From positions 2,944,001 through 3,008,000 of the forward strand of contig CBDCCK010000002.1 of NCBI GenBank assembly GCA_965214835.1: a stretch of DNA of 64,000 bases, read 5' to 3'. Under the pieces are notes generated by a model, which was given only the letters and a program-made list of their open reading frames with translations, made no database searches and was not told where the DNA came from. Positions 1-64,000 of this stretch are shown here, one piece after another. Each line of letters begins with the position of its first letter. Within the stretch, counting starts at the first letter, position 1. The stretch comes from Nitrosopumilaceae archaeon (lineage in GTDB: Archaea; Thermoproteota; Nitrososphaeria; Nitrososphaerales; Nitrosopumilaceae). The position numbers and the translations under genes were made by a program.

Positions 1-330
1 CGATATCATGGTGCCAGACATTCCCCATACCCTCGGTGGTGCGCAGCCCGTACCGCATGCCCCCCGTATGACTCCCCGCGGTGTCCCCTCTGTCCTGTTG
101 TTGGCAGGCCCCATGCCCGAATGCCTGACAAAGGCTAACATGTACGGGGCAGTAGTCACAAGCGTGCCGAAGATGCACCCCCATCCCGATGTACTAAGCC
201 GCTGTTGCCCTTACGCGCAATATCATCTTGGTGCAGTCGTGATCCGGGTACACGTGTTTGGCCTCGCAGAGCATGAGCTGCAGCTGCTTGTAGTAAGACT
301 CCTCGGGCAATGCTGCAAACAGGTTTGCTT
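1..330 (-). pseudogene. IS66-family transposase C-terminal remnant
   Basis: Minus-strand frames give PANNRTE and GLRTTEGM, resembling PTNNLAER and GLRTMEGM of the intact IS66 transposase at 33243-34847; frameshifted; right boundary approximate. Confidence 0.55.
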
Positions 331-341
331 CAAGGTTAAAG

Positions 342-734
342 TTGTCGACATATGAGTTTGTCTGCGTATCAGCATACAGTTCGACGGGATTGGACTTTGC
401 AAGCGAAGATGCCTATGTTGACAGTTCGGGGTATGAGGACAGGTCAAACCCGCCCGTTACAATCGAGTGGGAGAAGGAAGATCTTGCAGAGCATATCACA
501 AAGCAGGGCTATGACCTTTTCGGCGCTCCTGACTCCCACAAGATAAACGAGCCACAGAGCTTTTCCCGTATGCACGAAATGGAGTTCCGCATGGAGCACG
601 AACAGGTAAAATCTGATCCTGCAAGGATTGTGCTTCATTTTGACAGGGATACAGACGAGGATGGCAGGGCCGAACATGCTAGGAAATACGGAAGTTTTAA
701 AGCATTGGTATATGACTTGACACATGATGGATGA
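342..734 (+). CDS. Hypothetical acidic protein (130 aa)
   Basis: Open frame with protein-like composition, overlaps start of next ORF. Confidence 0.6.
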   Translation: MSTYEFVCVSAYSSTGLDFASEDAYVDSSGYEDRSNPPVTIEWEKEDLAEHITKQGYDLFGAPDSHKINEPQSFSRMHEMEFRMEHEQVKSDPARIVLHFDRDTDEDGRAEHARKYGSFKALVYDLTHDG

Positions 735-936
735 GAAACAGATACTCAGGGAGCTTGCAGCACAGGGCGGCAATAAGACACGATATTTCAACCACCTGCG
801 GGGCTGGCTTGATATCGAGGGAACCGCCGAACTGGATGAGTTGTACAGGATTGTGGACGGGGCGCCCGGCAAATGGAATATGACCGAGGATGAATTTAAG
901 GACAGGGTTATGCGCCTGAGTAGTCATGAAAGATGA
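724..936 (+). CDS. Hypothetical protein (70 aa)
   Basis: Overlaps neighbours on both sides, operon-like. Confidence 0.6.
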   Translation: MMDEKQILRELAAQGGNKTRYFNHLRGWLDIEGTAELDELYRIVDGAPGKWNMTEDEFKDRVMRLSSHER

Positions 937-1069
937 GGAACTAAAAGAATATGACACCGTAATCGAGGAAAAGGACATCGATTATGACAATGGTGACTAT
1001 TACTATACCGGTGATGAGTATGTGGACAAGGACGGCCAGCTCATCTTTGAGCGGTTAGAGGCATATTGA
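926..1069 (+). CDS. Small acidic hypothetical protein (47 aa, MKDEELKEYDTV...LEAY)
   Basis: Read by hand; ATG at 926 overlaps previous ORF end, TGA at 1067-1069; below ORF-track cutoff. Confidence 0.45.
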   Translation: MKDEELKEYDTVIEEKDIDYDNGDYYYTGDEYVDKDGQLIFERLEAY

Positions 1070-1136
1070 AATATCTGACATCGCAGCCAATTAAAGAAAA
1101 ACGCCGTTTCCTATAACAAGAAAACCCGTTATTAAA

Positions 1137-1780
1137 GTACGAGGTGCAGCTGTTTGTAGTAAGATCCCTGGTGCAGCCCTTGGATACATGCAACTCGGCA
1201 TCACGCAACGCGTGCGCCCAGCAACTCCGTATATCCCCGTACCCGAGGTGCGACCCGTGCCCGTCGCAGGCCAGCGGCACCTAAAAGCACGGATAGAACT
1301 CGTCGGGTACTGTGCCAGCACACGTCCCTGCCACCGTAAAGTGCACGCAGTCGTGGCCGACTGCAATCCACACGTACGAGGACCCGCTGCCTGCCACCGA
1401 AAGCGGCGTCTCGCATATGCTCGGGAGTTTCATCCGGCCAGATCCAGCCTGATCTGCTCGGCGTGGGGCTACATGACATTTGAGGCAGTCTTGAGTCCGT
1501 CATCCACGGCCGTCTTGCACATGCCGGCTTCAAACGCGCCGGAGACATCATACATGGCCTCCTCTCTTGATCGGCAATCTTCAGATGCGGCCAGACTCAT
1601 GGCGGTGCAGGCGGCCACATACGGATCTGAAGGCAGCCTGGCCTGAGCTGTCTTGGATTTGGAGCCATCCTGTGTGGTACTTTTGGGAAGACTGATCGGT
1701 CAGGCAGACATCTATCTGCAGCTGTGGTTTTTACGCCCAACCCGCAGAGAGGACGTGGCCTCACGGGCGTTTTTGTTCCA
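1137..1780 (-). pseudogene. IS66-family transposase remnant
   Basis: Fragments DET, VWIAVG and CDG...CWAHALRDA spread over three frames; GTACGAG end-like sequence at 1137; right boundary approximate. Confidence 0.65.
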
Positions 1781-1802
1781 AAGAGCGGGGCAGGAATGTG
1801 GC

Positions 1803-2642
1803 CTAACCTTTGGCATTCACATTCTGTTCGTGATCCTCAGGATCGAGTCCTCCAGGGCCCTTTAGGAACCCAAGTACAACCTGGCAGAACCTGTCAGGAT
1901 CCTCCACATATGGCGTATGGCCGCAGAAATCCATCCTAAGGAACCTGCAGTCGCGTATGGAGGAGACAAAGTGTTCTGCATGCTCAATCGGTATAACGGG
2001 ATCCCTCCCACCCCATACAATCAGGGTGGGGGTTTCAATGGATCGCAGCTTTGCCGTTATCATATCGGCATTCTTTAGCCCCAGCAGGGTTGACATGAAG
2101 GCCATTTTGGCATTAGGCATCTGCATTCTTTGAACAAACCCGTCTATGATATGCAGGTCTATCTTCCTAGGTGAGCCCGTCATTTCCTGAAATGCGTTTT
2201 TGGCACCCTCCCGGCTGGGATAAAGGGCGGCCATTATATATGCGTCCAGGGCAGGGGTGGAGGTCTTCATTACGCCTGACGGGGAGACTAGTATCAGCTT
2301 TTCAACGGAGCTTGAATCCCGCGAACAGTATTCGGCGGCAATGTGTCCCCCAAGAGAGGATCCGATCAATGACGGGCCGGCCACCCCGGTACGCTCAAAG
2401 AACCCCTCCAGAAAATCTGCAAAAAAGTCCGGAGTATAGTCTGCAAGAGGCTTGTCGCTGAGGCCAAAGCCAATCAGATCGGGCACGACTACACGGAAAT
2501 GCCTCCTAAGGATCGGAACAACGAACTCCCATCGCTCTGCAGAGGCGCCTAGGCCATGAATCAGGACCAGGGGCGGCCTGTCAGAGGATGAATCAAGGTA
2601 TCGAATTTTGTTCCCATCCACGAGGATGAACCTTTCATCCAA
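1803..2642 (-). CDS. Alpha/beta fold hydrolase
   Basis: LIHGLG, PDLIGFG, GSSLGG nucleophile motif, WGGRD and GH catalytic residues; TTG start at 2642 preferred over 2696. Confidence 0.92.
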   Translation of the reverse strand: MDERFILVDGNKIRYLDSSSDRPPLVLIHGLGASAERWEFVVPILRRHFRVVVPDLIGFGLSDKPLADYTPDFFADFLEGFFERTGVAGPSLIGSSLGGHIAAEYCSRDSSSVEKLILVSPSGVMKTSTPALDAYIMAALYPSREGAKNAFQEMTGSPRKIDLHIIDGFVQRMQMPNAKMAFMSTLLGLKNADMITAKLRSIETPTLIVWGGRDPVIPIEHAEHFVSSIRDCRFLRMDFCGHTPYVEDPDRFCQVVLGFLKGPGGLDPEDHEQNVNAKG

Positions 2643-2743
2643 CAACCTTGCATCCGCCAAGATGAGTAGATAAATTTTGTCAGCAGATGCGATCACGTGA
2701 AGATCAGGAGTATTCTTTTTAGTAAGACGGGCAAGGGTAAAGT

Positions 2744-3169
2744 ATGGCGGTAAAAAAAATCCTGGTTCCGATGGACGGCTCTACCAACGCATTCAGGGGA
2801 CTGAACATGGCAATCTCTATTGCCGAGCCCGTGGGGGCGTCGATCGTGCTGGTACATGCGATGTACGAACCCGCACGCTCTGAATTCAGGGGGGCCGGCT
2901 CGATTAGCAGTGCCGAGAAAAAGGATATTGAAAAATTCATGAAAAAGGCAGAGGATGCACTCGAGCAGAGGGGCATCCCCTTCAAGTCAAAGGTCGTCTA
3001 TGGAAACACGGGGTATAACATCCTCAAGATGGCGCACTCAAAATCAGAAAAGTTTGATCTGGTGGTGATAGGATCAAGGGGCAGGGGATCAATCAAGGAG
3101 ATGTTTTTTGGGAGCACGTCAAACTACGTGATTCACTCCTCAAAAATTCCAGTACTGGTTGTAAAGTAG
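2744..3169 (+). CDS. Universal stress protein (UspA family)
   Basis: KKILVPMDGS ... DLVVIGSRGRG ... FFGSTS ... PVLVVK. Confidence 0.95.
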   Translation: MAVKKILVPMDGSTNAFRGLNMAISIAEPVGASIVLVHAMYEPARSEFRGAGSISSAEKKDIEKFMKKAEDALEQRGIPFKSKVVYGNTGYNILKMAHSKSEKFDLVVIGSRGRGSIKEMFFGSTSNYVIHSSKIPVLVVK

Positions 3170-3256
3170 ATCGAGGCAGTCTCCCTCCTGCTCCATGCCC
3201 GGCCATAAAGCAGGTTCAGATTTCTAACCCGGCCGGAGTTTGATGAAAGGCAGGAT

Positions 3257-3712
3257 TCAGCGAATGCCGTTTTTCTCAAAGTATTTCTGGTGGTATTCCT
3301 CGGCATCATAGAAAGGCCGTGCAGGCTTTACCTCGGTGACTATGGGCTTTGAGAATCTTCCAGAATTTTCTAGCTTGTTTTTTGACCGGACGGCCCTTTC
3401 TAATTGATCATCGGAGTGGGCAAAAACTGCAGAGCGGTATTGCCTTCCTATGTCAGGACCCTGCCTGTTCAGCGTGGTAGGATCATGGTTTGTCCAAAAG
3501 ACATCCAGCAGTTTTTCATAGGAGACTCTGTCAGGATCATACTCTACCTGAACTGCCTCTGCATGCCCCGTCAAGTCGGTACAGACCTGCTCGTATGTCG
3601 GACTCTCGATGGTGCCATCGGTGTATCCGACCCTTGTACCGGTGACACCGTCAATTTTTTGAAATATGGCCTCGACATGCCAAAAACATCCGGCTGCAAA
3701 GGTCGCCTTCAT
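3257..3712 (-). CDS. msrA: Peptide-methionine (S)-S-oxide reductase
   Basis: [33 protein letters not shown] motifs. Confidence 0.97.
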
Positions 3713-3754
3713 GTATTAGGTACAAGACGATGATTTATAGAATTATCGCTTTAC

Positions 3755-4700
3755 GGTTCTGTGTAATCTTCGATATAGACATGAAATCACGATCTTCTCT
3801 AGATTGGAATTTGTGCATAAACATAGCTCTTGATTAGTGAGGCATTTTGAATGATCGTCTTCCACCTGTTTGTACCGTCCACGTTTATCAGAGCCGATTC
3901 TGCCGGGGTCTGGCCGTTCAGTGCTCCGTGTTTTTTTGTGAAATTATAGTAGGCCCTCATTCCGTCAAGGATTGCAGTGTCGGTCTTCTTGAGGCCCCTG
4001 AACACCTTCTCACGGTCTCCAATCTCGCCGTTGAGCCTCTCCATCTTGTTGTTATTGTCGCGGTCACGCTTGCCTGCCAGGTGAATGTGCTTCACGTGGT
4101 TTGTTCCCTTTCCGAATACCTTCCTTGAGGACTTGGCATAGGCCGGAAGCCCGTCTGTGATGAAGTTCCCGGGATTCTCTCCTGCCTGCTTCTCAGTCAT
4201 GTCCAAGAGGGAATCGGCATTGTGCTGGAACTTGGTTGTTGCCAGATCCGAGGCCAGTCAGTACCGGGTATCGTCGTCCATCGAGGCAAAAAGGTAGCAC
4301 TGCCTGCCGTTTATTTTGACCCACACCTCACCAGCTCGGAACCATGAGCCGACCCTTGGGACTATGCCGCCGAGGCATCCGGCCGCAAGTCTGGAATATT
4401 CGTCAATCCAGTTGCATATGGCCTTAAATGACACGTCGGTTCCCATCATCCCATAGTGATCCACGATATCCCTGACTGACATTCCAGTGTAATGCATCTG
4501 CAAGGCTCCGGTAATGATCCTCTCGTCATACTGCTTTTTCTCGAATTAAGTTTGCAGTAAATCACTTCTTGCAGTCTTGACATTTGAATATCTGCATGGC
4601 TTTGGTTTTGTTCTTTTTCATACCGGGCTTTACGATATTACCCGAATCACAGAGATTGCACATCCTAGGCTCCGACCTTTCCATCATCCTGAATCCAGCT
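3755..4700 (-). mobile_element. IS6-family element, degenerate (DDE transposase with stops, 5' truncated)
   Basis: Terminal GGTTCTGTGTAATCTT at 3755; ORF pieces 3799-4206 and 4258-4503 homologous to 36142-37263. Confidence 0.85.
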
Positions 4701-4866
4701 GATTCTGTACTAGATTGGCCCCATTTGCGTCAGGCCCAGTGCCCGGCCCACACCAGTCCAAAGGTACCGTGGATTGACTGCCGATGCCGGATTGCCAGCA
4801 ACCTCATCATCACTAGCAGATATTGCTGCTTGACAGAATGGACTATCGCCCACAGGAGGCTTTGGC

Positions 4867-5238
4867 TTATCCGACGGGCTCTACGCTCCAAGAGTCATTT
4901 ACCCACAATCCAACTACCCGCACGGGCAGCTTCCAGGAGTCGACTCGCTCCACTGCCTTTTGGATGTGCCCAATATGCTCGTCTCTTGAGACGGGATTTG
5001 CAGCGCACTCGTGGTGTCCTGAGACAAAGACCAGTCTTGACTTGTGCGCGTTGATTGAGATTTCCACCTTGGACTTTAGATGGGACTCTGCATCAGAGGG
5101 ACCAGACAGCATCAGATCACAGCCGGGCTCGGAGATCACATCAACGAACTCAACGCCATGATTTTCCCTGATCCACCCAGAGATCGGAGTCTGAACGCGT
5201 CCGTCTATGCAGTTAATCGATGTGGCAAATACGGCCAT
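4867..5238 (-). CDS. Putative beta-class-like carbonic anhydrase
   Basis: CIDGR and GHHECA zinc-ligand motifs (CxDxR, HxxC). Confidence 0.75.
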   Translation of the reverse strand: MAVFATSINCIDGRVQTPISGWIRENHGVEFVDVISEPGCDLMLSGPSDAESHLKSKVEISINAHKSRLVFVSGHHECAANPVSRDEHIGHIQKAVERVDSWKLPVRVVGLWVNDSWSVEPVG

Positions 5239-5642
5239 TACGCAACACTCGTAAAGATATCGACGACCTTTTTTGCAAGACTCTCAATGTTTACTGTAGG
5301 TTCTGCAGTAACCAAAAGCAGTATATCAGACACGGGGAATGGAAAGCTGATCAGGACCAGCTTGTCACGCCTTGCCGCAAGATAATTAATCGGTCCAAGG
5401 CTTTTGTCATAGTCTTTTCTTATGGATACCTTGGAGACAAACTCTACGAAGGACTGCAGTTTTGACTCGTCATCCTCCAACGGAGGAACCCCCTCACGCT
5501 GTCCTCCGGCAACTATTCTCCCACCGCCGTCAACTATTGCCGCAAATCTGACAGAGTCCTCGCTTTGGATCTGAAGGCACTTTTCTGCATACAGCTTGTA
5601 CTTTGAGTCATCATACATCCTGCCTGTTGTCCTCGTACTCAA
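5238..5642 (-). CDS. DUF6659-like (roadblock/profilin-like fold) thaumarchaeal protein
   Basis: VRFAAIVDGGGRIVAGG ... LGPINY ... ISFP pattern. Confidence 0.8.
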   Translation of the reverse strand: MSTRTTGRMYDDSKYKLYAEKCLQIQSEDSVRFAAIVDGGGRIVAGGQREGVPPLEDDESKLQSFVEFVSKVSIRKDYDKSLGPINYLAARRDKLVLISFPFPVSDILLLVTAEPTVNIESLAKKVVDIFTSVA

Positions 5643-5798
5643 AATAAAAACCTAACATCCGAGGCATGCAGCCTTAACGCACATCTGAGACGGTGCAAGG
5701 AAAACGCCAGGTTTTGCACGGATGGAACGATCTCCGGCGGGAGCTCCAGTGCTCCAAGATACGTAGCCATCAGGGTGCAAAAAAGGGGTAAAAGGTGG

Positions 5799-6146
5799 TT
5801 ATGTGAAAGAACGAGTCTTGTTGACGATCTTTTTATGATCAAAGCTGGGACTGGTCGTAACATAGAGCAAGTGGCTTTTACCAGCTGGCAATGTGATACG
5901 CTTTACCTTATCATATTCAGCTATGGCATACTTGCACTTGCCCAGTTTACGAGCTAGTTGCTTTCGTTTTTTCCATTGGCTTGCTGCCATCTTCAAAGAA
6001 GCTTTGCTTTCTGCTGGTGAAAGCCTGTTTTGCGTGGTTTTTCTTCTTGCATGATATACTAGGTTGCCATCCATGTCACAGATAGAAACCACACGAACAC
6101 CGGTGCCTACTTTGAGTAGTTTTTCAGCTGCTGTTGCAACATCCAT
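5799..6146 (-). CDS. DUF6659-like thaumarchaeal protein
   Basis: VRVVSICDMDG ... LGKCKYAIAEYDKVKRITLP; ATG at 6146. Confidence 0.8.
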   Translation of the reverse strand: MDVATAAEKLLKVGTGVRVVSICDMDGNLVYHARRKTTQNRLSPAESKASLKMAASQWKKRKQLARKLGKCKYAIAEYDKVKRITLPAGKSHLLYVTTSPSFDHKKIVNKTRSFT

Positions 6147-6433
6147 GCGTTTTTGAGCAAAACAATAGATGATAAAGTTTTCCGCGCTGTAACATAGATG
6201 AATAACCGTGCCTGAACGCGTAAAAACAGCCAGTTTTTCGTACCTAAAATCGGGGTTATGCATCCATGGTAAAACGCCCGCCAGTAACATGGCAACGTTC
6301 CTTTCTTCTTCTGATCCGTGCCTAGTCGGCCGGGCCGTGCTTTATAGCTAACGCTAGCAATACGCACGAGCCAGTCCTGTCGCACCTGCCAGGGTGCGGG
6401 CGGATCATTGGGTGGGTGGGTGGGGGATGGAAG

Positions 6434-6541
6434 GTGGTAATCCTATGCCGTTCCCGCCAGTTCTGTCACGGCAGGATGTATGTTTTGCTTGCGGCATGTC
6501 ATCGAGTGGTAATCCTATGCCGTTCCCGCCAGTTCTGTCAC
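6434..6541. CRISPR. Single repeat-spacer-repeat unit (36/36/36 bp), CRISPR-like, possibly ectopic
   Basis: GTGGTAATCCTATGCCGTTCCCGCCAGTTCTGTCAC at 6434-6469 and 6506-6541; insert matches reverse complement of 49748-49783 at 34/36. Confidence 0.6.
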
Positions 6542-7624
6542 CCTCTTGATCTTCTTGTCGTACAGGGCAGCATTGCGCGATGAATACGCAGTCTTTGTCG
6601 TCAGCATGTGCCAGATTATCCTGAGCATCTTGTTTGCAACATGCGTTATCGCTATGACGTGGTTGTTGCCGTTCCTTTTGCGGACCCTCTCGTAGAACTC
6701 CCTCATCCTGTCGTCGTGCTGTACGGCGACGTTGGCTATCTGGATCATCAGCCAGTTGATCCTGCGGTTTGCATCCTTTTTCATGTGGCCGTGGTACTCG
6801 CGATCCCCCGACTGGTACACCCGGGGACACATGCCGGCCCAGGACACAAGCTGGTTCGGCGATGGAAACCTGGTTATGTCACCGATCTCTGCTATCAGCA
6901 GCATTGCTGCAAAGGTGTCTATTCCCGTCATGCTCAACAGCAGCTTGGCATCCTCGTTCGATCCTGCCTGTCTTCCTATGTCCTCCCCTGCTTGGTCTAT
7001 CTCCTCTGTGACGTGTACAATCCTCCTAGTGCAGCTTGCCAGTATCCTGTCATCGTTTGGCATGTTCAGCCTGGTATCGGAGATCTTCCGTATGGCCTTC
7101 TTGGAGTACATCGTGGATGCATCTATGGCTATATCGTACTTGTCAAGCCAAGCTGTGCAGCCCGTTTATGACTGCGGTCCTCTCCTGTACCATCCGTATC
7201 CTGTACCTCATCAGCTCCCTGACATCCCTCAGCTCTGCTGATGCCACGTAGCATCGTGGTATCATTCCGGCCCTGAGCGTGTCGGCTATCTTCCTTGCGT
7301 CTATCGGGTCGGTCTTTGCGCTGGTCTCTGATACTATCTTCATCTTGAGGGTGTTTGCAAGCAGTATGGGGATATGCTGATCCTCAAACGCCCTGAACGT
7401 CTTTAGCCACATGTTGCCCGTTGACTCGCATGCGGCCTGGCACTTTTTGTACTCTTTTTTCAGTCGTGCAGCAAGCTTTGATGCCTCCTTGTACGTGTTG
7501 TTATACGAGCCCTCCTCTAGCACGTGTCCCTTGGCGTCGATGACGCACACTGCGCATTTTCTCTTTCCAATGTCTATTCCTATGCTTCTCAATCCTTTTC
7601 TTTCACCTCCTTTTGGATATGGTT

Positions 7625-7765
7625 TGACAGATCAGAAGCTGCATTCATCCATCAGTGCGCGTAGCACAGGAACACAGCAGCTCGGATATCCCCATTCAAC
7701 AGGTAGTGCGCGAAGCACATGCATAACGAGGGGTTGATCCATCACCCTGGCTACGGCGGGGGCGT
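7625..7765 (-). ncRNA. Putative IS110 bridge RNA (two stem/internal-loop/hairpin domains)
   Basis: Minus strand: CCCC-loop-GTGC(TTCGC)GCAC-loop-GGGG then GAGCTGC-loop-GTGC(TACGC)GCAC-loop-GCAGCTT; loop segments match the element junction; ends approximate. Confidence 0.75.
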
Positions 7766-8064
7766 TTTTATCATGTGTTCAACAGGCTACGCGCTGTAAA
7801 AACCTGCAAAAATCTCACCATATTTACGATCTTTTTACTCATCCGTAGATCCATTACGGGGACTTGATCGCCAAATGCAGGGAAAATGACCAAGGCGGTA
7901 CGTGGTGGGCCGATTTGCCCGAGGAGACGCAGGAAGGCATGGAGTGTGAATAGTCCAGCCTCAATAGTTCTGATTGACCCAGTAGCCAGACTCGGCCCGG
8001 ATCGGGGGCTTGCTCGTACTCTTACAGATGCCCTGATGATGCGGGCAGGCATGATGCGTAGTAT

Positions 8065-9111
8065 CTAGCCGAGATAATCGCTCATCTGGCAGATTTTGAT
8101 CTCGCCCCTGCGCAACATGACGCGTATGGACTTTTGCATCTCGCCGACGGTCTGATACAGGCGGCTTGCAGTCGCCTTTTTGACCCCGCGCCACTGCCCC
8201 TCTATCGGGCTCAGCTCCGGCGTGTACGGCGGCAGGAACTTTAGCACCACATCACCATTCCATTCTGCCAGCTGCTCCCCGACCAGTGCGGCCCTGTGAT
8301 ACGATGCGTTGTCGACAAACAGCAGCACCTTGCCGTACTTGCGACGCAGCACCTTGAGAAACCTGATGGACGTGTGCTTGGCCGTTTTGTAAAAGCGGCA
8401 GTCAAGTCCGTTTGCCGACAGGGCACCGATCGAATAGAACCTCTCCTTTGACAGGTTGGACGGCGCAAAGACCGGGCCTTCCCACGGGATACCAGCTGTT
8501 CTTGACGTTCCACCCAAGGATGAACGAGGCCTCGTCCCCTATCATTGCCGTGTGCTCCCTCTTTGAATGGTACCTTACGTGCCACCTAGCTTTTTTTTGA
8601 ACTCTTCTTTCTCGGATTCTGAGGCTGGTTTTGGGTGCTTTGGGCGGGGGGCTTTCTGCATGAAAAGCCCAGGCATGTGCAGTATCTTGCATGCGCTGGA
8701 GACGGCATAGTCTGCCTTGTATTTCTTTTTGATGTGTACCGCAAGCAGCGGTGCGGTCCACACCTCCGACTCGAATCCGCAGCTGCGCGGGCCCGCAACC
8801 AGGTCGGCGCGCACCTGCTTGAGATTCCCTGCGTCCGGCCACATCTTGGTGCCGGGCCTCTTGATGTCGTACCTGCCCTGTATGCCAAGCTGCATGGCCC
8901 ATATCGGCCAGTCACGTATCGTAGAGTACCCCCGGCCGAGCTGCCTGGCTATCTGGCGTATCGAGTCGCCTTTTTTGCGACGCATGTAGGCCATCAGCCT
9001 GGCTGCGGCCTTGGAGTCGGTCTCGTTTTTGTACCTCTCAAAGAGGGACGGGGTCGAGACGTTGGGAAGAAACTTGCCCCCTGTTGGGATCATCGAGTAG
9101 TCTGGTTTCAT
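8065..9111 (-). mobile_element. IS630-family transposase (HTH ORF 8575-9111 plus DDE ORF), A8 slippery site, one further frameshift
   Basis: WTAPLL HTH region, DEAS, VDNASYH, LPPYTPELSPIE; TTCAAAAAAAAG at the ORF junction. Confidence 0.9.
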
Positions 9112-9673
9112 GCGTATTGCTTCACTGTATCGTATCTGGGTATTTTGGTGAAAATTTCCTGTCCTTTTTGTGATTGGTTACTGCACATAGTTACTAATCA
9201 ACCAGATCGTAGGGGGTTGCGCCTCCTCACTAGTCAGACATGAAGGTCACAGCTATGGGAGAATTCATGTCCGATTGATCAGGTGCAGGTGGGCCTCATA
9301 CACCAGATCTAGCCACAATCAGAACCACTGCCAGTGTTTTTGGTCAGCGCACCCCTGATCATGCATGCCACACTGATAGGAACCATCATGCCACCCCGCC
9401 TTTGGCAGTCCCACATTCTGCATCCTCGGGGCCGGCGGTGACGTGTTTGTTCTAGTCTGAGAGTCGTGGTAGGCTGGTTAAAATGCCGCTCGTCTTCACG
9501 CGGCGCCTCCCTGCCCAGTACAACTCGGATCGATCCCGCCACATATGCGGGACTCGCGCATCCTGTCGCCCGCGTCGTCCCCCTGCGTCTCTGACATCGT
9601 GGCAGTCCGTGGGGCCGCCGCGCGGCAAGCTGGGATCAACAGCAATATATCTAGTACGGGGTGGACGACATCC

Positions 9674-11209
9674 ATGAGATGGAGGCTACCGGTTCTCGTC
9701 TTTGCGCTCCTGCTCCTGATAAACCTGTCCGTTAGCCATGGGGCCCCCGACGTGACAGACGGCAAGAGGGCGTTCCTTTACGCGGAGAACCTGGCGCTGA
9801 ACGGAAGGCTGGGGCTCGCGCTGAACCTACCGTCTGCAGAGACCGAGGTCTTCCCATCCCACAGCATAAGGAGCATGGAAGAGTCGCTGCAGATAGTGGC
9901 AGACAGGTCCTACAACATCCTAGAGCCCGAGGGGGCCACCAAGGAGGAGTACATAGAGGAGTTCATGGAGCAAAACAGTGACGAGTTCTACTACCAAGTG
10001 CCGCTGGTTCTGCCCGTACTGGCAGCACCCCTGTATGTGGTAGCCGAGGCTGTCGGCGCGGTGCCGATCGAGTTCGTCCCGCTCTACCTGAACTCGGTCA
10101 TAATCGCCGTCTTTGGGGTGGTACTCCTTGCCATTGGGCGGGAGATGTTCGGCTCGGACAGGATCGGGTTCGTCATGGCCCTTCTGCTTGGCCTTACCAC
10201 GTTTATGTGGCCGTACGTCTCGAGCATGTTTTCCAGGCCGCTTGCCGTCATGCTCCTGTTCCTCGGCCTGTACCTAGTTCTGTACTGCAAGAACAGGCCG
10301 GGCATCCTGCTTCCGGTTCTTGCCGGCACCGCCATCGGATTCTCGTATATAGCGCACCCCAACCTACTCACCCTGGCTCCTGCCGCCGTGGCCTTTGGCG
10401 TGTTCCGGTTCAGGAGGAACAGGAGGCAGATCATCGCCCTCATCTTGGTCTCCATTGTAATGATCGGCTTCATGGCCCTTCTAAACCAGTACAGGTTCGG
10501 CGCCGTCGACGCGTTTGGCTGGCATGTAAAGCCGATACAGCATAATATTGGCAATGTTGTCACCGCCGACATTCGTCTAGGAGGCTTTGTAGACCTGCTG
10601 ATCAGCCCTAGTGACAGCGTGTTCCTATACGTCCCGCTGATCGTGTTGCACCCGCTAGGCCTGTACTACATCTACAGGAAAGACAGGGCCCTAGCGCTAC
10701 TCCTAGTATATGTTACCGTGGTGACGTACATGGCCACAGCCAACGTACTTGCGTGGAACACGCTAGGAAACGGCTGGGGGCCCCACAGGTACCTGCTGCC
10801 TCTGGTTCCCGGAATAGTAGTCTCTGCCGGGGCGGTGGTCGCAAGGCATTCGCACTCGCTAAAGGCGGCGGTGCCGGTGGTAGCCATGGCATGTGTGGGA
10901 TTTTACACAAACCTGCACGGCGCCCTAGTGTTCTTTCTCTGGTACAGCTCGTACCTGACCAGGGAGCTCGGCGTGACCGACATAGTTTCTGCGATACGCA
11001 GACTCGAGCACTCTGTCATCCCCATAATCCAGAGGATCATAGAGGAGGGGTACGTCCACTCACATACGGGATGCCATGTAACGCCCTACTACTATTGCGA
11101 GTACGGGATCTGGGCCGTGGCCGTCCTTGGCGCGCTGATCGCCATTTCCGGGTTCATGATACTGCGTTTGCTCGGGATCCGGACTCTGCGGCCGGTAGTG
11201 AACCGGTAG
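9674..11209 (+). CDS. Multi-pass membrane protein, GT-C/ArnT-PMT-like glycosyltransferase
   Basis: Many TM segments, WGPHRYLLP motif; ATG 9674 preferred over 9545. Confidence 0.7.
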   Translation: MRWRLPVLVFALLLLINLSVSHGAPDVTDGKRAFLYAENLALNGRLGLALNLPSAETEVFPSHSIRSMEESLQIVADRSYNILEPEGATKEEYIEEFMEQNSDEFYYQVPLVLPVLAAPLYVVAEAVGAVPIEFVPLYLNSVIIAVFGVVLLAIGREMFGSDRIGFVMALLLGLTTFMWPYVSSMFSRPLAVMLLFLGLYLVLYCKNRPGILLPVLAGTAIGFSYIAHPNLLTLAPAAVAFGVFRFRRNRRQIIALILVSIVMIGFMALLNQYRFGAVDAFGWHVKPIQHNIGNVVTADIRLGGFVDLLISPSDSVFLYVPLIVLHPLGLYYIYRKDRALALLLVYVTVVTYMATANVLAWNTLGNGWGPHRYLLPLVPGIVVSAGAVVARHSHSLKAAVPVVAMACVGFYTNLHGALVFFLWYSSYLTRELGVTDIVSAIRRLEHSVIPIIQRIIEEGYVHSHTGCHVTPYYYCEYGIWAVAVLGALIAISGFMILRLLGIRTLRPVVNR

Positions 11210-11769
11210 TGATCCCCCTCCGGCGTCCGATCCGAGGTATGTTTCAGCCGGCTGAAAAAAAACAGTCTTCCCAAAAGTTCCCCAAAGCGGCTTCAAACTC
11301 GAAACGGTTCTCAATCGCAGACACTATGCGCCACACCGGCACATCACGGCGCATCACTGACGCGGCCGCGCTGCCGGAAGTTCTGCCACGTGAGCCTGCG
11401 CCCCAGTATCCTCTCTGTCTCAGACACGTCGTCCCGGAGAAAGTCCCGCAGTCGGCGCCTGCCTTGGGGAGGTGGCGGACATGGATGTTATGGGAGTTGT
11501 TGTGTGATTCGATTTATCCTGTATAATTTGCTCATTTTCCAAGTCATTACATCTAGATCACGTCCAATGTGGGGATGGCGTGTGGAAATTTCAAGCATTT
11601 TGGCGAATTACGCAGCATCTATGTTAAAAACACCCGTCGTAGAAACGACGATGTTCCTAGTTTCTTCTGATCCACGCCTACTTGATCGTGGCCCACTTTA
11701 GCTGACGCTGGTTGCACGATGCAGTCGCGCTTGCCTTCTCCCGGTGCGGTCATGTCATATCCTCCCAGA

Positions 11770-11987
11770 TCATTGGGTGGGTGGTGGGGCAGGAGGTGAG
11801 TCACCGCAGGCGGTTTCTTTCCTCCTGGTCTTGACGGATCAGAAGCTGCAGTCATCTATCAGTGCGCGAAGCACAGGAACACAGCAGCTCGGATATCCCC
11901 ATTCAACCTCGAGTGCGCTGAGCACATGTCGCGTAAGGGGTTGATCCATCACCCTGACTACGGCGGTGGTGTTTTTATCACGTGCTC
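11770..11987 (-). mobile_element. Non-autonomous IS110 derivative (218 bp) retaining both ends and the bridge-RNA-like region
   Basis: Right end TCATTGGGTGGGTGG and about 155 bp of left-end sequence shared with 6405-7780; no transposase. Confidence 0.85.
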
Positions 11988-12215
11988 AACCCCCATGTTA
12001 TGATGCCAATCTTGCGCATCCGGCATTTGTAGATGATCCTGCACACATAAAATTGAGCTTGCCGCGCGTCTTCTCAAAAGTAACCCAAGCCAACGCATTC
12101 TGACCAAGGCAGATCAGTTAGGCACAAGTCTGCATGCAGATATAGCCTGCATTCCTGACAGGTGGATGGGACGTGGCCTCGTACGCTAAAATAGATCTGC
12201 GTCACATCCCAAACA

Positions 12216-12635
12216 TTGGATGACAGAAAACTAGAGGTGCACTTTGGGGAGGTAGGGGCAGTTCTGGGGTTGCTAGAGGAGTACGGCTCAGAATCAAGGT
12301 TTTTGTGGCTTCGGGAGATCGACAGGCAGACCGGAATCGACAGGGGGCTGCTGCGCAACATCCTGAATCACCTCAAGAAGACCGGGGAGGTAATGGAGAT
12401 GCACGGCCAAAACAAGAGAATCTTTTTTGCGCTAAAAAAATACTACGTGCAGTGCCATGATGCAGAATCAAAGTCCAAAGAGGGGGCTTCCTCAGGCAAG
12501 TACAGCAGGGCCAGGGGCCTGAGCAGGACGCAAAAGTCAGCAGAGAGGACCAGAAAAAGGGCCGAGAGGCAGCAAAAAAGGCGCGAGGCAAAGCTGTTTT
12601 CTCGCGCAAGGCACAGGAGAAAAGTCAGCTCCTAA
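12216..12635 (+). CDS. Hypothetical protein, possible winged-helix N-terminus with very basic tail
   Basis: LREIDRQTGIDRGLLRNILNHLKKTGEV resembles a wHTH. Confidence 0.55.
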   Translation: MDDRKLEVHFGEVGAVLGLLEEYGSESRFLWLREIDRQTGIDRGLLRNILNHLKKTGEVMEMHGQNKRIFFALKKYYVQCHDAESKSKEGASSGKYSRARGLSRTQKSAERTRKRAERQQKRREAKLFSRARHRRKVSS

Positions 12636-12759
12636 AGCTTGGATGCGCGCCGGGGCGTGAAAAAATGAAATCGTCGTACATTGTCGTGCATAGCGTCCGC
12701 TGGGTCGTGATTTAAAATGAATCATCGCGCATAGTCTCTATGTAAATGGCTGAACCAGT

Positions 12760-15745
<2,986 letters not shown>

Positions 15746-15897
15746 GGCAAATTCAGCCACATATTACACGACTATGCACGACGATCATCGGGTGCAGTCC
15801 AGGGAGGACTGCCCCCTACATCCTTCATACATCACTTTCATGATGCATTGCATCTGATGGTTTTTTGTGAAGACTTGTGCACCCGGCACAATTTCTA

Positions 15898-17368
<1,471 letters not shown>

Positions 17369-17643
17369 CCTAGTCGCTTATGATTATTGAAAGTACAGTT
17401 GTACTTGGAATTGAAACGGATGCACTTTGTCTTCACGATTCAGAACTGACCGCTTGATCAGAACCTCATGTTGTATGCGAAACTGGAGGCTTGCAAATCA
17501 CAAAATGGCATACTGCCATACTTTCATCACAAGCGCCGCTCTTGCGTTTCGTATGCAGAGTGTGGAATTGGTCAAATACATATAAACCATCGCAAAAATT
17601 ATCGATCTGTAGGCGGAAAGCTGTAAAATTTGACGGTGAAAAA

Positions 17644-18963
17644 ATGGAAAAAGACCCCCTAATTGCAAAATACAGGAGAAAAACCCCGAAATCAGCAAGA
17701 CTATTTGCCAAATCCGCAAAATTTCACATCAATGGCGTAAGCCACAACGTCCGGTTCTTTGAGCCCTATCCCTTTGTCACTAGATCAGCGAAGGGCAGGT
17801 TCCTGACAGACGTTGACGGGAACAGGTTTGCAGACTATTGGATGGGGCACTGGAGCCTGATTCTGGGACACGTCCCCAGTCAGGTAAGGTCTGCAGTGAG
17901 TGGGCAGCTTGCAAGGGGCTGGATGCACGGGACGGTAAGCGAGCCTACGATAAGACTCTCAGAGATGATTCAAAAGGCGGTTCCGGTCGCAGAAAAAATC
18001 CGTTATGTCACCTCCGGGACGGAGGCTGCAATGTACGCAGTCAGGATTGCGCGCAGTGCGACCCGAAGAAAGACGATTGCAAAGATCGACGGTGGGTGGC
18101 ACGGATACACCTCTGACCTGCTAAAGACTGTCAACTGGCCGTTTTCAGAGCCGGAGAGCAGCGGGCTGGTGGATGAAAAGCACATCGTCTCCATCCCGTA
18201 CAACGACTTGGAAAAATCAACTGCAATCCTGGACAAGGTCAGGGGGGATCTGGCAGGGGTAATCATCGAGCCGGTGCTTGGCGGGGGCGGGTGCATTCCG
18301 GCCACGCAAGAGTACATGAGGGGAATCCAGGAGTTTGTCCACGGGAACGACTCGATGTTTATCCTCGATGAAATCGTGACGGGATTCAGGTTCAGGTACG
18401 GCTGCCTGTATCCCACAATGGGGCTAAGGCCCGACATCATCACGCTGGGAAAGATCGTCGGCGGGGGATTCCCGATAGGGGTAATCTGCGGGACGGGGTA
18501 TGTCATGAAGCATGCAGACGCCGGCAGGCTTTCAAAAAGGCAGAGGTCATATGTCGGAGGCGGGACGTTTTCTGCAAATCCCGCATCCATGGTCGCGGGA
18601 TTCGAGACGCTCTCAAGCCTCAAAAAGGAGTCATCCAGGATTTATCCAAAGATTGACGGCATCGGAGGCAGGGCAAGGGATCAGCTGGCCAGGATTTTTG
18701 ACGGCCGGGTGGTGACGACCGGAAGGGGGTCGCTGTTCATGACACACTTTACCCGCGGCAGGACCGATGAAATCACGGATGCCGCCCAGGCAGCAAGGTG
18801 CGATTCCGGGCTACTTTACCGGTATCACCTCAAGATGATGGCAGAGGACGGCATATTCTTCTTGCCCGGAAAGCTGGGGGCCGTATCCTATGCGCACGGC
18901 GACTCTGACCTCAAAAAGATGACGGCAGCCTCGCAGGAGTTTGCAGAGACCAATAAGCTTTAG
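17644..18963 (+). CDS. Class III aminotransferase, glutamate-1-semialdehyde aminomutase-like
   Basis: [45 protein letters not shown]. Confidence 0.9.
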
Positions 18964-18986
18964 AAGCTGCCAGTCCAAGAAACATC

Positions 18987-19130
18987 ATGGATAAAAAACC
19001 AGACAAGATGAAAAGCACCGAGGACGAGCACGACGAGGCCGTGGCAGGCGAGGATCCAACACAGGTATCCCGTGAGGATCTGGAGGGCTTTGCCAGAGAG
19101 GCGGTAAGGAAGTTCAAGTCGATGGGCTAG
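18987..19130 (+). CDS. Small hypothetical protein (47 aa, MDKKPDK...AVRKFKSMG)
   Basis: Read by hand; fills the gap between two co-oriented genes. Confidence 0.6.
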   Translation: MDKKPDKMKSTEDEHDEAVAGEDPTQVSREDLEGFAREAVRKFKSMG

Positions 19131-19141
19131 GGTTATGCAGG

Positions 19142-19963
19142 ATGGGACTTTTTGGCGGCAGGGAGGATCCGGAGGATCTGATGTATCACGCGATGGACAT
19201 GATGGAGAAAAACCAGCCAAAGGCGGCCGTGTCCCTGTTCAGCAAGGTACTCAGGCAGGATCCAAGGAACGTCTCTGCGCTGTACAACAAGGGACTGGCG
19301 CTGAACCAGATCAAAAAGTATGCCGATGCCGTGACCTGCTTTGACCTGGTTTTGGAGCAAAACCCCGTGGATGCGCCCGCATACAACAACAAGGGAATAG
19401 CGCTTGCAGAGATGGGCAACGCCCAGGATGCGGTCGAGTGCTATGACAGGGCCATAGAGGCCGATCCAAAGCATGCGGCATCCTACTTTAACAAGGGGGT
19501 GCTCTTTGACAGGCTTGGGGATCACGAGGGGGCACTCAGCTGCCTGGACGAGGCAATAGCGATCGATTCCCGAAGGGTAAACTCCCGGTTTTACAGGGGC
19601 ATTGTACTTGGAAAGATGAAGAGGCACGAGGAGGCCCTCAACTGCTTTGAGAAGATATGCGAAAAGCATCCAAGGAACCGGGACGCAAAGCTCCAAAAGG
19701 GAGTCCAGCAGGCGGAGCTTGGAGAGCACAAAAAGGCGGTTCGCGTCTTCGATGAAATCCTAGAGGAGTACAAAGACAACGCCCACGTCATGTATGCAAA
19801 GTCCCGAAGCCTTGCGGCGCTAGGAGAGGACGCGAGATCCATGAGCCTGCTAGGGGACGCGATTGCAAAGAACCCAAAGGTCATCAGAAGGATGGCAAGA
19901 GATGAGAGGATCTTTGAGAAATACCACACCTCTGACCGGTTCAGGAGGATGGTAAAGCTCTGA
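19142..19963 (+). CDS. Tetratricopeptide repeat protein
   Basis: Repeated ALYNKG/AYNNKG/SYFNKG 34-aa units. Confidence 0.93.
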   Translation: MGLFGGREDPEDLMYHAMDMMEKNQPKAAVSLFSKVLRQDPRNVSALYNKGLALNQIKKYADAVTCFDLVLEQNPVDAPAYNNKGIALAEMGNAQDAVECYDRAIEADPKHAASYFNKGVLFDRLGDHEGALSCLDEAIAIDSRRVNSRFYRGIVLGKMKRHEEALNCFEKICEKHPRNRDAKLQKGVQQAELGEHKKAVRVFDEILEEYKDNAHVMYAKSRSLAALGEDARSMSLLGDAIAKNPKVIRRMARDERIFEKYHTSDRFRRMVKL

Positions 19964-20114
19964 GGGTGGCGCCTCGGCCTTTGCAGGCAGCAATCCCGTG
20001 CGCCTGGCTTGCCGGGGCAGAGACGGTACGGCTGGATCCAGCATTGGAAAGGAGTGTCAGGCGATTCCCAGGCACAGTGAAGACAAATACATGATCGCCG
20101 AATCCGGCAGCAGG

Positions 20115-20819
20115 TTACAGGATTTTGCCCCTGACCGCATCGACTCTGATGGTTGCGGTTCTCCCTTTGGGACCAAACAGTACTGCCTCATAGACTGGAA
20201 CGTAGATCCTGTCTATCTCCCGGACGATGGTCTCCTCAGACAGGTCACGTATCTCATCACCAAGCCCCGGCCTTAGCCTCAGGGTCAGCTCGGAAATCAG
20301 GTCGTCCTCAGACAGTGTCGACTCGATTATGGCAGAGTCGTGCCCGTCTAGTACCCTGTGGGGATAGTGCTCCACCGTCTTGGAGTTTACCCTAAAGGTA
20401 AGCTTGATTTCCTTTCCACCGGTGTCAAAATAAAACTTGCCCTCATCCTCCACATGTACGTGCTCTTCAACCGGCAGATCCACCTTGTTCTTGCCCAGCT
20501 TGCCAGAGATCCTTTTGCGAAACGCTGACCTTGTCCGGATTGGAAATACGCCGCCTCCAAAGACTACCTCATCTACATTTTTGTCAACGGATATGGTGTG
20601 CGATGCCTTGCGAAAATAGTCGGCCTCATATCCTCCCGAAATCGAGGTGATGCACTCGTAGTTCAGCGTGGAGGACTCGATGCGAACGTCCCTGCGCTTT
20701 GGCTTTCGAAGCATCGAGCGGAAACTGTCTGCCTTTTTTTCCTCAACTAGTGCACAAAGATCGTCCTCGGTGATTACCTTTTTTAAGACTATGGTCTTGC
20801 TTTCAAATTTCCTTTTCAA
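20115..20819 (-). CDS. Conserved hypothetical protein
   Basis: 234-aa ORF with IYVPVYE ... VDAVRG C-terminus typical of archaeal hypotheticals. Confidence 0.8.
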   Translation of the reverse strand: MKRKFESKTIVLKKVITEDDLCALVEEKKADSFRSMLRKPKRRDVRIESSTLNYECITSISGGYEADYFRKASHTISVDKNVDEVVFGGGVFPIRTRSAFRKRISGKLGKNKVDLPVEEHVHVEDEGKFYFDTGGKEIKLTFRVNSKTVEHYPHRVLDGHDSAIIESTLSEDDLISELTLRLRPGLGDEIRDLSEETIVREIDRIYVPVYEAVLFGPKGRTATIRVDAVRGKIL

Positions 20820-20875
20820 CTGTATTCAGAAGGCAGGATCGATCTAATAAAGTAGCTGAAAAGACTGGTCTGCTG

Positions 20876-20993
20876 ATAACAGGTTAGCCCCTGCCTAGGC
20901 AGCAATCAGGCATGAGTCTGCCTGCAGTTGTGATTTTCATGCATGACAGGTAGGGGACGTGACTTCAACTCTAGGCAGGGGCTAACCTGTTAC
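20876..20993. mobile_element. MITE family A (118 bp)
   Basis: TIR GTAACAGGTTAGCCCCTGCCTAG (first base variant); six copies in window. Confidence 0.9.
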
Positions 20994-21206
20994 GAAGAAA
21001 GTAATGAATAAAGACAAATTCCTCAATTTGATTGAGAATTCGTTGTTAGACGAACAAAAAAATGAGAATCTAGCAAACCTAATAGAGAAAAATTGTATAG
21101 CGAAATGATAAACAAATACATGAATAAAACCTAGGAAAATCATTTCAAAAAACCAAACATGATGCCTAACAACTCAGCAACAGATCCTGCTACCGAAATT
21201 ATTACT

Positions 21207-21600
21207 AGACCTTATGCGTAATCGCTTGGATCAAAGCATTCGCATGAGGCCATGTCCACTTACCGGCCATGCGTGAAAATCACAGTTGCAAACTCGTGCC
21301 TAACTTTGCCTGCATGAATAAAATGAGGGCGATAACGGAGTCGTAACGACTAACCTATCCCACGATGAGATGATTTTAATTCCACCTGCGCCTATCGATT
21401 ACATTCTTCAGTAAAAACTTGAAGGTTTTCGACATCATCCAGGCTGACGCCCCGGATCGCCTTTAGGATCCAGTCCGGACTAGGCGTACGGCAACTATAC
21501 GCGCCGCCCTTAAATGCATTTTGTCGGCGATTCTGCAAAATCCTCCTCTCAGACATGAAATATAGAACGCGCAGTGCGTCGATGTGGTCATACACTGCGT
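21207..21600. mobile_element. Nested degenerate IS/MITE debris (IS5-type end, MITE core, possible ISH3-like fragment)
   Basis: AGACCTTATGCGTAATCG at 21207; GAAAATCACAGTTGCA core resembling MITE A/B; RTPSPDWILKAI fragment. Confidence 0.55.
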
Positions 21601-21770
21601 TGCGACTCTTTTTGAACCCGTGCGGATTAACTTGTGCCGAGTATGTGGCTTTGACATGATGGAACATCACATGTGCGGGGACTGCAGGAGGCCGGTCTCG
21701 TTTGAGTGTAGTACGTGCGGGAACATCACGCCCATCCAGCATCATCCGGTCTGCCGGTGCGGCCTGGATG

Positions 21771-22355
21771 CTACCTGATCTCGGGGTCGCCGCCGGCATA
21801 GTACCCGCCGCCAAAAAGGCGCCAGCCGCCAAAACTGTCCCGGAGCCCGGGAGGACAGAGCCTTTTTGCCGCGAGGTACAGGACGTACAGGAGAACCGCC
21901 GCGGCTGCCACCTCCGATGATATGGAGTAAAACTCCCTGTCAAGCCCTGACAGGAACGGACTGGCAAACTCGGCGGGCGGCCCGATGTATGAAGTCGTGC
22001 CGTCTTGAAGGATGCAGACTGCAGCGGTGCATCGTGGAAAGAGACCCGATAGCCGCTCCATGCCGTCATGCTCGGGGATGCAGACAAATGAGTTGCACGC
22101 GGGGATCCCGCCTGCCGGTGCCGGATCGTGGAATCCGGGCAGAAAGAGCGGAGGGAAAACCGCGTACAGGATGACTAGTCCAAAAAGCCACATGGCAATC
22201 TTCTCCCTGTGTATGGATCCCCAGTTCCACTGCCTGCCGCGGCACCTGCGGCAGCTCTCCATGTTGTCGGTCCTGCAGTCCATGCAGACGTTTTTTCCGC
22301 AGTAATAGCATCTTGCCGTGTCAGACTTTGAGCCACACCTGGCGCACTTGCGCAT
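21771..22355 (-). CDS. Hypothetical membrane protein with N-terminal Cys-rich zinc finger
   Basis: CxxC...CYYC...CxxC...CxxC followed by two hydrophobic segments. Confidence 0.6.
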   Translation of the reverse strand: MRKCARCGSKSDTARCYYCGKNVCMDCRTDNMESCRRCRGRQWNWGSIHREKIAMWLFGLVILYAVFPPLFLPGFHDPAPAGGIPACNSFVCIPEHDGMERLSGLFPRCTAAVCILQDGTTSYIGPPAEFASPFLSGLDREFYSISSEVAAAAVLLYVLYLAAKRLCPPGLRDSFGGWRLFGGGYYAGGDPEIR

Positions 22356-22399
22356 GATCCAGAAAAGGCGTGCAGGACATATTGGTGTTTAGGGCCGGG

Positions 22400-23010
22400 G
22401 CAAAAGACGCGGCCCAAAACCATGATCGCAGACGGCTCACCGGCAGTCCAAAACAATTAAGCCGACGCATCCATATGCAGGGCGAACATCTTGATGAGAC
22501 CCGAATTTGGCGGGGTCTCATCGCAGGAGAACCGTGGAACTCTCCAGCTTGCCGTTGGTCTCCGGGTGATACGGCCTGGAGTTTATCAGGATGATGTCCC
22601 GTGCAAGCAGCTCCTCCTCAAAGAGCGTGGGCTGCCACGTCCCCATGCCGGTGCCGCCCTTGGAGTCCGCCTTTTTTCTGCCGTTCTGTCCTACAAAGCA
22701 CGGGCCGATGTCAGACAGTATGGATGCAGGCGTGCCAAACCGCTCGATCGCCGGCCTGAGCCTCATCACGGCGTTCTCAGAGGTGGCATGCTCAGAGCGC
22801 GGCCCCCGTAATGCACCCTGAGGCATCATCAAGATACGTGGCTAGATAGAGCCCCTTTAGGCGTGGATTCTTCATCTCGTGCCAGCCTGCGTGCCACATG
22901 GCGTTTGAATACCTGCGCTCAAAGCGGACGTATCTTCTCTTTGATTTTGCCGCAGATTGGGCAGTTTGTCTTGACTGTTTTGAGCTTGGCCGTTTTATGG
23001 CAAGACTGCA
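22400..23010 (-). pseudogene. IS481-like (rve integrase core) transposase remnant
   Basis: RFERRY, FGTPASILSD, SRPYHPETNGKLE; frameshifted; boundaries approximate. Confidence 0.75.
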
Positions 23011-23017
23011 TGCCGGG

Positions 23018-26000
23018 CTAGTCTGATACGTGGTATGTCATGGACATCATCCTGTCTATGATCTCCTGCGCCCTCTGCCGCTCTGCGGCCATCGAGTCTG
23101 CCAGCCGTTCTAGCCGGACCTCCTCTGGCAGGACCGCCGGATGCTCGTATGGAATCACGGATCCGGGCTCCCGTATCAGCTGCGACGCATCAAAGACCAG
23201 CACGGCCCTGTCCTGCTCGGCCTGCACGAGTGTCGCAAAGTTGGAGTTCATCCTGTTCATCACCTTCCACGGCACGTCCTGGTGACGCTCAAAGGCGTCG
23301 GGGACGGTCCTGTACCAGGTTCCGTGCGAGTTGCGGGCCCACTCGTTGCCCCACTGGTCGGCCCACAGGTCCGCCAGCTTGTCGGTGCGCTCCAGCTGTA
23401 TGACGGCCGCCTCGTACTGCTGCCCGCGCTTGTATATTCCTGCCGTGTCCAGCGGCACCGGGTTCATAGAGTCTCCCTGTACCAGCAGCCCGTCGTTCAT
23501 ATAGTTCTGCGCGCTCCAGCGCTGCACGTCCATCACATATATGACAAAGGGCTCGTGGTACATCTGCTCCCGGAACAGCAGTCCCTCAATTGAGAGCTCG
23601 ACGCATCTTGTGGGATCGGCGGGGGACATGCACCCGACAAGCTCCACGCCGAGGGCGGCCTCGCCTATGACGTCGTTTGGATCCGTGTATACGGCATCCA
23701 GTATCTCGTATGTAGAGTCTGCAGTATAGTCGCGCCCGAGCTCGACGGTCAGGACGGCCTCGGCGTCGCCTATGGGGGAGCCGACCCCGGGCACCCCGAA
23801 GCCTATCTGGAACTGCTGGACTCCTGCAGCAGAGTGCGCCCTGAGCGTAAAGTCGTGTTTCGTGTCTGTCTGTATTGACTCGCGCCTATAGTCTACGTGA
23901 TAGTCAAGCACGTCGCGGCAGATGCCGTCCATGGAGTATCCGCAGCTTACCATCTGGCCGCCCGTCTGCGGCGATACGCCAAAGGTCGGGGCCGTCTGCC
24001 ACTCGTCATCATTGCCGCCGCCCCTCGAGTCGGGCTTGAATCCGTCGTCCCAGATGCCCAGGCGCATCCAGCCCGAGTCGTCTATCCCCCACACGGCATA
24101 CATGGACCAGTCCAGGTCGCCTGCCGCGTTCAGCTCAATGTCCCCGATGGCCCCGACATACCGGGATGCGGCCTCGGGGAGGGCGGCCCTTATCTCCCCG
24201 GGTTCGGCGTCCCACCCGGCCTCCTCCAGTGCCAGTCCCAGCACCCATATGGTATCGTACATGCCATAGGTATACACGGCAGGCGCGGTGCCAAACTCGT
24301 CGTCGATGATATCCGTCAGGTACCTGTACGCGGGGCTGTCCGAGTCCTCTGCAAAGACGGACGCCTGAAAGTTTGCATCCCTCAGGAACTCGAATACCCC
24401 GGGATCATCGACCAGTGCATTGTCAAGAACCGAGGCATCCGAGCCCATCCACTGTACGGTGCCCAGCACCGGATGGCCGGCCGCCTTGGCCACGAACCGG
24501 GACATCTCCTCCTGCCCTATGAACAGGACGGAGACCCGGTCTGCGCCGGCCTCCTGCACGTGTCCGGAGACTGCCGTCTCCAGCCGTGCGGCCAGGGCCT
24601 CAAAGGCGCCGTCCAGGTCAGGATCGTCCGGATCATAGCTGCCCAGCTCGTCTGCCGTACCGCCGAGCGCCTCAAATTCGGTCACAGCCGAGTTTCTGAT
24701 GCCCTCGCCCCAGATGTCGCCCCTCCACACCACAACCATGACGTCCTTTTCGTACTCGTCCCCGAGCAGGCCGGCAATCACGGATCCCTGCTGCGAGTCA
24801 TCCGGCGCCAGCCTGAAGATGTTGTCGCCCTCGATTGCAAGCGAGGGCGCAGTCGAGCAGCAGCTGACAAGTATCATGCCGTTGGAATCGGCATAATTTC
24901 TTACGGCGTCCAGCTCGGAGCTGCGGACGGGTCCGGAGACCAGCGTTATGTTCGCAGAGTCAAGCGACCGGATCAGGGTCTGCACGTCGGCAGCCTCCGT
25001 ATCATTGATGACCAGCTGGTCGGCGCGCCAGACTGCACCGTTCCTCTCAAGGTATGCGTTGAGGTCCTCGACGGCGGCATTGGCCGCAAATGTGTGGTGC
25101 TCTCCCAGATGGCTGCCCAGTCCACCCGTCTGCGGAATCAGGGCGCCCATCGTTATGTACTCCGCCGGTACAGTCACGGTCCTCGTTGCAATTTTCGTGT
25201 TGCCGGCGTCATCGGTTGCCGTATAGGTCACCGTGTAGGTTCCGGGCCTGTCCGTATCCACCAGTGTATCGTCGACAGAGACGGCGTCTGCATAGTTCGG
25301 ATCGTTGTCGGTGGACGTGGCGCCCGCATCGATGTATGTCGAGCCCAGCGGTATGGTGACCGGATCCTCGCCTGATACCATGATTTCAGGCGGCGTGGTG
25401 TCGCGCACCTGAACGATCCTGGTCGCAGTGACGGGGTTGTTGTTGGGGTCAGTCGCCATAAAGTTGACGATATAGTCACCGCGCACGTTGACGTCTACCG
25501 CAGAGGCGTTGATGTCGACCGTCGAGCCGCCGCTTATGGTGGCGCCCGGATCTACATACGGGTCGCCGAGCTCGTGGGGCCACGGGTTGGTGCCGTTGAG
25601 CATTATCGCATAGAGGGTCACTGCTATCTCAAAGGTCTGTGAATCGGTGCCGCCGCGGCCGTCGTCTACCGTTATTGTAACATCGTGGGTCTGTCCGATA
25701 TCGTCCTGTACGGGCGTCCAGACGATGCTGCCGTTCGAGGTATCAAATACGGCAGCTGCCGGCAGCGTGCCGCGCGATATCGAGTACGCGTGCGTGTCGG
25801 TAGGATCTGCGTCGGTTACCTTGGGCATTATGCTCAGCTGGGCTCCGGGCGTTGCGTTCCGGTCGCCTATGGTTGCCAATACGGGGGCGTTGTTGTCGCG
25901 CGTGACCGTTATTGTTATCGTACCCTGCGCCGTGTTGGTGCCGTCAGATACCGTATATCCGAACGTGTCGGTGCCCGTATAGTCTTGGTCCGGGGTGTAT

Positions 26001-29000
26001 GTTATTGTATTGTCATCATGGGTGGCAGACCCGTTGGGCGGGTTTTCGATTGCCGATATCACCGGGGTGTCCGATGTGTCTGGATCCGATATGGAAGGCG
26101 TTATTGTTATGGGTGTGTCCTCTGCGGTGGTTGCCGTCTCGGAAGGCGCCACCGGTGGGTCGTTGGACGGCTCTCCCAAGTTCAGCTCTACTATCTGGAG
26201 GCCGGCATCGCCAAAGGCGGCCACCGCTGCGTAGATGTCCTGCCCTATCATGAAGATGTCCACGCCGCGTGGGCTGTTAAGCTCTAGGGAGCCCATATCC
26301 CCCAGATTCCCAGCGGCGGTGAGATTGGCAGGATCGGTAATGTCTACTAGCTGGATGCCGTTGTCAGAGAGGGATGTAACCACCGCGTAGGTGTTGCTGC
26401 CGAATGTAAAGACATCCACGTTGCGTGGGCTTCCAAGTCGCAAGGCGCCATTATCTCCCAGTCTGCCGGCGGCAGTCGGACTGGCAGGGTTGGAAACATC
26501 CACAATCTGGATGCCGTTGTCTACTTCGGCGACCACTACCGCATAGGTACTCTGTCCGATCGTGATAACGGCCACGTCAAGGGCGCCGCCAAGCCGCAAG
26601 AATCCCCCATCCCCTAGGCTGCCGGCCTCGATGGGATTGACAGGATCGGTGACGTCTACGATCTGGAGGCCGTTGTCAAGCACGGAGGCGACTGCGGCGT
26701 AGGTTCTGCCGTCTATCGTAAAGACGTCTACTCCAGAGGCGCCATCAAGTCGCGTGGAGTTCGTATCTTCTAGGCTGCCGGCGGCAGTCGGACTGGCAGG
26801 ATCGGTGACGTTTACAATCTGGATGCCGTCATAGTAGGAGCTGACTGCGGCGTAGGTGCTGCCGTCTATCGTAAAGACGGCCACGCCGAAGGCGCCGTCA
26901 AGCTTCTTAGAGGGTGTATCTGACACCCGACCTGTGGCCTGCAAACTGGCAGGATCGGTAACGTTTACAATCTGGATGCCGTCATCATTGTGGGAGGCCA
27001 CTACGGCGTAGATGCTGCCGTCTATCGTAAAGACGGCCACGCCGCGTGGGCTAGCAAGTCGCAAGTCGTTATTATCTTCCAGGCTGCCGGCGGCAGTCGG
27101 ACTGGCAGGATCGGTGACGTTGATAATCTGGATGCCATCATCATATTCGGAGGCGACGGCCGCGTAGGTGCTGCCGTCTATCGTAAAGGTGTCCACGCCG
27201 AAGGCGCCGTCAAGCAGCAATTGCTGGCTGTCTCCTATATTCCCGACCGGGGTCAGCGTGAGTGTTGGTGGAGCATCACCCACGACTATGTCAAAGGATT
27301 CAGAGTCGGTGCCGCCCCGGCCGTCGTCTACCGTTATTGTGACCTCGTGGGTCTGCCCGGCATCTGCCTGCACGGGCGTCCAGACGATGCTGCCGTTCGA
27401 GGTATCAAATACGGCAGCTGCCGGCAGCGTGCCGCGCGATATCGAGTACGTGTGCGTGTCGGTCGTGTCGGCGTCGGTTACCGTGGGTGTTATGCTCAGC
27501 TGGACTCCCGGCGTTGCGGTCTGGTCGCCTATTGTTCCTAGGACGGGGGCGCTGTTGGGAGCCAAGCTTGCACCCTCGGCAAGCTTTACTGTCTGGAGGC
27601 CCTCCGTGTCTGTTGCCACCACGGCGTACACGTCCCCGCCGATCTCAAACAGGGCCAGATCCCGTGCATTTTCAAGGGAGAGCGACAGGTCGTCCCCAAT
27701 GGATCCGGCCGCTGCGGGATTGTCGGGGTTGGTTATATCCACAATCTGGAGGCCGTCGTCGCTCTCGGAGGCCACTGCTGCGTAGACGGTCTGGCCCACC
27801 CAGAACATCTCCACGCCGCTGGCCCCGGCAAGCAGCCTGTCGCCGCCATCTACAAGCTTTCCGGCAGGCGACGGATTGTCGGGATCGGTGACGTTTATGA
27901 TCTGGAGGCCGTTTTCAAGATGTGACGCCACTGCCACGTATGCAAAGCCTCCCACCTCGAAGGTGTCCACGGCGCGGATTCCCCTGAGCAGCATGTCAGT
28001 GTTGTCTGCCAGCCGTCCCGTCTCTGCAGGACTGGACGGGTTGCTGACGTCTATGATCTCAAGGCCGTCATCTCCCCACGAGGCCACTACTGCATATGTG
28101 GAGCCGCCCCTCTTGAAGGTGTCCACCGAGGAGGTATCAGCAAGCAGCCTGGAGCCGTTATCTGCCAGCTCCCCTGGTGCCGTCAGACTGCTGGGATCGG
28201 TGACATGTACAAGCTGGAGGCCGCCGTCGTGCTGTGAGGTGACTGCCGCGTAGGTGTTGGTGCCTATCGTAAAGGTGGTCACCGCGTTGGCGCCTTCAAG
28301 CAGCCGGTTGCCGCCGTCTGCCACCCGTCCGACCGAGGCAGGGTTGTCCGGATCGGTGACGTCGATTATCTCGACGCCGTCATCACCATTGGAGGCCACC
28401 ACGGCGTAGGTCTTGCCGCCCGTCTCAAAGGTGTCCACGGCGCGCGCGCCATCAAGCCGCAGGGTGATATCGTCGTCAAGCTGTCCGGCCGCTGCAGGGG
28501 CTGCCGGATCTGTTATGTCCATGATCTGGATGCCGTCCTCGCTGCCGGAGACGGCGACCGCATAGGTGGAGCCGCCTATCTCAAAGGTGTCCACGCCGCG
28601 GGACAGATCAAGCAGCAGACTAGCAGTGTCTGGAATACTCTTGGAGGGAATGGGGCTGTCTGGAGTAGCCGTCGTGATCGGGTTGTCGGCTGCAGATTCT
28701 ATCTGGTTCCCGAACAGATCCGATACAGCGCCTGCTGCGATGTCAAGCTGCGGGGTTGCCATCCGGGCTATGTCGTCCAGCTGGGACTGGGTAAGCGTAA
28801 GGTATATCGTGTCAGAGTCAGGTACAGTATCATCGAATGTCGCCCCAGTCAGGGCCACCTCGTTTGTTTCGCCCGCGTCGCTGACGTACAGTTTTGACAG
28901 GTCGGTCTCCGAGACGTCTATTGTCTCGCTGAAGGTTACAACCACGGCACCGGTGTGCCTGTCCATGGTAGCAGATGCGAACTCGGGTTCTGTATCGTCC

Positions 29001-32000
29001 TCGTCAAGACCCACCACCTGGAGGCCCTCGGTATCGGAGGCCACCACGGCGTAGGTGCCCCTGCCGCTTGTGAACACGGCCAGATCCCGGGCCTTATCAA
29101 GGGAGAGCGACGGGCCGTCCCCCAGGAATCCGGCCGCCGCCGGGTTGTCGGGATCGGCTATATCCACAACCTGGACGCCGTCGTCGCCCTCGGATGCCAC
29201 TGCGGCGTAGACTCCAGTATAGGTCCGGAACACCTCCACCCCACTGGCCCCGGCAAGCCGCAGGTCGCCGCCGTCTGCAAGCTTGCCTGCCGCCGCCGGA
29301 TTGCCGGGATCGGAGACGTCGATTATCTGCAGTCCGTGGTCGAGATGCGATGTGGCCACCGCGTATGTGGAGCCGCCCGTCTCGAAGGTGTCCAAGTCGC
29401 GGATTCCGCGGAGCAGCAGGTCGTTGTCGTCTGCCAGGTTGCCGGCGGCTGCCGGGTTGTCGGGATCGGAGACGTCTATGATCTGGAGGCCGGGCTGGCC
29501 CCATGAGGCCACGACTGCATATGTGGAGCCGCCCGTCTCAAAGACGGCCACGGCGCTGGTGTCGACAAGCAGCCGACTGCTATCGTCTGCCAGATTGCCG
29601 GCGGCTGCCGGACTGGCAGGATTGGTGACGTCTATGATCTGGAGGCCGTCGTCGTGCTCTGAGGTGACTGCGGCGTAGGTGTTGGTGTCTATCGTAAAGG
29701 TGGTCACGCCGTTGGCGCCGTCAAGCAGGCGGGAGCCGTCGTCTTTCACCCGTCCAACCGAGGCAGGGTTGTCCGGATCGCTGACGTCGATTATCTCGAC
29801 GCCGTCATCACCATTGGAGGCCACCACGGCGTAGGTCTTGCCGCCCGTCTCAAAGGTGTCCACGGCGCGCGCGCCCCAGAGCAGCAGCGTGCTGTCATCG
29901 TCCTGCAGGCTTCCGGTGGCTGCAGGAGCTGCAGGATTTGTTACATCCACGATCTGGATACCGTCCACGTCGGAGGAGACGGCCACCGCATATATCGAGC
30001 CGCCTATCTCGAAGGTGTCCACACCGCGGGACTCGGCAAGCAGCAGGTTCGCATCGTCGGGCAGTCTTCCGGAGGGGATCGGGTTGGCCGGGCTGGCCGT
30101 CGTGATCGGGTTGTCGGCTGTAGATTCTATCTGGTTCCCGAACAGATCCGATACAGCGCCTGCTGCGATGTCAAGCTGCGGGGTTGCCATCCGGGCTATG
30201 TCGTCCAGCTGGGACTGGGTAAGCGTAATGGATGTAGTGTCAGAGTCCGGTACCGTGTCATCGAATGCAGCCCCAGTCAGGGCCACCTCGTTTGTTTCGC
30301 CCGCGTCGCTGACGTACAGTTTTGACAGGTCGGTCTCCGAGACGTCTATCGTCTCGTCGAAGGTGATCATCATGGCGCCGGTGCTGCCGTCCAGTGTGGC
30401 CGATGCGAACTCGGGTTCTGTATCGTCCTCGTCAAGACCCACCACCTGGAGGCCCTCCATATGGGAGGCCACCACGGCGTAGGTGCCCTTGCCGCTTGTG
30501 AACACGGCTAGATCCCGCGCATCGTCAAGGGAGAGCGACGGGCCATCCCCTAGGAATCCGGCTGCCGCCGGGTTGTCGGGATCGGTTATGCCCACAACCT
30601 GGACGCCGTCGTCGTCCTCGGATGCCACTGCGGCGTAGACTCCAGTATAGGTCCGGAACACCTCCACCCCGCTGGCCCCCCCAAGCAGCAGGTCGCCGCC
30701 GTCTGCAAGCTTGCCTGCCGCCGCCGGATTGCCGGGATCGGAGACGTCGATTATCTGCAGTCCGTGGTCAAGATGCGATGTGGCCACCGCGTATGTGGAG
30801 CCGCCCGTCTCGAAGGTGTCCAAGTCGCGGATTCCGCGGAGCAGCAGGTCGTTGTCGTCTGCCAGGTTGCCGGCGGCTGCCGGGTTGTCGGGATCGGAGA
30901 CGTCTATGATCTGGAGGCCGGGCTCGCCCCATGAGGCCACGGCTGCATATGTGGAGCCGCCCGTCTCAAAGACGGCCACGGCGCTGGTGTCGACAAGCAG
31001 CCGACTGCTATCGTCTGCCAGATTGCCGGCGGCTGCCGGACTGGCAGGATTGGTGACGTCTATGATCTGGAGGCCGTCGTCGTGCTGGGAGGTGACTGCG
31101 GCGTAGGTGTTGGTGTCTATCGTAAAGGTGGTCACGCCGTTGGCGCCGTCAAGCAAGCGGGAGCCGTCGTCTTTCACCCGTCCAACCGAGGCAGGGTTGT
31201 CCGGATCGCTGACGTCGATTATCTCGACGCCGTCATCACCATTGGAGGCCACCACGGCGTAGGTCTTGCCGCCCGTCTCAAAGGTGTCCACGGCGCGCGC
31301 GCCCCAGAGCAGCAGCGTGTCATCGTCGTCCTGCAGGCTTCCGGCGGCTGCAGGAGCTGCAGGATTTGTTACATCCACGATCTGGATGCCGTCCACGTCG
31401 GAGGAGACGGCCACCGCATATATCGAGCCGCCTATCTCGAAGGTGTCCACGCCACCGGACTCGGCAAGCAGCAGGTTCGCATCGTCGGGCAGGTTTCCGG
31501 AGGGGATCGGGCTGTCCGGAGTGGCCGTCGTGATCGGGTTGTCGGCTGCAGATTTCATCTGGTTCCCGAACAGATCCGATACAGCGCCTGCTGCGATGTC
31601 AAGCTGCGGGGTTGCCATCCGGGCTATGTCATTCAGCTGGGACTGGGTAAGCGTAAGCGATATCGTGTCAGAGTCCGGTACCGTGTCATCGAATGTAGCC
31701 CCAGTCAGGGCCACCTCGTTTGTTTCGCCCGCGTCGCTGACGTACAGTTTTGACAGGTCGGTCTCCGAGACGTCTATTGTCTCGTCGAAGGTGATCATCA
31801 TGGTGTCGGTGTTACCGTCCAATGCGGCCGATGCGAACTCGGGCCCTGTGGTGTCGATATCGCCAAGCTTTACCACCTGGAGGCCCTCTGTGTATGAGCC
31901 CACCACGGCGTGCGGACTCTCGCCGCTTGTGAACACGGTCACGACCCGTGCCTCTGCAAGCGAGAGCTGTGAGCTGTCCCCCAAGGATGTCACGGCTGAC

Positions 32001-33052
32001 GGGTTGCCCGGATCGGTGACATCTATGATCTGGAGTCCGTTGTCCTCTTGGGCTGCCACCGCCGCGTATACGCTCGAGCCAAGCCTGAATATATCCACGC
32101 CGCTGGCCCCGTCAAGCCGCAGGTCGCCTCCGTCTGCCAGCTTGCCGGCAGCCGACGGATTGTCGGGATCAGAGACGTCTATGATCTGGAGTCCGTCCTC
32201 GCGATGCGATGCTACTGCCACGTATGTGGAGCCGCCCGTCTCGAAGGTGGCCACGTCCCGGATTCCGTTGAGCAGCAGGTCGCCGCTGTCTGTCAGACTC
32301 CCGACAACCTCAAAGGTGCTTGCGGAGCTTTCGGGATTGGAGACGTCTATGATCTGGAGTCCCTGGGCCCAGGAGGCCACCACCGCGTATATGGAGCCTC
32401 CCGTCTTGAAGGTGTCCACATCGACGGTGTTGCGGAGATCCGGTGCCAGTAGCTGTCCGAAGGGGATGGGATTGCCGGGATTGCTGAGGCTCACAAGCCG
32501 AAGACCGCCGGTATGCTGGGAGGTGGCCAGCACGTATGGGGTTCCGCCGGCCGAATGAAAAACGGTCACGGAGCTGGCACCGTCTAATTGAATCGAGGGC
32601 GACGTACTGTCTGACAGCCGTGAGACCGAGACAGGGCGGGCAGGATTGGTGACTTCGAATATGTCGATGCCGTCCTCGCCATGTGAGGTGACGACAGCGT
32701 AGATCTTGTTGTTTCTAGTGAACGTATTCACAGAGGTAGCTGCATCAAGCAGCAGGGCGCCGCCGTTGGCGACCTGTCCAACGCCGGTCGGACTGGTCGG
32801 ATCGGCGATATCCACAATCTGGAGGCCGTCCTCGTTGTTGGAGACGGCTGCAGTATAGATCGTGCCGTTTACAGTAAAGACATCTACTCCCCTGATTTGA
32901 CCAAGCAGCAGATCGCTGCTATCTGCCAGACTCCCGACGGCGGTCAGATTCACCGAGGCCTGCTGTGCGTATGCCTCCTGCACGCCACCGGCGGCGGCCA
33001 TGCCAGAGACGGCGGCCGCAATGAACACGAGATACATGGAGGCAGTATGCAC
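23018..33052 (-). CDS. Giant secreted/surface protein (3344 aa): LVIVD-type repeat modules, cadherin/Ig-like domains, type 1 solute-binding-protein-like domain
   Basis: Signal peptide (..QEAYA), many YAVVAS..DGLQIIDVSDP repeats, NSAPVL..D.D and YVDPGAT Ig motifs, GP.RS..CCSTAPSL..DNIFRLAPDD. Confidence 0.92.
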   Translation of the reverse strand: MHTASMYLVFIAAAVSGMAAAGGVQEAYAQQASVNLTAVGSLADSSDLLLGQIRGVDVFTVNGTIYTAAVSNNEDGLQIVDIADPTSPTGVGQVANGGALLLDAATSVNTFTRNNKIYAVVTSHGEDGIDIFEVTNPARPVSVSRLSDSTSPSIQLDGASSVTVFHSAGGTPYVLATSQHTGGLRLVSLSNPGNPIPFGQLLAPDLRNTVDVDTFKTGGSIYAVVASWAQGLQIIDVSNPESSASTFEVVGSLTDSGDLLLNGIRDVATFETGGSTYVAVASHREDGLQIIDVSDPDNPSAAGKLADGGDLRLDGASGVDIFRLGSSVYAAVAAQEDNGLQIIDVTDPGNPSAVTSLGDSSQLSLAEARVVTVFTSGESPHAVVGSYTEGLQVVKLGDIDTTGPEFASAALDGNTDTMMITFDETIDVSETDLSKLYVSDAGETNEVALTGATFDDTVPDSDTISLTLTQSQLNDIARMATPQLDIAAGAVSDLFGNQMKSAADNPITTATPDSPIPSGNLPDDANLLLAESGGVDTFEIGGSIYAVAVSSDVDGIQIVDVTNPAAPAAAGSLQDDDDTLLLWGARAVDTFETGGKTYAVVASNGDDGVEIIDVSDPDNPASVGRVKDDGSRLLDGANGVTTFTIDTNTYAAVTSQHDDGLQIIDVTNPASPAAAGNLADDSSRLLVDTSAVAVFETGGSTYAAVASWGEPGLQIIDVSDPDNPAAAGNLADDNDLLLRGIRDLDTFETGGSTYAVATSHLDHGLQIIDVSDPGNPAAAGKLADGGDLLLGGASGVEVFRTYTGVYAAVASEDDDGVQVVGITDPDNPAAAGFLGDGPSLSLDDARDLAVFTSGKGTYAVVASHMEGLQVVGLDEDDTEPEFASATLDGSTGAMMITFDETIDVSETDLSKLYVSDAGETNEVALTGAAFDDTVPDSDTTSITLTQSQLDDIARMATPQLDIAAGAVSDLFGNQIESTADNPITTASPANPIPSGRLPDDANLLLAESRGVDTFEIGGSIYAVAVSSDVDGIQIVDVTNPAAPAATGSLQDDDSTLLLWGARAVDTFETGGKTYAVVASNGDDGVEIIDVSDPDNPASVGRVKDDGSRLLDGANGVTTFTIDTNTYAAVTSEHDDGLQIIDVTNPASPAAAGNLADDSSRLLVDTSAVAVFETGGSTYAVVASWGQPGLQIIDVSDPDNPAAAGNLADDNDLLLRGIRDLDTFETGGSTYAVATSHLDHGLQIIDVSDPGNPAAAGKLADGGDLRLAGASGVEVFRTYTGVYAAVASEGDDGVQVVDIADPDNPAAAGFLGDGPSLSLDKARDLAVFTSGRGTYAVVASDTEGLQVVGLDEDDTEPEFASATMDRHTGAVVVTFSETIDVSETDLSKLYVSDAGETNEVALTGATFDDTVPDSDTIYLTLTQSQLDDIARMATPQLDIAAGAVSDLFGNQIESAADNPITTATPDSPIPSKSIPDTASLLLDLSRGVDTFEIGGSTYAVAVSGSEDGIQIMDITDPAAPAAAGQLDDDITLRLDGARAVDTFETGGKTYAVVASNGDDGVEIIDVTDPDNPASVGRVADGGNRLLEGANAVTTFTIGTNTYAAVTSQHDGGLQLVHVTDPSSLTAPGELADNGSRLLADTSSVDTFKRGGSTYAVVASWGDDGLEIIDVSNPSSPAETGRLADNTDMLLRGIRAVDTFEVGGFAYVAVASHLENGLQIINVTDPDNPSPAGKLVDGGDRLLAGASGVEMFWVGQTVYAAVASESDDGLQIVDITNPDNPAAAGSIGDDLSLSLENARDLALFEIGGDVYAVVATDTEGLQTVKLAEGASLAPNSAPVLGTIGDQTATPGVQLSITPTVTDADTTDTHTYSISRGTLPAAAVFDTSNGSIVWTPVQADAGQTHEVTITVDDGRGGTDSESFDIVVGDAPPTLTLTPVGNIGDSQQLLLDGAFGVDTFTIDGSTYAAVASEYDDGIQIINVTDPASPTAAGSLEDNNDLRLASPRGVAVFTIDGSIYAVVASHNDDGIQIVNVTDPASLQATGRVSDTPSKKLDGAFGVAVFTIDGSTYAAVSSYYDGIQIVNVTDPASPTAAGSLEDTNSTRLDGASGVDVFTIDGRTYAAVASVLDNGLQIVDVTDPVNPIEAGSLGDGGFLRLGGALDVAVITIGQSTYAVVVAEVDNGIQIVDVSNPASPTAAGRLGDNGALRLGSPRNVDVFTFGSNTYAVVTSLSDNGIQLVDITDPANLTAAGNLGDMGSLELNSPRGVDIFMIGQDIYAAVAAFGDAGLQIVELNLGEPSNDPPVAPSETATTAEDTPITITPSISDPDTSDTPVISAIENPPNGSATHDDNTITYTPDQDYTGTDTFGYTVSDGTNTAQGTITITVTRDNNAPVLATIGDRNATPGAQLSIMPKVTDADPTDTHAYSISRGTLPAAAVFDTSNGSIVWTPVQDDIGQTHDVTITVDDGRGGTDSQTFEIAVTLYAIMLNGTNPWPHELGDPYVDPGATISGGSTVDINASAVDVNVRGDYIVNFMATDPNNNPVTATRIVQVRDTTPPEIMVSGEDPVTIPLGSTYIDAGATSTDNDPNYADAVSVDDTLVDTDRPGTYTVTYTATDDAGNTKIATRTVTVPAEYITMGALIPQTGGLGSHLGEHHTFAANAAVEDLNAYLERNGAVWRADQLVINDTEAADVQTLIRSLDSANITLVSGPVRSSELDAVRNYADSNGMILVSCCSTAPSLAIEGDNIFRLAPDDSQQGSVIAGLLGDEYEKDVMVVVWRGDIWGEGIRNSAVTEFEALGGTADELGSYDPDDPDLDGAFEALAARLETAVSGHVQEAGADRVSVLFIGQEEMSRFVAKAAGHPVLGTVQWMGSDASVLDNALVDDPGVFEFLRDANFQASVFAEDSDSPAYRYLTDIIDDEFGTAPAVYTYGMYDTIWVLGLALEEAGWDAEPGEIRAALPEAASRYVGAIGDIELNAAGDLDWSMYAVWGIDDSGWMRLGIWDDGFKPDSRGGGNDDEWQTAPTFGVSPQTGGQMVSCGYSMDGICRDVLDYHVDYRRESIQTDTKHDFTLRAHSAAGVQQFQIGFGVPGVGSPIGDAEAVLTVELGRDYTADSTYEILDAVYTDPNDVIGEAALGVELVGCMSPADPTRCVELSIEGLLFREQMYHEPFVIYVMDVQRWSAQNYMNDGLLVQGDSMNPVPLDTAGIYKRGQQYEAAVIQLERTDKLADLWADQWGNEWARNSHGTWYRTVPDAFERHQDVPWKVMNRMNSNFATLVQAEQDRAVLVFDASQLIREPGSVIPYEHPAVLPEEVRLERLADSMAAERQRAQEIIDRMMSMTYHVSD

Positions 33053-33227
33053 ATGGATCCGACGGGACGGATGCGGCCGTATCGAAGCTACGGCAGGTCA
33101 CCCCCCCCCCCAAGCGATCAGGGGAACTTTAGCAGGGGCGTCCTGCCTCATGACAGCATGTAAAGCGCTCATTCTGATGTCATGGTTAAATCTAGTATTA
33201 TTATTAAAGATATACTTGAAGGGGGGG

Positions 33228-34877
33228 GTACGAGTTTACCCCTCAGGCGACGCTGCCAGTCAGGGTCTTGACGAGCATTTCCCTCACGCCGCACCCCCGG
33301 GCGCGCCAATTCATCGCGCACGTCATCAATACGGTGAACATCTCCATGCCTTCCATGGTACGGAGTCCTTGGAATACCTTGCGCGCAATTACGGACGGCC
33401 TCAGCATGCGCTCGGCCAGGTTGTTGGTGGGCTCCATGCCTGGATGCAATGTGAACGTGTAGAGAAATTCCGAGGCGTTCCCAAGCTTTGTGGCAAAGCT
33501 CTCGCATCCGGCCTCCCTGCCGAATGCCTCGGCCAGCCCGCGCGTTTCTGCCACCAGCATGTCGTGCCGGGCGGCGCCCTCCTCCTCCGGCGGCCCCAGC
33601 CCCTTGGCATGGATGAACTTTTTCTTGAGTGTACCATACAGCGCGTGGGCCTTCCGGGAGGTCTTGCCGGCCTCCCTGGCCTCCCGGAGTATGTGTGCCC
33701 AGCACCACTGCCTGGTCTTGAATGCGGCGTATACGCCGTACCCGTCGACTGTGACCGGTTTGTCATAATACGGAAAGTTCATGTCAACTACGGCCCTGCC
33801 CCTACTGGGTGCGGCCAGCGTGTGGACGCCGGCGACGGTGCCGTCCCTGTTCCTGCCCACGACCACCCATATGCGGGCCGTCCTGCCGTTGTATGGCATG
33901 GCAGTCTCGTCAATATGCAGATAATCAGAATCCCTGATGGCCTGCCTGATGCTCTCTACGCCGGGCTTTATCGCATTGGCGCCGGCCCTCAGGCACTGCA
34001 GCACGCCTGCCTCTGACACTTCTATGCCTAGGATTTCTGAGCACAGTGTGGCCGTGGCCTGTATGGAGGCAGGTGCCACGCGTATTGCGGCCATCATCCC
34101 CGTGATGTTTGGTCCAAACTCGGTTCCCGGCACGTTCCATGACCTGTCGTCTTCGATGCACATGTTGCCACAGTCGGCGCATTTGCGCCTGTATGCGGTG
34201 TGCTGTGTCGTGACCGGCTCGGGCCTCTTGGGGGTATCGGTCACAAGCTTGGAGAAGATCTTTTTCGGCTTCTTCATGTTGGTGCTGCCGCACTTGCCGC
34301 ACTTTTTGGGGTAGTGCTTTACAAACAAGGTCGGTTTTCTGGCGTGTGAGACCCCCTCGTGTCCCTGTCTGCGGCCCGGCTTTGCCTTTGCAGGTGCCGG
34401 TACATTACCTGATGCCTTTGCCGCGGCGGCCTTTTTCTGCCGGGTAGGAATAGAGTTCTGCGATGAGGGGGTGTGAGGGTTTTCGTAATATCTGATGTGC
34501 TGTCTGAGCTGCTGGTTTTCTGCTTCCAGTGCCGCGGTTTGCGCGTCAGGTGCCGTCCCTCCCCGGGGTTCGCCCTCTGGCCACCCTGGGGCGGGCCCCT
34601 TTTGCTTGAACCAGTTGATCTGTGCTGTCTGCATCAGGATTGTCACCGAGGCCTCGGCCAGCTGTTCGGCAAGCCCGACTATTGCCCGATCCCTGTCTGC
34701 GATGATTCCATCCTTCTTGTCTGATTCGGCTATGACGCGGGCCAGCTCGTCGCGCAGTATCTTGATCTCTGAATCAGGCAATGAATACAGGTGTGGTCTT
34801 GACGTATATGGATCCAGATGGTGATCAAAAGTTGGCCTCGTACTCAACCTAAACTATAGGGAGGGGTAAACTCATAC
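33228..34877 (-). mobile_element. IS66-family element with single intact transposase ORF 33243-34847
   Basis: TIR GTAYGAGTTTACCCCT at both ends, 8-9 bp AAGGGGGG(G) target duplication; ENPHTPSS, zinc finger, HIDET, CWAHILR, PTNNLAER. Confidence 0.93.
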
Positions 34878-34880
34878 AAG

Positions 34881-36076
34881 GGGGGGCTGTCCAAAAAATT
34901 TCCGCAAAATGACAGCCAAGATTGTAGATCATGGGCGCACCACCAAAAACGATTTTGATCAGCCGATCCTGGATATCCCAATGAGCAACGACAGAAAGAA
35001 CACGGACTACAACCGCCTCTACGAGCAAAGGGGCGGGCAGGAGAGCTCCCGCAGGAAGAGGGCAAGGAAGAGCATGGGAGGGATCGTACGCAGTGTGGCC
35101 AGGAAGATGGCGGCCGAGACGGGAATCGACGCCGGCCTTGCGTGGTCTGCCATACGCATCGCGATCCTCAGGATCGAAAACGGCCTGTCCTACAGGAGGA
35201 TGGCCACGCATCTGGAGACAAACCCTGACGATCTCAGGAGGTGCGGCCTGAACTATGCGCCCTAAGTCCACCCTGCACAACAGGGTGAAGATGCTCGGGG
35301 ACATGGGCAAGGACTTTATGGACGAGGTCATGCTGGCCATGTCCGAGGGCGAGTACACAGTGGACCTGCACGGCGACTCGACGGGATTCGGCCTCCGCAA
35401 GTACAAGAGCTGGAGCCACGCAAAACACAGGGAGGTGACGGGGCACGACTTTGCAAAACTGCACGTAATAGGCGCAATCGGAGGCAGGATACTGTCATTT
35501 GAGGCCACGCCGGGCACGTCAGGCGACTCGCCGGAGTTTGCCCACATGATCGGCCGCATCCCCAAGGGCGGGTACGGAATCGTGGCGCTGGATTCGGCAT
35601 ACGACTCTACAAAAACTGCGAGCTGATTGCAGAGGGCGGCCACGGACCTATCATAAAGCCGGCAAAGGGGCATGGGAAGCCACACGGGTTCATCGCACGG
35701 GCCAGGATGCTGCAGTGGCTACGTGTCAGGCCAGACGAGTTCTGGCGCACCTATCACAAGAGGAGCCAGGCAGAGTCCCTGTTCTCGTCAATGAAGGAAA
35801 GGACTGGATCCGTCCTGCGTGCAAAGCTGGACGGAACCATCACTGTAGAGCTGTGCGCTCGCGTGCTGTGCTACAACCTTACGGTATAATTTTTTTATCA
35901 GAATCCCGTACTGTTGAACCGCAACACTACCGTAAGGTATGGTTCGCATGGATATTTGCGTTGCTGTATGCGCCGTTCTGGCCGTCCGGGGCCTCCAAAC
36001 GCCCCCGTATTGCCATCTAAAACCGCTCGCATCGGGGGCAGGCGGACAGCCTGTAGGAAAAAATTGGACAACCCCC
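34881..36076 (+). mobile_element. IS5-like DDE element; transposase 34909-35889 broken by two frameshifts
   Basis: TIR GGGGGCTGTCCAA / TTGGACAACCCCC; DSTG, KLH, DSAYDS, YHKRSQAESLFS motifs. Confidence 0.85.
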
Positions 36077-36082
36077 TTGGAG

Positions 36083-37263
36083 GGTTCTGTACAATCTTCG
36101 ACACCTGAAATATGGATCTTCTCCTGATTGAAAATTTTAGCCTAGACAGAGTCCTTGCTCAGGCCGGCGTTCTGGATTATCGTCTTCCACTTGTTCGTAC
36201 CGTCCACGCCTACCATGGCCGATTCTGCCGGCGTCTGGCCGTCCAGTGCACCGTGCTTTTTTGTGAAATTATAGTATACCCTCATTCCGTCAAGTATGGC
36301 AGTATCCATCTTCTTGAGGCCCCGGAACACCTTCTCGCGGTCTCTGATCTCGCCGTTGAGCCTCTCCATCCTGTTGTTGTTATCGCGGTCTCTTTTTCCT
36401 GCCAGATGGATGTGCTTCACGTGGTTTGTACCCTTGCCGAACACCCTCCTTGAGGACTTGGCATAGGCCGGCAGGCCGTCCGTGATGAAGTTCGTGGGAG
36501 ATTTTCCGGCCTGTGACTTTGTAAGCTGTAGCAGGCTGTCCGCATTGTGCTGGAACTTGTTGTCTGCCAGGTCCGAGGCCAGCCAGTAGCGCGTATCGTC
36601 GTCCATCGAGGCGAACAGATAGCACTGTTTCCCGGATATCTTTACCCGCACCTCGTCGGCACGGAACCAGCTGCCGACCCGTGGAACTATTCCATTGAGG
36701 TATCTGGCCGCAAGTCTGGAGTACTCGTCAACCCAGTTGTATATGGTCCTGAAGGACACATCGGTTCCCATCATCTCATAATGATCCGCCATATCCCGTA
36801 CCGACATTCCCGTATAGTACATCTGCAATGCCCCTGTAATGATGCCCTCATCATACTGCTTCCTCTCAAACCCAAAGTTTGTAGTAAACTCCCTTTTGCA
36901 GTCCTTGCACTTGAATTTCTGTAGATTACCCGACTTGTTCTTTCAAAGTCCCTTCCTGGTGATGCTGCCAGAGTCGCAGAATTTGCACAGGTCAAGCCTG
37001 CCCCGTTCCATGATTCTGAGTCCGTCGTGTCCGAACACGTTTCTTCTGACATACTCCAGTATGACCTTGATGTGCTTGCAGTCTGCCTTTCGGTTCCGGT
37101 GATCCGGACACTCGCAGACAAGCCCGCTGCCGGTCCTGGATACGGTGTAGAACTTGGATGGGTCGGACTGCGACCCTACCCTGAAGTCGTTGGTGCCGAT
37201 GATCTGGGTGGCGTGGCCGGGAGTTTCCATGATCTGCCTTGCTCTTTGCATTCTTGCGTTCAT
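36083..37263 (-). mobile_element. IS6-family-like transposase with N-terminal SWIM and zinc-ribbon domains, frameshifted near 36940
   Basis: End GGTTCTGTACAATCTT; CECPD..CKH SWIM motif; ADE, ITDG, NNNRMER. Confidence 0.88.
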
Positions 37264-37335
37264 GCTATACTATAGTGTCCATTTCATATATAGTTATCAC
37301 TATATAGGACAAACTATATAACAGGATTGTTTAGC

Positions 37336-37488
37336 ATGTACTCTGTGAACAAACCAGTTACAGTAACAATGTGGAAACATACCTGCGAAAGATGCAATCA
37401 CACGTGGACCACCCGGAATGAGTTGCCCGGAAACTGCAGGGGATGTAATTCCCCATACTGGAATAAAAAAAGGGTAAGACGCAGCTAA
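37336..37488 (+). CDS. Small zinc-ribbon protein (50 aa; CERC...CRGCNSPYWNK)
   Basis: Read by hand; two CxxC pairs; divergent from the IS6-like transposase. Confidence 0.7.
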   Translation: MYSVNKPVTVTMWKHTCERCNHTWTTRNELPGNCRGCNSPYWNKKRVRRS

Positions 37489-37551
37489 GTGAAATGTAAA
37501 CGAGGTTGTTGTGTTTGCCTTGTTATTGAGGCGTCGCGCCTCCTGCCCAGT

Positions 37552-38050
37552 AGACTTTATGCGTAATTGGCTCATTTGATCTAAAAATACGACACAACAG
37601 ATCATGATTTGTATACCTACAACCACAAAGATCAGTATGATTCTTTGACGGTATGAGTTCAAATGACAACCTTCTCCAATCACTACAAGAGCAAAACAAG
37701 GGGGCTAGTCAAGCAAAACAAACAGGTTTGCAAGCAAAACGAGCAGCTAGAGAGATGGCTTACCTTCGAGGACTCACTGTGGCAGTCCGAGGAAAACAAG
37801 ATGGAAAGAACCGTGCGCGGCGGCCGGGCGTTGCGGATGCACGCAATCGGGCTTGCAGACGGCATAATCGGCGACCCGGCGCGCCTTTGTAGCGTCACGG
37901 GATGCACAAAAGAGTCGTGTGAGATTGTGCTGGAGCGCTTTACGAAGGAAGTCATGGATGACGGGGGCAGGCCCATATTCTGGGAGGACGACATGAACCG
38001 CAGCGATGCGGGAAACCGGTGCAGGCTACACGTCAGGCACGCGCTGCTTG
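37552..38050 (+). mobile_element. Truncated copy of the IS5-family element at 62200-63652
   Basis: Left end AGACTTTATGCGTAATTGG; protein similar to the N-terminus of 62298-63449 up to RHALL. Confidence 0.88.
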
Positions 38051-38106
38051 TTGTATTGTACGAAAATTAGGTCGCACTAATTTGAGGAGGGTTGCAAAGG
38101 ATTACT

Positions 38107-38327
38107 GTACGAGGTGTAATAGGTTAGCCCCTGCCTAGGCGGCAATCAGGCGCGAATCTGCCTGCAGTTGTGATTTTCATGCCTGGCCAGCAGGGGGCGT
38201 GACTCCAACTCTAAGCAGGGGCTAACCTGTTACTACGAGGTCACCCACTCCCCGCCCCCCAGTCAGGCACGAATTGGCAAGTATAATTGTGATTTTCATG
38301 CCTGGCCAGCAGGGGGAAGCCTCATAC
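38107..38327. mobile_element. MITE family B with a MITE A copy (38116-38233) inserted in its terminal repeat
   Basis: 8-bp duplication TACGAGGT flanks MITE A; host ends GTACGAGG ... CCTCATAC. Confidence 0.85.
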
Positions 38328-38336
38328 GCTGAGAAG

Positions 38337-39041
38337 CTATGCCTCTTTTTCTGCCTTGGCTATGAAGACATAATTCATGATCAGTCCTGCAACGATGCCG
38401 CCTACAATCGGGGCTGCCCAGTACAGCCAATGGAACTCCCAGAATCCAGAGATCAGTGCGGGGCCGAATGTTCTTGCTGGGTTGACGGATGCGCCGGTAA
38501 GGGGTACTGCCACCAAGTGAATTAGGAACACCATCCCGCCTATTGTGAATCCGTGCCATCCAGGGGAGGCCTTTTTGTGAACCGCAGTCATAAAGATTAC
38601 CGTAACTAGGAAGAACGTCAGAATCGCCTCCACTGCAAACCCCGAGCCGACACTGTGGTTTAGCAGCTCGCTTGGGCCGCCCTGCGTTGCAAAGTTGACC
38701 CGGGCCCCAAGCTCAGGCAGGATTGCCTTGAGTGAGGCAGCCGCAGCTATCGCACCGATTAGCTGAAACACGACATACATTACGCCGTCGGCGACTCCGA
38801 TCTTTTTTGTAATCATCATGGGTATCGTGACTGCCGGGTTGATGTGGGCGCCAGACACGTGGCCAAACGCATAGATCATCAATGCGATTGCGCCTCCGTG
38901 TCCCAAGGAGATGAACAGGACCGATATGGTGGTCAGTTCCTCGCCAAAGGAGGCGATCGCCAGGATTACGGACAGGGGGCCGAAGAATACCAGACCGTAT
39001 GTAGATATTGCCTCTGCCAGCCACGCCCTCGGATTGACCAT
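38337..39041 (-). CDS. Aquaporin (MIP family)
   Basis: SGAHINPAVT and GASVNPARTFGP. Confidence 0.96.
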   Translation of the reverse strand: MVNPRAWLAEAISTYGLVFFGPLSVILAIASFGEELTTISVLFISLGHGGAIALMIYAFGHVSGAHINPAVTIPMMITKKIGVADGVMYVVFQLIGAIAAAASLKAILPELGARVNFATQGGPSELLNHSVGSGFAVEAILTFFLVTVIFMTAVHKKASPGWHGFTIGGMVFLIHLVAVPLTGASVNPARTFGPALISGFWEFHWLYWAAPIVGGIVAGLIMNYVFIAKAEKEA

Positions 39042-39144
39042 CAACGTTGAGCCTTGATCTGCTCCATTTAAAAGATTCGAATGAACCTGCCGTATGAAAC
39101 AGGACGGTAAAATAATTAATTACAGGCATAGGTTGCAGAGTCAT

Positions 39145-39600
39145 ATGATCAAGGAAGGCCAGAGGGTGCCAAAATTTGAGCTAAAGGACGCAGACGGCAG
39201 GACCGTAAGATCATCGGACTTTAAGGGCAAAAAGCACGTGCTTTACTTTTATCCAAAGGACTTTACGCCGGGATGCACCACAGAGGCCGACGAGTTCTCA
39301 ATGGACTATCCAAAGTTCAAAGAGGCCGGAATAGAGGTAATCGGGATCAGTCCGGACGACGTGGAGTCGCACAGGAGGTTCTGCGACAAGATGGGCATCA
39401 GGTTCCCGCTTTTGGCAGACACCCAGAAGGAGGCATCAAAGGCATTCGGGGTGTGGGGGCTCAAGAAATTCATGGGCCGAGAATACATGGGTGTCATGCG
39501 GAGTACGTTTTTGGTAGACGAGGGGGGAAGGATCTTCCGGGTGTTTCCCAAGGTAAGGCCCGCAGGCCACGCAAAGGAGGTGCTAGAGTCGTTTGCGTAG
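39145..39600 (+). CDS. bcp: Peroxiredoxin Bcp/PrxQ
   Basis: YFYPKDFTPGCTTEA motif; ATG at 39145. Confidence 0.94.
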   Translation: MIKEGQRVPKFELKDADGRTVRSSDFKGKKHVLYFYPKDFTPGCTTEADEFSMDYPKFKEAGIEVIGISPDDVESHRRFCDKMGIRFPLLADTQKEASKAFGVWGLKKFMGREYMGVMRSTFLVDEGGRIFRVFPKVRPAGHAKEVLESFA

Positions 39601-40683
39601 AGAATGGACAAAGGGGGTTTTCATGGAGGCGCAATTGCACGTGCCAGAATGCACCATTCTGGCTTGGCCATTTGTGAGAAGCACTGGCTGGCCCGATTAG
39701 CTCCTGTGCCTGCCTTTGTCTGACTCTGCCTGTTCGGCCAGCTTTACCAGATTGTTCTTGGTGCGCTCCCTTTGATTTTGGGATACTCGTCGTACGTCTT
39801 TCCGTTGATCCCCCGCCGGCGGGGTTTGGGCTCATACCGCCCCACTGCTTGAAGAGTGCCGGTGCCTTTTGTCTTCTGCACTGCATGAGGCCTGACGCCC
39901 ATTCGTGCCTTACATCCCTGAAACCCGCACCGCTCTTGCCCCCGATTACATCCCAGTCCATGCTTGTCAGATCAGCACCCTCCATGCTTCAGCAAAGTCG
40001 GAGCCTGCAAAGCGTGCATAGTACACACATCAAAAATTGCAGTAACAGCTCGGGCTCTGGAAGATGTTCCTGATTCCAGGCATGAATCTGTTTGATCGGG
40101 CTCTGGAAGCTGAATTTTGACACAATCTGCCATGTTTTCGGGGATCCGGATTGCAGCGGCACTGGACTGGAACCGAATCCGTGTATCGCACACCGTTTAC
40201 GGCCGTCATCATCATGTCATCGGGGTTGTCGCCTAATTCATCAGAATTCCTGAAAACCATACGATGCCATCCGGATCTAGGCGTGCAAGAGGGACGGAAG
40301 TTCAGAAAAACGTGCAGATTGAGCCAGATAGGTGAATTAGGCGACAACCCCTGCCGCACCAGTATAATTTGCGAAAGGCCGGGCGCAGATCCCAGGGGTG
40401 CTGGGTGTCACGCATGGGACTAGAAGGCTGTGACCGCATGGGGCATACAGGTAGGCAGCTGCCGGTGCAAGGGAGGCAAGGCCATGAGGTGGACTCTTCC
40501 GACGGGAGTCCGTGCAACAGGACAGTGCGGTTTTGTGCCCCAGGAGCTTTGCCCCGGATCGAGCCACGCAGAGTCATTTTATATACTGGTTTGGCGTACT
40601 GTGGTCACCGTATTTGAAACCTCCGAACCATCCGTGATGGGTAATCAGGGGCATGATTGTGGATACGGCCTCATCTTTGAATT

Positions 40684-40801
40684 GTAACAGGTTAGCCCCC
40701 GCCTAGGCAGCAATCAGGCGCGAATCTGCCTGCAGTTGTGATTTTCATGCCTGACCGGCAAGGGACGCAACTCCAACTCTAGGCAGGGGCTAACCTGTTA
40801 C
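40684..40801. mobile_element. MITE family A (118 bp)
   Basis: TIRs; 8-bp target duplication TTTGAATT. Confidence 0.93.
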
Positions 40802-41115
40802 TTTGAATTCTATCCATTCCCCCCTGATCCATTCTACGGAATCCAGACGGATTGCCCCGTCCGGCTCTGTTTGACCATGCACTAGGATCGGCTGGCATGC
40901 ATGTGCACTTGGCCGCATGATCATGGGCTGTCATCTGAGACAAATCCATGACGGCCGGCATCGCATTGAAGGCCGGCATCGCATTGAAGGCCGGCCTTTG
41001 ACTTGCCATGCGTCTGACCGGATTCACTGATCCTTCCACGCCGGTTTGGGCAGCAGGCAGCCTGTCTCATCTCGATAAGAAAAGAAAGAAAAAAGATGCC
41101 GGATTTGAAGTACGG

Positions 41116-42198
41116 CTAGAATCCCTTTGGCAGTGTTCCTCGTTGTTTGGGAGCATCCTCTTTTGGAGCTTCCTTTGGAGCTTCCTTTGGAGTCTCTTCA
41201 GCTGGTGCTGGAGGCGTAAAGCCTTTTGGCAGTGTTCCTCGTTGTTTGGGAGCCTCTTCAGCTGGTGCTGGAGGCGTAAAGCCTTTTGGCAGGGTACCGC
41301 GGGCCCGGGAGGCTGCGGCTTGTGCTTCTGCAGCTGCTGCTGCGGCAGCTGCTGCCTCTGCGTCTGCCTTTTGCTGTTCCAGTCTTTGAAGATAGTCCCT
41401 TTCATAGTCTTCAAGTTGTTCCTGTTTTGACTTGCCTTCTGAGCTGGCCTGGGCCGCCTGTACTTGCGGCGGCGGAGTCTCCTTTGGCTTTGGGGCCTCT
41501 GCCGGAGGCGGAGCCTGCTGGGCCTCGGTCCCGGACGGGACTCCGTCTACCTGCATATCATATCCGGTGAATGCCTTCTCCGGGGGGTGGTATGCCAGCC
41601 TTGCCCTCGTTGCAAAGTACTGGTTTGAGGGCTGCGTATAGCCGGTTACCTTGGCCTTTTGCTCGTGCCAGCTTGCCGTTGCGACCTTTCCTACCGGGGC
41701 GGTTCTCCTGACAAAGTAGCGGTTTGCCGCCGGGGTATAGCCGGTGACCTTGGCCCGATACTGATGAAAGTCAGTCATTGCCGCGTTTTGGTATGCATGC
41801 TCCAGTGCAGCATTGATTGCTGCAGGGGCGTTACCTCCGGCCGGCCCTGGTGGGGCCTGCTCTACCTTTGGAGGCTCCATTCCCTTGGGCAGGCTGCCCC
41901 GCTCCCTGGCAGGCTCTGCCGGTTTTGGGGCAGGCTTGGCCGGTTCGGCTGGTTTTGTCTCTGCCGGTTTTGGGGCAGGCTTGGCCGGTTCGGCTGGTTT
42001 TGTCTCTGCCGGTTTTGGGGCAGGCTTGGCCGGCCTTGTCTCGATTTGAGCAGTCAGATTGGATAGTTTCTTTTCTAGCTGGTCAATCTTATCCTGAAGA
42101 TCCTTCTTGGTCTGGTGTGTAGATGTCTTTTTCGTGGTTTTACGTGTAGATGTCTTTTTCGTGGTTTTACGTGTAGATGTCTTTTTCTTAGTAGCCAT
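41116..42198 (-). CDS. Low-complexity thaumarchaeal protein with KKTSTRKTT, PAKPAPKPAE and RGTLPKGF repeats
   Basis: Long ORF with internal 27-, 45- and 60-bp repeats; paralog of next gene. Confidence 0.85.
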   Translation of the reverse strand: MATKKKTSTRKTTKKTSTRKTTKKTSTHQTKKDLQDKIDQLEKKLSNLTAQIETRPAKPAPKPAETKPAEPAKPAPKPAETKPAEPAKPAPKPAEPARERGSLPKGMEPPKVEQAPPGPAGGNAPAAINAALEHAYQNAAMTDFHQYRAKVTGYTPAANRYFVRRTAPVGKVATASWHEQKAKVTGYTQPSNQYFATRARLAYHPPEKAFTGYDMQVDGVPSGTEAQQAPPPAEAPKPKETPPPQVQAAQASSEGKSKQEQLEDYERDYLQRLEQQKADAEAAAAAAAAAEAQAAASRARGTLPKGFTPPAPAEEAPKQRGTLPKGFTPPAPAEETPKEAPKEAPKEDAPKQRGTLPKGF

Positions 42199-42391
42199 GT
42201 GAATTTTATACACAACGCATGGTTTATTTACATTTTGATCACCAGTAGATCCCAGATCAACATATTTCTGGAAACAAAACCATTGTTTGCAAAAAATATA
42301 ACAATATGACTGGAAGTGTAAATTATTTGGACGGCCGGATCTGGCCTAGGATGCTGGAAAAAGAGAAAATAGGAAAAGATATCCCCCTAGG

Positions 42392-42988
42392 TTAGAAGCC
42401 TTTTGGCAGGGTACCGCGAGTCTTTTTTGGCTCAGGCGGTGTCGTCTGGGTCTGGGTTTGTGCCGATCCGGCGCCAAAGCTGATATCATATCCGGTGAAT
42501 GCCTTCTCCGGGGGGTGGTATGCCAGCCTTGCCCTCGTTGCAAAGTACTGGTTTGAGGGCTGCGTATAGCCGGTTACCTTGGCCTTTTGCTCGTGCCAGC
42601 TTGCCGTTGCGACCTTTCCTACCGGGGCGGTTCTCCTGACAAAGTAGCGGTTTGGTGCCGGGGCATAGCCGGTGACCTTGGTCCGATAATCATGGAAATC
42701 AGTCATGGCGGCGTTTGCATACGCATGCTCCAAGGATCCTGCCTCGGGCTCTGCAGGCGGGGCCTTCTCTGCTGCGGGCTGCTCAAAGCCCTTTGGCAGG
42801 CTGCCTCTTTCCTTCTTGGAAGCAGGTTCTGCCGGTTTTGTCTCAGCAGGTCTGGCCTGCTCGGCTGGCTTTGCCGGTTTTGGGGCAGGCTTGGTTTCCA
42901 GTTGAGCTGAAAGCTGCGATACCTTTGCTTCCAGTTTGGCAATTTTTGCCTCTAGCTCTTTTTTGGTTGTCCTCTTTGAGGTTGCCAT
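42392..42988 (-). CDS. Shorter paralog of 41116-42198
   Basis: Same AKVTGY..P.N.YF core and RGTLPKGF terminus. Confidence 0.85.
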   Translation of the reverse strand: MATSKRTTKKELEAKIAKLEAKVSQLSAQLETKPAPKPAKPAEQARPAETKPAEPASKKERGSLPKGFEQPAAEKAPPAEPEAGSLEHAYANAAMTDFHDYRTKVTGYAPAPNRYFVRRTAPVGKVATASWHEQKAKVTGYTQPSNQYFATRARLAYHPPEKAFTGYDISFGAGSAQTQTQTTPPEPKKTRGTLPKGF

Positions 42989-43119
42989 GATCATGTGGCG
43001 CCTTGGGGGGTTTATTTACATTTGGTTTGCCTTCGGGCAAGAGCCTGTACTGTGAATCAAAAATCCCCTAGGATCAAATTCATCTGACCGAAACACGTGT
43101 TGATCGCCTCATTTGAGAC

Positions 43120-43290
43120 AACACATAGCGGAGATAAAACCAGAGGACATCAGGCAGGCACACAAGAGTGAGTGGGATCCGCAGGTAAAGGCCAGGCTGG
43201 CCGCAGTAGGCATGGTCTGCATGCAAGGCTGCAAACTTGGGAAAACGGCAAGCTGCCTCGTGCAGCCAGTCATCTGAGCACGCCACTAGG
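43120..43290 (+). pseudogene. IS630-like transposase N-terminal remnant
   Basis: IRQAHKSEWDPQVKARLAAV resembles YKNETDSKAAARLMA of 8575-9111. Confidence 0.45.
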
Positions 43291-43486
43291 TGAAGCACTT
43301 GGGAGCCATCTTCCAATGCTGACAAATACTATGCAGAATACGAGGACGGGTAAGGGCTATTGCGCAGTACGGGTTAGGAAACACCACCTACATCCACAGG
43401 ATAGGATCATGCATCAACCTAGAAAAACCGAGAACAAACGCATGTTCTTTGACATGTTTACAAAAAATGGCAAGCCCGTATACAGT

Positions 43487-43566
43487 AGATTTTATGCGTA
43501 ATCGGTTCAGATCTAGGATCATTACGAACAAATTCATCTCGTTCAGGTAGATTACACATAAAGCCT
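43487..43566. mobile_element. MITE family C (80 bp) with ends of the IS5-family elements
   Basis: AGATTTTATGCGTAATC ... GATTACACATAAAGCCT; second copy at 57545. Confidence 0.85.
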
Positions 43567-43569
43567 ATT

Positions 43570-44720
43570 GTCATGACGTTCTGCGCCCCGGATCTCTCGC
43601 TGAGCAGCACCCTAGCAGTTATCCACTCGTTGAACAGTATCATCTAGTAGTAAAAGCACAGGCATCCTGGCGGCCAGGTCGACGGTCCGGGTCTTGGCCC
43701 TGCACTCCTCCATCCTAGCGTATCCTGTCTCGATTCCCCACCTTGACGAGTACGACTCGATCTTGATTCCGGGCCGGTTCGTTGCAAACCCGATGAACTT
43801 TTTCTCCGGCCTGTCCTCCTTTGATGCATCCATGGGCTTGCCGTCATCCTCGGACTTTTTCCTCTCCGTTATTACAATCGAATACGTGGCAGAAGCCGTG
43901 TTGTTCTCGATTATATTTCTGGATACCCCGGGCCTCTTATCGTCAGCAAACTCGTTGTGTTGCGACCACGTTACCCGTGTTCCTGCACGGCATCAGGAAC
44001 TTGACATTCCTTTTCTGCAGCATGGCAATCACCTCGACTGAGAAGAACTCGCGGCCAGGCAGCAGGAGGCGCACCTTGATGCCGGCCCGCTCAAGCCGGC
44101 CAAGGATCAAACCGGCAGATTCAGGCACGGAATCGAGCCTTTTTACGTACAGCGCGCCCAGTGTCAGGCCCAGCCCGTCGTCGACGCACTGTATGGTGAT
44201 GTACAGCTCGACGTATGTGGTTCCGTCCTTTTTCTTCTGGCGCGACAGGTTCTCGTCATGACTCCTGTCGTAGCGGGCAATCTTGTGCAGGTCTATTGCT
44301 ATTGTCAGCCCCCTCTTTGGAATCCTTTTGGCCATGCCCAGTGTCTTGATCTGCCGCCTCACCTGCGCCTCAAAAGCACCCCTGGACTGCATCGGGACTG
44401 GTCTCCTTGATCTTGTAGGCAAACCACCGGGACGACGGCCCGGCGCGGCCCGTGCGCAGTGCCGCGTTGATGCATCCGCCCACCGATGCGTCCATGAGGG
44501 CGCCGCGTATCATGCCGCGGTTCAGGTCGTCAATTCCGTATACGGCGTTGTGCTTTTCTGACATTCTGACGCAGGAGAACATGTTCCTTCCGCCATCTGC
44601 AACATGTTCATATATGCGCGGGTTGTTCTCAAGATCGCGGTACTGTCTGGATTTTTGTTTTATCACGAAAACCACGGGGCCGCACCCCAATTGATCTGTT
44701 TGCATCTGTCAGTGTTGTCA
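43570..44720 (-). pseudogene. ISH3-family (IS4-like) transposase pseudogene
   Basis: IAIDLHKIARY, REFFS, FATN, YSSRWGIETGY across several frames. Confidence 0.85.
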
Positions 44721-44850
44721 AGATGGTCTAAATTCCTTGGTTTTCTGCCTGACTGGGGTACTTTTCACTTAGCTGGGCACATACATACAGACATATGTTG
44801 TATTGCATTCTATACACTAACTTTTTATTTTTTTATTATGTGGAATTAAC

Positions 44851-45096
44851 ATGTCAATAAACTCTAAACCCCTATCAGAATGCAAGATAGGCGAGGACAT
44901 AACTCCTTATTCTAAACTTGTAGCAAAATTTGATCTTTATGTTGTAGAGTCTGATGGTCAGCTTAGCGGTAGAATGAATATTGATAGAAATAGTAAATAT
45001 CTAACTCATGATGAAATTATCGGTGTTTTAGAATACCAGTTAAAAATACAACGGAAAATAAAAGAAGGGTATGATGCTTATCATAAAAACAAGTGA
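44851..45096 (+). CDS. Hypothetical protein in AT-rich patch (81 aa)
   Basis: Clean ORF with much lower GC than surroundings. Confidence 0.6.
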   Translation: MSINSKPLSECKIGEDITPYSKLVAKFDLYVVESDGQLSGRMNIDRNSKYLTHDEIIGVLEYQLKIQRKIKEGYDAYHKNK

Positions 45097-45370
45097 TGTG
45101 AAGAGGTAATGGCATCAGAACGATTTTTGACTTAGTTTTTTCTCTTTTAATTTTTTATAGAGCCAACATGCTCCTACTATATTTGCAGGAGGCAAAATAA
45201 GGGGTATGTTGGTTAGTTTTGATTAACTGCAATTACTAATAACCAATTAATCAATAATTTTTATTGACAAAAAAGTAGTTAATTTTTTAGATTTTTTCCT
45301 GTTCTGTGTAATCTTGGTGATGTGGGATTTCACCGGGATCAGGAATGCCCGGCAATCTGGTCTTTCAGGC

Positions 45371-46032
45371 TGTTCTGTGTAATCTTAGGCACCTGAGACA
45401 TAGATCTTCTGATTGAAATGATGATGTTCTGGGCACAGTGCACTATGGTGTATCCGGGCCGACGGAGCGTGGGTCAAAATAAACGGCAGGCAGTGCTGCC
45501 TTTTTGCCTCGATGGACGACGATGCCCGGCACTGGCTGGCCTCGGATCTGGCAACAACCAAGTTCCAGCACAATGCCGATTCCCTCTTGGACATGACCAA
45601 GCAGGTAGGAAAGAATCCCGGGAACTTCATCACAGACGGGCTTCCAGCCCATGCCAAGTCCTCAAGGAAGGTATTCGGAAAGGGAACAAACCACGTGAAG
45701 CACATTCACCTAGCAGGCAAGCGTGACCGTGACAATAACAACAAGATGGAGAGGCTCAACGGCGAGATTAGAGACCGTGAGAAGGTGTTCAGGGGCCTCA
45801 AAAAGACAGACACTGCAATTCTTGACGGAATGAGGGCCTACTATAATTTCACAAAAAAGCACGGCGTACTGAACGGCCAGACACCGGCAGAATCGGCCAT
45901 GATAAGCGTGGACGGTACAAACAGGTGGAAGACCATAATCCAGAACGCCAGCTTGGGCAAGGATTCTGCCTAGGCACAAGCTTTCAATTCTGAGAAGATC
46001 CACATTTCAGGTGTCCAAGATTGCACAGAACC
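45371..46032 (+). mobile_element. Internally deleted IS6-family element with both terminal repeats
   Basis: GTTCTGTGTAATCTT ... AAGATTGCACAGAACC; DDE C-terminal ORF 45512-45973. Confidence 0.88.
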
Positions 46033-46076
46033 CAAAACAACCAAGTTTTATAAGCACATACAACAGTGGACTAGTA

Positions 46077-46466
46077 ATGGATGACTTTGAGAGGGACTAT
46101 CCCGGATTTGACTGGAGGAACACTCCCGCATACAAGCATCCGGGCGGAAAGGACTGTCCCTGTCCAAAGCACGAGTACATCAGGGAGCAGATCAACTTTA
46201 CAAGGACGGTAAACGAGTCGAGCCGGGGAGGGGGCGAGCCTGCCAAGGTAACCCTCAAGTTTTGTCCGGATCACTACAAGGTCTACATGGAGGAGGTAAT
46301 TCCCGCAATGCCGTTAAAGTACAAGATCCTTACAAAAATCGCGCTAAAGATCGGGGCCATACAGATCGAGCACCTCAACCATATGCAGTCAGACATGTGT
46401 TTTTACTGCAAGTTCGGCTCTGGCGGGCACGGCAAGAAGACCGAGATTCCGCCAATCAACCCCTAG
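46077..46466 (+). CDS. Conserved hypothetical Cys/His-containing protein
   Basis: CPCPKH, FCPDH, CFYC; ATG at 46077 downstream of TTTATAA. Confidence 0.8.
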   Translation: MDDFERDYPGFDWRNTPAYKHPGGKDCPCPKHEYIREQINFTRTVNESSRGGGEPAKVTLKFCPDHYKVYMEEVIPAMPLKYKILTKIALKIGAIQIEHLNHMQSDMCFYCKFGSGGHGKKTEIPPINP

Positions 46467-46693
46467 GCTGGACCGACCAATACCTTGGGCCTGTTGGGAG
46501 TATCATGATGGCACTTTTTTCCGCACAGCGGACATGTTTTCCGATCCAGGAGAATGCACTGGCAGATGTGGGACTTTAGATACGCCTCGGCCGATTTCGT
46601 ATGCTCGCCGGTGCCGTTGCAAAACGGACACTGCGTGCCCAGCAGCTCGATTGTACCAAGTCCTCTGCAGACCGAACATTTCTTCCCACCCAC
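46463..46693 (-). CDS. Small DnaJ-type zinc-finger protein
   Basis: CSVCRGLG and CPFCNGTG (CxxCxGxG) plus HICQC..CPLC. Confidence 0.8.
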   Translation of the reverse strand: MGGKKCSVCRGLGTIELLGTQCPFCNGTGEHTKSAEAYLKSHICQCILLDRKTCPLCGKKCHHDTPNRPKVLVGPA

Positions 46694-46712
46694 ACAAACA
46701 CCCGGTACCCGG

Positions 46713-46824
46713 GTGGTTAAAACCCCTGTGCTAGGGTTTTTTTGTAACTTCCTGAGCGCGAGCATAACCGTGACATTACTGCTGACCCGTGGTTAAAACC
46801 CCTGTGCTAGGGTTTTTTTGTAAC
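46713..46824. CRISPR. Single repeat-spacer-repeat unit (36/40/36 bp), CRISPR-like
   Basis: GTGGTTAAAACCCCTGTGCTAGGGTTTTTTTGTAAC at 46713-46748 and 46789-46824; internal AAAACCC/GGGTTTT palindrome. Confidence 0.6.
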
Positions 46825-46958
46825 AGTGCGGGCTCGAAGTCCAGACGTGAATTTTGCCTTACCGAAAACCCCGATCTAGTACGACCCGCGCCTAAAATCA
46901 GGAACGGCTGCGAGTCCGAGCTAGTCACATGCCCACATCCACGCCGTCACTGTACAAT

Positions 46959-48646
46959 AGACCTTATGCGTAATCGACCGGATCGAAATATTCCGACGGT
47001 GGCCGGCCATACATGCAAGGCTGACGGCATCACATGACGTGTATGAGGGCGGCAGAGTCCGTATATAGTGCAGCTACGAGCCATTACAGCTGGTAAAAAC
47101 TACAGTATAGTGCGGCATCGTGTGGCGCCGCAATGCGCTCCGTATCGTGGTATCAGAACCCATGCATGAGCTTCTTGTTCCGCTTGTCCCACAGCAGCCT
47201 AAAGTTGGCAAGCCCGGCCGTCACCTGGAACTCCCTGTCGAACTCCTCGGCGGTCCCGTCGTACGGATCACGCATCCGCTTGTACTGCTTTATCCGTCCT
47301 ATGGCGTGCTCTACTGTCACCCTCTTGCTGCTTATCCTCCTGTTCTGCGCTTTCTGTTTCTTTGTAAGCTTGCCTTTCCTTGGCTTCTTGTCGGGCTGCA
47401 CGGATGTGGCCCCGGGATACACCTCCTCGATTCCCATGTATCCCAGATCAGAGAACATCTTTACCTTCTCGTCCTCGGGGTGCTTTCTGTTGCTGCGCAT
47501 CCTGGCAGTCAGGATTCCCAGATCCGGTGGGTTGTTCTTTATCATGGTGAGGTCGTGCGTGCTTCCGGGCGCCGACTTGCTTGCATACATCGCCAGTCCC
47601 TTCTTGTCGGCAATCACCTGGGTGTTGCGCGTAAAGCTCTTCTTCTTGCCAGAGTATGCCTCCTTTCTTGGCTCCTTGTCTGTGGGGCGCTGTATGTCGA
47701 TGTGCGTGCCGTCTACAATCACGGTCAGATCCGGGACGATCTTCTTGACTTCCTTGATCGTGCGGGCGTTTCGTATCTTTCGCGATACGGCGTCCGGCGT
47801 GGGCAGTATCTTGGTGAATATCATGTCGCAATACCTGAGGTACCTGCATACGGTGCTCTGGTCTATGCCAAAGAATGCCGCAAGCTGCTCCTGTGTCGGG
47901 TTTCCGTACTTGCGCATCAGCGACATCAGCAGGGCGTGGCGGTAGGACAGCTTGCACCGGTTTCCGGGCAAGTTGTCCTCGTCTTCTGAGAACAGGGGGC
48001 CTTCTGTGTGCTTTTTGGCAAGCTTCGTAAACCGGTCATATATGTAGTCAAACTGGCGGAGGTTCATCGACGTGGTGTCGAGCACCTCGAGCCTGTGCAT
48101 GAGGGCGGCGTTGTCCGCGGAGCGCCTGTCGTCATCCCAGGTTGCGGGCCACATCCGGCGCTCGGCGTCCAGCTGCTGTTCCAGCTGCCCTATCCTCTCC
48201 TGATCCCGCTCCTGCCTCCTGCCGTCCTGCCTGCTCTTCTTCTCGTACTCTCTGATCTCCTTCCTGTACTGCATCCTCTCCGTCCTGTCCCGCGCCTTCT
48301 CCTTCCTGTCCTGCCTGCTCTTCTTCTCGTGCCTCTTGATCCTCTTCTCATACTTCTTGATCTTCTTTTTGTCCCGCGCCTTCTCCTTCCTGTCCTGTAC
48401 CTTCTCCTTCTCGTACTGCTCGATTCTCTTCTTCAGCAGTCGTATCTGCTCGGTCTCGGACTTTGCCATTACTCTTATGCGAGAATGGATCCCGGATCTA
48501 AATCAATCGTCTGAAAATAGTTGTGGTTTTGATCAAATATTTTCAACGTTGTAAGGTACAGTCGCGCGTGCGCCGGCCCTGACTTGCCTCATTTGTAGCC
48601 CGTGCGCCGGGGGCATCGCCGCTAATTTCGTTTACGCATAAGGTCT
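46959..48646 (-). mobile_element. IS5-family (ISL2/DDE_Tnp_4-like) element, intact transposase 47153-48469
   Basis: TIR AGACCTTATGCGTAA, 3-bp duplication AAT; VDGT, YSGKKK, HD, DLGY, RVTVEHAIGRIK. Confidence 0.93.
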
Positions 48647-48649
48647 AAT

Positions 48650-49880
48650 GATGCCAGAAAGAGGTTCAGGGAGCAGAGTCGAGGATTCCGGCGATGCGGC
48701 CAGGGGCAAAAAACACGGCCCTCCGTGCGGACACCTGGGCGTATCTCACTGCAACCGGCCGTCGATGACATTAATGTACGATCTTGATTCAATGGTGTGC
48801 GTGTGGTGCGGCGCCCCGATAAGGATGATCAAGCCGCTCAACAAGCTTGTGAGCGACCCGGACGGCTCCATGCGCATGCTCACTGTCAATGCCATCATCC
48901 AAGACGCGGTCTGTCCCCAATGCGGCAGCGAGGTCGCCGCGGCAACCCCCGTCTCTAGGCGGCACGTCGCTTGGGCCCGTCTCGCTTTAATCATGAATGT
49001 TCTTTGAGAGGGGAAGCACCGGCAGAGACATTGCAGGGTACTTTTTGTGCCTGTTCGGATTCAAGATGGCCACAAACACGGTGACCGGCGCGCGGCATGC
49101 AGTGGCAAAGGCACTCCGACAGAGCATGATCCCGCACATGCAGTCATTCATTGCTGCCCGGCAGAGGATACAGATGGACGAGGCCGGGTTCAAGCGCGGC
49201 GACGGACGCATGGGGTACGTCTGGGCGCTCAACTGCGCGGGGGCATGCTTTGCAGTCTTTGCAGACTCCAGATCCTCGGAGGTTCTGCATGCATACTTTG
49301 GATGGCTGGATTCCAGTACCCCCATAGCCGTCGACGGGCTGTCCCAGTACAAGCGACTCTTTACGATAATCCGGAGGTGCCTGAGGCATCTTCTGGCATA
49401 TGTAGAACGGATTGCCGTCAGGAGGCCCGGAGGCGATGAAATACGGTATGACTCGCTGCTTGAGTTTTGCAATAGGATAAAGTCAGGACGCTTGCGTCGC
49501 TTACATATATGGAGCTTTCAAGGGAGGCACATAAAATAATCACCGCATGCGGGGACGGCCACGTGCGCAAGCACCTGTTAAATTCCATATACAACATGTT
49601 TACGTTTATGGCGTACCCGGGAATGCCGCCGCACAACAACGATACCGAGCGGTGCATACGCGGCGGGATCATATACCCTAGCGCAATGCGCGCCACAAGA
49701 TCGTGACCGACGTGGGAAGGGAGGTACTTTCTGCGCTGCTGGCGTTTTCGACGACATGCCGCAAGCAGAACATACATCCTGCCAGGGGACTCTTGGAATA
49801 CCAGCGAGATCCAGACTGTGGGGAAGCAGTATCATGCAGGATTTTTCCTCACCCCGTTTTGAAAGAGTCGATCATGCAGG
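48650..49880 (+). pseudogene. IS66-family transposase pseudogene
   Basis: Zinc finger, QMDEAG, CLRHLL, PPHNNDTERCIR across frames. Confidence 0.82.
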
Positions 49881-49914
49881 GCATGCCGGTTCCACAGGGG
49901 CAGTCATGAAATTC

Positions 49915-51429
49915 TCAAACCAGCAGCAAGAATACGGAGGCTGGAACCATTACATAGTCTGCCTTTGCATCCAAGGCAGTCTTTGAAACAACCAACCCCT
50001 TCTTGCGGCCCGTCTCGCTAAGAAAGCTCACTACCGGGGACAGCTCCTTTAGGTTCAGCCTGTTTCGAAATTTTACCTCGATTGGAACCTCTATCTTGCC
50101 CCCATCATAGAGTACAAAATCCACTTCACGGCCCTTGTCATCCTTCCAGTAGAAAACATGGTTGCCATAGTCATAGGTCTGCCTCTTTTTGCTCATGTAA
50201 AAGGCCAGCCTGATAAGATGATCAGCGACTATTCCCTCAACAATCTTGCTCTGGTTTGCCTCGTCCTCAAGGTACCTGAGGCCGGTTTCAAAGCTCCCCC
50301 TCGGGCTCAACCAGCCATTGAAAATGTGTACAAAAAACGGGTCATGAAAATAGAGCTTTCTGTCTTTTTGGATCATGGGAATCTTCTTTTGCTCCCCGTA
50401 GAGATGAATGATGGACAACACAGATAGATCATGCAGGGCATGTGCATGCTCCTGTGCGGTATTGCCGCTTCCCAACACAGCTTCTTTGGCAAGACTGTTC
50501 CAGGAAATGTGGCTGGTTAGGCTTTTGATTACGGCGCCGCCGAATTGTTTTAACAGAGTTTCGTTTTTTCCTAACTCACTCCATTGTCCCCTGATGCCTT
50601 CCAAATAACTCGTATAGGTACTTTCATGAATTGTGTTTGTCTTGATCTTTTCGTCTATCACTCTCGGAGTGCCGCCTGTCATCATATACTCCATCAGCAT
50701 ATCATTCATTTCGTTTTGATATGCGTTTATTTTATCTAACCTTTCATCGATTTCTCCGGTGACTAATTTTCTAAAAATTCCCTCCCTGTTTTTCAATGAG
50801 GACAGATTGTTTTTTTCGACTAGCTCCCTGATGCCACAGTTTCGCAGTGATGCGTATTCTGCAAACTTCATTGGAAGTAGGATTTTGTCATAGTTGTCAT
50901 CGATGATTCCCTTACGTCCGGGCAGCCGCTCGGTTGCATTGTGAATGTTGGTTGCCTGTGAGCCCGTAACCATCAATGTGCAATTAATTAATTTGTCGCT
51001 GTCTACTAGCCATTTGATGCCTTTTTGCCAGCCTGCTACCGATGATACCTCATCTAAAAACAGGTAAGAACGTTTTTCATCCCGTTGTCTGTTACTGACT
51101 TTCAAGTAGGCTTCAATCACATCAACTACATCCTGCGGGGTACTTGCTAAATCAAGCGAATAATACAGGATATTCCACGGGTTTGTTCCCTTTTCTAAAA
51201 AATCCCTGATCTGCAATTTGACCAGGGTTGTTTTGCCCACCTGCCTAGGCCCACGCAGTGTGTAGACTACGGTGTTATCTGGCTCAAAATCATATCTAAT
51301 TGCATACCCAGGTCTTGGATCGTGTCTTATTTTGGATTCTTTCCATTCTCTGATTTTTTTATCATCTTGAATGCTTGCAGGATCCTTCCACCAGGGATTC
51401 AAATCACGTATATCTGATTCTTTTACCAT
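49915..51429 (-). CDS. AAA+ ATPase (AAA_14/DUF4143 type) with C-terminal PD-(D/E)xK-like motif
   Basis: GPRQVGKTT, FLDEV, TGS, GGTP, KLYFHDP, EVDFV..IEVK; ATG at 51429. Confidence 0.92.
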   Translation of the reverse strand: MVKESDIRDLNPWWKDPASIQDDKKIREWKESKIRHDPRPGYAIRYDFEPDNTVVYTLRGPRQVGKTTLVKLQIRDFLEKGTNPWNILYYSLDLASTPQDVVDVIEAYLKVSNRQRDEKRSYLFLDEVSSVAGWQKGIKWLVDSDKLINCTLMVTGSQATNIHNATERLPGRKGIIDDNYDKILLPMKFAEYASLRNCGIRELVEKNNLSSLKNREGIFRKLVTGEIDERLDKINAYQNEMNDMLMEYMMTGGTPRVIDEKIKTNTIHESTYTSYLEGIRGQWSELGKNETLLKQFGGAVIKSLTSHISWNSLAKEAVLGSGNTAQEHAHALHDLSVLSIIHLYGEQKKIPMIQKDRKLYFHDPFFVHIFNGWLSPRGSFETGLRYLEDEANQSKIVEGIVADHLIRLAFYMSKKRQTYDYGNHVFYWKDDKGREVDFVLYDGGKIEVPIEVKFRNRLNLKELSPVVSFLSETGRKKGLVVSKTALDAKADYVMVPASVFLLLV

Positions 51430-51439
51430 GCTGATTACC

Positions 51440-51677
51440 ACTGAGCAGTTCATTATATATTCAAGAGTCACATACTGAGCAGTTCATTATATATTCAAGA
51501 GTCACATACTGAGCAGTTCATTATATATTCAAGAGTCACATACTGAGCAGTTCATTATATATTCAAGAGTCACATACTGAGCAGTTCATTATATATTCAA
51601 GAGTCACATACTGAGCAGTTCATTATATATTCAAGAGTCACATACTGAGCAGTTCATTATATATTCAAGAGTCACAT
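51440..51677. repeat. Perfect tandem repeat, 7 x 34 bp
   Basis: ACTGAGCAGTTCATTATATATTCAAGAGTCACAT repeated seven times without spacers. Confidence 0.97.
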
Positions 51678-52623
51678 CAGTCTTCCCAGAAGTAACTCAG
51701 AGAGGCACCGGTGGAGGGGGTTGGGCAGCATCCTATAGTCCGATGTACCGTGCTTGATCACGTCATTGAGGCACTGCTGGGTGATCAGGGGATCCTCGGC
51801 AATGATCCCCGTCACGCTCCACATCATCGCGTTTGCCATGACCCACGCGTTGAAGACCGCAGCCAAGTACACAAAGTACAGCATCCTTGCGACCGGGCTC
51901 TTGCGGTGGGTTCTGGCCTTTGCGTTCTCTATCGGGGATCGAGGCCGGATACAGGCCCCATCTGCGGCTGTACTCGTCCGGACGTAACAGGTTAGCCCCT
52001 GCCTAGGCAGCAATCAGGCGCGAATCTGCCTGCAGTTGTGATTTTCATGCCTGACCGGCAAGGGACGCAACTCCAACTCTAGGCAGGGGCTAACCTGTTA
52101 CGTCCGGATCTATTCCGGGCACGTTGGTCGCAAATCCGATGAGCCGCTCGTGTACCGGCAGCTTTTCCACGTCTGTCTTGCCTAGCAGCTTCTTCCTTCT
52201 CTTTGTGATGACCATCGTGTACCGCGCTGACTTGGAGGTGCCGGATACGGCCGACTCGACCTCCACTCTTTTTCTGCCATCATGTTCGCTGAGGGTTGCA
52301 ACGACGGCATCCGTGTCCTTGCACGGTATGATGTATCCGACTCCCGCCGCATCCAGCTCGGAGATGACTGCGGCCGAAAAGAACTCGCGGTTCAGCATCA
52401 CGACTCCGAGCTCGGCCCCCGCGCGGCGTGCAGAATCGATGGTTCTGCGCACGAAATCGGCCGTATCCTCAAGCGCCGGCATGTGCAGTACGCCCAGTAC
52501 AAGGCGGCAGTGCTTCACGATACACTGTATGGTTATATAGCGCTCAAAGACTGCCGTCCCGCCCTTCTTCCTGGAGCGGACAAGATCCCCGCCGTGCTTT
52601 TTGTCATAGCGCGGTATCAGGTG
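51678..52623 (-). pseudogene. ISH3-family transposase 3' part, interrupted by MITE A (51984-52101)
   Basis: NREFFS, GFATN, FNAWVM; MITE flanked by GTCCGGAC/GTCCGGAT. Confidence 0.85.
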
Positions 52624-54350
52624 GTAGGAGTTTACCCCTCAGGCGACACTGCTGGTCGGAGCCTTCATGATCACGCCTACCGCGCCGTATCCTAGGTGGA
52701 GGGGCAAACTCTTACCCTGATGCCTCCCACGCCGTATGTGACGTGCAGCCTGCGGCGCACCCAGTTGTGCAGCTTCTTCGGGGTGAGCTTTTCCATCCTG
52801 CGCAGCCTCGCGGCGATCTTTTTTATCCTGCTGACTGGAACCTTTGGCTTTCTGCCCCTGCCAGAGAAGCAATCCGTAATTAAATTACGAGTGGCAGGTT
52901 GCAGTTGTTTTCTGCCGTGTTTTTCAGGCCACAGCAGCTATCCGTTCCAGTATCCTCAGGTTGACCAGCCCGCACACGATACTGTTGGCCAGATCGTACT
53001 TTCTGAGCCTGTTTCTGTACTTGTAGCTCATTATCTTGAATGTCTTGACCCTGCGTATGCCATTCTCCACGTACACCCGTATCTTTGAGTGTGTTCTGTT
53101 GTACTCTTTTTCATCGTCGGTCAGCTTGCCGCCAGGACTCTTCTTGATTGGAAGTATAACCTTCGTCCCTGCATCGATGTGCTGCGCACCTTGGTATCCG
53201 CGATCCATATAGTGCCGCAGCTCCTCGCCGTCCTCCTCACCGCTCCAGAATGTGGGATGCTTCATCTGGTATATCTTGACGTCGTTTACGCGCCCCGGCG
53301 AGTGCGGGGTCTTGTGCACTATGGCACCGTGTATGTTGACCGTATACTGGACCTTGGCCGTGTGCGTGCCTGCCTTGCCCGAATAGTGCGACTTTTCCAT
53401 GTCCTTTCTCTTGGGCCTGTTTGTGGGCTGCTCGGAGGCGTCAGTCAGGCACACCATCCCCGGGAAGATCTCGGCCAGCTCCTCGACTGAGGAGATCCTC
53501 TTGGAGTCCTTGTAGATCTTCTCGGGGATCGGCAGGCATTGTTTTAGCAGGGGCTCAGTCAGGCTTATGGAGCGCGAGACCGACGCCTGTCCTATACCGA
53601 ACATGGCGCCAGCCACGTCCTGGGAGACGTACGTCCTGTAGTAGAACAAGACCAGCAGTACGCGGTTCCTCAGATCCAGGGCAAAGGGCCTGCCTGCGCC
53701 TATATCCCGCACACGGTCGGGCCTTGAGAGCCTCTTCTTCTCGGTATCTGGAAATTTCTTTTGCACCTCGGTACACAGCTGGTCAAACTCTGCCTCGGTC
53801 ATTCCTGCAAACATCCGGAACGTCCGTGGGTTTTTTGTCAGTCTATCGATCAAACACATGATTTGTACATGGTTTTACAGGTATTTTGATCCGTCAGGCA
53901 TAGATTAGTGCCCAAGTGGGTCAAAATCTGCTAATTAAGAATCGCTTCTCTGTAGGCGCCGTCATCCCCGGCTGCAGCATCGGGCCGAGCCCTCTCCTTT
54001 TTCCTCTGCGCCTTTTGCCTCTTCCACTCTAGCGAGTTTGCCGACGGGGCGAGTTCTCGTTCTCGTAGTATCGGAGCCGGTTGTCCTGCTCCTTGATGGT
54101 CTTGTCGCGCTTTTCAAGTGTCTTGTTTAGCTTTTCAATGGTTCTGCCCTGCTCCTCAATGATATTGTCGCGCTCCTTGAGGTCCTTTTTTAGATTCCTT
54201 ATCGTCTCCGTAGGCGATGCTGTAGATGCCTCGATCTCGCAGCATGTGGAGGGCTGACCTTTCACAATGCCTAGTCTACGCGATCATAGTATAAGGATCA
54301 GGCACTGTCAGTAATGTTTACCCTATTGTGAGGGGTAGGTGACCTCATAC
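52624..54350 (-). mobile_element. Deleted IS66-type element hosting other insertions
   Basis: Ends GTAGGAGTTTACCCCT and GGTGACCTCATAC; N-terminal coiled coil ending RYYENENSP at 54029-54265. Confidence 0.65.
52864..53950 (-). mobile_element. IS5-family element, intact transposase 52924-53859 (copy 1)
   Basis: TIR GAGAAGCAATCCGTAATTA / TAATTAAGAATCGCTTCTC; DASE, YSGK, DRGY, RVYVEN. Confidence 0.93.
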
Positions 54351-54626
54351 TCATGATCCGTCCGGCGCCTGCGGGACGGCGTGACCCGCAGCTTCATATC
54401 GAAGGATCCGACTGAATCTGCCAATCAACAGGCACTAGATGTAACGACTCTCGACTGCCTGCAGGTGCCGTCTGTCGACATGTTGCCTGCGCGGCGCCAG
54501 TCTTGCATGTATAAGAGATGTGTGGTGGTGCAACGGGTCTGCCACAACAGATGCGGAAGGATCAAAAGGTTCTGGGCAAAAAGTTCCCTGGGCGCTTTAA
54601 ATAGGATCTGATGTTGTACCTCCGGA

Positions 54627-55064
54627 CTACTTTTCCTTCAGCTCCAACTTTGCATGTGCATTATAGGTCAGCTTTAATTTTTTTAGCAAATCCGTACCCA
54701 GCAAACTTGGGATTATGAAAATATCTGCGTCCGAAGGCGTGTTTTCCTCAGCCTTCATTACGTCTATTTCATCCAGCTCCATCCAAACGAGTTCGCCGTC
54801 TGTTCCTGCCAACTGGAGAACTGGTTTTTTGATAATGTATTCACGCGATGCCTCCCCCCCTATTCCTACAGACGGGGTTTTACTGCGTCTTAATTTTGAA
54901 AAGTCGATTCGATTTTTTATTGCGGCTAGCGGCGAGATCGTGGTTCTGTCTGCACCCGTGTCAATAAGAAAATCAACTGAAATCATCCTGTCTCCCAAAT
55001 CCCTACTTACTATGTCAATCGGAACATAAACCCTGGTTCCCTCTTGCATTAATTGAATCTCCAT
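54627..55064 (-). CDS. Retropepsin-like aspartyl protease
   Basis: FLIDTGAD and SLLGTD motifs. Confidence 0.88.
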   Translation of the reverse strand: MEIQLMQEGTRVYVPIDIVSRDLGDRMISVDFLIDTGADRTTISPLAAIKNRIDFSKLRRSKTPSVGIGGEASREYIIKKPVLQLAGTDGELVWMELDEIDVMKAEENTPSDADIFIIPSLLGTDLLKKLKLTYNAHAKLELKEK

Positions 55065-55083
55065 GATGAAGACCGTGAAACCA

Positions 55084-55404
55084 CTAGAGCAGGAACCTTA
55101 TTTTTTCCTTACCGATAAAATTTACAACCACTGCCTGGTTGTCCCCATATGCCTTCCTTACGTACGATATCAGCTCCCTTGGATCCTTGGCCGCCTTGCA
55201 TATCCTGCGGTCGTAAACTGCGACATAATTTCCTCCGTATTTCACCCGCAGTCTTTCCCTGTTTGCAGCAAGCCACATGAAATTCTTTCTAAACTCTGCC
55301 TGATTTCTGCCCAGTCCGTCCCTTCCGGTAGCAAAAAACTTCCTGGCAACATCTCCAGAGCCCCCCCTTTTGAATTTAGGCTCTGTTAGGATATTTACGC
55401 CCAT
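55084..55404 (-). CDS. DUF5678-like protein
   Basis: WLAANRERLRVKYGGNYVAV pattern. Confidence 0.75.
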   Translation of the reverse strand: MGVNILTEPKFKRGGSGDVARKFFATGRDGLGRNQAEFRKNFMWLAANRERLRVKYGGNYVAVYDRRICKAAKDPRELISYVRKAYGDNQAVVVNFIGKEKIRFLL

Positions 55405-55487
55405 TTTTCCCCCACATCATACAAAACATTGGCCCTCCAGTACTTAATCTTTTCAAACACAGTTCGGTAAGAGTTTACCCCTCCCCT

Positions 55488-56675
55488 GAGAAGCAATCCG
55501 TAATTAAATTACGAGTGGCAGGTTGCAGTTGTTTTCTGCCGTGTTTTTCAGGCCACAGCGGCTATCCGTTCCAGTATCCTCAGGTTGACCAGCCCGCACA
55601 CGATACTGTTGGCCAGATCGTACTTTCTGAGCCTGTTTCTGTACTTGTAGCTCATTATCTTGAATGTCTTGACCCTGCGTATGCCATTCTCCACGTACAC
55701 CCGTATCTTTGAGTGTGTTCTGTTGTACTCTTTTTCATCGTCGGTCAGCTTGCCGCCAGGACTCTTCTTGATTGGAAGTATAACCTTCGTCCCTGCATCG
55801 ATGTGCTGCGCACCCTGGTATCCGCGATCCATATAGTGCCGCAGCTCCTCGCCGTCCTCCTCACCGCTCCAGAACGTGGGATGCTTCATCTGGTATATCT
55901 TGACGTCGTTTACGCGCCCCGGCGAGTGCGGGGTCTTGTGCACTATGGCACCGTGTATGTTGACCGTATACTGGACCTTGGCCGTGTGCGTGCCTGCCTT
56001 GCCCGAATAGTGCGACTTTTCCATGTCCTTTCTCTTGGGCCTGTTTGTGGGCTGCTCGGAGGCGTCAGTCAGGCACACCATCCCCGGGAAGATCTCGGCC
56101 AGCTCCTCGACTGAGGAGATCCTCTTGGAGTCCTTGTAGATCTTCTCGGGGATCGGCAGGCATTGTTTTAGCAGGGGCTCAGTCAGGCTTATGGAGCGCG
56201 AGACCGACGCCTGTCCTATACCGAACATGGCGCCAGCCACGTCCTGGGAGACGTACGTCCTGTAGTAGAACAAGACCAGCAGTACGCGGTTCCTCAGATC
56301 CAGGGCAAAGGGCCTGCCTGCGCCTATATCCCGCACACGGTCGGGCCTTGAGAGCCTCTTCTTCTCGGTATCTGGAAATTTCTTTTGCACCTCGGTACAC
56401 AGCTGGTCAAACTCTGCCTCGGTCATTCCTGCAAACATCCGGAACGTCCGTGGGTTTTTTGTCAGTCTATCGATCAAACACATGATTTGTACATGGTTTT
56501 ACAGGTATTTTGTACGAGGTCACCTACCATCATCAGTTAGGCATGAATTAGCATGAATGATTGTGATCCTCGTGCCTAGCTAGCAAGGGGACGTGACCAC
56601 ATACGGTATTTTGATCCGTTAGGCATAGATTAGTGCCCAAGTGGGTCAAAATCTGCTAATTAAGAATCGCTTCTC
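55488..56675 (-). mobile_element. IS5-family element, transposase 55548-56483 (copy 2, protein identical to copy 1)
   Basis: Same TIRs and translation; carries MITE B insertion upstream of the ORF. Confidence 0.93.
56512..56604. mobile_element. MITE family B (93 bp)
   Basis: TIR GTACGAGGTCAC / GTGACCACATAC, 8-bp duplication GGTATTTT; empty site in copy 1 near 53880. Confidence 0.9.
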
Positions 56676-56887
56676 TGAGATACGGCAGGTTAGGTGAATT
56701 AGCATGAATGATTGTGATCCTCGGCCTAGCTAGACCACATACGGTATTTTGATCCGTTAGGCATAGATTAGTGCCCAAGTGGGTCAAAATCTGCTAATTA
56801 AGAATCGCTTCTCTGAGATACGGCGTGGTAGGCGTGATCATGACGGCTCCGACCGGCAGTGCTGCTTGAGGGGTAAACTCATACCAT

Positions 56888-58002
56888 CAGTCTTCCCAGA
56901 AGTAACTCAGGGGTAACAGGTTAGCCCCTGCCTAGGTAGCAATCAGGCGCGAATCTGCCTGCAGTTGTGATTTTCATGCCTGTCCGGCAAGGGACGCAAC
57001 TCCAACTCTAGGCAGGAGCTAACCTGTTACGTCCGGATCTATTCCGGGCACGTTGGTCGCAAATCCGATGAGCCGCTCGTGTGCCGGCAGCTTTTCCAGG
57101 TTTGTCTTGCCCGACCGCTTCTTCCTTCTCTTTGTGATGACCATCGTGTACCGAGCTGACTTGGAGGTGCCGGATACGGCCGACTCGACCTCCACTCTTT
57201 TTCTGCCATCATGTTCGCTGAGGGTTACAACGACGGCATCCGTGTCCTTGCACGGTATGATGGTAACAGGTTAGCCCCTGCCTAGAGTTGGAGTCACGTC
57301 CCTTGCCTGTCAGGCATGAAAATCACAACTGCAGGCAGACTCGTGCCTGATTGCTGCCTAGGCAAGGGTTAACCTGTTACGTATGATGTATCCGACTCCC
57401 GCCGCATCCAGCTCGGAGATGACTGCGGCCGAAAAGAACTCGCGGTTCAGCATCACGACTCCGAGCTCGGCCCCCGCGCGGCGTGCAGAATCGATGGTTC
57501 TGCGCACGAAATCGGCCGTATCCTCAAGCGCCGGCATGTACAGTAGACTTTATGCGTAATCGGTTCAGATCCAAGATTATTACGAACAAATTCATCTCAT
57601 TCAGGTCGATTACGCATAATGCCTAGTACGCCCAGTACAAGGCGGCAGTGCTTCACGATACACTGTATGGTTATATAGCGCTCAAAGACTGCCGTCCCGC
57701 CCTTCTTCCTGGAGCAGACAAGATCCCCGCCGTGCTTTTTGTCATAGCGCGGTATCAGGTGGTAGGAGTTTACCCCTCAGGCGACACTGCTGGTCGGAGC
57801 CTTCATGATCACGCCTACCGCGCCGTATCCTAGGTGGAGGGGCAAACTCTTACCCTGATGCCTCCCACGCCGTATGTGACGTGCAGCCTGCGGCGCACCC
57901 AGTTGTGCAGCTTCTTCGGGGTGAGCTTTTCCATCCTGCGCAGCCTCGCGGCGATCTTTTTTATCCTGCTGACTGGAACCTTTGGCTTTCTGCCCCTGCC
58001 AG
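56888..58002 (-). repeat. Second copy of the ISH3/IS66 segment 51678-52863 with extra MITEs (A at 56913-57030 and 57263-57380, C at 57545-57624)
   Basis: Near-identical sequence; duplications GTATGATG and AGT confirmed by empty sites in the first copy. Confidence 0.9.
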
Positions 58003-58215
58003 GGGAGTCACGTAGACCGTCAATGCCGCAAGATCAAACCTCTTGATCCACATCTGTACTGTACGCTGTGTCACGCCGGCAATCTCCGCGGTCTGTGCGG
58101 TCGTGCTGTCAAGCAGCACGGAGCGCACCGCCATGATTCTGGCATAAACCCTGTTGTCCTTCTCGACATGCATAGCATCCGTGAGGATTTTCGTCTTGCC
58201 CATGCTAGGGGCCAT
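57961..58215 (-). pseudogene. IS630-family transposase N-terminal HTH fragment
   Basis: EKDNRVYARIMAV ... TAEIAGVTQRTVQMWIKRFD. Confidence 0.75.
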
Positions 58216-58297
58216 GGCGGAGATCTACAAGCCTCCACAGGGCGTGTAATCAGGCGAAATTTTCAATGATCATCAATATAGCAGATTACGATGAAAT

Positions 58298-58387
58298 GTA
58301 TGAATTCACCTGTCCTGCCTGAATCTAAGTAAAGAGTTGGAATCCGTGTATAATTTTTGGCATTTTCACGGACAGGTGAATTCATAC
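58298..58387. mobile_element. MITE family D (90 bp)
   Basis: Perfect TIR GTATGAATTCACCTGTCC; flanks GATGAAAT/AATGAAAT. Confidence 0.8.
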
Positions 58388-58435
58388 AATGAAATCCCGT
58401 CAAGCTTTATACGATATCGGGTCGGATAGAGGATT

Positions 58436-59878
58436 GTGCCGATAGAGGACATTCATGAGCTAATCGACGTCCTAGAGGGGGCAGGCGAGCTGAAAAGGGT
58501 CAGAGCCGAGGTCGACCCCGAGCTGGAGATTGCGGAGATCCTGAGGCGTACAATGTACGACAGGGGGCCCGCGATTCTCTTTGAGAACGTAAAGGGCTAT
58601 GACATGCCCGTACTGGGCAACGCGTTTGGCTCCATGAGAAGGATGGAGCTGGGCTTGGAGACAGGCGACTTTACGGAGATCGGTCAGAGAATCGTAGACC
58701 TGACAAGGATGGATGTACCCTCCGGACTGTTCGGGAAGATAAGAAGGCTTCCAGAGCTGTCCAAGATGACAGAGTCGTTTCCCAGGCCGGAAAAGAACGG
58801 GCCGGTAACCGAGGTCACAGGCGAGGCGCCCAGCTTTGGCAGGATACCCATACTGAAGACATGGCCAAAGGATGCCGGAAGGTTCATCACGTTTGGCCTT
58901 GTGGCAACCAGGCACCCGGAGACGGGGGTCAGAAACCTCGGGGTATACAGAGTCCAGATCATGGACGATGCGCACGCTCTAATGCACTGGCAAAAGCACA
59001 AGCGCGGCGCACATCACGGCGAGATCAAAAGGGATGCCGGGGACAGGATAGAGGCTGCAATCATCATCGGTGGGGAGCCTGCAACGATATTTGCCGGGGT
59101 CGCGCCGGTTCCAGAGGGGCTGGACAAGTACCTTTTTGCAGGAATAACCCGCAAGAGGGGGATCAGGACGGTGAGGTGCCAGACGGTTGATCTCGAGGTG
59201 CCTGCCAATGCGGACATTGTCCTTGAGGGGTACGTCGATCCGGGGGATCTGAGGGACGAGGGCCCCTTCGGGGATCATACCGGATATTATACGCCGGTTG
59301 AAAAGTACCCCGTATTCACGCTGACGGGGGTGATGAGGAGGAAAAACCCCGTATACCTGACAACGGTTGTAGGAAAGCCGATCCTTGAGGACGCATACAT
59401 CGGAAAGGTAATCGAGCGCTCGTTTCTGCCGCTGATCAGGATGCTTCATCCCGAGGTAGTCGACTATTCAATGCCTGCGGCAGGATGGTTCCAGGGGCTT
59501 GCCGTAATTGCAATAAAGAAGAGGTACCCCGGCCAGGCAAAGAAGGTCATGATGGGCCTGTGGGGAACCGGGCAGCTTGCGCTGACCAAGACGTTCATAG
59601 TGGTGGATGACGACATAAACGTGCATGACGTAAATGACGTGATCTGGGCAGTCACCACGAGGGCGGATGCTGCCCGGGACACGGTAATCATAAACAACGC
59701 GCCCACCGACACCCTGGATCCCGCATCGCCGCTAGTCAACCTCGGCTCAAAGCTCGGGATTGATGCCACGCAAAAGATGGCCGGTGAGGGATATTCCAGG
59801 GAGATTCAGGAGCAGGCAAGGCCCGATGACAAGACAAAGAACCTGGTAGATGAGAGGTGGCCCAGCTACGGCCTCTAG
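58436..59878 (+). CDS. UbiD-family menaquinone biosynthesis decarboxylase
   Basis: GPAILFENV, NLGVYR, EGPFGDHTGYY, KLGIDAT; adjacent to MqnC. Confidence 0.93.
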   Translation: MPIEDIHELIDVLEGAGELKRVRAEVDPELEIAEILRRTMYDRGPAILFENVKGYDMPVLGNAFGSMRRMELGLETGDFTEIGQRIVDLTRMDVPSGLFGKIRRLPELSKMTESFPRPEKNGPVTEVTGEAPSFGRIPILKTWPKDAGRFITFGLVATRHPETGVRNLGVYRVQIMDDAHALMHWQKHKRGAHHGEIKRDAGDRIEAAIIIGGEPATIFAGVAPVPEGLDKYLFAGITRKRGIRTVRCQTVDLEVPANADIVLEGYVDPGDLRDEGPFGDHTGYYTPVEKYPVFTLTGVMRRKNPVYLTTVVGKPILEDAYIGKVIERSFLPLIRMLHPEVVDYSMPAAGWFQGLAVIAIKKRYPGQAKKVMMGLWGTGQLALTKTFIVVDDDINVHDVNDVIWAVTTRADAARDTVIINNAPTDTLDPASPLVNLGSKLGIDATQKMAGEGYSREIQEQARPDDKTKNLVDERWPSYGL

Positions 59879-60996
59879 TGGATCCTTACAGTCTCGTAAA
59901 AGTTGTCGCGCTCCTCGACTGCATACCCTATCTGCCGGATAGAGTCTATGATTCGCCTGCCGGTAAGCTCAGTCGAGCGGGCGCCCGTACAGGAGACGAC
60001 CTCCTCGCCTATCAGGGTGCCCCCAAAGTCGTCTGCGCCGTACTGCAAGGCAAGCTGCGCCATGCCGACCCCGTTTGTCAGCCACGAGGACTGGATGTGC
60101 GGTATGAGGGTATCAAAGACGATCCTGGAGATTGCAATCATCTTGAGGAGCTGCGTGCCGCCGGTCCCGTATGAGACTAGGCCCTCCTCGTGCATCAGGG
60201 TGTTGTTTGGCTCAAAGTTCCACGGGATAAACGCCATGAACCCGCCGGTCCTCTCCTGGAGCTCCGCTATCCTCTCAAAGTGGTCAACTATGTCCCGGTC
60301 GGATTCCACGTGCCCGTACATCATGGTGGCAGACGCAGGCAGGCCCATGCCGTGGGCCTCCTCCATTATCCTTATCCAGTCCGCACCCGGTATCTTCTTG
60401 GGACTGATCACGCCCCTTACAGAGTCTGCCAGTATCTCGGCGCCGGCGCCGGGCACCGACTGCAGGCCAGACTCCTTTAGCCTGGCAAGCACCTCCCTCG
60501 TCGAGGTCCTCTCAACGCGCGCTATCATGTCGACCTCGGAGGCAGACAGGCCGTGAACGCCAACCTCGGGGAACTTTGAGCGAATCATGCGGAATGCGTC
60601 CTCATAGTACTCTATTCCCAGGTTCGGGTTGTGCCCGCCCTGGATGAGCACCTGTCGGATCCCGAACATCTCCCATGCGGTCCTCACCCTGGCCTCGATC
60701 TCCCCAAGGGTCAGCGTGTAAGAGTCTGCTGCCCCCGGCGGGCGGTAGAACGCGCAGAACTTGCAGTCCGTAATGCAGACGTTGGTATAATTCAGGATTA
60801 TGTTGTTTACAAAGGATGCCTTGGCGCCGAATCTTTTTCTTGCAAGCGACCCCCCGACTAGCCCCATCAGGTGCACCTCGTCGGACTCTAGCAGCCTGAG
60901 ACAGTCCCCGGGGGAGGGCCTCCGGCCGGCAAGCGCCCCCTCTAGGACGTCGCCGATGGGGCTTGCACAGAGCTGCTCGCTTATCAGGCTCAACAA
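59875..60996 (-). CDS. mqnC: Radical SAM cyclic dehypoxanthinyl futalosine synthase (CofH/MqnC family)
   Basis: NYTNVCITDCKFCAFY, IQGGHNP, GAGAEIL, ATMMYGH, GADDFGGTL. Confidence 0.85.
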   Translation of the reverse strand: MLSLISEQLCASPIGDVLEGALAGRRPSPGDCLRLLESDEVHLMGLVGGSLARKRFGAKASFVNNIILNYTNVCITDCKFCAFYRPPGAADSYTLTLGEIEARVRTAWEMFGIRQVLIQGGHNPNLGIEYYEDAFRMIRSKFPEVGVHGLSASEVDMIARVERTSTREVLARLKESGLQSVPGAGAEILADSVRGVISPKKIPGADWIRIMEEAHGMGLPASATMMYGHVESDRDIVDHFERIAELQERTGGFMAFIPWNFEPNNTLMHEEGLVSYGTGGTQLLKMIAISRIVFDTLIPHIQSSWLTNGVGMAQLALQYGADDFGGTLIGEEVVSCTGARSTELTGRRIIDSIRQIGYAVEERDNFYETVRIH

Positions 60997-61315
60997 GCTT
61001 GACTCGGACTAGGATGATATTTAATCCTTTGAGCGCAGTCGGAAATGTGCTGCTGTTCCTTGTGGCCGCCGTCTCACGTGGTTTTGGAGTGCAGGACTCC
61101 GTGCAGAGCCATGAATGGATGAAGGTATGCCGTAGGGTAAAAGTTCTCAAACTACATGATCAGGCGCTCCTGCCTGCAGTAGATGATCTTCAGGAACTTG
61201 TGATTGCCAGCATGTGACCTCAGAGGCGGGATTCGGAGTAGACCCCATGCGTAGTCGGTTAAGATCAAAAAAATCGGGCAGTCTTTACGTCGTTTTTGGT
61301 AGATACGCACAAGGT

Positions 61316-61969
61316 CTACTCCAATATGAGCATGTCCTCGGTAAAGTCGCCGGACACGAGTCGGATCTGGACGTCATAATTGTTTATAATTTGCCGTATT
61401 AGCTTGATGTATTGCTCTGCCGTTCCGGTGGCAGAGCGATCTAGGCCGACCACCAGCTCGTTGGATGCCCTGTCTACAAGCGACATGAACAGTGGCAGCT
61501 CATCTTTCATGCCGAGATGAGTGTTTTGTAACTGCATGTACTGAGTGATTTTATCGTGAGCGTTGTCCAAGTCATCCGTTTGAGACCCAGTATTACTTGT
61601 ACCACAAGAGTCATCCCCCTCGTTCCATTCATGTCCGGATGACTCGCACAGGTCAGCCATCTGGCGTTTCAGACAGAGATCCCAGTCGCGCACGTCGTCA
61701 TATCCGTATGCCATACATTCCTGAGAACGCCAAAGTGCCTGGACCATCCACGAATCGCTCAAGTCAGACTGCACCGTGGCCTCGCCGCCAGGGCCATCCT
61801 GCTCGGGCTCGGCAGTCGGCATTATGAGGCCTCCAATAGAATTCAAGTCCGGTGGTGGGGATCTTCCGACCGGTTCGGATCCGGCAGATGACATTGCAAG
61901 TGTGATGCCCACCGCCAATGCCACTATGGCCACGCTCCAGAGCGATGCAAGCTTGTCTATCTCTGCCAT
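61316..61969 (-). CDS. Hypothetical membrane-anchored/secreted protein
   Basis: N-terminal hydrophobic segment, four Cys. Confidence 0.6.
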   Translation of the reverse strand: MAEIDKLASLWSVAIVALAVGITLAMSSAGSEPVGRSPPPDLNSIGGLIMPTAEPEQDGPGGEATVQSDLSDSWMVQALWRSQECMAYGYDDVRDWDLCLKRQMADLCESSGHEWNEGDDSCGTSNTGSQTDDLDNAHDKITQYMQLQNTHLGMKDELPLFMSLVDRASNELVVGLDRSATGTAEQYIKLIRQIINNYDVQIRLVSGDFTEDMLILE

Positions 61970-62199
61970 GCCTCATCCGCCCGGCGCGCGCTCGGCTGCA
62001 TACGGCGTGCCTTGTCGTTTGTGCAGGGGGTTGTCCGAACCGTTTCTCGTAAAATGACTGCAGCATCCTGAAAGCATCCACCTGCAGTTTGACATTGTAT
62101 TTTTCTTCTGCCTGCTTACAGATAATCGTTTTGATCCGTGTGGGGTTTGTTCTGCAACCAATTCGGATGGAAGAGTACGGATTGGAAGCATGGACAAGT

Positions 62200-63652
62200 A
62201 GACCCCGTAATTGGCAAATCTGATCTAAAAATACAACACAACAGATCATGGTTTGCATACCTACAACCATAAAGATCAGCAATAATTCTCTGACGGCATG
62301 GGTTCAGATGACGAGCTTGTCCAAACACTACAAGAGCAAAACAGGCAGTTCTCAAAGCAAAACGAGCAGCTAAGGAACCGGCTTGTGTTTGAGGACTCGC
62401 TGTGGCAGTCCGAGGAAAACAAGACAGAAAGAATCGTGCGCAGCGGCCGGGCATTGCGGATGCATGCAATCGAGATTGCAGACGGCATAATCGGCGACCC
62501 GGTGCGCCTTTGCAGCGTCACTGGATGCACAAAGAAGTCATTTGAGATAATATTGGGGCGCTTTACAGAGGCGGTCATGGCCGACGGGGACAGGCCCCTG
62601 TTCTGGGAGGACGACATGAGCCGCAGCGATGCCGGAAACCGGTGCAAGCTGCACATCAGGCACGCGCTGCTTGCGGAACTCATGAGCCTGAGGACCAGTG
62701 CGACGCAGCACCACCGGGCCGCAACATTTGACGTCGACCAGTCCACCATGTCCAGGTACCTCCAGTACTGTATCGTGATACTGCGCAAGATACTGCCTAC
62801 CGCCGAAAAGATAGCAGACGTCATCCGCAAGACCCCGGCAGACAGGATCGAGGAGCTGATCCCAAAGAAGACGATCCTAGTTGACGGGACCCTGACTCCC
62901 GTAGCCAGGCCCGTGGACAAGACCGCAAGAAAGACACGGTACACGGGAAGAAAAAAGAGGCACATGTACAACACGCTGGTCACCACGAACCTGGACAGCC
63001 TCATGCTGGACTGCAGCGAGACTGTAGACGGTAGCGTCAACGACAAGGGCCTGATGAACGCGGGAGGCGGCCCGGACTTTGGAAGGCACACAAAAGCAAT
63101 GAAGAACGCGGAAAACGCCGACGATCCTGAAAATGCGTTTACAGTTTACAGCGACCTGGGCTTTGAGGGCATCCAAAAGATGCTTCCGGGCGCCATACAC
63201 AGGCAGCCTCCCAAGAAGCCCAGAGACGGGGAGCTCACCGCGACGCAGAAGAGGCGCCGCAAGCAGATCATCAGGGTCCGCGTCAAGGTGGAGCACCACA
63301 TAGGGAAGCTCAAGAAATATGCCATCCTGACCACGCCGTTTGGCGGAACTGCCAAGGATCTAAACTATTTCATGCAAGTAATTACGGGTCTTGAGAACCT
63401 CAAGACGATATTGAAAATGAAAAAGTATCACCATCTGCTTGAAATATAACGTGCGGCGGCACGAGCCGCCTTTCTTATGACTTGACAACAGGGCACATCA
63501 CCGTGCTGCAAGGTTGCGCATGTCTTTTTGGCACGGGCCGATTCTTGCGCGCGTCATGACATATTTGTATGCGATAACTTGATCTGATCAACACATCTAC
63601 TCTTGGAAAATCCTGCGGAATTTTTAGTCACGATCGATTACGCATAAAGTCT
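62200..63652 (+). mobile_element. IS5-family element, transposase 62298-63449
   Basis: Right end ATTACGCATAAAGTCT, eroded left end AGACCCCGTAATT; VDGT, YTGRKK, DLGF, RVKVEH. Confidence 0.9.
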
Positions 63653-63653
63653 A

Positions 63654-64000
63654 ATAATCCTTGCACAAAGCTTTCTTCTTGCAACCGATCTGTTGATTCC
63701 GTTAGGCAGTGCTTTTGAAAGAGATGAGCGTTTTGTCCGCACCGCCGCCCTGTTCATGGCATACATCATACTGGTTTCTGGGTGGGTTGGGTATGCACGT
63801 TCAATGTCCGAAAAGCCCCACAAGGACAACATTCACGGCGCCCTGAGGTTTTTGATAGATCTGGTGATTCTGTTCGAGTACTTTTACCTGCTTCAGCTGA
63901 CAGAGAACCTGGCCAATTTTCAGAACGAGTTCCACTGGGTCGTAATGATAGTCTTTGCGACCTATGCCATATGGGATGTCGTCAGGTACTTTGAGTATCA
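63654..64000 (+). pseudogene. Membrane protein gene lacking its 5' end, running off the window
   Basis: Open frame IILAQSFLLATDLLIP...SGWVGY...RFLIDLVILFEY...IWDVVRYFEY directly after the IS end. Confidence 0.65.

What the first reader, a model, noticed from the sequence alone, without database searches (positions are those of the whole stretch)
6434..6541. 36-bp repeat / 36-bp spacer / 36-bp repeat inside IS110, with the spacer matching an IS66 transposase
Seen: exact repeat GTGGTAATCCTATGCCGTTCCCGCCAGTTCTGTCAC at 6434-6469 and 6506-6541. The insert 6470-6505, reverse-complemented (TCGATGACATGCCGCAAGCAAAACATACATCCTGCC), matches 49748-49783 in the IS66 pseudogene at 34/36, with TTT immediately 5' of the match. 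The repeat is the IS110 transposase's own last codons (VTELAGTA*) plus 9 bp. Established: Cas1-Cas2 inserts roughly 30-40 bp fragments and duplicates one repeat length; TTN PAMs occur in several type I subtypes (e.g. I-G, I-B). Inference: either an in vivo off-target spacer integration into a pseudo-repeat, or a mini-array carried by one IS and directed at a rival IS family.
Basis: partly seen in the sequence, partly recalled or inferred. Interest (0 to 1): 0.92.

Follow-up and report, generated by a model that had tools for sequence, protein, structure and literature searches.

The report
Stray CRISPR spacer inserted inside an IS110
A 36-base piece of an IS66 transposon was pasted, with a 36-base target duplication, into one copy of an IS110 element by the cell's own CRISPR memory-writing enzymes working outside the CRISPR array, and about 45 similar stray insertions lie elsewhere in this archaeal genome.

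Summary

- **Insertion, not ancestral structure:** nine other copies of this IS110 carry one copy of the 36-mer and no insert.
- **Donor:** the insert is 36/36 identical to six IS66-family copies, each with TTC directly 5'.
- **Enzyme and ruler:** the genome has one Cas1, a type I-G Cas4/Cas1 fusion with Cas2. It sits beside an array of 148 identical 36-bp repeats with spacers mostly 36-39 bp. I-G Cas4/1 is published to select TTN PAMs and 36-bp spacers (PMC6547450).
- **Not unique:** a genome-wide scan found 43 isolated units at periods 71-76 bp, against 15 across the 65 other periods tested.
  - 20 of the 46-unit catalogue have empty paralogues.
  - 9 of 11 full-length donors carry TTN.
  - Four donors lie in the orc1/cdc6-PolD region.

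The "mini-array against a rival IS" reading is not supported. The duplicated 36-mer resembles the native repeat no better than chance (10/36), has no hairpin, and holds one spacer. The mechanism is known. A natural genome carrying dozens of such events appears unreported in the searched library.

The parts
6434..6469 (.). Copy 1 of the duplicated 36-bp target (pseudo-repeat). It lies downstream of the transposase stop, in the 3' non-coding part of the IS110 copy.
   Evidence: Exact 36/36 match to 6506-6541. It is present once in 9 other IS110 copies.
6470..6505 (-). Inserted 36-bp spacer. Read on the minus strand (TCGATGAC...CCTGCC) it is the PAM-adjacent strand of the IS66 protospacer.
   Evidence: 36/36 identical to six IS66-family copies, each with ...gacgTTC directly 5' on this strand. 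Absent from the 9 empty IS110 copies.
6506..6541 (.). Copy 2 of the duplicated 36-bp target. It holds the last 8 codons, the stop (6515-6517) and 9 bp of the IS110 C-terminal ORF, so the ORF is unchanged.
6254..7789 (-). The IS110-family copy that received the insertion. It is about 1464 bp without the 72-bp gain.
   Evidence: Homology with other copies starts at window 6250-6258 and ends at 7783-7794. The ORFs match PF01548 and PF02371.
7143..7592 (-). IS110 transposase, N-terminal DEDD part (149 aa).
   Evidence: PF01548, E 1.1e-29.
6515..7111 (-). IS110 transposase, C-terminal part (198 aa), in another frame than the N-terminal part.
   Evidence: PF02371, E 2.1e-26. ORF listed.
49748..49783 (+). 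Degenerate IS66-family copy of the protospacer (34/36, TTT 5'). It is not the donor.
46713..46824 (.). A second off-target unit in the window: 36-bp duplication (46713-46748 and 46789-46824) around a 40-bp insert (46749-46788).
   Evidence: No donor in the genome. No exact match in viral contigs.

Best explanation
The unit is the product of one off-target (non-array) spacer integration by the genome's own type I-G adaptation module, the Cas4/Cas1 fusion plus Cas2.

Inferred sequence of events: a 36-bp prespacer was cut from an IS66-family copy next to a TTC PAM. Its two 3' ends then attacked opposite strands of an IS110 copy at two G/C positions 36 bp apart, which is the spacing the integrase normally uses across its own 36-bp repeat. 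Gap repair duplicated the 36 bp between the two cuts, giving repeat-spacer-repeat.

The result is most likely an inert scar:
- it sits just after the transposase stop codon, so the coding sequence is unchanged;
- the duplicated 36-mer has neither the sequence nor the hairpin of the native repeat, so it should not be processed into crRNA.

Shown here: the insertion and its polarity, the donor, the PAM, the ruler length, the presence of the enzyme, and the genome-wide class of like events. Inferred: that Cas4/1-Cas2 catalysed it, and that the unit is non-functional.
For: 1. **Insertion plus duplication.** 9 paralogous IS110 copies have a single 36-mer and no insert, and 0 copies are filled. A 6-sequence alignment shows a clean 72-bp gain.
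2. **Ruler.** The native array at C2:2482178-2492954 has 148 of 148 identical 36-bp repeats.
3. **Insert length.** Native spacers are 37 bp (54), 36 bp (45), 38 bp (18) and 39 bp (16) of 147. The insert is 36 bp.
4. **Donor and PAM.** There are six 36/36 donors, all with TTC 5'. Type I-U/I-G Cas4/1-Cas2 selects TTN and mostly 36-bp spacers (PMC6547450, abstract and passages).
5. **Enzyme.** The genome gives one Cas1 match. It is a 566-aa Cas4/Cas1 fusion scoring 754.8 bits on NF049935 (cut-off 560), with Cas2 next to it. cas7_GSU0053 lies beyond the array.
6. **A class of like events.**
   - Periods 71-76 hold 43 units, against 15 in the 65 other periods.
   - Exact-run lengths are 36 (14 units), 37 (12), 38 (3) and 39 (2). 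This fits a fixed 36-bp duplication plus chance microhomology (chi-square p 0.37).
   - 20 units have empty paralogues.
   - 9 of 11 full-length donors have TTN directly 5', and the other 2 have it displaced by one base. P is at most 5e-5.
7. **Cut sites.** 27 of 28 duplication ends in the 14 exact-36 units start with G or C (p 4e-7). P. furiosus Cas1-Cas2 likewise uses G/C positions one repeat length apart at non-CRISPR sites (PMC6698737).
8. **Self-derived inserts.** Chromosome-derived inserts number 11 of 43 off-target units but 0 of 154 native spacers (Fisher 1.8e-8). This is expected if only array spacers cause autoimmunity.
9. **Negative control.** The same scan on 800 kb of a congener gave only 2 hits at these periods.
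Against: - No direct evidence that Cas4/1-Cas2 did it. Catalysis is inferred from footprints.
- The focal 36-mer is only 10/36 identical to the native repeat, so what drew the integrase there is unclear beyond G/C ends and an AGG|G flank.
- PAM-defined orientation agrees with the leader-like side in only 6 of 9 units, which is not significant (my count).
- Two of the 11 donors have the TTN displaced by one base.
- Public-run support is weak. Only short contigs were available. The one contig crossing the insert/copy-2 junction has 29 letters on each side, below the tool's 31-letter bar. The best holder may be the source sample.
Confidence: 0.9

Rival explanations
1. A functional mini-CRISPR array carried by the IS110 and directed against IS66 elements. 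Its transcript would be processed to a crRNA that guides the host I-G effector against the rival IS.
For: The spacer lies on the transposase-sense strand just after the stop codon, so it would be co-transcribed. On that strand it has the crRNA-sense orientation relative to the TTC PAM. Type I-G effector genes are present.
Against: - Only 1 of the 10 aligned IS110 copies (this one plus the 9 empty ones) has it.
- The 36-mer is 10/36 identical to the native repeat, against a random mean of 10.4.
- It has no stable hairpin (-4.4 kcal/mol, z -0.07), whereas the native repeat folds at -11.7 kcal/mol (z -3.0).
- It lacks the ATTGAAGC 3' handle.
- Six perfect TTC-flanked targets persist in the chromosome. 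A working crRNA should make these lethal.
- About 45 like units hold unrelated inserts, and none holds two different spacers.
Confidence: 0.03
2. A Cas-independent rearrangement, such as replication template switching or microhomology-mediated insertion, that copied an IS66 fragment and happened to duplicate 36 bp.
For: One base of identity between donor flank and target at each junction (C and G).
Against: - One-base microhomology is at chance level.
- Template switching does not predict a duplication equal to the CRISPR repeat length, an insert length matching native spacers, or a TTN PAM in 9 of 11 donors.
- It does not predict a sharp peak of 43 units at periods 71-76.
Confidence: 0.03
3. 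Insertion by another integrase or transposase, for example a casposase-like enzyme or an IS-encoded enzyme, that makes 36-bp target duplications.
For: The genome is rich in IS elements, and 20 units lie in multi-copy DNA.
Against: - The inserts are all different and are internal fragments without terminal repeats.
- Only one Cas1-family gene is found.
- From recall, no transposase is known to give 36-bp duplications around inserts of 36-40 bp.
Confidence: 0.02
4. Assembly artefact in a repeated element.
For: The IS110 is multi-copy. Public contigs are fragmented here and no laid record spans the whole unit.
Against: - The unit is 108 bp and the assembly has only two contigs.
- A 58-nt contig in run X1 matches 6477-6534 without differences.
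- An artefact would not produce PAM-flanked donors, or 43 units with one ruler length.
Confidence: 0.01

Closest known systems
Non-canonical (off-target) spacer integration by Cas1-Cas2, 'neo-CRISPR' (Nivala, Shipman and Church 2018, Nat Microbiol). The paper is not held. I know it from passages in bioRxiv 10.1101/148544 and PMC7054753, and from recall.
   Same: A spacer-sized fragment is inserted outside the array with duplication of one repeat length, giving repeat-spacer-repeat at a non-CRISPR site.
   Different: - That work used E. coli type I-E with over-produced Cas1-Cas2. According to the passage in 10.1101/148544, evidence in two other species was only circumstantial.
- Here the system is a native archaeal type I-G Cas4/1-Cas2 with no manipulation.
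- There are about 46 fixed events in one genome, with donors, PAMs and empty alleles recoverable.
In vitro off-target full-site integration by Pyrococcus furiosus Cas1-Cas2 (PMC6698737; abstract and passages).
   Same: Paired cuts on opposite strands one repeat length apart, at G and/or C, at non-CRISPR sequences. No strong orientation preference.
   Different: That was on plasmid DNA in vitro with a 30-bp ruler. Here the events are chromosomal and in vivo with a 36-bp ruler, and one flank shows a CAGG|G-like motif.
Type I-U/I-G Cas4/1-Cas2 adaptation of Geobacter sulfurreducens (PMC6547450; abstract and passages).
   Same: Cas4/Cas1 fusion, TTN PAM selection, predominant 36-bp spacers. Chromosomal spacers there were enriched at oriC, and four donors here lie by orc1/cdc6.
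   Different: That study followed integration into the array in an E. coli host. Off-target sites were not described in the passages I read.
Orphan or mini CRISPR arrays on mobile elements (recalled from the literature, not searched here).
   Same: A repeat-spacer-repeat carried by a mobile element, with the spacer matching another mobile element.
   Different: Those arrays use repeats that match a host CRISPR repeat so host Cas proteins can process them. The focal 36-mer does not (10/36).

Membership tests
Off-target Cas1-Cas2 spacer integration product | Target duplication equal to the native CRISPR repeat length | tested here: met
   The duplication is exactly 36 bp. The native repeat is 36 bp in 148 of 148 copies.
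Off-target Cas1-Cas2 spacer integration product | Insert length within the native spacer length range | tested here: met
   The insert is 36 bp. 45 of 147 native spacers are 36 bp, and the main range is 35-40 bp.
Off-target Cas1-Cas2 spacer integration product | Insert copied from a protospacer flanked by the system's PAM | tested here: met
   Six 36/36 donors with TTC. TTN is the I-U/I-G PAM (PMC6547450). 9 of 11 donors across the class have TTN.
Off-target Cas1-Cas2 spacer integration product | Pre-insertion (empty) allele with a single copy of the duplicated sequence | tested here: met
   9 empty paralogous IS110 copies and 0 filled. Alignment.
Off-target Cas1-Cas2 spacer integration product | An intact Cas1-Cas2 module in the same genome | tested here: met
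   One Cas1 match with no stops. NF049935 scores 754.8 bits over the 560 cut-off across profile positions 2-546 of 546. Cas2 matches TIGR01573 and PF09827.
Off-target Cas1-Cas2 spacer integration product | Catalysis by that module shown directly | not testable with these tools
   Needs an integration assay or genetics.
Functional CRISPR (mini-)array | Repeat with the sequence or structure recognised by the system's processing nuclease | tested here: not met
   10/36 identity to the native repeat, against a random mean of 10.4. No hairpin: -4.4 kcal/mol, z -0.07, versus -11.7 kcal/mol, z -3.0 for the native repeat.
Functional CRISPR (mini-)array | Leader-driven growth (two or more different spacers) | tested here: not met
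   The focal unit has one spacer. No off-target unit holds two different spacers. Three loci repeat the same spacer twice.
Functional CRISPR (mini-)array | Transcription and processing into crRNA | not testable with these tools
   No RNA run was available.
Type I-G (formerly I-U) CRISPR-Cas | Cas4/Cas1 fusion of the I-G kind | tested here: met
   NF049935 cas4g_cas1g at 754.8 bits, over the cut-off. PF01930 plus PF01867 in one 566-aa ORF.
Type I-G (formerly I-U) CRISPR-Cas | Effector genes: Cas7 of the GSU0053 kind, Cas3, Cas8u/Csx17 and Cas5/6 | tested here: inconclusive
   TIGR02570 scores 143 bits, over the cut-off, at C2:2497518. A cas3_core match next to the array scores 68 bits, below the 102 cut-off. 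Csx17 and Cas5/6 were not searched.
IS110 family (recipient element) | DEDD transposase N-domain plus IS116/IS110/IS902 C-domain | tested here: met
   PF01548 at E 1.1e-29 and PF02371 at E 2.1e-26, in two frames.
IS66 family (donor element) | DDE_Tnp_IS66 transposase | tested here: met
   PF03050 at E 6.2e-15 in the 373-aa ORF of the 2046-bp donor element. The protospacer lies in the adjoining 165-aa ORF, which has no Pfam hit of its own.

The most novel reading that the evidence does not exclude
This genome is a natural, largely selection-free record of naive CRISPR adaptation. The type I-G Cas4/1-Cas2 integrase has written about 46 spacers into ordinary chromosomal DNA, several of them inside open reading frames as in-frame 24-25-codon insertions. 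Because these spacers are not expressed as crRNA, self-derived ones survive. They therefore expose the enzyme's raw preferences: the TTN PAM, a hotspot at the orc1/cdc6-PolD (origin) region, G/C cut sites 36 bp apart, and possibly a preference for targets near the cas locus. On this reading Cas1-Cas2 would be a measurable endogenous mutagen and a source of protein insertions and of raw material for new arrays in wild archaea.
Probability: 0.6. Interest if true: 0.85.

Novelty: new member of a known kind. Interest (0 to 1): 0.75.

Why it matters
Off-target integration by Cas1-Cas2 has been shown with over-produced enzyme in E. coli and in vitro. According to the passage I read (10.1101/148544), natural evidence was circumstantial.

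Here a single wild genome supplies a fully documented case: empty allele, donor, PAM, ruler length and enzyme. It also supplies about 45 more. That makes several questions directly testable from sequence alone:
- what an unselected spacer repertoire looks like, including the share of self-derived spacers, origin-proximal sampling and PAM fidelity;
- which DNA features attract the integrase in the absence of a leader;
- how much genome damage or innovation adaptation causes;
- whether new arrays can arise this way.

For the focal unit itself, the practical message is that it is a scar, not an IS-borne weapon.

Tried and rejected
**IS-versus-IS mini-array.** Rejected for the reasons given under rival explanations.

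**Antisense regulation of IS66 by the IS110 3' UTR.** Rejected. The copy in the IS110 mRNA sense strand has the same sense as the IS66 transposase ORF.

**IS110 non-coding (bridge-type) RNA disrupted by the insert.** Rfam gave 0 matches at E up to 1 on window 6150-7900. Nothing can be said either way.

**Similarity of target sites to the native repeat tail (ATTGAAGC).** Oriented mean 2.46 of 8, opposite orientation 2.54, control 1.90. There is no orientation-specific signal, so I dropped it.

**Orientation rule (PAM end next to the leader-like side).** 6 of 9, not significant (my count).

**Proximity of events to the cas locus.** The KS test gives p 3.7e-5. The matched control, comparing each filled copy with its empty paralogues, gives mean rank 0.376 and Wilcoxon p 0.13. 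I keep this only as a lead.

**Period-156 peak.** 15 units are tandem coding repeats, not integration events.

**Units excluded from the class.**
- Three catalogue entries are not events: C2:35551 (2 filled paralogues, no empty one), C2:1736693 (a paralogue shares the whole structure) and C2:1973493 (part of a tandem array).
- Five further units with short or poorly bounded exact runs (1301520, 2927710, 2139397, 2037185, 2260966) were left out of the orientation analysis only.

**Public runs.**
- No RNA holder was listed.
- Only short Logan contigs could be laid, and no record spans the whole unit.
- The insert/copy-2 junction is covered by a 58-nt contig with 29 letters on each side, under the tool's 31-letter bar.
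- No listed piece crosses the copy-1/insert junction; 103 further pieces were not shown.
- A 396-nt contig of X6 shows the empty form, as expected from the other IS110 copies.

**Foreign origin of the second window spacer.** 0 exact matches in viral contigs.

**Relatives.** A search with one unit (L012) showed it lies in another multi-copy element with empty copies in this same genome. In 800 kb of congener G004, only 1 clean unit and 1 low-complexity hit were found. The rest of G004 and all of G003 were not scanned.

**Papers.**
- Nivala 2018 is not held, and I saw nothing of its text.
- No supplementary files were opened; those of PMC6547450 and PMC6698737 might bear on off-target sites.
- My statement that dozens of natural events are unreported rests on three full-text searches of the held library only.

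Full report
**1. The observation**

Window 6434-6469 and 6506-6541 are the same 36 bases, and 36 other bases lie between them. The bases just outside the two copies differ, so the duplication is exactly 36 bp. The second copy holds the last eight codons, the stop codon and nine further bases of ORF 6515-7111(-). That ORF is the C-terminal part of an IS110-family transposase (PF02371). The N-terminal DEDD part (PF01548) is ORF 7143-7592(-), in another frame.

**2. It is an insertion with a target duplication**

The window is G000:C2:2944001-3008000 in a genome of two contigs. BLAST of the region against the genome finds the IS110 in about ten further copies. In these, the sequences left and right of the unit abut through a single copy of the 36-mer. 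A paired-HSP test counts 9 empty and 0 filled paralogues. An alignment with five of them shows one clean 72-bp gain in the window copy. The element runs from about window 6254 to 7789.

**3. The donor**

The insert has six 36/36 matches in the genome, at C2:612035, 1586433, 1618200, 2728480, 2825411 and 2847544. All six have the same flanks. Read on the strand TCGATGAC...CCTGCC, they are preceded by ...GACGTTC. These matches lie in a 2046-bp repeated element whose 373-aa ORF matches DDE_Tnp_IS66. The donor flanks share only one base with the target on each side. That is chance-level microhomology.

**4. The enzyme and its ruler**

The genome gives one match to Cas1. It is a 566-aa Cas4/Cas1 fusion that scores 754.8 bits on NCBIfam cas4g_cas1g (cut-off 560), and Cas2 follows it. 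Next comes an array of 148 identical 36-bp repeats (ATTTCC...ATTGAAGC). Of its 147 spacers, 54 are 37 bp, 45 are 36 bp, 18 are 38 bp and 16 are 39 bp. Beyond the array lie a cas3-like gene, which scores below its family cut-off, and a cas7_GSU0053 gene, which scores over its cut-off.

This is a type I-G (formerly I-U) locus. For the Geobacter I-U module, the paper PMC6547450 (abstract and passages) reports three relevant things:
- a predominant spacer length of 36 bp;
- TTN upstream of 50% of unique and over 80% of all new spacers;
- enrichment of chromosomal spacers at oriC.

So the duplication length, the insert length and the PAM of the focal unit are those of this genome's own adaptation machinery.

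**5. The unit is one of many**

I scanned the genome for isolated direct repeats at every period from 50 to 120 bp. The criteria were at least 33 of 36 matching bases, unmatched flanks, and no neighbouring repeat within 300 bp. The scan gave 43 unique units at periods 71-76 (3, 16, 10, 4, 8 and 2). It gave 15 in total at the 65 other periods.

With three units added back (two lie 200 bp apart in a diverged IS110 copy, and one was taken), the catalogue has 46 entries. Three of these are probably not events.

- **Run lengths.** Exact runs are 36 bp in 14 units, 37 in 12, 38 in 3 and 39 in 2. A fixed 36-bp duplication plus chance extension predicts this distribution (chi-square p 0.37).
- **Empty alleles.** 20 units lie in multi-copy DNA whose other copies are empty. 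Only one such unit also has a filled paralogue.
- **Repeated spacers.** Three further loci show repeat-spacer-repeat-spacer-repeat with the same spacer twice, as expected from unequal recombination. No unit holds two different spacers.
- **Negative control.** The same scan on 800 kb around the CRISPR locus of a congener found one clean 36/36/36 unit and one low-complexity hit. That congener has the same kind of Cas4/1 fusion and a 36-bp repeat. The scan therefore does not generate the peak by itself, and this genome is unusually rich in units.

**6. Donors and PAMs across the class**

Eleven units have a full-length donor elsewhere in the chromosome.
- Nine have TTN directly 5' of the donor-identical block in one orientation. 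I allowed for the 0-2-base register ambiguity that microhomology leaves.
  - TTC in five: 2332658, 2453982, the focal 2950434, 3125695 and 3161274.
  - TTG in two: 1033730 and 2445029.
  - TTT in one: 1301520.
  - TTG or TTT in one: 2245958.
- In the other two (1625426 and 2927710) the TTN is displaced by one base.
- With 2 to 4 chances per unit, the binomial probability is 2e-7 to 5e-5.

Four donors (three full-length, one partial) lie within 6.3 kb at C2:900193-906409. This region holds an Orc1/Cdc6 gene and the small subunit of DNA polymerase D. The cumulative GC skew has its global maximum in the 880-kb bin. From recall, this gene pair marks replication origins in several archaea. The clustering has a window-corrected Poisson p of about 1e-5.

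The other roughly 30 inserts have no match in the genome, including the 13-kb contig C1. They are presumably foreign.

**7. Self versus non-self**

None of the 154 spacers in the two native arrays has a full chromosomal match. One spacer matches contig C1 at 36/37, with the mismatch at the PAM-proximal base and CGTTC in front. One spacer of the small array matches C2:130305 at 34/36. By contrast, 11 of 43 off-target inserts are chromosomal (Fisher 1.8e-8). This fits the idea that array spacers against the chromosome are purged by autoimmunity, whereas off-target inserts are not expressed as guides.

**8. What the integrase seems to read at off-target sites**

In the 14 units with an exact 36-bp run, 27 of 28 duplication ends begin with G or C (G in 16; p 4e-7). 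The four bases outside the cut tend to be C-A-G-G (15, 15, 16 and 13 of 28). The native leader ends ...ACGGG before the first repeat. The focal unit has ...AAGAGG|GTGACAG on the minus strand. P. furiosus Cas1-Cas2 likewise prefers G/C positions one repeat length apart at non-CRISPR sites (PMC6698737). Beyond that, the resemblance to the native repeat is weak. The mean best-orientation identity is 12.2 of 36, against 10.4 for random sites. The focal 36-mer scores 10. No orientation rule could be shown (6 of 9).

**9. Function of the focal unit**

The native repeat folds into a 7-bp hairpin (-11.7 kcal/mol, z -3.0). The focal 36-mer does not fold on either strand (-4.4 and -3.7 kcal/mol, z about -0.1). 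The unit has one spacer. Only one of the aligned IS110 copies carries it. Six perfect PAM-flanked targets coexist with it in the chromosome. I therefore read it as an inert scar. It is neutral for the transposase ORF because the duplication restores the C-terminus and the stop codon.

**10. Other leads**

- **In-frame periods.** Periods that keep the reading frame (72 and 75) make up 26 of 46 units. The native spacer lengths predict 41.5% (p 0.028). Of the 13 units inside open frames of at least 200 codons, 9 are in-frame.
- **Position in the genome.** Units lie closer to the cas locus than a uniform spread predicts: median 390 kb versus 802 kb, KS p 3.7e-5, and 27 of 46 within 500 kb. The matched comparison of each filled copy with its empty paralogues is not significant (p 0.13). 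IS density may explain part of the signal.

**11. Comparison with what is known, and novelty**

The mechanism is the non-canonical spacer integration described by Nivala et al. 2018. I could not read that paper. Passages in 10.1101/148544 and PMC7054753 say two things about it:
- it found off-target integration in E. coli over-producing Cas1-Cas2;
- it found circumstantial evidence in two other species.

Three full-text searches returned no report of a wild genome with dozens of such events, or of off-target integration by a type I-G module. This holds only for the held library. I file the focal unit as a new member of a known kind. The genome-wide set is the part a specialist would find surprising.

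**12. Limits**

- Catalysis by Cas4/1-Cas2 is inferred, not shown.
- Read-level confirmation is weak.
- No RNA data were available.
- The catalogue misses old, diverged units and depends on my thresholds.
- About 1.4 of the units at periods 71-76 are expected to be background.

Noticed in passing
window 46713-46824: A second off-target unit in the window. A 36-bp duplication (GTGGTTAAAACC...TTTGTAAC, which contains a hairpin-like palindrome) surrounds a 40-bp insert with no donor in the genome.
   Followed up: partly
G000:C2, genome-wide (for example 204691, 558201, 737481, 1625426, 2445029, 2793872, 3161274): About 46 isolated repeat-spacer-repeat units with 36-bp duplications and 35-40-bp inserts. 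20 of them have empty paralogues in the same genome.
   Followed up: yes
G000:C2:900193-906409: Four off-target inserts were copied from a 6.3-kb stretch holding orc1/cdc6 and the DNA polymerase D small subunit. The global maximum of cumulative GC skew lies in the 880-kb bin. This is probably a replication origin acting as a spacer-acquisition hotspot.
   Followed up: partly
G000:C2:2513205, 2610439, 2832639: Three loci with repeat-spacer-repeat-spacer-repeat in which the same spacer occurs twice. They look like off-target units expanded by unequal recombination or slippage.
   Followed up: partly
G000:C2:1300988-1302401: A diverged IS110 copy carries two separate off-target units about 200 bp apart (periods 72 and 73). 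One insert has a TTT-flanked donor at C2:2898590-2898627.
   Followed up: partly
G000:C2, positions relative to 2481000: Off-target units are concentrated near the CRISPR-cas locus: 14 within 300 kb on the low-coordinate side and 3 on the other. A matched control using empty paralogues is not significant.
   Followed up: partly
window 6515-7592 (-) and all other copies: The IS110 transposase is split into two frames (149 aa and 198 aa). The other copies align over 1284-1289 bp, most without gaps, so the split appears shared. It could be a shared frameshift or programmed frameshifting.
   Followed up: no
G000:C1:6366-6401: The 13-kb second contig is matched 36/37 by native spacer 41. The single mismatch is at the PAM-proximal base and CGTTC lies in front. 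This looks like an escape variant of a targeted plasmid or virus.
   Followed up: no
G000:C2:1475000-1563000, 2217000 and other sites: Many 156-bp-period tandem coding repeats (GLQIVDV...DP-type, 52 residues) produced a second peak in the period scan. They are unrelated to CRISPR.
   Followed up: partly
G000:C2:135821-136367 (-): A second small array of 8 repeats with two variant repeat sequences of the same family. Its cas context was not examined.
   Followed up: no
L-loci of G004:C1:1938378: A congener with its own Cas4g/Cas1g and 36-bp repeat has one clean 36/36/36 unit in the 800 kb scanned. The process occurs there too, but at far lower density.
   Followed up: partly

Follow-up and report, generated by a model that had tools for sequence, protein, structure and literature searches.

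Isolated repeat-insert-repeat units in a Nitrosopumilaceae genome as probable footprints of off-target spacer integration by a type I-G Cas4/Cas1-Cas2 module

Results

Two exact 36-bp pairs in the window

The window, that is, the whole stretch of 64,000 nucleotides analysed here, contains two short units in which an insert is enclosed by two identical copies of a 36-mer, which we call a pseudo-repeat. One of them lies at the end of an IS110-family transposase gene. The features are as follows (positions are those of the window).

6434..6469, minus strand: unit 1 pseudo-repeat copy far from the IS110 transposase gene, exact 36-mer; the leader-distal copy, provided that the orientation read from the PAM is correct
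6470..6505, minus strand: unit 1 inserted 36-bp spacer, absent from 10 other copies of the element
6506..6541, minus strand: unit 1 second pseudo-repeat copy, containing the transposase stop codon (the stop of ORF 6515-7111)
6515..7592, minus strand: IS110-family transposase in two ORFs, host of unit 1 (from Pfam and the uninterrupted paralogues)
46713..46748, no strand: unit 2 pseudo-repeat copy 1, exact 36-mer, a terminator-like hairpin followed by a T-run
46749..46788, no strand: unit 2 inserted 40-bp spacer, between the exact copies
46789..46824, no strand: unit 2 pseudo-repeat copy 2, exact 36-mer
49748..49783, minus strand: diverged copy (34/36) of the unit 1 spacer source (C2:2993783-2993748, 94.4% identity)

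In both pairs the copies differ by 0 mismatches, and for each 36-mer two or more matches were obtained in 0 of 100 shuffles, which bears out the observation of the earlier note that both repeats are exactly 36 bp. The comparison of the two strings also agrees with that note in that they share seven of their first nine bases and six of their last seven. The middles are unrelated and each pair encloses a single spacer, so that both are isolated repeat-spacer-repeat units and not canonical arrays. A comparison with Rfam gave no match in the window except rRNA, and none in the IS110 region or at either unit.

Unit 1 interrupts an IS110-family element

The two ORFs of the host element, both on the minus strand, correspond to DEDD_Tnp_IS110 (7143-7592) and Transposase_20 (6515-7111), with Pfam E-values of 1e-29 and 2e-26, respectively. 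We found 10 other copies of this element in the genome, each of which carries the 36-mer once, with the same flanks and without the insert; nine of these ten are 95-99.5% identical to the window copy over 196 bp across the uninterrupted site. Since the 36-mer is single in all of them, the copy in the window has gained 72 bp, corresponding to a 36-bp insert plus a 36-bp target duplication. The insert itself matches 36/36 at six other places in the genome, besides diverged copies, within an IS66-family element, where it is flanked by GAA, that is, TTC on the other strand.

For unit 2, the search for a source of the spacer gave no match in the genome, in phage records (only chance hits, E 0.6) or in plasmids. 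Its 36-mer was found nowhere else in the genome, and neither a paralogous nor an alignable orthologous uninterrupted site was detected; the genomes of the closest relatives are at most 80% identical, and the similarity stops just before the unit. The filled form is present in public data, given that a 100-nt contig covering 46719-46818 (the end of copy 1, the spacer and the start of copy 2) was recovered in 4 of 4 runs from two studies. These contigs were built with 31-letter words, with which the uninterrupted and filled alleles of unit 2 are indistinguishable, and none was reported to contain a joint. The assignment of unit 2 to off-target integration follows its geometry and motif and is putative.

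Forty units of the same geometry are present in the genome

The earlier note had only two examples and predicted many events genome-wide. The census revealed 40 unique isolated repeat-insert-repeat units that pass the filter, which replaces the two examples and agrees with the prediction; this count includes three doubtful cases, C2:546457 (a 66-bp tandem context), C2:2212075 (a collagen-like repeat) and C2:1736693 (a paralogous repeat family). The sharp length peak that had been anticipated at 36 bp was also observed: among isolated exact repeats with a spacer of 33-40 bp, 16 have a length of 36 and 11 of 37, against 0-3 at lengths of 30-35 and 0 at 40-41. The numbers at 36, 37, 38 and 39 bp (17, 11, 3 and 3) fit the values predicted if exactly 36 bp are duplicated and some of the repeats are extended by chance (19.1, 9.6, 3.6 and 1.2). 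The inserts range from 30 to 40 bp with a mode of 36 (36 bp in 15 units, 37 in 9, 38 in 3, 39 in 6 and 40 in 2), and all 40 differ, duplicated host elements aside.

Uninterrupted paralogues exist for 18 of the 40 events, including unit 1 with its ten copies, and nine of the 18 are at least 90% identical; unit 2 is among the events for which no such site was found. Many units sit within ORFs. One in-frame event affects an HtrA-like protease, in a region that is a variable linker; in five relatives the segment is absent altogether, and the single target copy with it, which is consistent with an insertion, though there is no clean uninterrupted site. No stray unit with two or more spacers was found genome-wide: the multi-pair clusters considered as units growing into arrays proved to be the two native arrays, or else tandem or palindromic repeats of an ordinary kind.

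An arrangement of this kind is formally equivalent to 1.5 copies of a 72-76-bp tandem unit, and could thus be a partial tandem duplication produced by replication slippage or unequal recombination, all the more as C2:546457, C2:2212075 and C2:1727174 sit in tandem-repeat contexts. We consider this extremely improbable. The middle segment is missing from the uninterrupted paralogues, so that there was no repeat-plus-middle segment to be duplicated, and for unit 1 this already contradicts the idea; middle segments are found elsewhere in the genome beside TTC or TTG, and slippage would not peak at exactly 36 bp, the length of the native CRISPR repeat.

The native type I-G locus

The absence of cas genes noted earlier holds within the 64-kb window, but a complete type I-G system is located ~460 kb away from it. 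The locus consists, in this order, of Cas4g/Cas1g, Cas2, a leader, 148 repeats of 36 bp, cas3g, cas8g2, csb1 and csb2, so that the Cas4/Cas1 fusion, Cas2, Cas3g, Cas8g, Csb1/Cas7g and Csb2 that characterise type I-G all lie beside an array. The fusion, which is the sole Cas1 of the genome, is full-length (positions 2-546 of 546; 754.8 bits, cut-off 560); Cas8g2 scores 100.8 bits, under its cut-off of 125, and the other type I-G proteins are above theirs. From its sequence, the adaptation module appears to be intact. Native spacers are 35-41 bp long with modes of 37 and 36 (36 bp in 45, 37 in 54, 38 in 18, 39 in 16 and 40 in 4). Therefore, the duplications of the stray units are as long as the native repeat, and their inserts match the native spacers in length.

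Two congeners encode a homologous Cas4g/Cas1g and have 36-bp repeats; in 400 kb sampled from each, one had 0 units and the other a single atypical unit (length 41). Therefore, carrying a type I-G system is not sufficient for these units to accumulate. The cas4/1 gene follows rpl6 on the same strand at a distance of ~620 bp, and L32e, the next gene expected in that operon, is 2.16 Mb away. Read-through from the ribosomal operon into cas4/1 is a weak idea, and over-expression by this route is unsupported, as the gap contains a small ORF, T5 runs and a tRNA-Asn gene.

Sources of the inserts

Of 38 stray inserts, 11 have an exact or near-exact source in the genome, compared with 2 of 154 native spacers (p 3e-7); no genomic source was found for the other 27. 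TTC or TTG adjoins 7 of the 11 mapped source sites (p 4e-5), which fits the published type I-G PAM, TTN; in the available text of PMC6547450, Cas4/1 of type I-U/I-G is described as selecting TTN and mostly 36-bp spacers. The expectation that spacers would map to mobile elements with a common PAM was borne out in part: most mapped sources have the PAM, and they belong to the genome itself (IS elements and a region beside orc1/cdc6) and not to identified viruses. The orientations given by the PAM and by the target motif (below) agree in 5 of the 7 units compared, which is not significant.

A genome this rich in IS elements might harbour another mobile element or integrase, unrelated to type I-G, that integrates short pieces of DNA and duplicates 36 bp of the target. 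The inserts have no sequence in common and range from 30 to 40 bp, which indicates that they are not copies of one element; accordingly, no single transposon or MITE with defined ends was recognised. In addition, the genome has only one Cas1-family match, and duplication length, insert length and PAM all agree with type I-G. Target duplications of casposases are of ~14-15 bp. We therefore regard another integrase as very improbable.

Target-site preference

The alignment of the target sites revealed a weak consensus, C-A-S-N|G-Y-N-N-C-A-R-A...A-C, in which the bar marks one border of the duplicated segment. The log-likelihood ratio of this half-site motif is 112.1, compared with 72.2 +/- 6.5 for random sites (maximum 85.9 in 25 replicates). 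Of 32 units, 5 have GY..CA at one end, where 0.26 would be expected, and 8 have AC at the other, against an expectation of 2.0. A terminal consensus had been proposed from the two window units; it is present, but it is weaker than suggested, and the full heptamer TWACCAC does not extend to the units in general. The signal is strongest at position -4, outside the duplicated segment, where a C is found as it is in the two native leaders; this is at odds with the proposal that the integrase reads only the repeat ends.

The mean identity of the pseudo-repeats to the native repeat is 27-30%, compared with 25% for random sites; the positions that stand out are C-4, G-2 and C+5 and, in the other orientation, T30, T31, G32 and C36. 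The native repeat that the earlier note envisaged, with ends similar to those of the pseudo-repeats, does exist as the 36-bp type I-G repeat, but its ends resemble theirs only at C+5 and the terminal C.

These results also bear on whether the units are functional dispersed mini-arrays, transcribed and processed for immunity or regulation, in other words a purposeful leader-independent recording rather than errors. Their architecture is that of repeat-spacer-repeat, the pseudo-repeat of unit 2 can fold into a hairpin (-9.2 kcal/mol on the minus strand, z -2.2), and it has been suggested that new arrays could grow from off-target units (in the portions available of PMC6698737 and bioRxiv 10.1101/148544). 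In contrast, the pseudo-repeats are unrelated to one another and to the native repeat, that of unit 1 has no fold above shuffles, no stray unit has gained a second spacer, many lie inside ORFs, and an insert taken from the genome itself beside a PAM would cause autoimmunity if it were expressed as crRNA. A functional role of this kind is thus very unlikely.

Discussion

In our preferred reading, to which we assign a probability of roughly 0.88, each pair was left behind by a single, complete event of off-target spacer integration, carried out by the type I-G Cas4/Cas1 fusion and Cas2 of this genome. The data show the geometry of the units, uninterrupted sites in paralogues, inserts derived from the genome itself with a PAM at the source, a consensus at the target sites and, by sequence, an intact adaptation module; from these, this particular Cas4/1-Cas2 would have made the insertions. 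Cas4/1-Cas2 would capture a prespacer of ~36 bp, preferentially beside a TTN PAM, and its two 3' ends would be joined to a site in the chromosome, one on each strand and with a spacing of exactly 36 bp, the length of the native repeat; the order of the two joining steps is one that we infer. Gap repair would then copy the 36-bp target, giving target-insert-target. Site choice would be loose but not random, with one cut after C-A-S-N and before G-Y-N-N-C-A-R-A, where C(-4) and G(-2) are common to the native leader ends and C(+5) to the native repeat. The other cut would be set by the 36-bp ruler, often after A-C. With ~40 events fixed in the genome, the integrase would also act as a mutator.

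Taken together, these observations lead us to propose, with slightly less than even confidence, that this genome is the first from nature in which dozens of off-target CRISPR integrations are shown to be fixed, with a type I-G integrase acting as a genome-wide mutator, adding 22-25 amino acids in frame to some proteins and breaking other genes. Since presumably no crRNA is ever produced from the stray units, these would constitute a record of naive spacer uptake unfiltered by autoimmunity (the cell's own DNA making up ~30%, and a region beside orc1/cdc6 forming a hot spot), and would be raw material for new arrays. The genome provides ~40 natural events, many with the uninterrupted site still present. 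Read in this way, the units would offer an in vivo read-out of the intrinsic target preference of Cas4/1-Cas2 and of its 36-bp ruler, a measure of the mutational burden of the adaptation module (interrupted genes and in-frame insertions that were kept), an indication of what DNA is sampled by the machinery where autoimmunity is unable to purge the outcome, and a concrete setting for asking how new arrays arise. They also suggest that some of the two-repeat 'arrays' reported by CRISPR finders may be real integration footprints that are worth counting, and not only false positives.

Comparison with known systems

Virus- and plasmid-borne mini-CRISPR arrays and solitary repeat units have one or two repeats and a single spacer away from cas genes, as do the units described here; however, they carry the repeat of the host system, whereas here each pseudo-repeat is different and consists of duplicated local DNA. 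Nivala, Shipman and Church reportedly described in 2018 that off-target spacer integration gives rise to 'neo-CRISPR' loci in E. coli with an overproduced type I-E Cas1-Cas2, and the natural evidence in that work, for two other species, has been called 'circumstantial'. As far as the sources available to us describe it, off-target integration has been shown with overproduced E. coli Cas1-Cas2 and in test tubes, the evidence from nature being so far circumstantial. In the literature searched, which left out most subscription journals, we found no published wild genome with this many off-target integrations. The neo-CRISPR loci, as far as they are described in the accessible text, resemble our units in having a spacer outside an array, a duplicated target of repeat length and sites that partly resemble a leader-repeat junction. 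They differ in that here ~40 events are fixed in a wild archaeal genome with no known overproduction, and the system is of type I-G; it has a Cas4/Cas1 fusion and a 36-bp ruler, and its inserts are TTN-selected.

The Cas4/1-Cas2 complexes of Geobacter sulfurreducens and Methanosarcina barkeri, in the portions available of PMC6547450 and PMC10504553, share with the system in this genome the Cas4/Cas1 fusion, the TTN PAM and a predominant 36-bp spacer; that work addressed integration at a cloned leader-repeat, whereas we describe chromosomal off-target units. In the part of PMC6698737 available to us, purified Pyrococcus furiosus Cas1-Cas2 integrates at non-CRISPR plasmid sites with G/C one repeat length apart. 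The units analysed here show the same pairing of cuts at one repeat length, a preference for G and then C at the joining sites, and a weak resemblance to bases of the repeat and the leader, among them a C a few positions into the leader. In contrast to those test-tube reactions on plasmids with a 30-bp repeat, the events in this genome are chromosomal and heritable, duplicate 36 bp and in some cases lie inside genes.

Two spacer-like insertions in the window

The earlier note had claimed two pairs of 36-bp repeats in this stretch. Both pairs were located as described and are exact, and in none of 100 shuffles did either 36-mer have two matches. We refer to two exact direct repeats of about 36 bp flanking one spacer-sized insert as a unit, and to units outside the native CRISPR arrays as stray.

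Unit 1, window 6434-6469 and 6506-6541: two copies of an exact 36-mer
Unit 2, window 46713-46748 and 46789-46824: two copies of an exact 36-mer

The segments between the copies measure 36 bp (unit 1) and 40 bp (unit 2). The two units have no common repeat, no leader and one spacer apiece, and lie outside any canonical array.

The window (C2:2944001-3008000) belongs to the genome of an archaeon, to judge from its rRNA genes; this genome comprises 3.22 Mb in two contigs (C1 and C2), with a G+C content of 52.6%. Unit 1 lies in an insertion sequence of the IS110 family, whose transposase is split over two ORFs on the minus strand (Pfam E values 1e-29 and 2e-26) and has its stop codon within the 36-mer. 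When up to six substitutions were allowed, this 36-mer was found at 12 sites in C2, two of them being the window pair; the remaining 10 are single copies with 0-2 mismatches and the same conserved flanks. At one of the 10 (C2:2464328) divergence begins about 24 nt downstream, and nine insert-free copies are 95-99.5% identical across the site over 196 bp. Since the sister copies carry a single 36-mer and no insert, the window copy has gained 72 bases, that is, a 36-bp foreign segment and a second 36-bp copy of the target. A tandem duplication is ruled out as the origin of unit 1, because the middle segment is missing in the sister copies. The structure corresponds to the product predicted for a staggered cut, insertion and fill-in. 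The insert itself matches six other genomic places at 36 of 36 positions and eight more with 1-4 mismatches; these matches are located in an IS66-family element, and a diverged copy is also present within the window (49748-49783). The flank of the one source site inspected is GAA, which is TTC on the opposite strand.

For unit 2, all four runs examined (two studies; one run may be the source of the assembly) contain a 100-nt contig that reads from the last part of copy 1 through the spacer into the first part of copy 2, so this unit is not an assembly artefact. Its assignment is putative and was made on geometry and motif only.

Several other features of the window were recorded.

Window 6200-6433: stretch of about 230 bp on the downstream side of the IS110-family transposase, including a TGGG run, conserved in all copies of the element; no Rfam match; could be the element's non-coding end
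Window 12751-17368, minus strand: archaeal 23S and 16S rRNA genes
Window 26216-32393: several blocks with dozens of diverged 156-bp (52-codon) repeats
Window 51440-51677: 34-bp unit in seven perfect head-to-tail copies (100% identity)
Window 56544-56832: 100-nt direct repeat (97% identity, 138 bp spacing), interleaved with a 29-nt repeat at 151 bp spacing

Similar 156-bp-repeat blocks occur elsewhere in the genome (e.g., C2:440-450 kb and 2837-2842 kb) and point to large, repetitive proteins of the surface type.

Stray units across the genome

We collected all exact direct repeats outside the native arrays whose two copies start no more than 300 bp apart (seed 16), which gave 826 non-overlapping pairs. 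The sharp 36-bp peak predicted by the earlier note was observed: among pairs with a spacer of 33-40 bp, 16 had a repeat length (L) of 36, 11 of 37, three of 38 and two of 39, while each length from 30 to 35 gave at most three pairs and lengths 40-41 gave none. When repeats of 30-45 bp were considered, the period from one repeat start to the next peaked at 72 (19 pairs), 73 (10) and 75 (9). Many such events had been expected genome-wide, and 41 isolated units passed a filter (L 33-39, spacer 30-42, period 66-78) on which the count depends, or 40 after one duplicated host element was collapsed. Three units are doubtful.

C2:546457: 66-bp period, in a tandem context
C2:2212075: within a collagen-like repeat
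C2:1736693: member of a paralogous repeat family

The last two were left out of the motif and source analyses, leaving 38 retained inserts. The filter excludes a unit found in four copies of one element, with L = 42 and a 37-bp spacer.

The 34 units with L of at least 36 are distributed as 17, 11, 3 and 3 at 36, 37, 38 and 39 bp, compared with 19.1, 9.6, 3.6 and 1.2 expected on the assumption that the duplication is always 36 bp and any excess is chance extension; the distribution is consistent with a constant 36-bp duplication. The inserts measure 36 bp in 15 units, 37 in nine, 38 in three, 39 in six, 40 in two, 35 in two, 33 in two and 30 in one. Uninterrupted paralogues were available for 18 of the 40 events, mainly from IS or multi-copy families, and no second spacer was found in any stray unit in the genome-wide scan. 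A mismatch-tolerant scan added only 7-9 diverged candidates (periods 69-75), which suggests that most events are recent or that older ones were lost.

Target-site preference

Both ends of the 16 retained units with L = 36 were taken without choosing an orientation, yielding 32 half-sites. Among them, G occupies the first duplicated position 18 times and C the fifth 19 times; before the cut, T is absent from position -2, and A at -3 and C at -4 each occur 16 times (binomial p from 8e-5 to 4e-3). A sampler choosing orientation and offset in 32 units reached a log-likelihood ratio of 112.1, compared with 72.2 +/- 6.5 for random sites (maximum 85.9 in 25 replicates); this motif is a weak one, and the sampler partly chose its orientation, a step controlled with random genomic sites treated alike. 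The resulting consensus has C(-4) in 25 units, A(-3) in 16 and G or C at -2 in 29 before the cut; after it come G(+1) (22 units), C(+5) (18 units) and a stretch rich in A from +6 to +10. Both native leader ends have C at -4 and G at -2 (CGGG, CAGT), the native repeat has C at +5, and no corresponding bias is seen in the first four bases of the native spacers; the flank signal thus resembles a leader. Eight of 32 units, both window units included, have AC at the far end (2.0 expected, p 6e-4). Of the terminal motifs that the earlier note had drawn from two examples, GTKACARAA held in that GY..CA occurs in 5/32 units (0.26 expected), and TWACCAC did not hold except for its final AC, the only general part.

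The native type I-G system

The sole Cas1-family match in the genome is a 566-aa Cas4g/Cas1g fusion (754.8 bits, cut-off 560, positions 2-546 of 546 aligned). It is followed by Cas2, a leader of about 170 bp and the main array; beyond the array are an IS630-family transposase and then cas3g, cas8g2 (score below the cut-off), csb1/cas7g and csb2. Together these make up a complete type I-G locus, which the window lies about 460 kb away from.

Main array, C2:2482178-2492954: 148 identical 36-bp repeats
Second array, C2:135821-136367: eight repeats of a variant sequence, with a similar leader

Four ORFs neighbouring the second array were scanned and gave no CRISPR family match. Spacers of the main array measure 35 bp (7), 36 (45), 37 (54), 38 (18), 39 (16), 40 (4) and 41 (1), with outliers of 26 and 51 bp. 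The native repeat thus has the length of the stray duplication (36 bp), and the stray inserts cover the native spacer range.

At C2:2479394-2480012 the ribosomal-protein operon ends after rpl6 and is followed on the same strand by a small ORF, a tRNA-Asn gene and the type I-G locus; the L32e gene is 2.16 Mb away. The CRISPR-Cas locus may belong to an island that integrated at this tRNA gene. In the main array, native spacer 41 matches C1:6366-6401 at 36 of 37 bases, inside an ORF for a 1270-aa glycosyltransferase on the 13-kb second contig; TT precedes the match there, and a C occupies the mismatched first spacer position. This spacer may be self-targeting, or the second contig may be a mobile or variable island. 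Separately, a 24-nt motif that includes a palindrome (AAAATGTGGCAA(T)ATTGCCACATT) recurs more than 20 times at irregular intervals within C2:34440-35700; the arrangement looks like a protein-binding array and not CRISPR.

Origin of the inserts

Matches in the same genome (28-38 nt, with no more than two mismatches) were found for 11 of the 38 retained inserts and for two of 154 native spacers (Fisher p 3e-7); the other 27 inserts have no mapped source. The common PAM that had been predicted appeared in part: TTC (five) or TTG (two) directly adjoins one side of the protospacer in seven of the 11 mapped sources, and the other four are without it. With a chance of 0.11 for TTN on either side, 7/11 corresponds to p 4e-5. 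For Cas4/1-Cas2 of the Geobacter type I-U (now I-G) system, TTN is reported as the upstream PAM and 36 bp as the predominant spacer length (PMC6547450).

Three of the 11 sources lie within 4.3 kb at C2:902-906 kb, a clustering with a roughly estimated chance of 9e-4. The region C2:900127-906409 carries orc1/cdc6 and the DNA polymerase D small subunit, the usual neighbourhood of archaeal replication origins, and may represent an origin-associated hot spot of spacer uptake. Mean G+C is 47.9% in native spacers, 51.6% in unmapped stray inserts and 52.6% in the genome. We infer that the stray units are not made into crRNA; self-derived inserts would then be harmless there, whereas in the native array autoimmunity would remove them. 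If so, the stray units would preserve an unfiltered sample of naive uptake.

Effects on genes, distribution and relatives

Of the 40 units, 36 fall entirely within an open frame of their own site on one strand or the other, and for 21 units this frame has at least 130 codons. A Pfam scan of ten of the longest frames matched seven (a family-2 glycosyltransferase, a PMT/laminin-G protein, a sulfotransferase, an NAD-dependent epimerase, an HtrA-like protease and two transposase-type proteins) and left three without a family. Periods are a multiple of three in 24/40 stray units and 62/147 native array periods (p 0.034); this mild in-frame excess, which is modest and confounded with insertion tolerance, fits selection against frameshifts. 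With the unit taken out in silico, the spanning frame grew at three sites: C2:717492 (220 to 390 codons), C2:1652870 (134 to 294) and C2:558201 (228 to 635). Some genes were therefore broken. The units are unevenly distributed (1, 4, 3, 0, 9, 9, 6 and 10 in eight 400-kb bins), and no more than 150 kb separates 11 of the 40 from cas1 (p 8e-4), a modest and confounded signal that could reflect action in cis or merely an insertion-tolerant region.

Cas4g/Cas1g scored above the curated cut-off in three of the 31 genomes searched, namely this one and two congeners, both with homologous 36-bp repeats. In the 400 kb sampled from each congener, one had no unit and the other a single atypical candidate (L 41, period 74); at the mean density of this genome, the chance of finding none in 400 kb is 0.007. 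Such a load of units is thus particular to this genome. Both congeners lack the rpl6/tRNA-Asn context that lies upstream of cas4/1 here. The atypical candidate (C1:421176-421290 of that congener) is just upstream of an HtrA-like protease gene, the orthologue of which bears an in-frame unit in this genome (C2:3127496).

Comparison with known spacer integration

[quoted passage not shown] Here the consensus half-site would take the leader-side role, and the second joint would be placed by a ruler. Orientations based on the PAM and on the motif agree in 5/7 units, which is compatible with the leader-side role and not significant. In off-target integration by purified P. furiosus Cas1-Cas2, the joints, spaced by one repeat length, are reported to favour G, with C second (PMC6698737).

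The literature searched, which included few subscription journals, reports no wild genome with many such units, and a prior description is possible. One preprint terms the natural evidence of Nivala et al., for two species, 'circumstantial'. At the level of sequence, the present genome documents the geometry, the uninterrupted sites, the PAM-flanked self sources, the site consensus and one adaptation module that appears intact. Non-canonical, or off-target, spacer integration has the same repeat-length duplication, spacer-length insert, uninterrupted site and PAM, and is the process to which we assign the stray units. What is new with respect to it is the natural setting, the number of events, the subtype with its Cas4/1 fusion, the insertions within genes, and the self-derived stray inserts as compared with the native array.

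Follow-up and report, generated by a model that had tools for sequence, protein, structure and literature searches.

The window, by which we mean the whole stretch of 64,000 nucleotides analysed here, carries on its minus strand an insertion element of the IS110 family that occupies positions 6261..7779, the right copy of its core dinucleotide included, as judged from the boundaries of its copies in the same genome. The host is an archaeon: the only 16S rRNA gene of the 3.22 Mb genome, found at about 15898..17368 on the minus strand, scored 1452.6 bits with the archaeal model vs. 1089.2 bits with the bacterial one. The transposase gene of the element is split. Its N-terminal, DEDD/RuvC-like part (7143..7592, minus strand) runs from a TTG start at 7592 to the in-frame TGA of a frameshift site, and its C-terminal part, which lies in the +1 frame (6515..7150, minus strand), contains a Transposase_20 domain with the sequence ...YQSGD... 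and stops at 6515. The non-coding ends measure about 190 nt on the left and, not counting an insertion described below, about 180 nt on the right. Beside the element, at 8065-9111 of the minus strand, there are two adjacent or overlapping frames that look like a split DDE transposase of another family (...LFVDNASYHRA...LPPYTPELSPIEGQW...); we assume that they resemble IS630/Tc1-type transposases.

The window copy is 1519 bp long, whereas copies lacking a 72-bp insertion measure about 1446 bp. The insertion, in the region 6434..6541, consists of a 36-bp direct duplication (6541..6506 and 6469..6434, minus strand), seen only in the window copy, and of a 36-bp fragment between its arms (6505..6470, minus strand). 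This fragment corresponds to an interior stretch of another multicopy repeat and has six identical and five near-identical copies elsewhere. The 72 bp are absent from one contig of another DNA run, which joins 6427-6506. Contigs of four public DNA runs yielded neither a circle junction nor an empty site, only the flanks of other copies and the insertion-free copy. The genome holds eight near-identical full copies of the element (98-99% identity, referred to as A-type), three diverged copies at 88-92% and two at about 65% identity, and a dozen short pieces that comprise the 5' region only.

The left junction, read on the minus strand, is TAGCCTGT-TG-AACACATG..., with the core TG at 7781..7780, as established by aligning the flanks of the copies in the genome. 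At the right end the junction is ...ACCATGGA-TG|CATAAC with the core at 6262..6261, as defined by the other copies and by empty sites. The comparison of filled junctions with empty sites thus places the left core dinucleotide at 7780..7781 and its right copy at 6261..6262, both on the minus strand. The first-pass annotation of this DNA had placed the left end correctly and the right end wrongly; copies and empty sites put the latter at 6262/6260. Comparison of the left end with the reverse complement of the right end revealed subterminal inverted repeats, CATGATAAAAACGCCC at 7760..7775 and GGGCGTTTTACCATG at 6265..6279 (minus strand). The A/T-rich part of the left repeat is possibly a TATA box for the RNA described below.

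The left target flank, TAGCCTGT (7782..7789, minus strand), was defined from the flanks of the eight near-identical copies and from empty sites; it forms the outer portion of one of the terminal inverted repeats that bound a small palindromic repeat. The right target flank, CATAAC (6255..6260, minus strand), continues into the palindromic repeat to about 6195, and CATAAC follows all ten A-type right ends in the genome. About 19 copies of the repeat have uninterrupted ends reading tAGCCTGT-TG-CAyAACC, and the empty site is TAGCCTGT-TG-CATAAC. As the comparison of filled junctions with uninterrupted sites demonstrates, the insertion is site-specific, uses a 2-bp TG core and does not duplicate the target. 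The target site can also be written as TAGCCTGTTGCATAAC. The landing site as a whole is a palindromic repeat of about 75 bp with about 20 copies genome-wide (in the window 6195-6260 and 7782-7789); it has the terminal inverted repeats tAGCCTGTTGCAyAACC and behaves in a MITE- or REP-like manner.

The 5' non-coding end of the element is predicted to encode, at about 7740..7636 of the minus strand, a bridge RNA composed of two modules, each made of a stem, an internal loop and a hairpin. The first-pass annotation had described two such domains upstream of the transposase on the minus strand, and both were found letter for letter, at 7733..7690 and 7683..7636. The target-binding module (module 1, 7684..7740, minus strand) has two outer helices, GGAT/ATCC and CCCC/GGGG. 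In the latter, CCCC at 7733..7730 faces GGGG at 7693..7690, and these enclose a 5' guide, TCGTTATGCAT (7729..7719), complementary to the core and the right target, the hairpin GTGC(TTCGC)GCAC (7718..7706), and a 3' guide, TACCTGTTGAAT (7705..7694), which is the sense sequence of the left target, the core and AA (all on the minus strand). The donor-binding module (module 2, 7636..7683, minus strand) is closed by the helix GAGCTGC (7683..7677) / GCAGCTT (7642..7636). Within it, again on the minus strand, the 5' guide TGTGTTCCT (7676..7668) is complementary to the start of the element, G+AACACA, the hairpin GTGC(TACGC)GCAC occupies 7667..7655, and the 3' guide TGATGGATGAAT (7654..7643) is the sense sequence of ATGGA-TG-AA, that is, of the element end, the core and the element start.

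All four loop strands match DNA once the true ends are set. The 3' strand of loop 1 (TA-CCTGT-TG-AA-T) has the sense of the left target, the core and the first two bases of the element, so that the loop-1 segment previously equated with left flank plus core, CCTGTTGA, indeed equals CCTGT, TG and the first base of the element. The 5' strand of the same loop (TC-GTTATG-CA-T) is complementary to (A)-TG-CATAAC: TCGTTATGCAT has the reverse complement A-TG-CATAAC-GA, which matches the right junction over 9 nt. It had been reported that this strand does not match the right flank, which is wrong; the match was missed because the right end had been misplaced, and with the correct right end the model that had been called incomplete is completed. 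In loop 2 the 5' strand (TGTGTT-C-CT) is complementary to G-AACACA, with one core base paired. The complementarity of TGTGTTC to GAACACA, noted earlier, stands, this sequence being a G followed by AACACA at the element start. The 3' strand of loop 2 (TG-ATGGA-TG-AA-T) has the sense of the circle junction. The 13-mer CCTGTTGCATAAC of module 1 occurs in the genome four times exactly and 30 times with at most one mismatch; about 0.1 exact occurrences are expected by chance. Searching 6300..8100 against Rfam 15 at E values up to 10 returned only partial matches at chance level and no bridge-RNA family. Thermodynamic folding alone was unremarkable (z -1.4 for 201 nt, z -0.9 for 116 nt). A C/D-box-like reading (GUGAUGG ... 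CUGA) was also considered and dropped: its motifs are not kept in the alignment A2 described below.

Conservation of the structure was assessed with a covariance model (R1) built from an alignment (A1) of 13 diverged copies from the same genome. A search of genome contigs with a single protein gave one locus only, and a class-wide protein search was used instead, which found a relative in 71 of 401 genomes (one of the 71, G282, was left out afterwards). The model was run on 30 loci from this search and two loci of the host genome. Homologues had been asked for earlier as a check of the bridge-RNA reading, and R1 matched 30 of these 32 loci, always directly upstream of the transposase gene and on the same strand; the two loci without a match were L057, where the contig ends inside the gene, and L053. 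In the resulting alignment A2, 88.1% of the cells pair, vs. 75.3% after shuffling and 37-49% in slid controls, and 20 of the 28 pairs show changes on both sides, values that were reached by none of 500 shuffles, with the caveat that A2 was fitted to the model, which favours structure counts. Compensatory base-pair changes occur in four helices. In the outer stem of module 1 and in both inner hairpins 97-98% of the cells pair, and compensatory changes are numerous there. Pairing is weak (67.7%) in the 5'-most helix, which overlaps the subterminal repeat and is probably a DNA signal rather than an RNA structure.

R1 found no match in three haloarchaeal loci. A broader model, R2, gave weak matches at the correct position in two of the three, those of Haloarcula (E 0.0012) and Halanaeroarchaeum (E 0.012), and no significant match at the third, a copy of ISHvo10. 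On haloarchaeal plasmids the upstream two-loop RNAs lie at 1020-1168 of locus L063 and at 1012-1165 of locus L064. By eye, both loci have a TG core, subterminal repeats and the guide order of the window element; in L064, for instance, the 3' strand is identical to GGCCT-TG-ACT and the 5' strand is complementary to TTTAGAC.

The matching of guides to flanks was then compared across elements. The guide strands were taken from A2. The left junction was located by the donor guide and TG (that of L051 was corrected by eye), and the right junction by eye, by the donor guide beside the subterminal repeat, thus the donor-guide match is partly circular. Among elements from other genomes TG was present at 22 of 22 left junctions, one of them placed by eye, and at 21 of 22 right junctions. 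The test set comprised 24 elements that differ in their target guides, 22 of them from other genomes and two from the host. Taking both target guides together, 218 of 263 positions match (shuffled mean 79.9); the 5-nt left-target guide contributes 106 of 120 (shuffled mean 36.7, maximum 62) and the 6-nt right-target guide 112 of 143 (shuffled mean 43.2, maximum 68). In each of the three comparisons none of 20,000 shuffles was as good as the observed pairing, so guides and flanks match beyond chance and the loops covary with the flanks across copies, as the first-pass annotation had expected of a true bridge RNA. Several of the guide/flank mismatches are G:T or U:G wobbles.

It must be noted which rows these numbers include. 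Four rows were dropped as guide duplicates of a kept row: L031, L015 (right flank 0/6), L020 (right end not found) and L052 (4/6). Three more were dropped for a junction that is off the contig or truncated (L034, L035, L042), and one, L050, for a target module that is cut off. Poorly matching rows were kept, namely L038 (right 1/6), L060 (right 2/6), L058 (right 3/6, off by one base) and L061, which has a decayed gene (left 3/5, right 1/5). One relative, L046 (in genome G227), lies within a microsatellite-like GTT/TGTGGT tract, to which the guides of this element, TGTTGT-TG / TG-TGTGG, correspond.

Within the host genome the picture is mixed. The guide pair of the B-type copies is another one, GTAGT-TG / TG-AAAATG; it agrees with their left flanks and agrees fully with only one of three right flanks, that of copy c1519223 showing no match. 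A second member of the family in the window (11616..11988, minus strand) is a transposase-less derivative of 373 bp that has kept its own bridge RNA. Its junctions are GGGGT-TG-AGCACG on the left and CATAGA-TG|CTGCGTAA on the right; the donor guide, ATAGATG, agrees with the diverged right end of the derivative itself, and the target guides agree for the most part with the flanks that surround it. The genome contains at least six transposase-less derivatives of this kind.

The transposase gene of the window copy is split at the +1 frameshift site CAC AGC TTG GCT TGA C (7140-7155, minus strand). The site is shared by ten of twelve aligned copies in the genome, including lineages that are 9-12% diverged, and is absent from c514651, the only copy with an intact gene, and from the distant copy c2137441. 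The intact paralogue, P0001, contains the domains PF01548 (E 7.9e-30) and PF02371 (E 2.5e-24) and can be aligned with PDB entries of the IS621 and ISCro4 recombinases so that the catalytic D, E, D, D and SG positions coincide; a GL-P----SG motif was recognized in it by eye. The window copy has the same catalytic motifs, split by the frameshift. The GCU-UGA-C shape of the site is one that we take to resemble known +1 frameshift sites. Such a distribution may reflect programmed +1 frameshifting, or spreading of the site by recombination between copies, or service in trans by the intact copy.

That ten of twelve aligned copies share one +1 frameshift could also mean that the RNA gene is real and that the window copy, with all A-type copies, is a dead relic. 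We find this unlikely. The eight A-type copies are 98-99% identical, reside at different loci and occupy sites that all match their own guides, so they must have moved after the frameshift arose. Between two frameshift-bearing lineages dN/dS is 0.29 in both halves of the gene (dS about 0.2), a value which indicates that the gene stayed under constraint. Moreover, the donor guides of the intact copy are identical to those of the frameshifted copies, which would permit service in trans. As far as the sequences allow us to judge, the window copy is probably served in trans or by +1 frameshifting.

The role of module 2 also deserves consideration. If only module 1 guided, as in a short seekRNA, the recombinase could read the element ends through the long subterminal repeats, and module 2 would be a structural scaffold that resembles the ends only incidentally. 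Subterminal inverted repeats of at least 10 bp with at most one mismatch are indeed present in 19 of 22 elements (range 10-22 bp), starting at left-end position 6 and right-end position 4 in 12 of the 19. Siddiquee 2024 describes short seekRNAs with target matches only, and target sequence was needed around the donor. The match of module 1 to the integrated junctions extends over 9-10 nt (CCTGTTGAA, ATGCATAAC) and is longer than its match to the empty site, and the 5' donor strand, which pairs one core base in the window element, pairs none in most relatives. Against this, the 3' strand of module 2 follows the element's own right end in every row examined, through five variants (ATAGG, ATAGA, ATGGA, ATGAG and ACAGA), and its 5' strand follows the different left-end variants (AAGGCA/AGCCTT, ACCTTA/TAAGGA, ACTTTA/TAAAGA, GAAGCG/TGCTTC). 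We therefore consider guidance by module 1 alone quite improbable. Still less credit, next to none, can be given to the idea that the region serves only as a promoter or 5' leader that proteins bind, and that its flank matches come from sitting in a repeat, since, although its folding energy is not exceptional and the target is a repeat, covariation of the guides with unrelated flanks is seen in 24 elements drawn from many genomes, four helices show compensatory base-pair changes, and elements outside repeats match too (e.g. L033, L044, L059).

Taken together, this part of the left non-coding end of an archaeal insertion sequence of the IS110 family is, with high probability, a bridge-RNA (seekRNA) gene. 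The bridge-RNA interpretation proposed in the first-pass annotation is borne out by the IS110 Pfam domains of the protein, the two-module shape, the compensatory changes in the stems and the covariation of the loops with the flanks. The RNA would be produced, perhaps from the A/T-rich box of the left subterminal repeat, and would be bound by the recombinase; the chemistry of recombination is presumably that of IS621, by homology. In such a mechanism the 5' loop strand of module 2 would pair with the top strand at the element start (G-AACACA), and the DEDD/serine recombinase with its RNA would join the circularised element (...ATGGA-TG-AACACA...) and the site TAGCCTGT-TG-CATAAC by strand exchange at TG, which would leave no target duplication.

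When the opposite DNA strand is read, the layout would map one-to-one onto that of IS621 as Hiraizumi 2024 describes it. The 5' strands would then be the left guides, the target one covering both core bases and the donor one only the first, and the 3' strands would be the right guides; in the target module, the dinucleotide that follows the core would serve as the handshake guide for the donor. On the strength of this mapping, the element is probably the same machine as IS621, working on a recombination site turned around with respect to the RNA and transposase genes. The tail that follows the core in the target module (AA, AC or GA) equals the first two bases of the element in 21 of 23 rows, which, with few independent events, is suggestive of a handshake guide. 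For the donor module, a comparison by eye of its tail with the first two right-target bases was no better than chance.

Bridge and seekRNAs are the basis of programmable recombinases, and those characterised are bacterial and come in two layouts. The present results extend well-supported, covarying bridge RNAs to archaea, indicate that where the RNA gene lies and in which strand order its guides stand can be combined otherwise than in the two bacterial layouts, and supply for testing more than 20 naturally occurring guide/target pairs whose core is TG. For the host genome they account for a multicopy element, its transposase-less derivatives and the preference for the ends of a small repeat. 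A 2024 preprint counted 662 archaeal IS110 recombinases and is silent on their RNAs, and a 2026 preprint catalogued 32,190 bridge RNAs in 86 models; in the main texts examined we found no description of the layout reported here, nor of archaeal bridge RNAs in detail; supplements may list it.

It is instructive to compare the element with the systems already described. It shares with IS621 and ISCro4 the same two recombinase domains, an RNA in the left end upstream of the gene, two pseudo-symmetric modules with the target module first and the donor module second, loops that each read both DNA strands around a shared 2-nt core, a donor left guide that pairs one core base, and handshake-like bases after the core of the target module. 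In IS621 the LDG has 8 nt and the LTG 9 nt (Hiraizumi 2024). The window element and its relatives differ from these systems in the reversed strand order within each loop. The first-pass annotation had pointed out that the sense-matching guide is on the 3' side, the reverse of the IS621 arrangement, and this agrees with the text of Durrant 2024. Further differences are the core, TG (CA on the other strand) here and CT in IS621, the long subterminal repeats, the right non-coding end of about 180 nt, the archaeal host, and a protein similarity that is only marginal (E about 1e-8).

According to Durrant 2024, in elements of the IS110 group the left end is long and the right end short, and the subterminal repeats measure 2-3 bp, whereas those of the IS1111 group have their RNA in the right end and long subterminal repeats, with many donor-binding parts lying in a multiloop. 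In the seekRNAs of the IS1111 type the top-strand match is 5' of the bottom-strand match, and in the IS110-type ISEc21 the order is reversed (Siddiquee 2024). With the IS1111-type elements ISEc11, ISKpn4 and ISPa11 our element has in common that the top-strand-complementary segment is 5' of the bottom-strand-complementary one, and it also has subterminal inverted repeats (the IS1111 criterion is 7-17 bp) and the GL-P----SG motif in the C-terminal domain. Insertion into the terminal repeats of other mobile elements is another shared trait, named in the title of the IS4321/IS5075 paper. The IS1111 RNA and non-coding region are, however, downstream of the gene, whereas here the RNA is upstream in 30 of 30 matched loci, and the donor part, often placed in a multiloop there, forms one of two simple internal loops here.

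The best protein matches among annotated plasmid records (30-35% identity) are to haloarchaeal elements of the ISHvo10 type, and none of the names among the plasmid matches listed places the protein in the IS110 or the IS1111 group. Siddiquee 2024 mentions as exceptions ISMtsp17, with its non-coding region upstream, and ISHvo10 and ISAcp5, which have long non-coding regions on both sides, and in this respect the window element is like ISHvo10. The literature examined describes no bridge RNA for ISHvo10, as far as its main texts go. ISEc21 resembles our element in its upstream non-coding region and in the size of its transposase (358 aa against 359 aa), and differs in that its top-strand match is 3' of the bottom-strand match, the opposite of the order seen here.

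The recombinase domains, the TG core without duplication, the two-loop RNA and the covariation with the target are those of IS110-family bridge or seekRNA systems in the broad sense, as is the donor complementarity, which is partly circular as the ends were located with the guide. The strand order is not that of the narrow, IS621-like IS110 group, and neither the short right end nor the 2-3 bp subterminal repeat of that group is present. The subterminal repeats and the strand order agree with the IS1111 group, and the position of the RNA does not. Because a defining feature of each named group is thus lacking, the element is classed only in the broad IS110-family bridge-RNA system. It is conceivable, although we would rather bet against it, that elements of the window class and the haloarchaeal ones represent a third, undescribed configuration, which combines an IS110-like two-loop RNA in the left end with IS1111-like strand order and long repeats, and whose recombinase gene may use a conserved +1 frameshift at GCU UGA C. 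If so, the recombination site would be inverted relative to the RNA and recombinase genes, the non-coding strand would be cleaved first, with the target-module tail as the handshake guide for that strand, and RNA position and site polarity would have evolved independently, making these archaeal elements a candidate intermediate between the two bacterial groups.

What the first reader, a model, noticed from the sequence alone, without database searches (positions are those of the whole stretch)
11770..11987. 218-bp transposase-less IS110 derivative that keeps the guide RNA with a different target loop
Seen: both element ends and all stems are retained, and differences cluster in loop 1 (TTACGCGACAT / TCGAGGTTGAAT). 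The changed segment GAGGTTGA matches this copy's own flank GGGGTTGA (7/8), as CCTGTTGA matches the full element's flank (8/8). Its end changed from GAACACA to GAGCACG, and both changes still pair with the unchanged UGUGUUC segment by G-U wobble. Inference: a non-autonomous element with its own RNA-programmed target specificity, or a stand-alone guide that could redirect the recombinase in trans.
Basis: partly seen in the sequence, partly recalled or inferred. Interest (0 to 1): 0.82.

Follow-up and report, generated by a model that had tools for sequence, protein, structure and literature searches.

The report
Transposase-less archaeal IS110 element with own guide
This is a roughly 370-base, transposase-less derivative of an archaeal IS110 insertion sequence that still carries its bridge (guide) RNA, and its target loop is set to the ends of a different small repeat than any full-length copy in the genome targets.

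Summary
On the minus strand it runs from window 11986 to 11618 (369 bp) and is flanked by a TG core on each side.

It keeps three things:
- the 5' end with a two-loop bridge RNA;
- the last few codons of the recombinase gene;
- the whole ~190-bp right end, including a long subterminal inverted repeat.

The same deletion architecture occurs at 6 loci in this genome and at 3 or more loci in a sister species. Upstream flanks differ at every locus.

Half of its differences from the full-length copy (11 of 22) fall in the 23 nt of the target-binding loop. Both sides of that loop match its own flanks (4/6 and 6/8). The guide-predicted 15-mer has 2 perfect and 102 near-perfect (≤2 mismatch) sites, which are the inverted ends of a ~125-bp dispersed repeat. 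No element with a recombinase gene in this genome has this loop.

Guide–flank covariation holds across the family (p≈0.0003 and 0.002).

Mobility, expression and action in trans are inferred, not shown. The copies are only 83–90% alike, so they are old.

Verdict: a new variant of a known kind, of moderate to high interest.

The parts
11618..11986 (-). Complete transposase-less IS110-family derivative, 369 bp. It comprises the left end with the bridge RNA, about 40 nt of the recombinase gene tail, and the full right end.
   Evidence: Homology limits among 6 genomic and 3 sister-species copies; coordinates.
11987..11988 (-). Core dinucleotide TG at the left junction. It is preceded by target half GGGGGT at 11989-11994.
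   Evidence: TG is the only dinucleotide shared by all left and right junctions.
11616..11617 (-). Core dinucleotide TG at the right junction. It is followed by target half CTGCGTAA.
   Evidence: A contig of another copy diverges exactly at 11616 (table 7).
11835..11948 (-). Bridge RNA core: an outer stem enclosing a target-binding domain and a donor-binding domain.
   Evidence: The minimum-free-energy fold gives this structure (-38.8 kcal/mol, z -1.68). 93.9% of cells pair over 14 sequences, 5 pairs show double changes, and many G-U pairs point to this strand.
11926..11936 (-). Target loop, 5' side. It is antisense to core plus right target; its reverse complement reads ATG-TCGCGTAA.
   Evidence: 6/8 match to its own right flank and 8/8 to the two perfect sites at C2:2609185/2609315.
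11901..11912 (-). Target loop, 3' side. It has the same sense as left target plus core (GAGGT-TG-AA).
Evidence: It is perfect at the two sites.
11875..11883 (-). Donor loop, 5' side (UGUGUUCC). It pairs with the first bases of the left end.
   Evidence: Identical in most of the family. It pairs with AGCACG of this copy through 4 Watson-Crick and 2 G-U pairs.
11850..11861 (-). Donor loop, 3' side (GAUAGAUGA). It has the same sense as right end plus core.
   Evidence: It matches this copy's right end ATAGATG 7/7. Full copies have AUGGAUG against ATGGATG.
11947..11980 (-). Left arm of the subterminal inverted repeat.
   Evidence: Local alignment of the left end against the reverse complement of the right end. 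The arms co-vary between lineages.
11622..11655 (-). Right arm of the subterminal inverted repeat (hairpin plus T-run). Limits are approximate.
11492..11615 (.). Remainder of the host repeat: a diverged copy of the ~125-bp 'b-type' inverted-repeat element. Its first 6-8 nt lie at 11987-11994.
   Evidence: The right flank aligns to the b-type consensus. The far inverted end is at 11492-11510.
6263..7779 (-). TG cores lie at 7780-7781 and 6261-6262.
   Evidence: An empty paralogous site ...CCTGT-TG-CATAACC is seen at C2:3110706.
7624..7781 (-). Bridge RNA region of the full-length copy.
6515..7592 (-). Recombinase gene of the full-length copy, split into two frames (7143-7592 DEDD_Tnp_IS110; 6515-7111 Transposase_20) by a 1-nt insertion.

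Best explanation
The flagged stretch is most of a 369-bp non-autonomous derivative of an archaeal IS110-family insertion sequence.

Origin (inferred): an internal deletion removed the recombinase gene. It left the left end with the bridge RNA gene, both arms of a long subterminal inverted repeat, and the right end.

Insertion (inferred): the element was inserted by bridge recombination at a TG core inside the terminal inverted repeat of a ~125-bp dispersed repeat (GGGGT-TG-TCGCCTAA...). The target-binding loop it carries itself specified that site. The recombinase came in trans from a full-length relative; one intact 359-aa gene of the same lineage is present in the genome.

Shown here:
- the element's anatomy and limits;
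- a shared deletion at many loci with unrelated flanks;
- a conserved two-loop fold on the sense strand;
- matches of all four guide segments to this copy's own flanks and own ends;
- family-wide guide-flank covariation;
- abundance of matching targets;
- absence of this loop from every element in this genome that carries a recombinase gene.

Inferred, not shown: transcription of the RNA, circle formation, supply of the recombinase in trans, and any present activity.
For: 1. Shared architecture. A 227-bp query gives 6 full-length loci in the genome at 81-100% identity. Their upstream flanks are unrelated up to the junction, while the interior and right end align. A sister species holds 3 more complete copies and one right-end fragment with the same deletion junction.

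2. Limits. Left junctions all read ...TG|A(A/G)CAC and right junctions ...A(T/G)(A/G)GA-TG|. Unoccupied paralogous sites exist for both target families.

3. Guides of this copy:
- target loop against left flank, 4/6;
- target loop against right flank, 6/8;
- donor loop against its own right end, 7/7, differing from the full copies at the same position as the right end differs;
- donor loop against its own left tip, 4 Watson-Crick plus 2 G-U pairs.

4. Family-wide covariation:
- left side: 17 distinct guide/flank combinations, 64 of 102 positions match against 47.6 on permutation, p=0.0003;
- right side: 12 combinations, 54 matches against 33.7, p=0.002.
Further guide classes in public relatives follow the same rule.

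5. Targets. The guide-predicted 15-mer has 2 perfect sites, 17 with up to 1 mismatch and 102 with up to 2. My own arithmetic gives a chance expectation of about 6 for up to 2 mismatches. The two perfect sites are both ends of one repeat copy. That repeat has 167 termini, and 57 of the 60 paired termini lie 120-129 bp apart.

6. Exclusivity. The loop pattern has 3 zero-mismatch hits, all in this genome, and none lies beside a recombinase gene. It gave 0 hits in the genome collection.

7. Fold. 31 of 32 pairs are intact in this copy. Over the family 93.9% of cells pair, and many G-U pairs would be A-C on the other strand.

8. Recombinase. An intact DEDD_Tnp_IS110 + Transposase_20 protein is encoded at C2:513380-514459.
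Against: - There is no evidence of transcription: no RNA run is listed. No circle or excision joint was seen, but only assembled contigs were available.
- Copies are only 83-90% identical to this one. Nothing points to recent movement, and the element may be extinct.
- Only this one complete copy carries the b-type loop. The other two carriers are truncated.
- Its own site differs from the guide-predicted target at 3 of 15 positions.
- Guide-flank matches fail in several relatives. On the right side: m640k 1/8, m3124k 1/8, F1519k 2/8, F1302k 3/8, m2139k 3/7. On the left side: m655k 3/6, m10k 3/6, m3124k 2/6, p504k 2/6, p2915k 2/6, F1835k 3/6.
- Three of the 6 copies here have a left flank of one repeat family and a right flank of another. 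They are therefore not clean insertions.
- Copies inside a mobile repeat could also spread by hitch-hiking.
- The full-length parent of this derivative (its right end is only ~70-76% like any full copy) and any autonomous carrier of the b-type loop were not found. It cannot be told whether the loop arose in the small element or was inherited.
- All 8 group-A full copies have a frameshifted recombinase gene.
Confidence: 0.72

Rival explanations
1. The element is an ordinary deletion relic. The b-type target loop was inherited unchanged from an autonomous b-type IS110 that is now lost or unsampled. That parent's RNA and protein did the targeting, and the small element has no specificity 'of its own' beyond what any deletion derivative keeps.
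For: - The parent of this derivative is missing from the genome: its right end is only ~70-76% like any full copy.
- Two other b-type loops (C2:504k, C2:2928k) sit on truncated left ends whose original size is unknown.
- The hairpin loop of the target domain is shared with C2:2928k, which suggests the loop moves as a module.
Against: - No such full-length element is found in this genome, in 120 genomes of the family, or in the genome collection.
- The five other small copies in this genome share this copy's deletion but carry a-type loops. The loop and the deletion therefore have separate histories.
- Even under this reading, the copy today encodes a guide that no autonomous copy here has.
Confidence: 0.3
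2. It acts as a stand-alone guide gene. The RNA made from the small element works in trans on the resident recombinase, sending other donors (full-length copies or other small copies) to b-type repeat ends. It serves as a guide source rather than as a mobile element.
For: - Right ends of elements whose own loops are not b-type abut b-type right targets exactly at the core: C2:640k, 635k, 3124k, 1517k and a sister-species copy.
- The copy at C2:655k sits at a site that matches the group-B loop, not its own.
- Bridge and seek RNAs work in trans in laboratory assays (passages read in PMC11208160, and PMC11187229).
Against: - Its donor loop is tuned to its own right end (A where full copies have G), which points to self-mobilisation.
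- The chimeric flanks can equally come from homologous recombination between copies.
- No reciprocal junctions were found (0 hits).
- There are no expression data.
Confidence: 0.15
3. The loop differences are random decay of a dead fragment, and the flank matches are chance. Copy number rose by segmental duplication or by hitch-hiking inside mobile repeats, not by IS110-type recombination.
For: - The copies are old (83-90% identity).
- Several copies have mismatched guides and flanks.
- The right-side flanks of C2:640k, 635k and 3124k are paralogous beyond the host repeat.
Against: - A 16-nt word made of the two loop sides occurs perfectly at both ends of one repeat copy. My own arithmetic gives an expectation of about 0.0015 per genome for such a word.
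- 102 sites lie within 2 mismatches of the predicted target.
- The stems stay paired while the loops differ.
- At least 4-5 different left-target words each co-vary with the carried guide.
- Upstream flanks are unrelated at all 9 complete copies.
Confidence: 0.05

Closest known systems
IS621 / IS110-group bridge RNA system (Durrant et al. 2024, PMC11208160; passages read)
   Same: - DEDD plus Transposase_20 recombinase in the full-length relatives.
- Guide RNA encoded in the left end, upstream of the gene and on the same strand.
- Two internal loops, one matching the target and one matching the element's own ends.
- A core dinucleotide included in the pairings.
- Insertion into the ends of repeated sequences.
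   Different: - The element studied has no recombinase gene.
- The core is TG.
- The sides of the loops are mirrored. Here the 5' side is antisense to core plus right half and the 3' side has the sense of left half plus core. [quoted passage not shown]
- Both domains are closed by one outer stem.
- The right end is long (~180-190 bp) and the subterminal inverted repeat is 18-30 bp.
- The host is an archaeon.
IS1111 group / seekRNA elements such as ISEc11 and IS4321/IS5075 (PMC11187229 passages; the IS4321/IS5075 work seen only as a reference title)
   Same: - A long right end and long subterminal inverted repeats.
- Targeting of the terminal inverted repeats of other mobile elements.
- In the laboratory, cargo flanked by the element ends moves when recombinase and RNA are supplied in trans.
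   Different: - In IS1111 the guide RNA lies in the right end, downstream of the gene; here it lies in the left end.
- The trans-mobilised mini-donors are laboratory constructs, not natural multi-copy elements carrying a guide.
ssr9 MITE-like element associated with ISPpu9 (PMC12288879; discussion passages read)
   Same: A natural small segment flanked by IS110-family end sequences, proposed to move when the transposase is provided in trans.
   Different: [quoted passage not shown] No separate target specificity is described.
Classical MITEs (non-autonomous derivatives of DDE-transposase insertion sequences)
   Same: Small, non-coding, multi-copy deletion derivatives that depend on a transposase made elsewhere.
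   Different: A classical MITE takes its target choice from the protein that moves it. This element carries the molecule that sets target choice. It has no terminal inverted repeat and makes no target duplication beyond the shared core.
Compact IS110 elements that lack the 5' untranslated region (bioRxiv 10.64898/2026.08.14.744561; one passage read)
   Same: They also imply that recombinase and bridge RNA can reside on separate loci and work in trans.
   Different: They are the reverse split: recombinase without guide. Here it is guide without recombinase.

Membership tests
IS110 family (insertion sequence with bridge RNA) | Encodes a DEDD_Tnp_IS110 + Transposase_20 recombinase | tested here: not met
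   The 369-bp element has no such gene. Its only sense ORF (78 aa) is open in 2 of 7 copies. Full-length relatives do encode the recombinase: an intact 359-aa protein, E 7.9e-30 and 2.5e-24. The element is therefore a derivative, not an autonomous member.
IS110 family (insertion sequence with bridge RNA) | Non-coding RNA with two internal loops next to the element end | tested here: met
   32-pair model, 93.9% of cells paired, 5 pairs with double changes, slid controls 27-49%. The minimum-free-energy fold of this copy reproduces the model. No Rfam family matched.
IS110 family (insertion sequence with bridge RNA) | Loop 1 matches both target halves, loop 2 matches both element ends, and the core dinucleotide is included | tested here: met
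   Tables. Permutation p=0.0003 (left) and 0.002 (right). For this copy: 4/6, 6/8, 7/7, and 4 Watson-Crick plus 2 G-U pairs.
IS110 family (insertion sequence with bridge RNA) | Site-specific insertion with the same core dinucleotide at both junctions and no further duplication | tested here: met
   TG is at both junctions in the alignments. Occupied and empty paralogous sites are compared.
IS110 family (insertion sequence with bridge RNA) | Circular intermediate with abutted ends | tested here: inconclusive
   Four runs were laid, all as assembled contigs, and no joint was reported. Contigs cannot show rare circles.
IS110 group as opposed to IS1111 group (criteria as stated in PMC11208160) | Guide RNA in the left end | tested here: met
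   The RNA lies between the left tip and the start codon in all full copies.
IS110 group as opposed to IS1111 group (criteria as stated in PMC11208160) | Short right end and only a 2-3-bp subterminal inverted repeat | tested here: not met
   The right end is ~180-190 bp. The subterminal inverted repeat is 18-30 bp, for example 18/18 in group D.
IS621-type loop polarity | [quoted passage not shown] | tested here: not met
   The arrangement here is mirrored in all guide classes. The IS621 rule is taken from the paper's text.
MITE | Small, non-coding, multi-copy | tested here: met
   369 bp; 6 copies here and at least 3 in a sister species; no conserved ORF.
MITE | Terminal inverted repeats and a target-site duplication | tested here: not met
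   The tips differ (AGCACG... against ...ATAGA). Only subterminal repeats are present. Only the 2-nt core is shared by the two junctions.

The most novel reading that the evidence does not exclude
These small elements are self-directing parasites of a recombinase they do not encode. Because the guide RNA travels with the donor DNA, a transposase-less copy can change its target loop and colonise a class of sites that no autonomous copy in the cell can reach; here that class is the inverted ends of a 125-bp repeat. In RNA-guided transposons the guide-plus-ends module, not the protein gene, would then be a unit of selection. The same RNAs would also redirect full-length copies and drive rearrangements between repeat families.
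Probability: 0.4. Interest if true: 0.8.

Novelty: new variant of a known kind. Interest (0 to 1): 0.62.

Why it matters
Bridge-RNA recombination has been studied as a two-part unit carried on one element. A natural, multi-copy element that keeps the guide and both ends but has lost the protein gene would show that guide and recombinase can separate in nature. It would be more telling still because its target loop is tuned to sites that no resident autonomous copy targets. In that case non-autonomous copies need not inherit the target choice of their helper.

This bears on three questions:
- how target specificity diversifies in RNA-guided transposons;
- how such elements persist when, as here, most full copies carry a broken gene;
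- how off-target or 'half-site' recombination reshapes repeat-rich genomes.

It also gives a compact natural set of archaeal guide variants with known targets, which could be tested in reconstituted systems.

In four literature searches and eight papers consulted I found no description of a natural bridge-RNA-carrying, transposase-less derivative.

Tried and rejected
- **Rfam.** No family matched the region at gathering thresholds or at E up to 10; only two chance hits appeared.
- **Expression.** No RNA holder is listed among 11 runs. This is no evidence either way.
- **Circles and empty sites in reads.** Four runs were laid, all as Logan contigs broken up by repeats. No joints were reported. 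The contigs confirm the sequence and show other copies diverging at 11616.
- **Orthologous empty site.** The flanks of the element have no counterpart in the four genomes of the same genus, apart from ~70 nt next to the rRNA gene. Only paralogous empty sites could be used.
- **b-type loop in other genomes.**
  - In 120 genomes of the family, only hits with 1-2 mismatches were found, at rates like the reversed-pattern control.
  - I checked 6 of those loci by BLAST and read 3. They showed no recombinase and no homology to the element; two of the three read as coding sequence and one as a coding repeat.
  - The loop pattern gave 0 hits in genome contigs.
- **Scaffold patterns.** Two scaffold patterns gave 0 hits in metagenome contigs. 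The looser pattern gave 9 loci in genome contigs.
- **Coding hypothesis.** The 78-aa sense ORF is rejected, because it is open in only 2 of 7 copies.
- **Strand by free energy.** This is not decisive (z -1.68 against -1.55). The strand call rests on G-U pairs.
- **Reciprocal junctions.** Junctions that would prove recombinase-made exchanges between repeat families were not found: 0 hits for the left-b/right-a word.
- **Bacterial promoter scan.** Not run, because the tool covers sigma-70 promoters only.
- **Rows dropped.** Three left-end fragments without an alignable loop (C2:1869k, 747k, 225k) were left out of the 28 rows before the left-side permutation. The right-side test used the 17 elements for which I could read a right junction.

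Full report
**Setting**

The window lies in a 3.22-Mb archaeal genome (G000 contig C2, 2944001-3008000). Archaeal 23S and 16S rRNA genes sit at window 12751-17368 on the minus strand. Public relatives that share the element family carry Nitrosopumilaceae, Cenarchaeum or Nitrosopumilus MAG titles. Everything below is read on the minus strand of the window, which is the sense strand of the recombinase gene.

**The reference element**

- Window 6263-7779 is a full-length IS110-family copy of 1517 bp.
- Two adjoining frames carry DEDD_Tnp_IS110 (7143-7592, E 1.1e-29) and Transposase_20 (6515-7111, E 2.1e-26).
- Seven other loci match it at 98.0-99.4% over ~1285 bp. I call this set of 8 copies group A.
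- All 8 share a 1-nt insertion that splits the gene.
- A second lineage, group B, has 3 copies at 88-91% identity. One of them (C2:513380-514459) encodes an intact 359-aa protein with both domains.
- A third lineage, group D, is ~65-70% identical and present as 4 left-end copies; the two with a readable gene are broken.
- Ten or so far more distant IS110-type genes (27-39% identity) lie elsewhere.

**Checking the observation**

The flagged stretch does match the reference. Window 11826-11990 aligns with 7620-7783 at 86.8%, and 23 bases at 11768-11790 align with 6403-6425.

- the two loop strings are present;
- the loop-to-flank matches are 7/8 and 8/8;
- the two A-to-G changes at the tip still pair as G-U;
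- of 22 differences from the reference over 158 nt, 11 fall in the two sides of loop 1 (23 nt) and 2 in its hairpin. None falls in the 22 stem positions of the two loop domains.

The left limit, however, is wrong.
- Six genomic copies were aligned with 350-bp flanks. They are unrelated upstream of the left junction but remain alike for about 150 bp beyond 11770.
- The common right end is ...AACATAGA followed by TG.
- That end is what the 3' side of loop 2 spells. This copy has AUAGAUG against ATAGATG. The full copies have AUGGAUG against ATGGATG, so guide and end differ at the same position.
- The element therefore spans 11618-11986 (369 bp) with TG on either side.

**Anatomy**

The element has three parts:
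- the first ~165 nt of the left end;
- about 40 nt that align with the last codons of the recombinase gene and its stop;
- the whole right end.

The left end and the reverse complement of the right end share a subterminal inverted repeat of 18-30 bp. Its sequence co-varies between lineages, for example 18/18 in group D. The derivative keeps both arms.

The RNA model has an outer stem enclosing two domains. Each domain has a base stem, an internal loop and a capping hairpin.
- Over 14 distinct sequences, 93.9% of 446 cells pair.
- Five pairs show changes on both sides.
- Controls with the partner slid by 1-3 columns pair at 27-49%.
- Many pairs are G-U (one of them in 13 of 14 sequences). These would be A-C on the other strand, so the RNA is read in the sense direction.
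- This copy forms 31 of 32 pairs. Its minimum-free-energy fold gives the same structure.

**How the guides read**

The core is TG, the only dinucleotide common to all left and all right junctions.

| Guide segment | What it reads |
|---|---|
| Loop 1, 3' side | Same sense as left target plus core plus the first two bases of the element |
| Loop 1, 5' side | Antisense to core plus right target |
| Loop 2, 5' side | Antisense to the left tip |
| Loop 2, 3' side | Same sense as right end plus core |

This is the bridge-RNA logic described for IS621, but with the sides mirrored. [quoted passage not shown]

Four guide classes show the rule cleanly.

| Class | Target | Nature of the site |
|---|---|---|
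| Group A | CCTGT-TG-CATAAC | End of the 'a-type' repeats |
| Group B | GTAGT-TG-AAAATG | End of another repeated element with more than 30 copies |
| Group D | ACTTC-TG-GGAAGAC | Repeated: 57 sites within 1 mismatch |
| This copy | (see next section) | End of the 'b-type' repeat |

Further classes in public relatives behave alike.

Permutation tests:
- Left side: 17 distinct guide/flank combinations give 64 of 102 matching positions against a mean of 47.6 when flanks are shuffled (p=0.0003).
- Right side: 12 combinations give 54 matches against 33.7 (p=0.002).

Failures are real and are listed under evidence against. Several relatives have one flank that does not fit their guide.

**This copy**

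Its loop 1 spells GAGGT-TG-TCGCGTAA. Its flanks read GGGGT-TG-CTGCGTAA, a match of 4/6 on the left and 6/8 on the right by my fixed windows.

The flanks are the two parts of one diverged copy of a ~125-bp element with inverted ends GGGGTTGTCGCCTAATTC. That element has 167 termini within 2 mismatches of this word. Of its 60 paired termini, 57 lie 120-129 bp apart.

The guide-predicted 15-mer has 2 perfect sites, 17 sites with up to 1 mismatch and 102 with up to 2. The two perfect sites are both ends of one repeat copy, where the match extends to 16 nt. A decayed loop would not do this.

The b-type loop pattern occurs three times in the genome, all at zero mismatch:
- in this copy;
- on a truncated left end at C2:504k;
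- on a truncated left end at C2:2928k.

Both truncated carriers also sit at b-type left halves. No element with a recombinase gene carries the loop, and nothing else interrupts b-type ends at the core.

**Is it a family or a one-off?**

- The same deletion junction is found at 6 loci here.
- It is also found at 3 complete loci plus one right-end fragment in a sister species. Upstream flanks are unrelated at all of them.
- Copies are 83-90% identical to this one.
- A covariance model finds 31 left-end copies in the genome. By my own tally, about 14 of them adjoin a gene, 6 are small elements with both ends, and the rest are fragments.
- Clean small-element insertions, with both flanks from one repeat and fitting the carried guide, are this copy, C2:2139k and one sister-species copy.
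- Three copies here and one in the sister species combine an a-type left flank with a b-type right flank. They must have been rearranged after insertion, or made by exchanges at half-sites. That idea has laboratory support in a preprint of which I read the abstract only. I found no reciprocal junction.
- Because the hosts are themselves mobile-looking repeats, some copies may have spread by hitch-hiking. The 4-5 different left-target words that each match the carried guide still require that many separate bridge-type insertions.

**What is not shown**

- No RNA data exist for this organism among the runs offered.
- The DNA runs are assembled contigs and cannot show circles.
- No orthologous empty site exists in the genus.
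- The parent of the derivative and any autonomous b-type element are missing. Whether the loop changed in the small element or was inherited is therefore open.
- The age of the copies argues against present activity.

**Comparison with what is known**

The full-length relatives are IS110-family members by protein domains, guide RNA, core and site-specific insertion. They combine a left-end guide (an IS110-group trait) with a long right end and long subterminal repeats, which the IS621 paper gives as IS1111-group traits.

The small element resembles a MITE in size, copy number and dependence on a helper. It differs in having no terminal repeats and no duplication, and it carries the target-choosing molecule itself.

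The nearest published cases I could find are:
- the ssr9 MITE-like segment of ISPpu9;
- laboratory mini-donors moved with protein and RNA in trans;
- compact IS110s that lack the guide region.

Four searches (and the terms within them) gave no natural guide-carrying, gene-less derivative. Supplements were closed.

**Verdict**

It is a new variant of a known kind. Its function is inferred from comparative evidence only.

Noticed in passing
window 6515-7592 (-) and seven other loci on contig C2 (677k, 1098k, 1835k, 1942k, 2128k, 2178k, 2580k): All 8 group-A full-length copies are 98-99.4% alike and sit at different sites, yet they share the same 1-nt insertion. It separates the DEDD domain frame from the Transposase_20 frame. 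Either the split gene works (by frameshifting or as two chains), or these copies were spread by the single intact group-B recombinase.
   Followed up: partly
window 6434-6541: The window's full-length copy has a 72-bp insertion in its right end that the other group-A copies lack. It consists of a 38-bp piece identical to an internal part of a ~2-kb repeat present at 10 or more loci, plus a 36-bp direct duplication of the element's own sequence. The origin is unexplained.
   Followed up: partly
genome-wide; examples at C2:3010325-3010449 and C2:2609185-2609315: A ~125-bp element with 18-bp inverted ends has 167 termini. Of its 60 paired termini, 57 lie 120-129 bp apart. Together with the 'a-type' (~73 bp and other sizes) and 'c-type' (CAGTAGTTGAAAATG...) repeat ends, each IS110 lineage in this genome targets the inverted end of a different repeat family.
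   Followed up: partly
C2:639989-640378, 635572-635719, 3124137-3124524, 1517774-1519223; sister species locus L023: These elements have a left flank from one repeat family and a right flank that is a b-type end joined exactly at the core, although their own target loops are not b-type. This could reflect homologous exchange between copies or recombinase-made half-site exchanges. No reciprocal junction was found.
   Followed up: partly
C2:655395-655671: This small copy sits at a left target (GTAGT-TG) that fits the group-B guide 5/5 but its own guide only 3/6. It is a possible case of guidance in trans. Its right end is truncated, so the right side cannot be checked.
   Followed up: no
C2:1751757-1751863 (-): A group-D left-end fragment stops exactly after the left-target-like word inside its own target loop and continues with a right-target-like word. 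It looks as if the loop DNA itself had served as a half-site in a deletion.
   Followed up: no
window 8065-9111 (-): Two adjoining ORFs carry helix-turn-helix domains (HTH_33 and others) and DDE_3, consistent with a split DDE_3-type transposase. I recall this domain pair as IS630-like; that label comes from no call. It is a candidate helper family for some of the small inverted-repeat elements.
   Followed up: partly
loci L057, L058, L062 (public Nitrosopumilaceae genome records): Full-length relatives in other genera have recombinases ~60% identical. They keep the same RNA scaffold with yet other target loops, each resembling its own left flank.
   Followed up: partly
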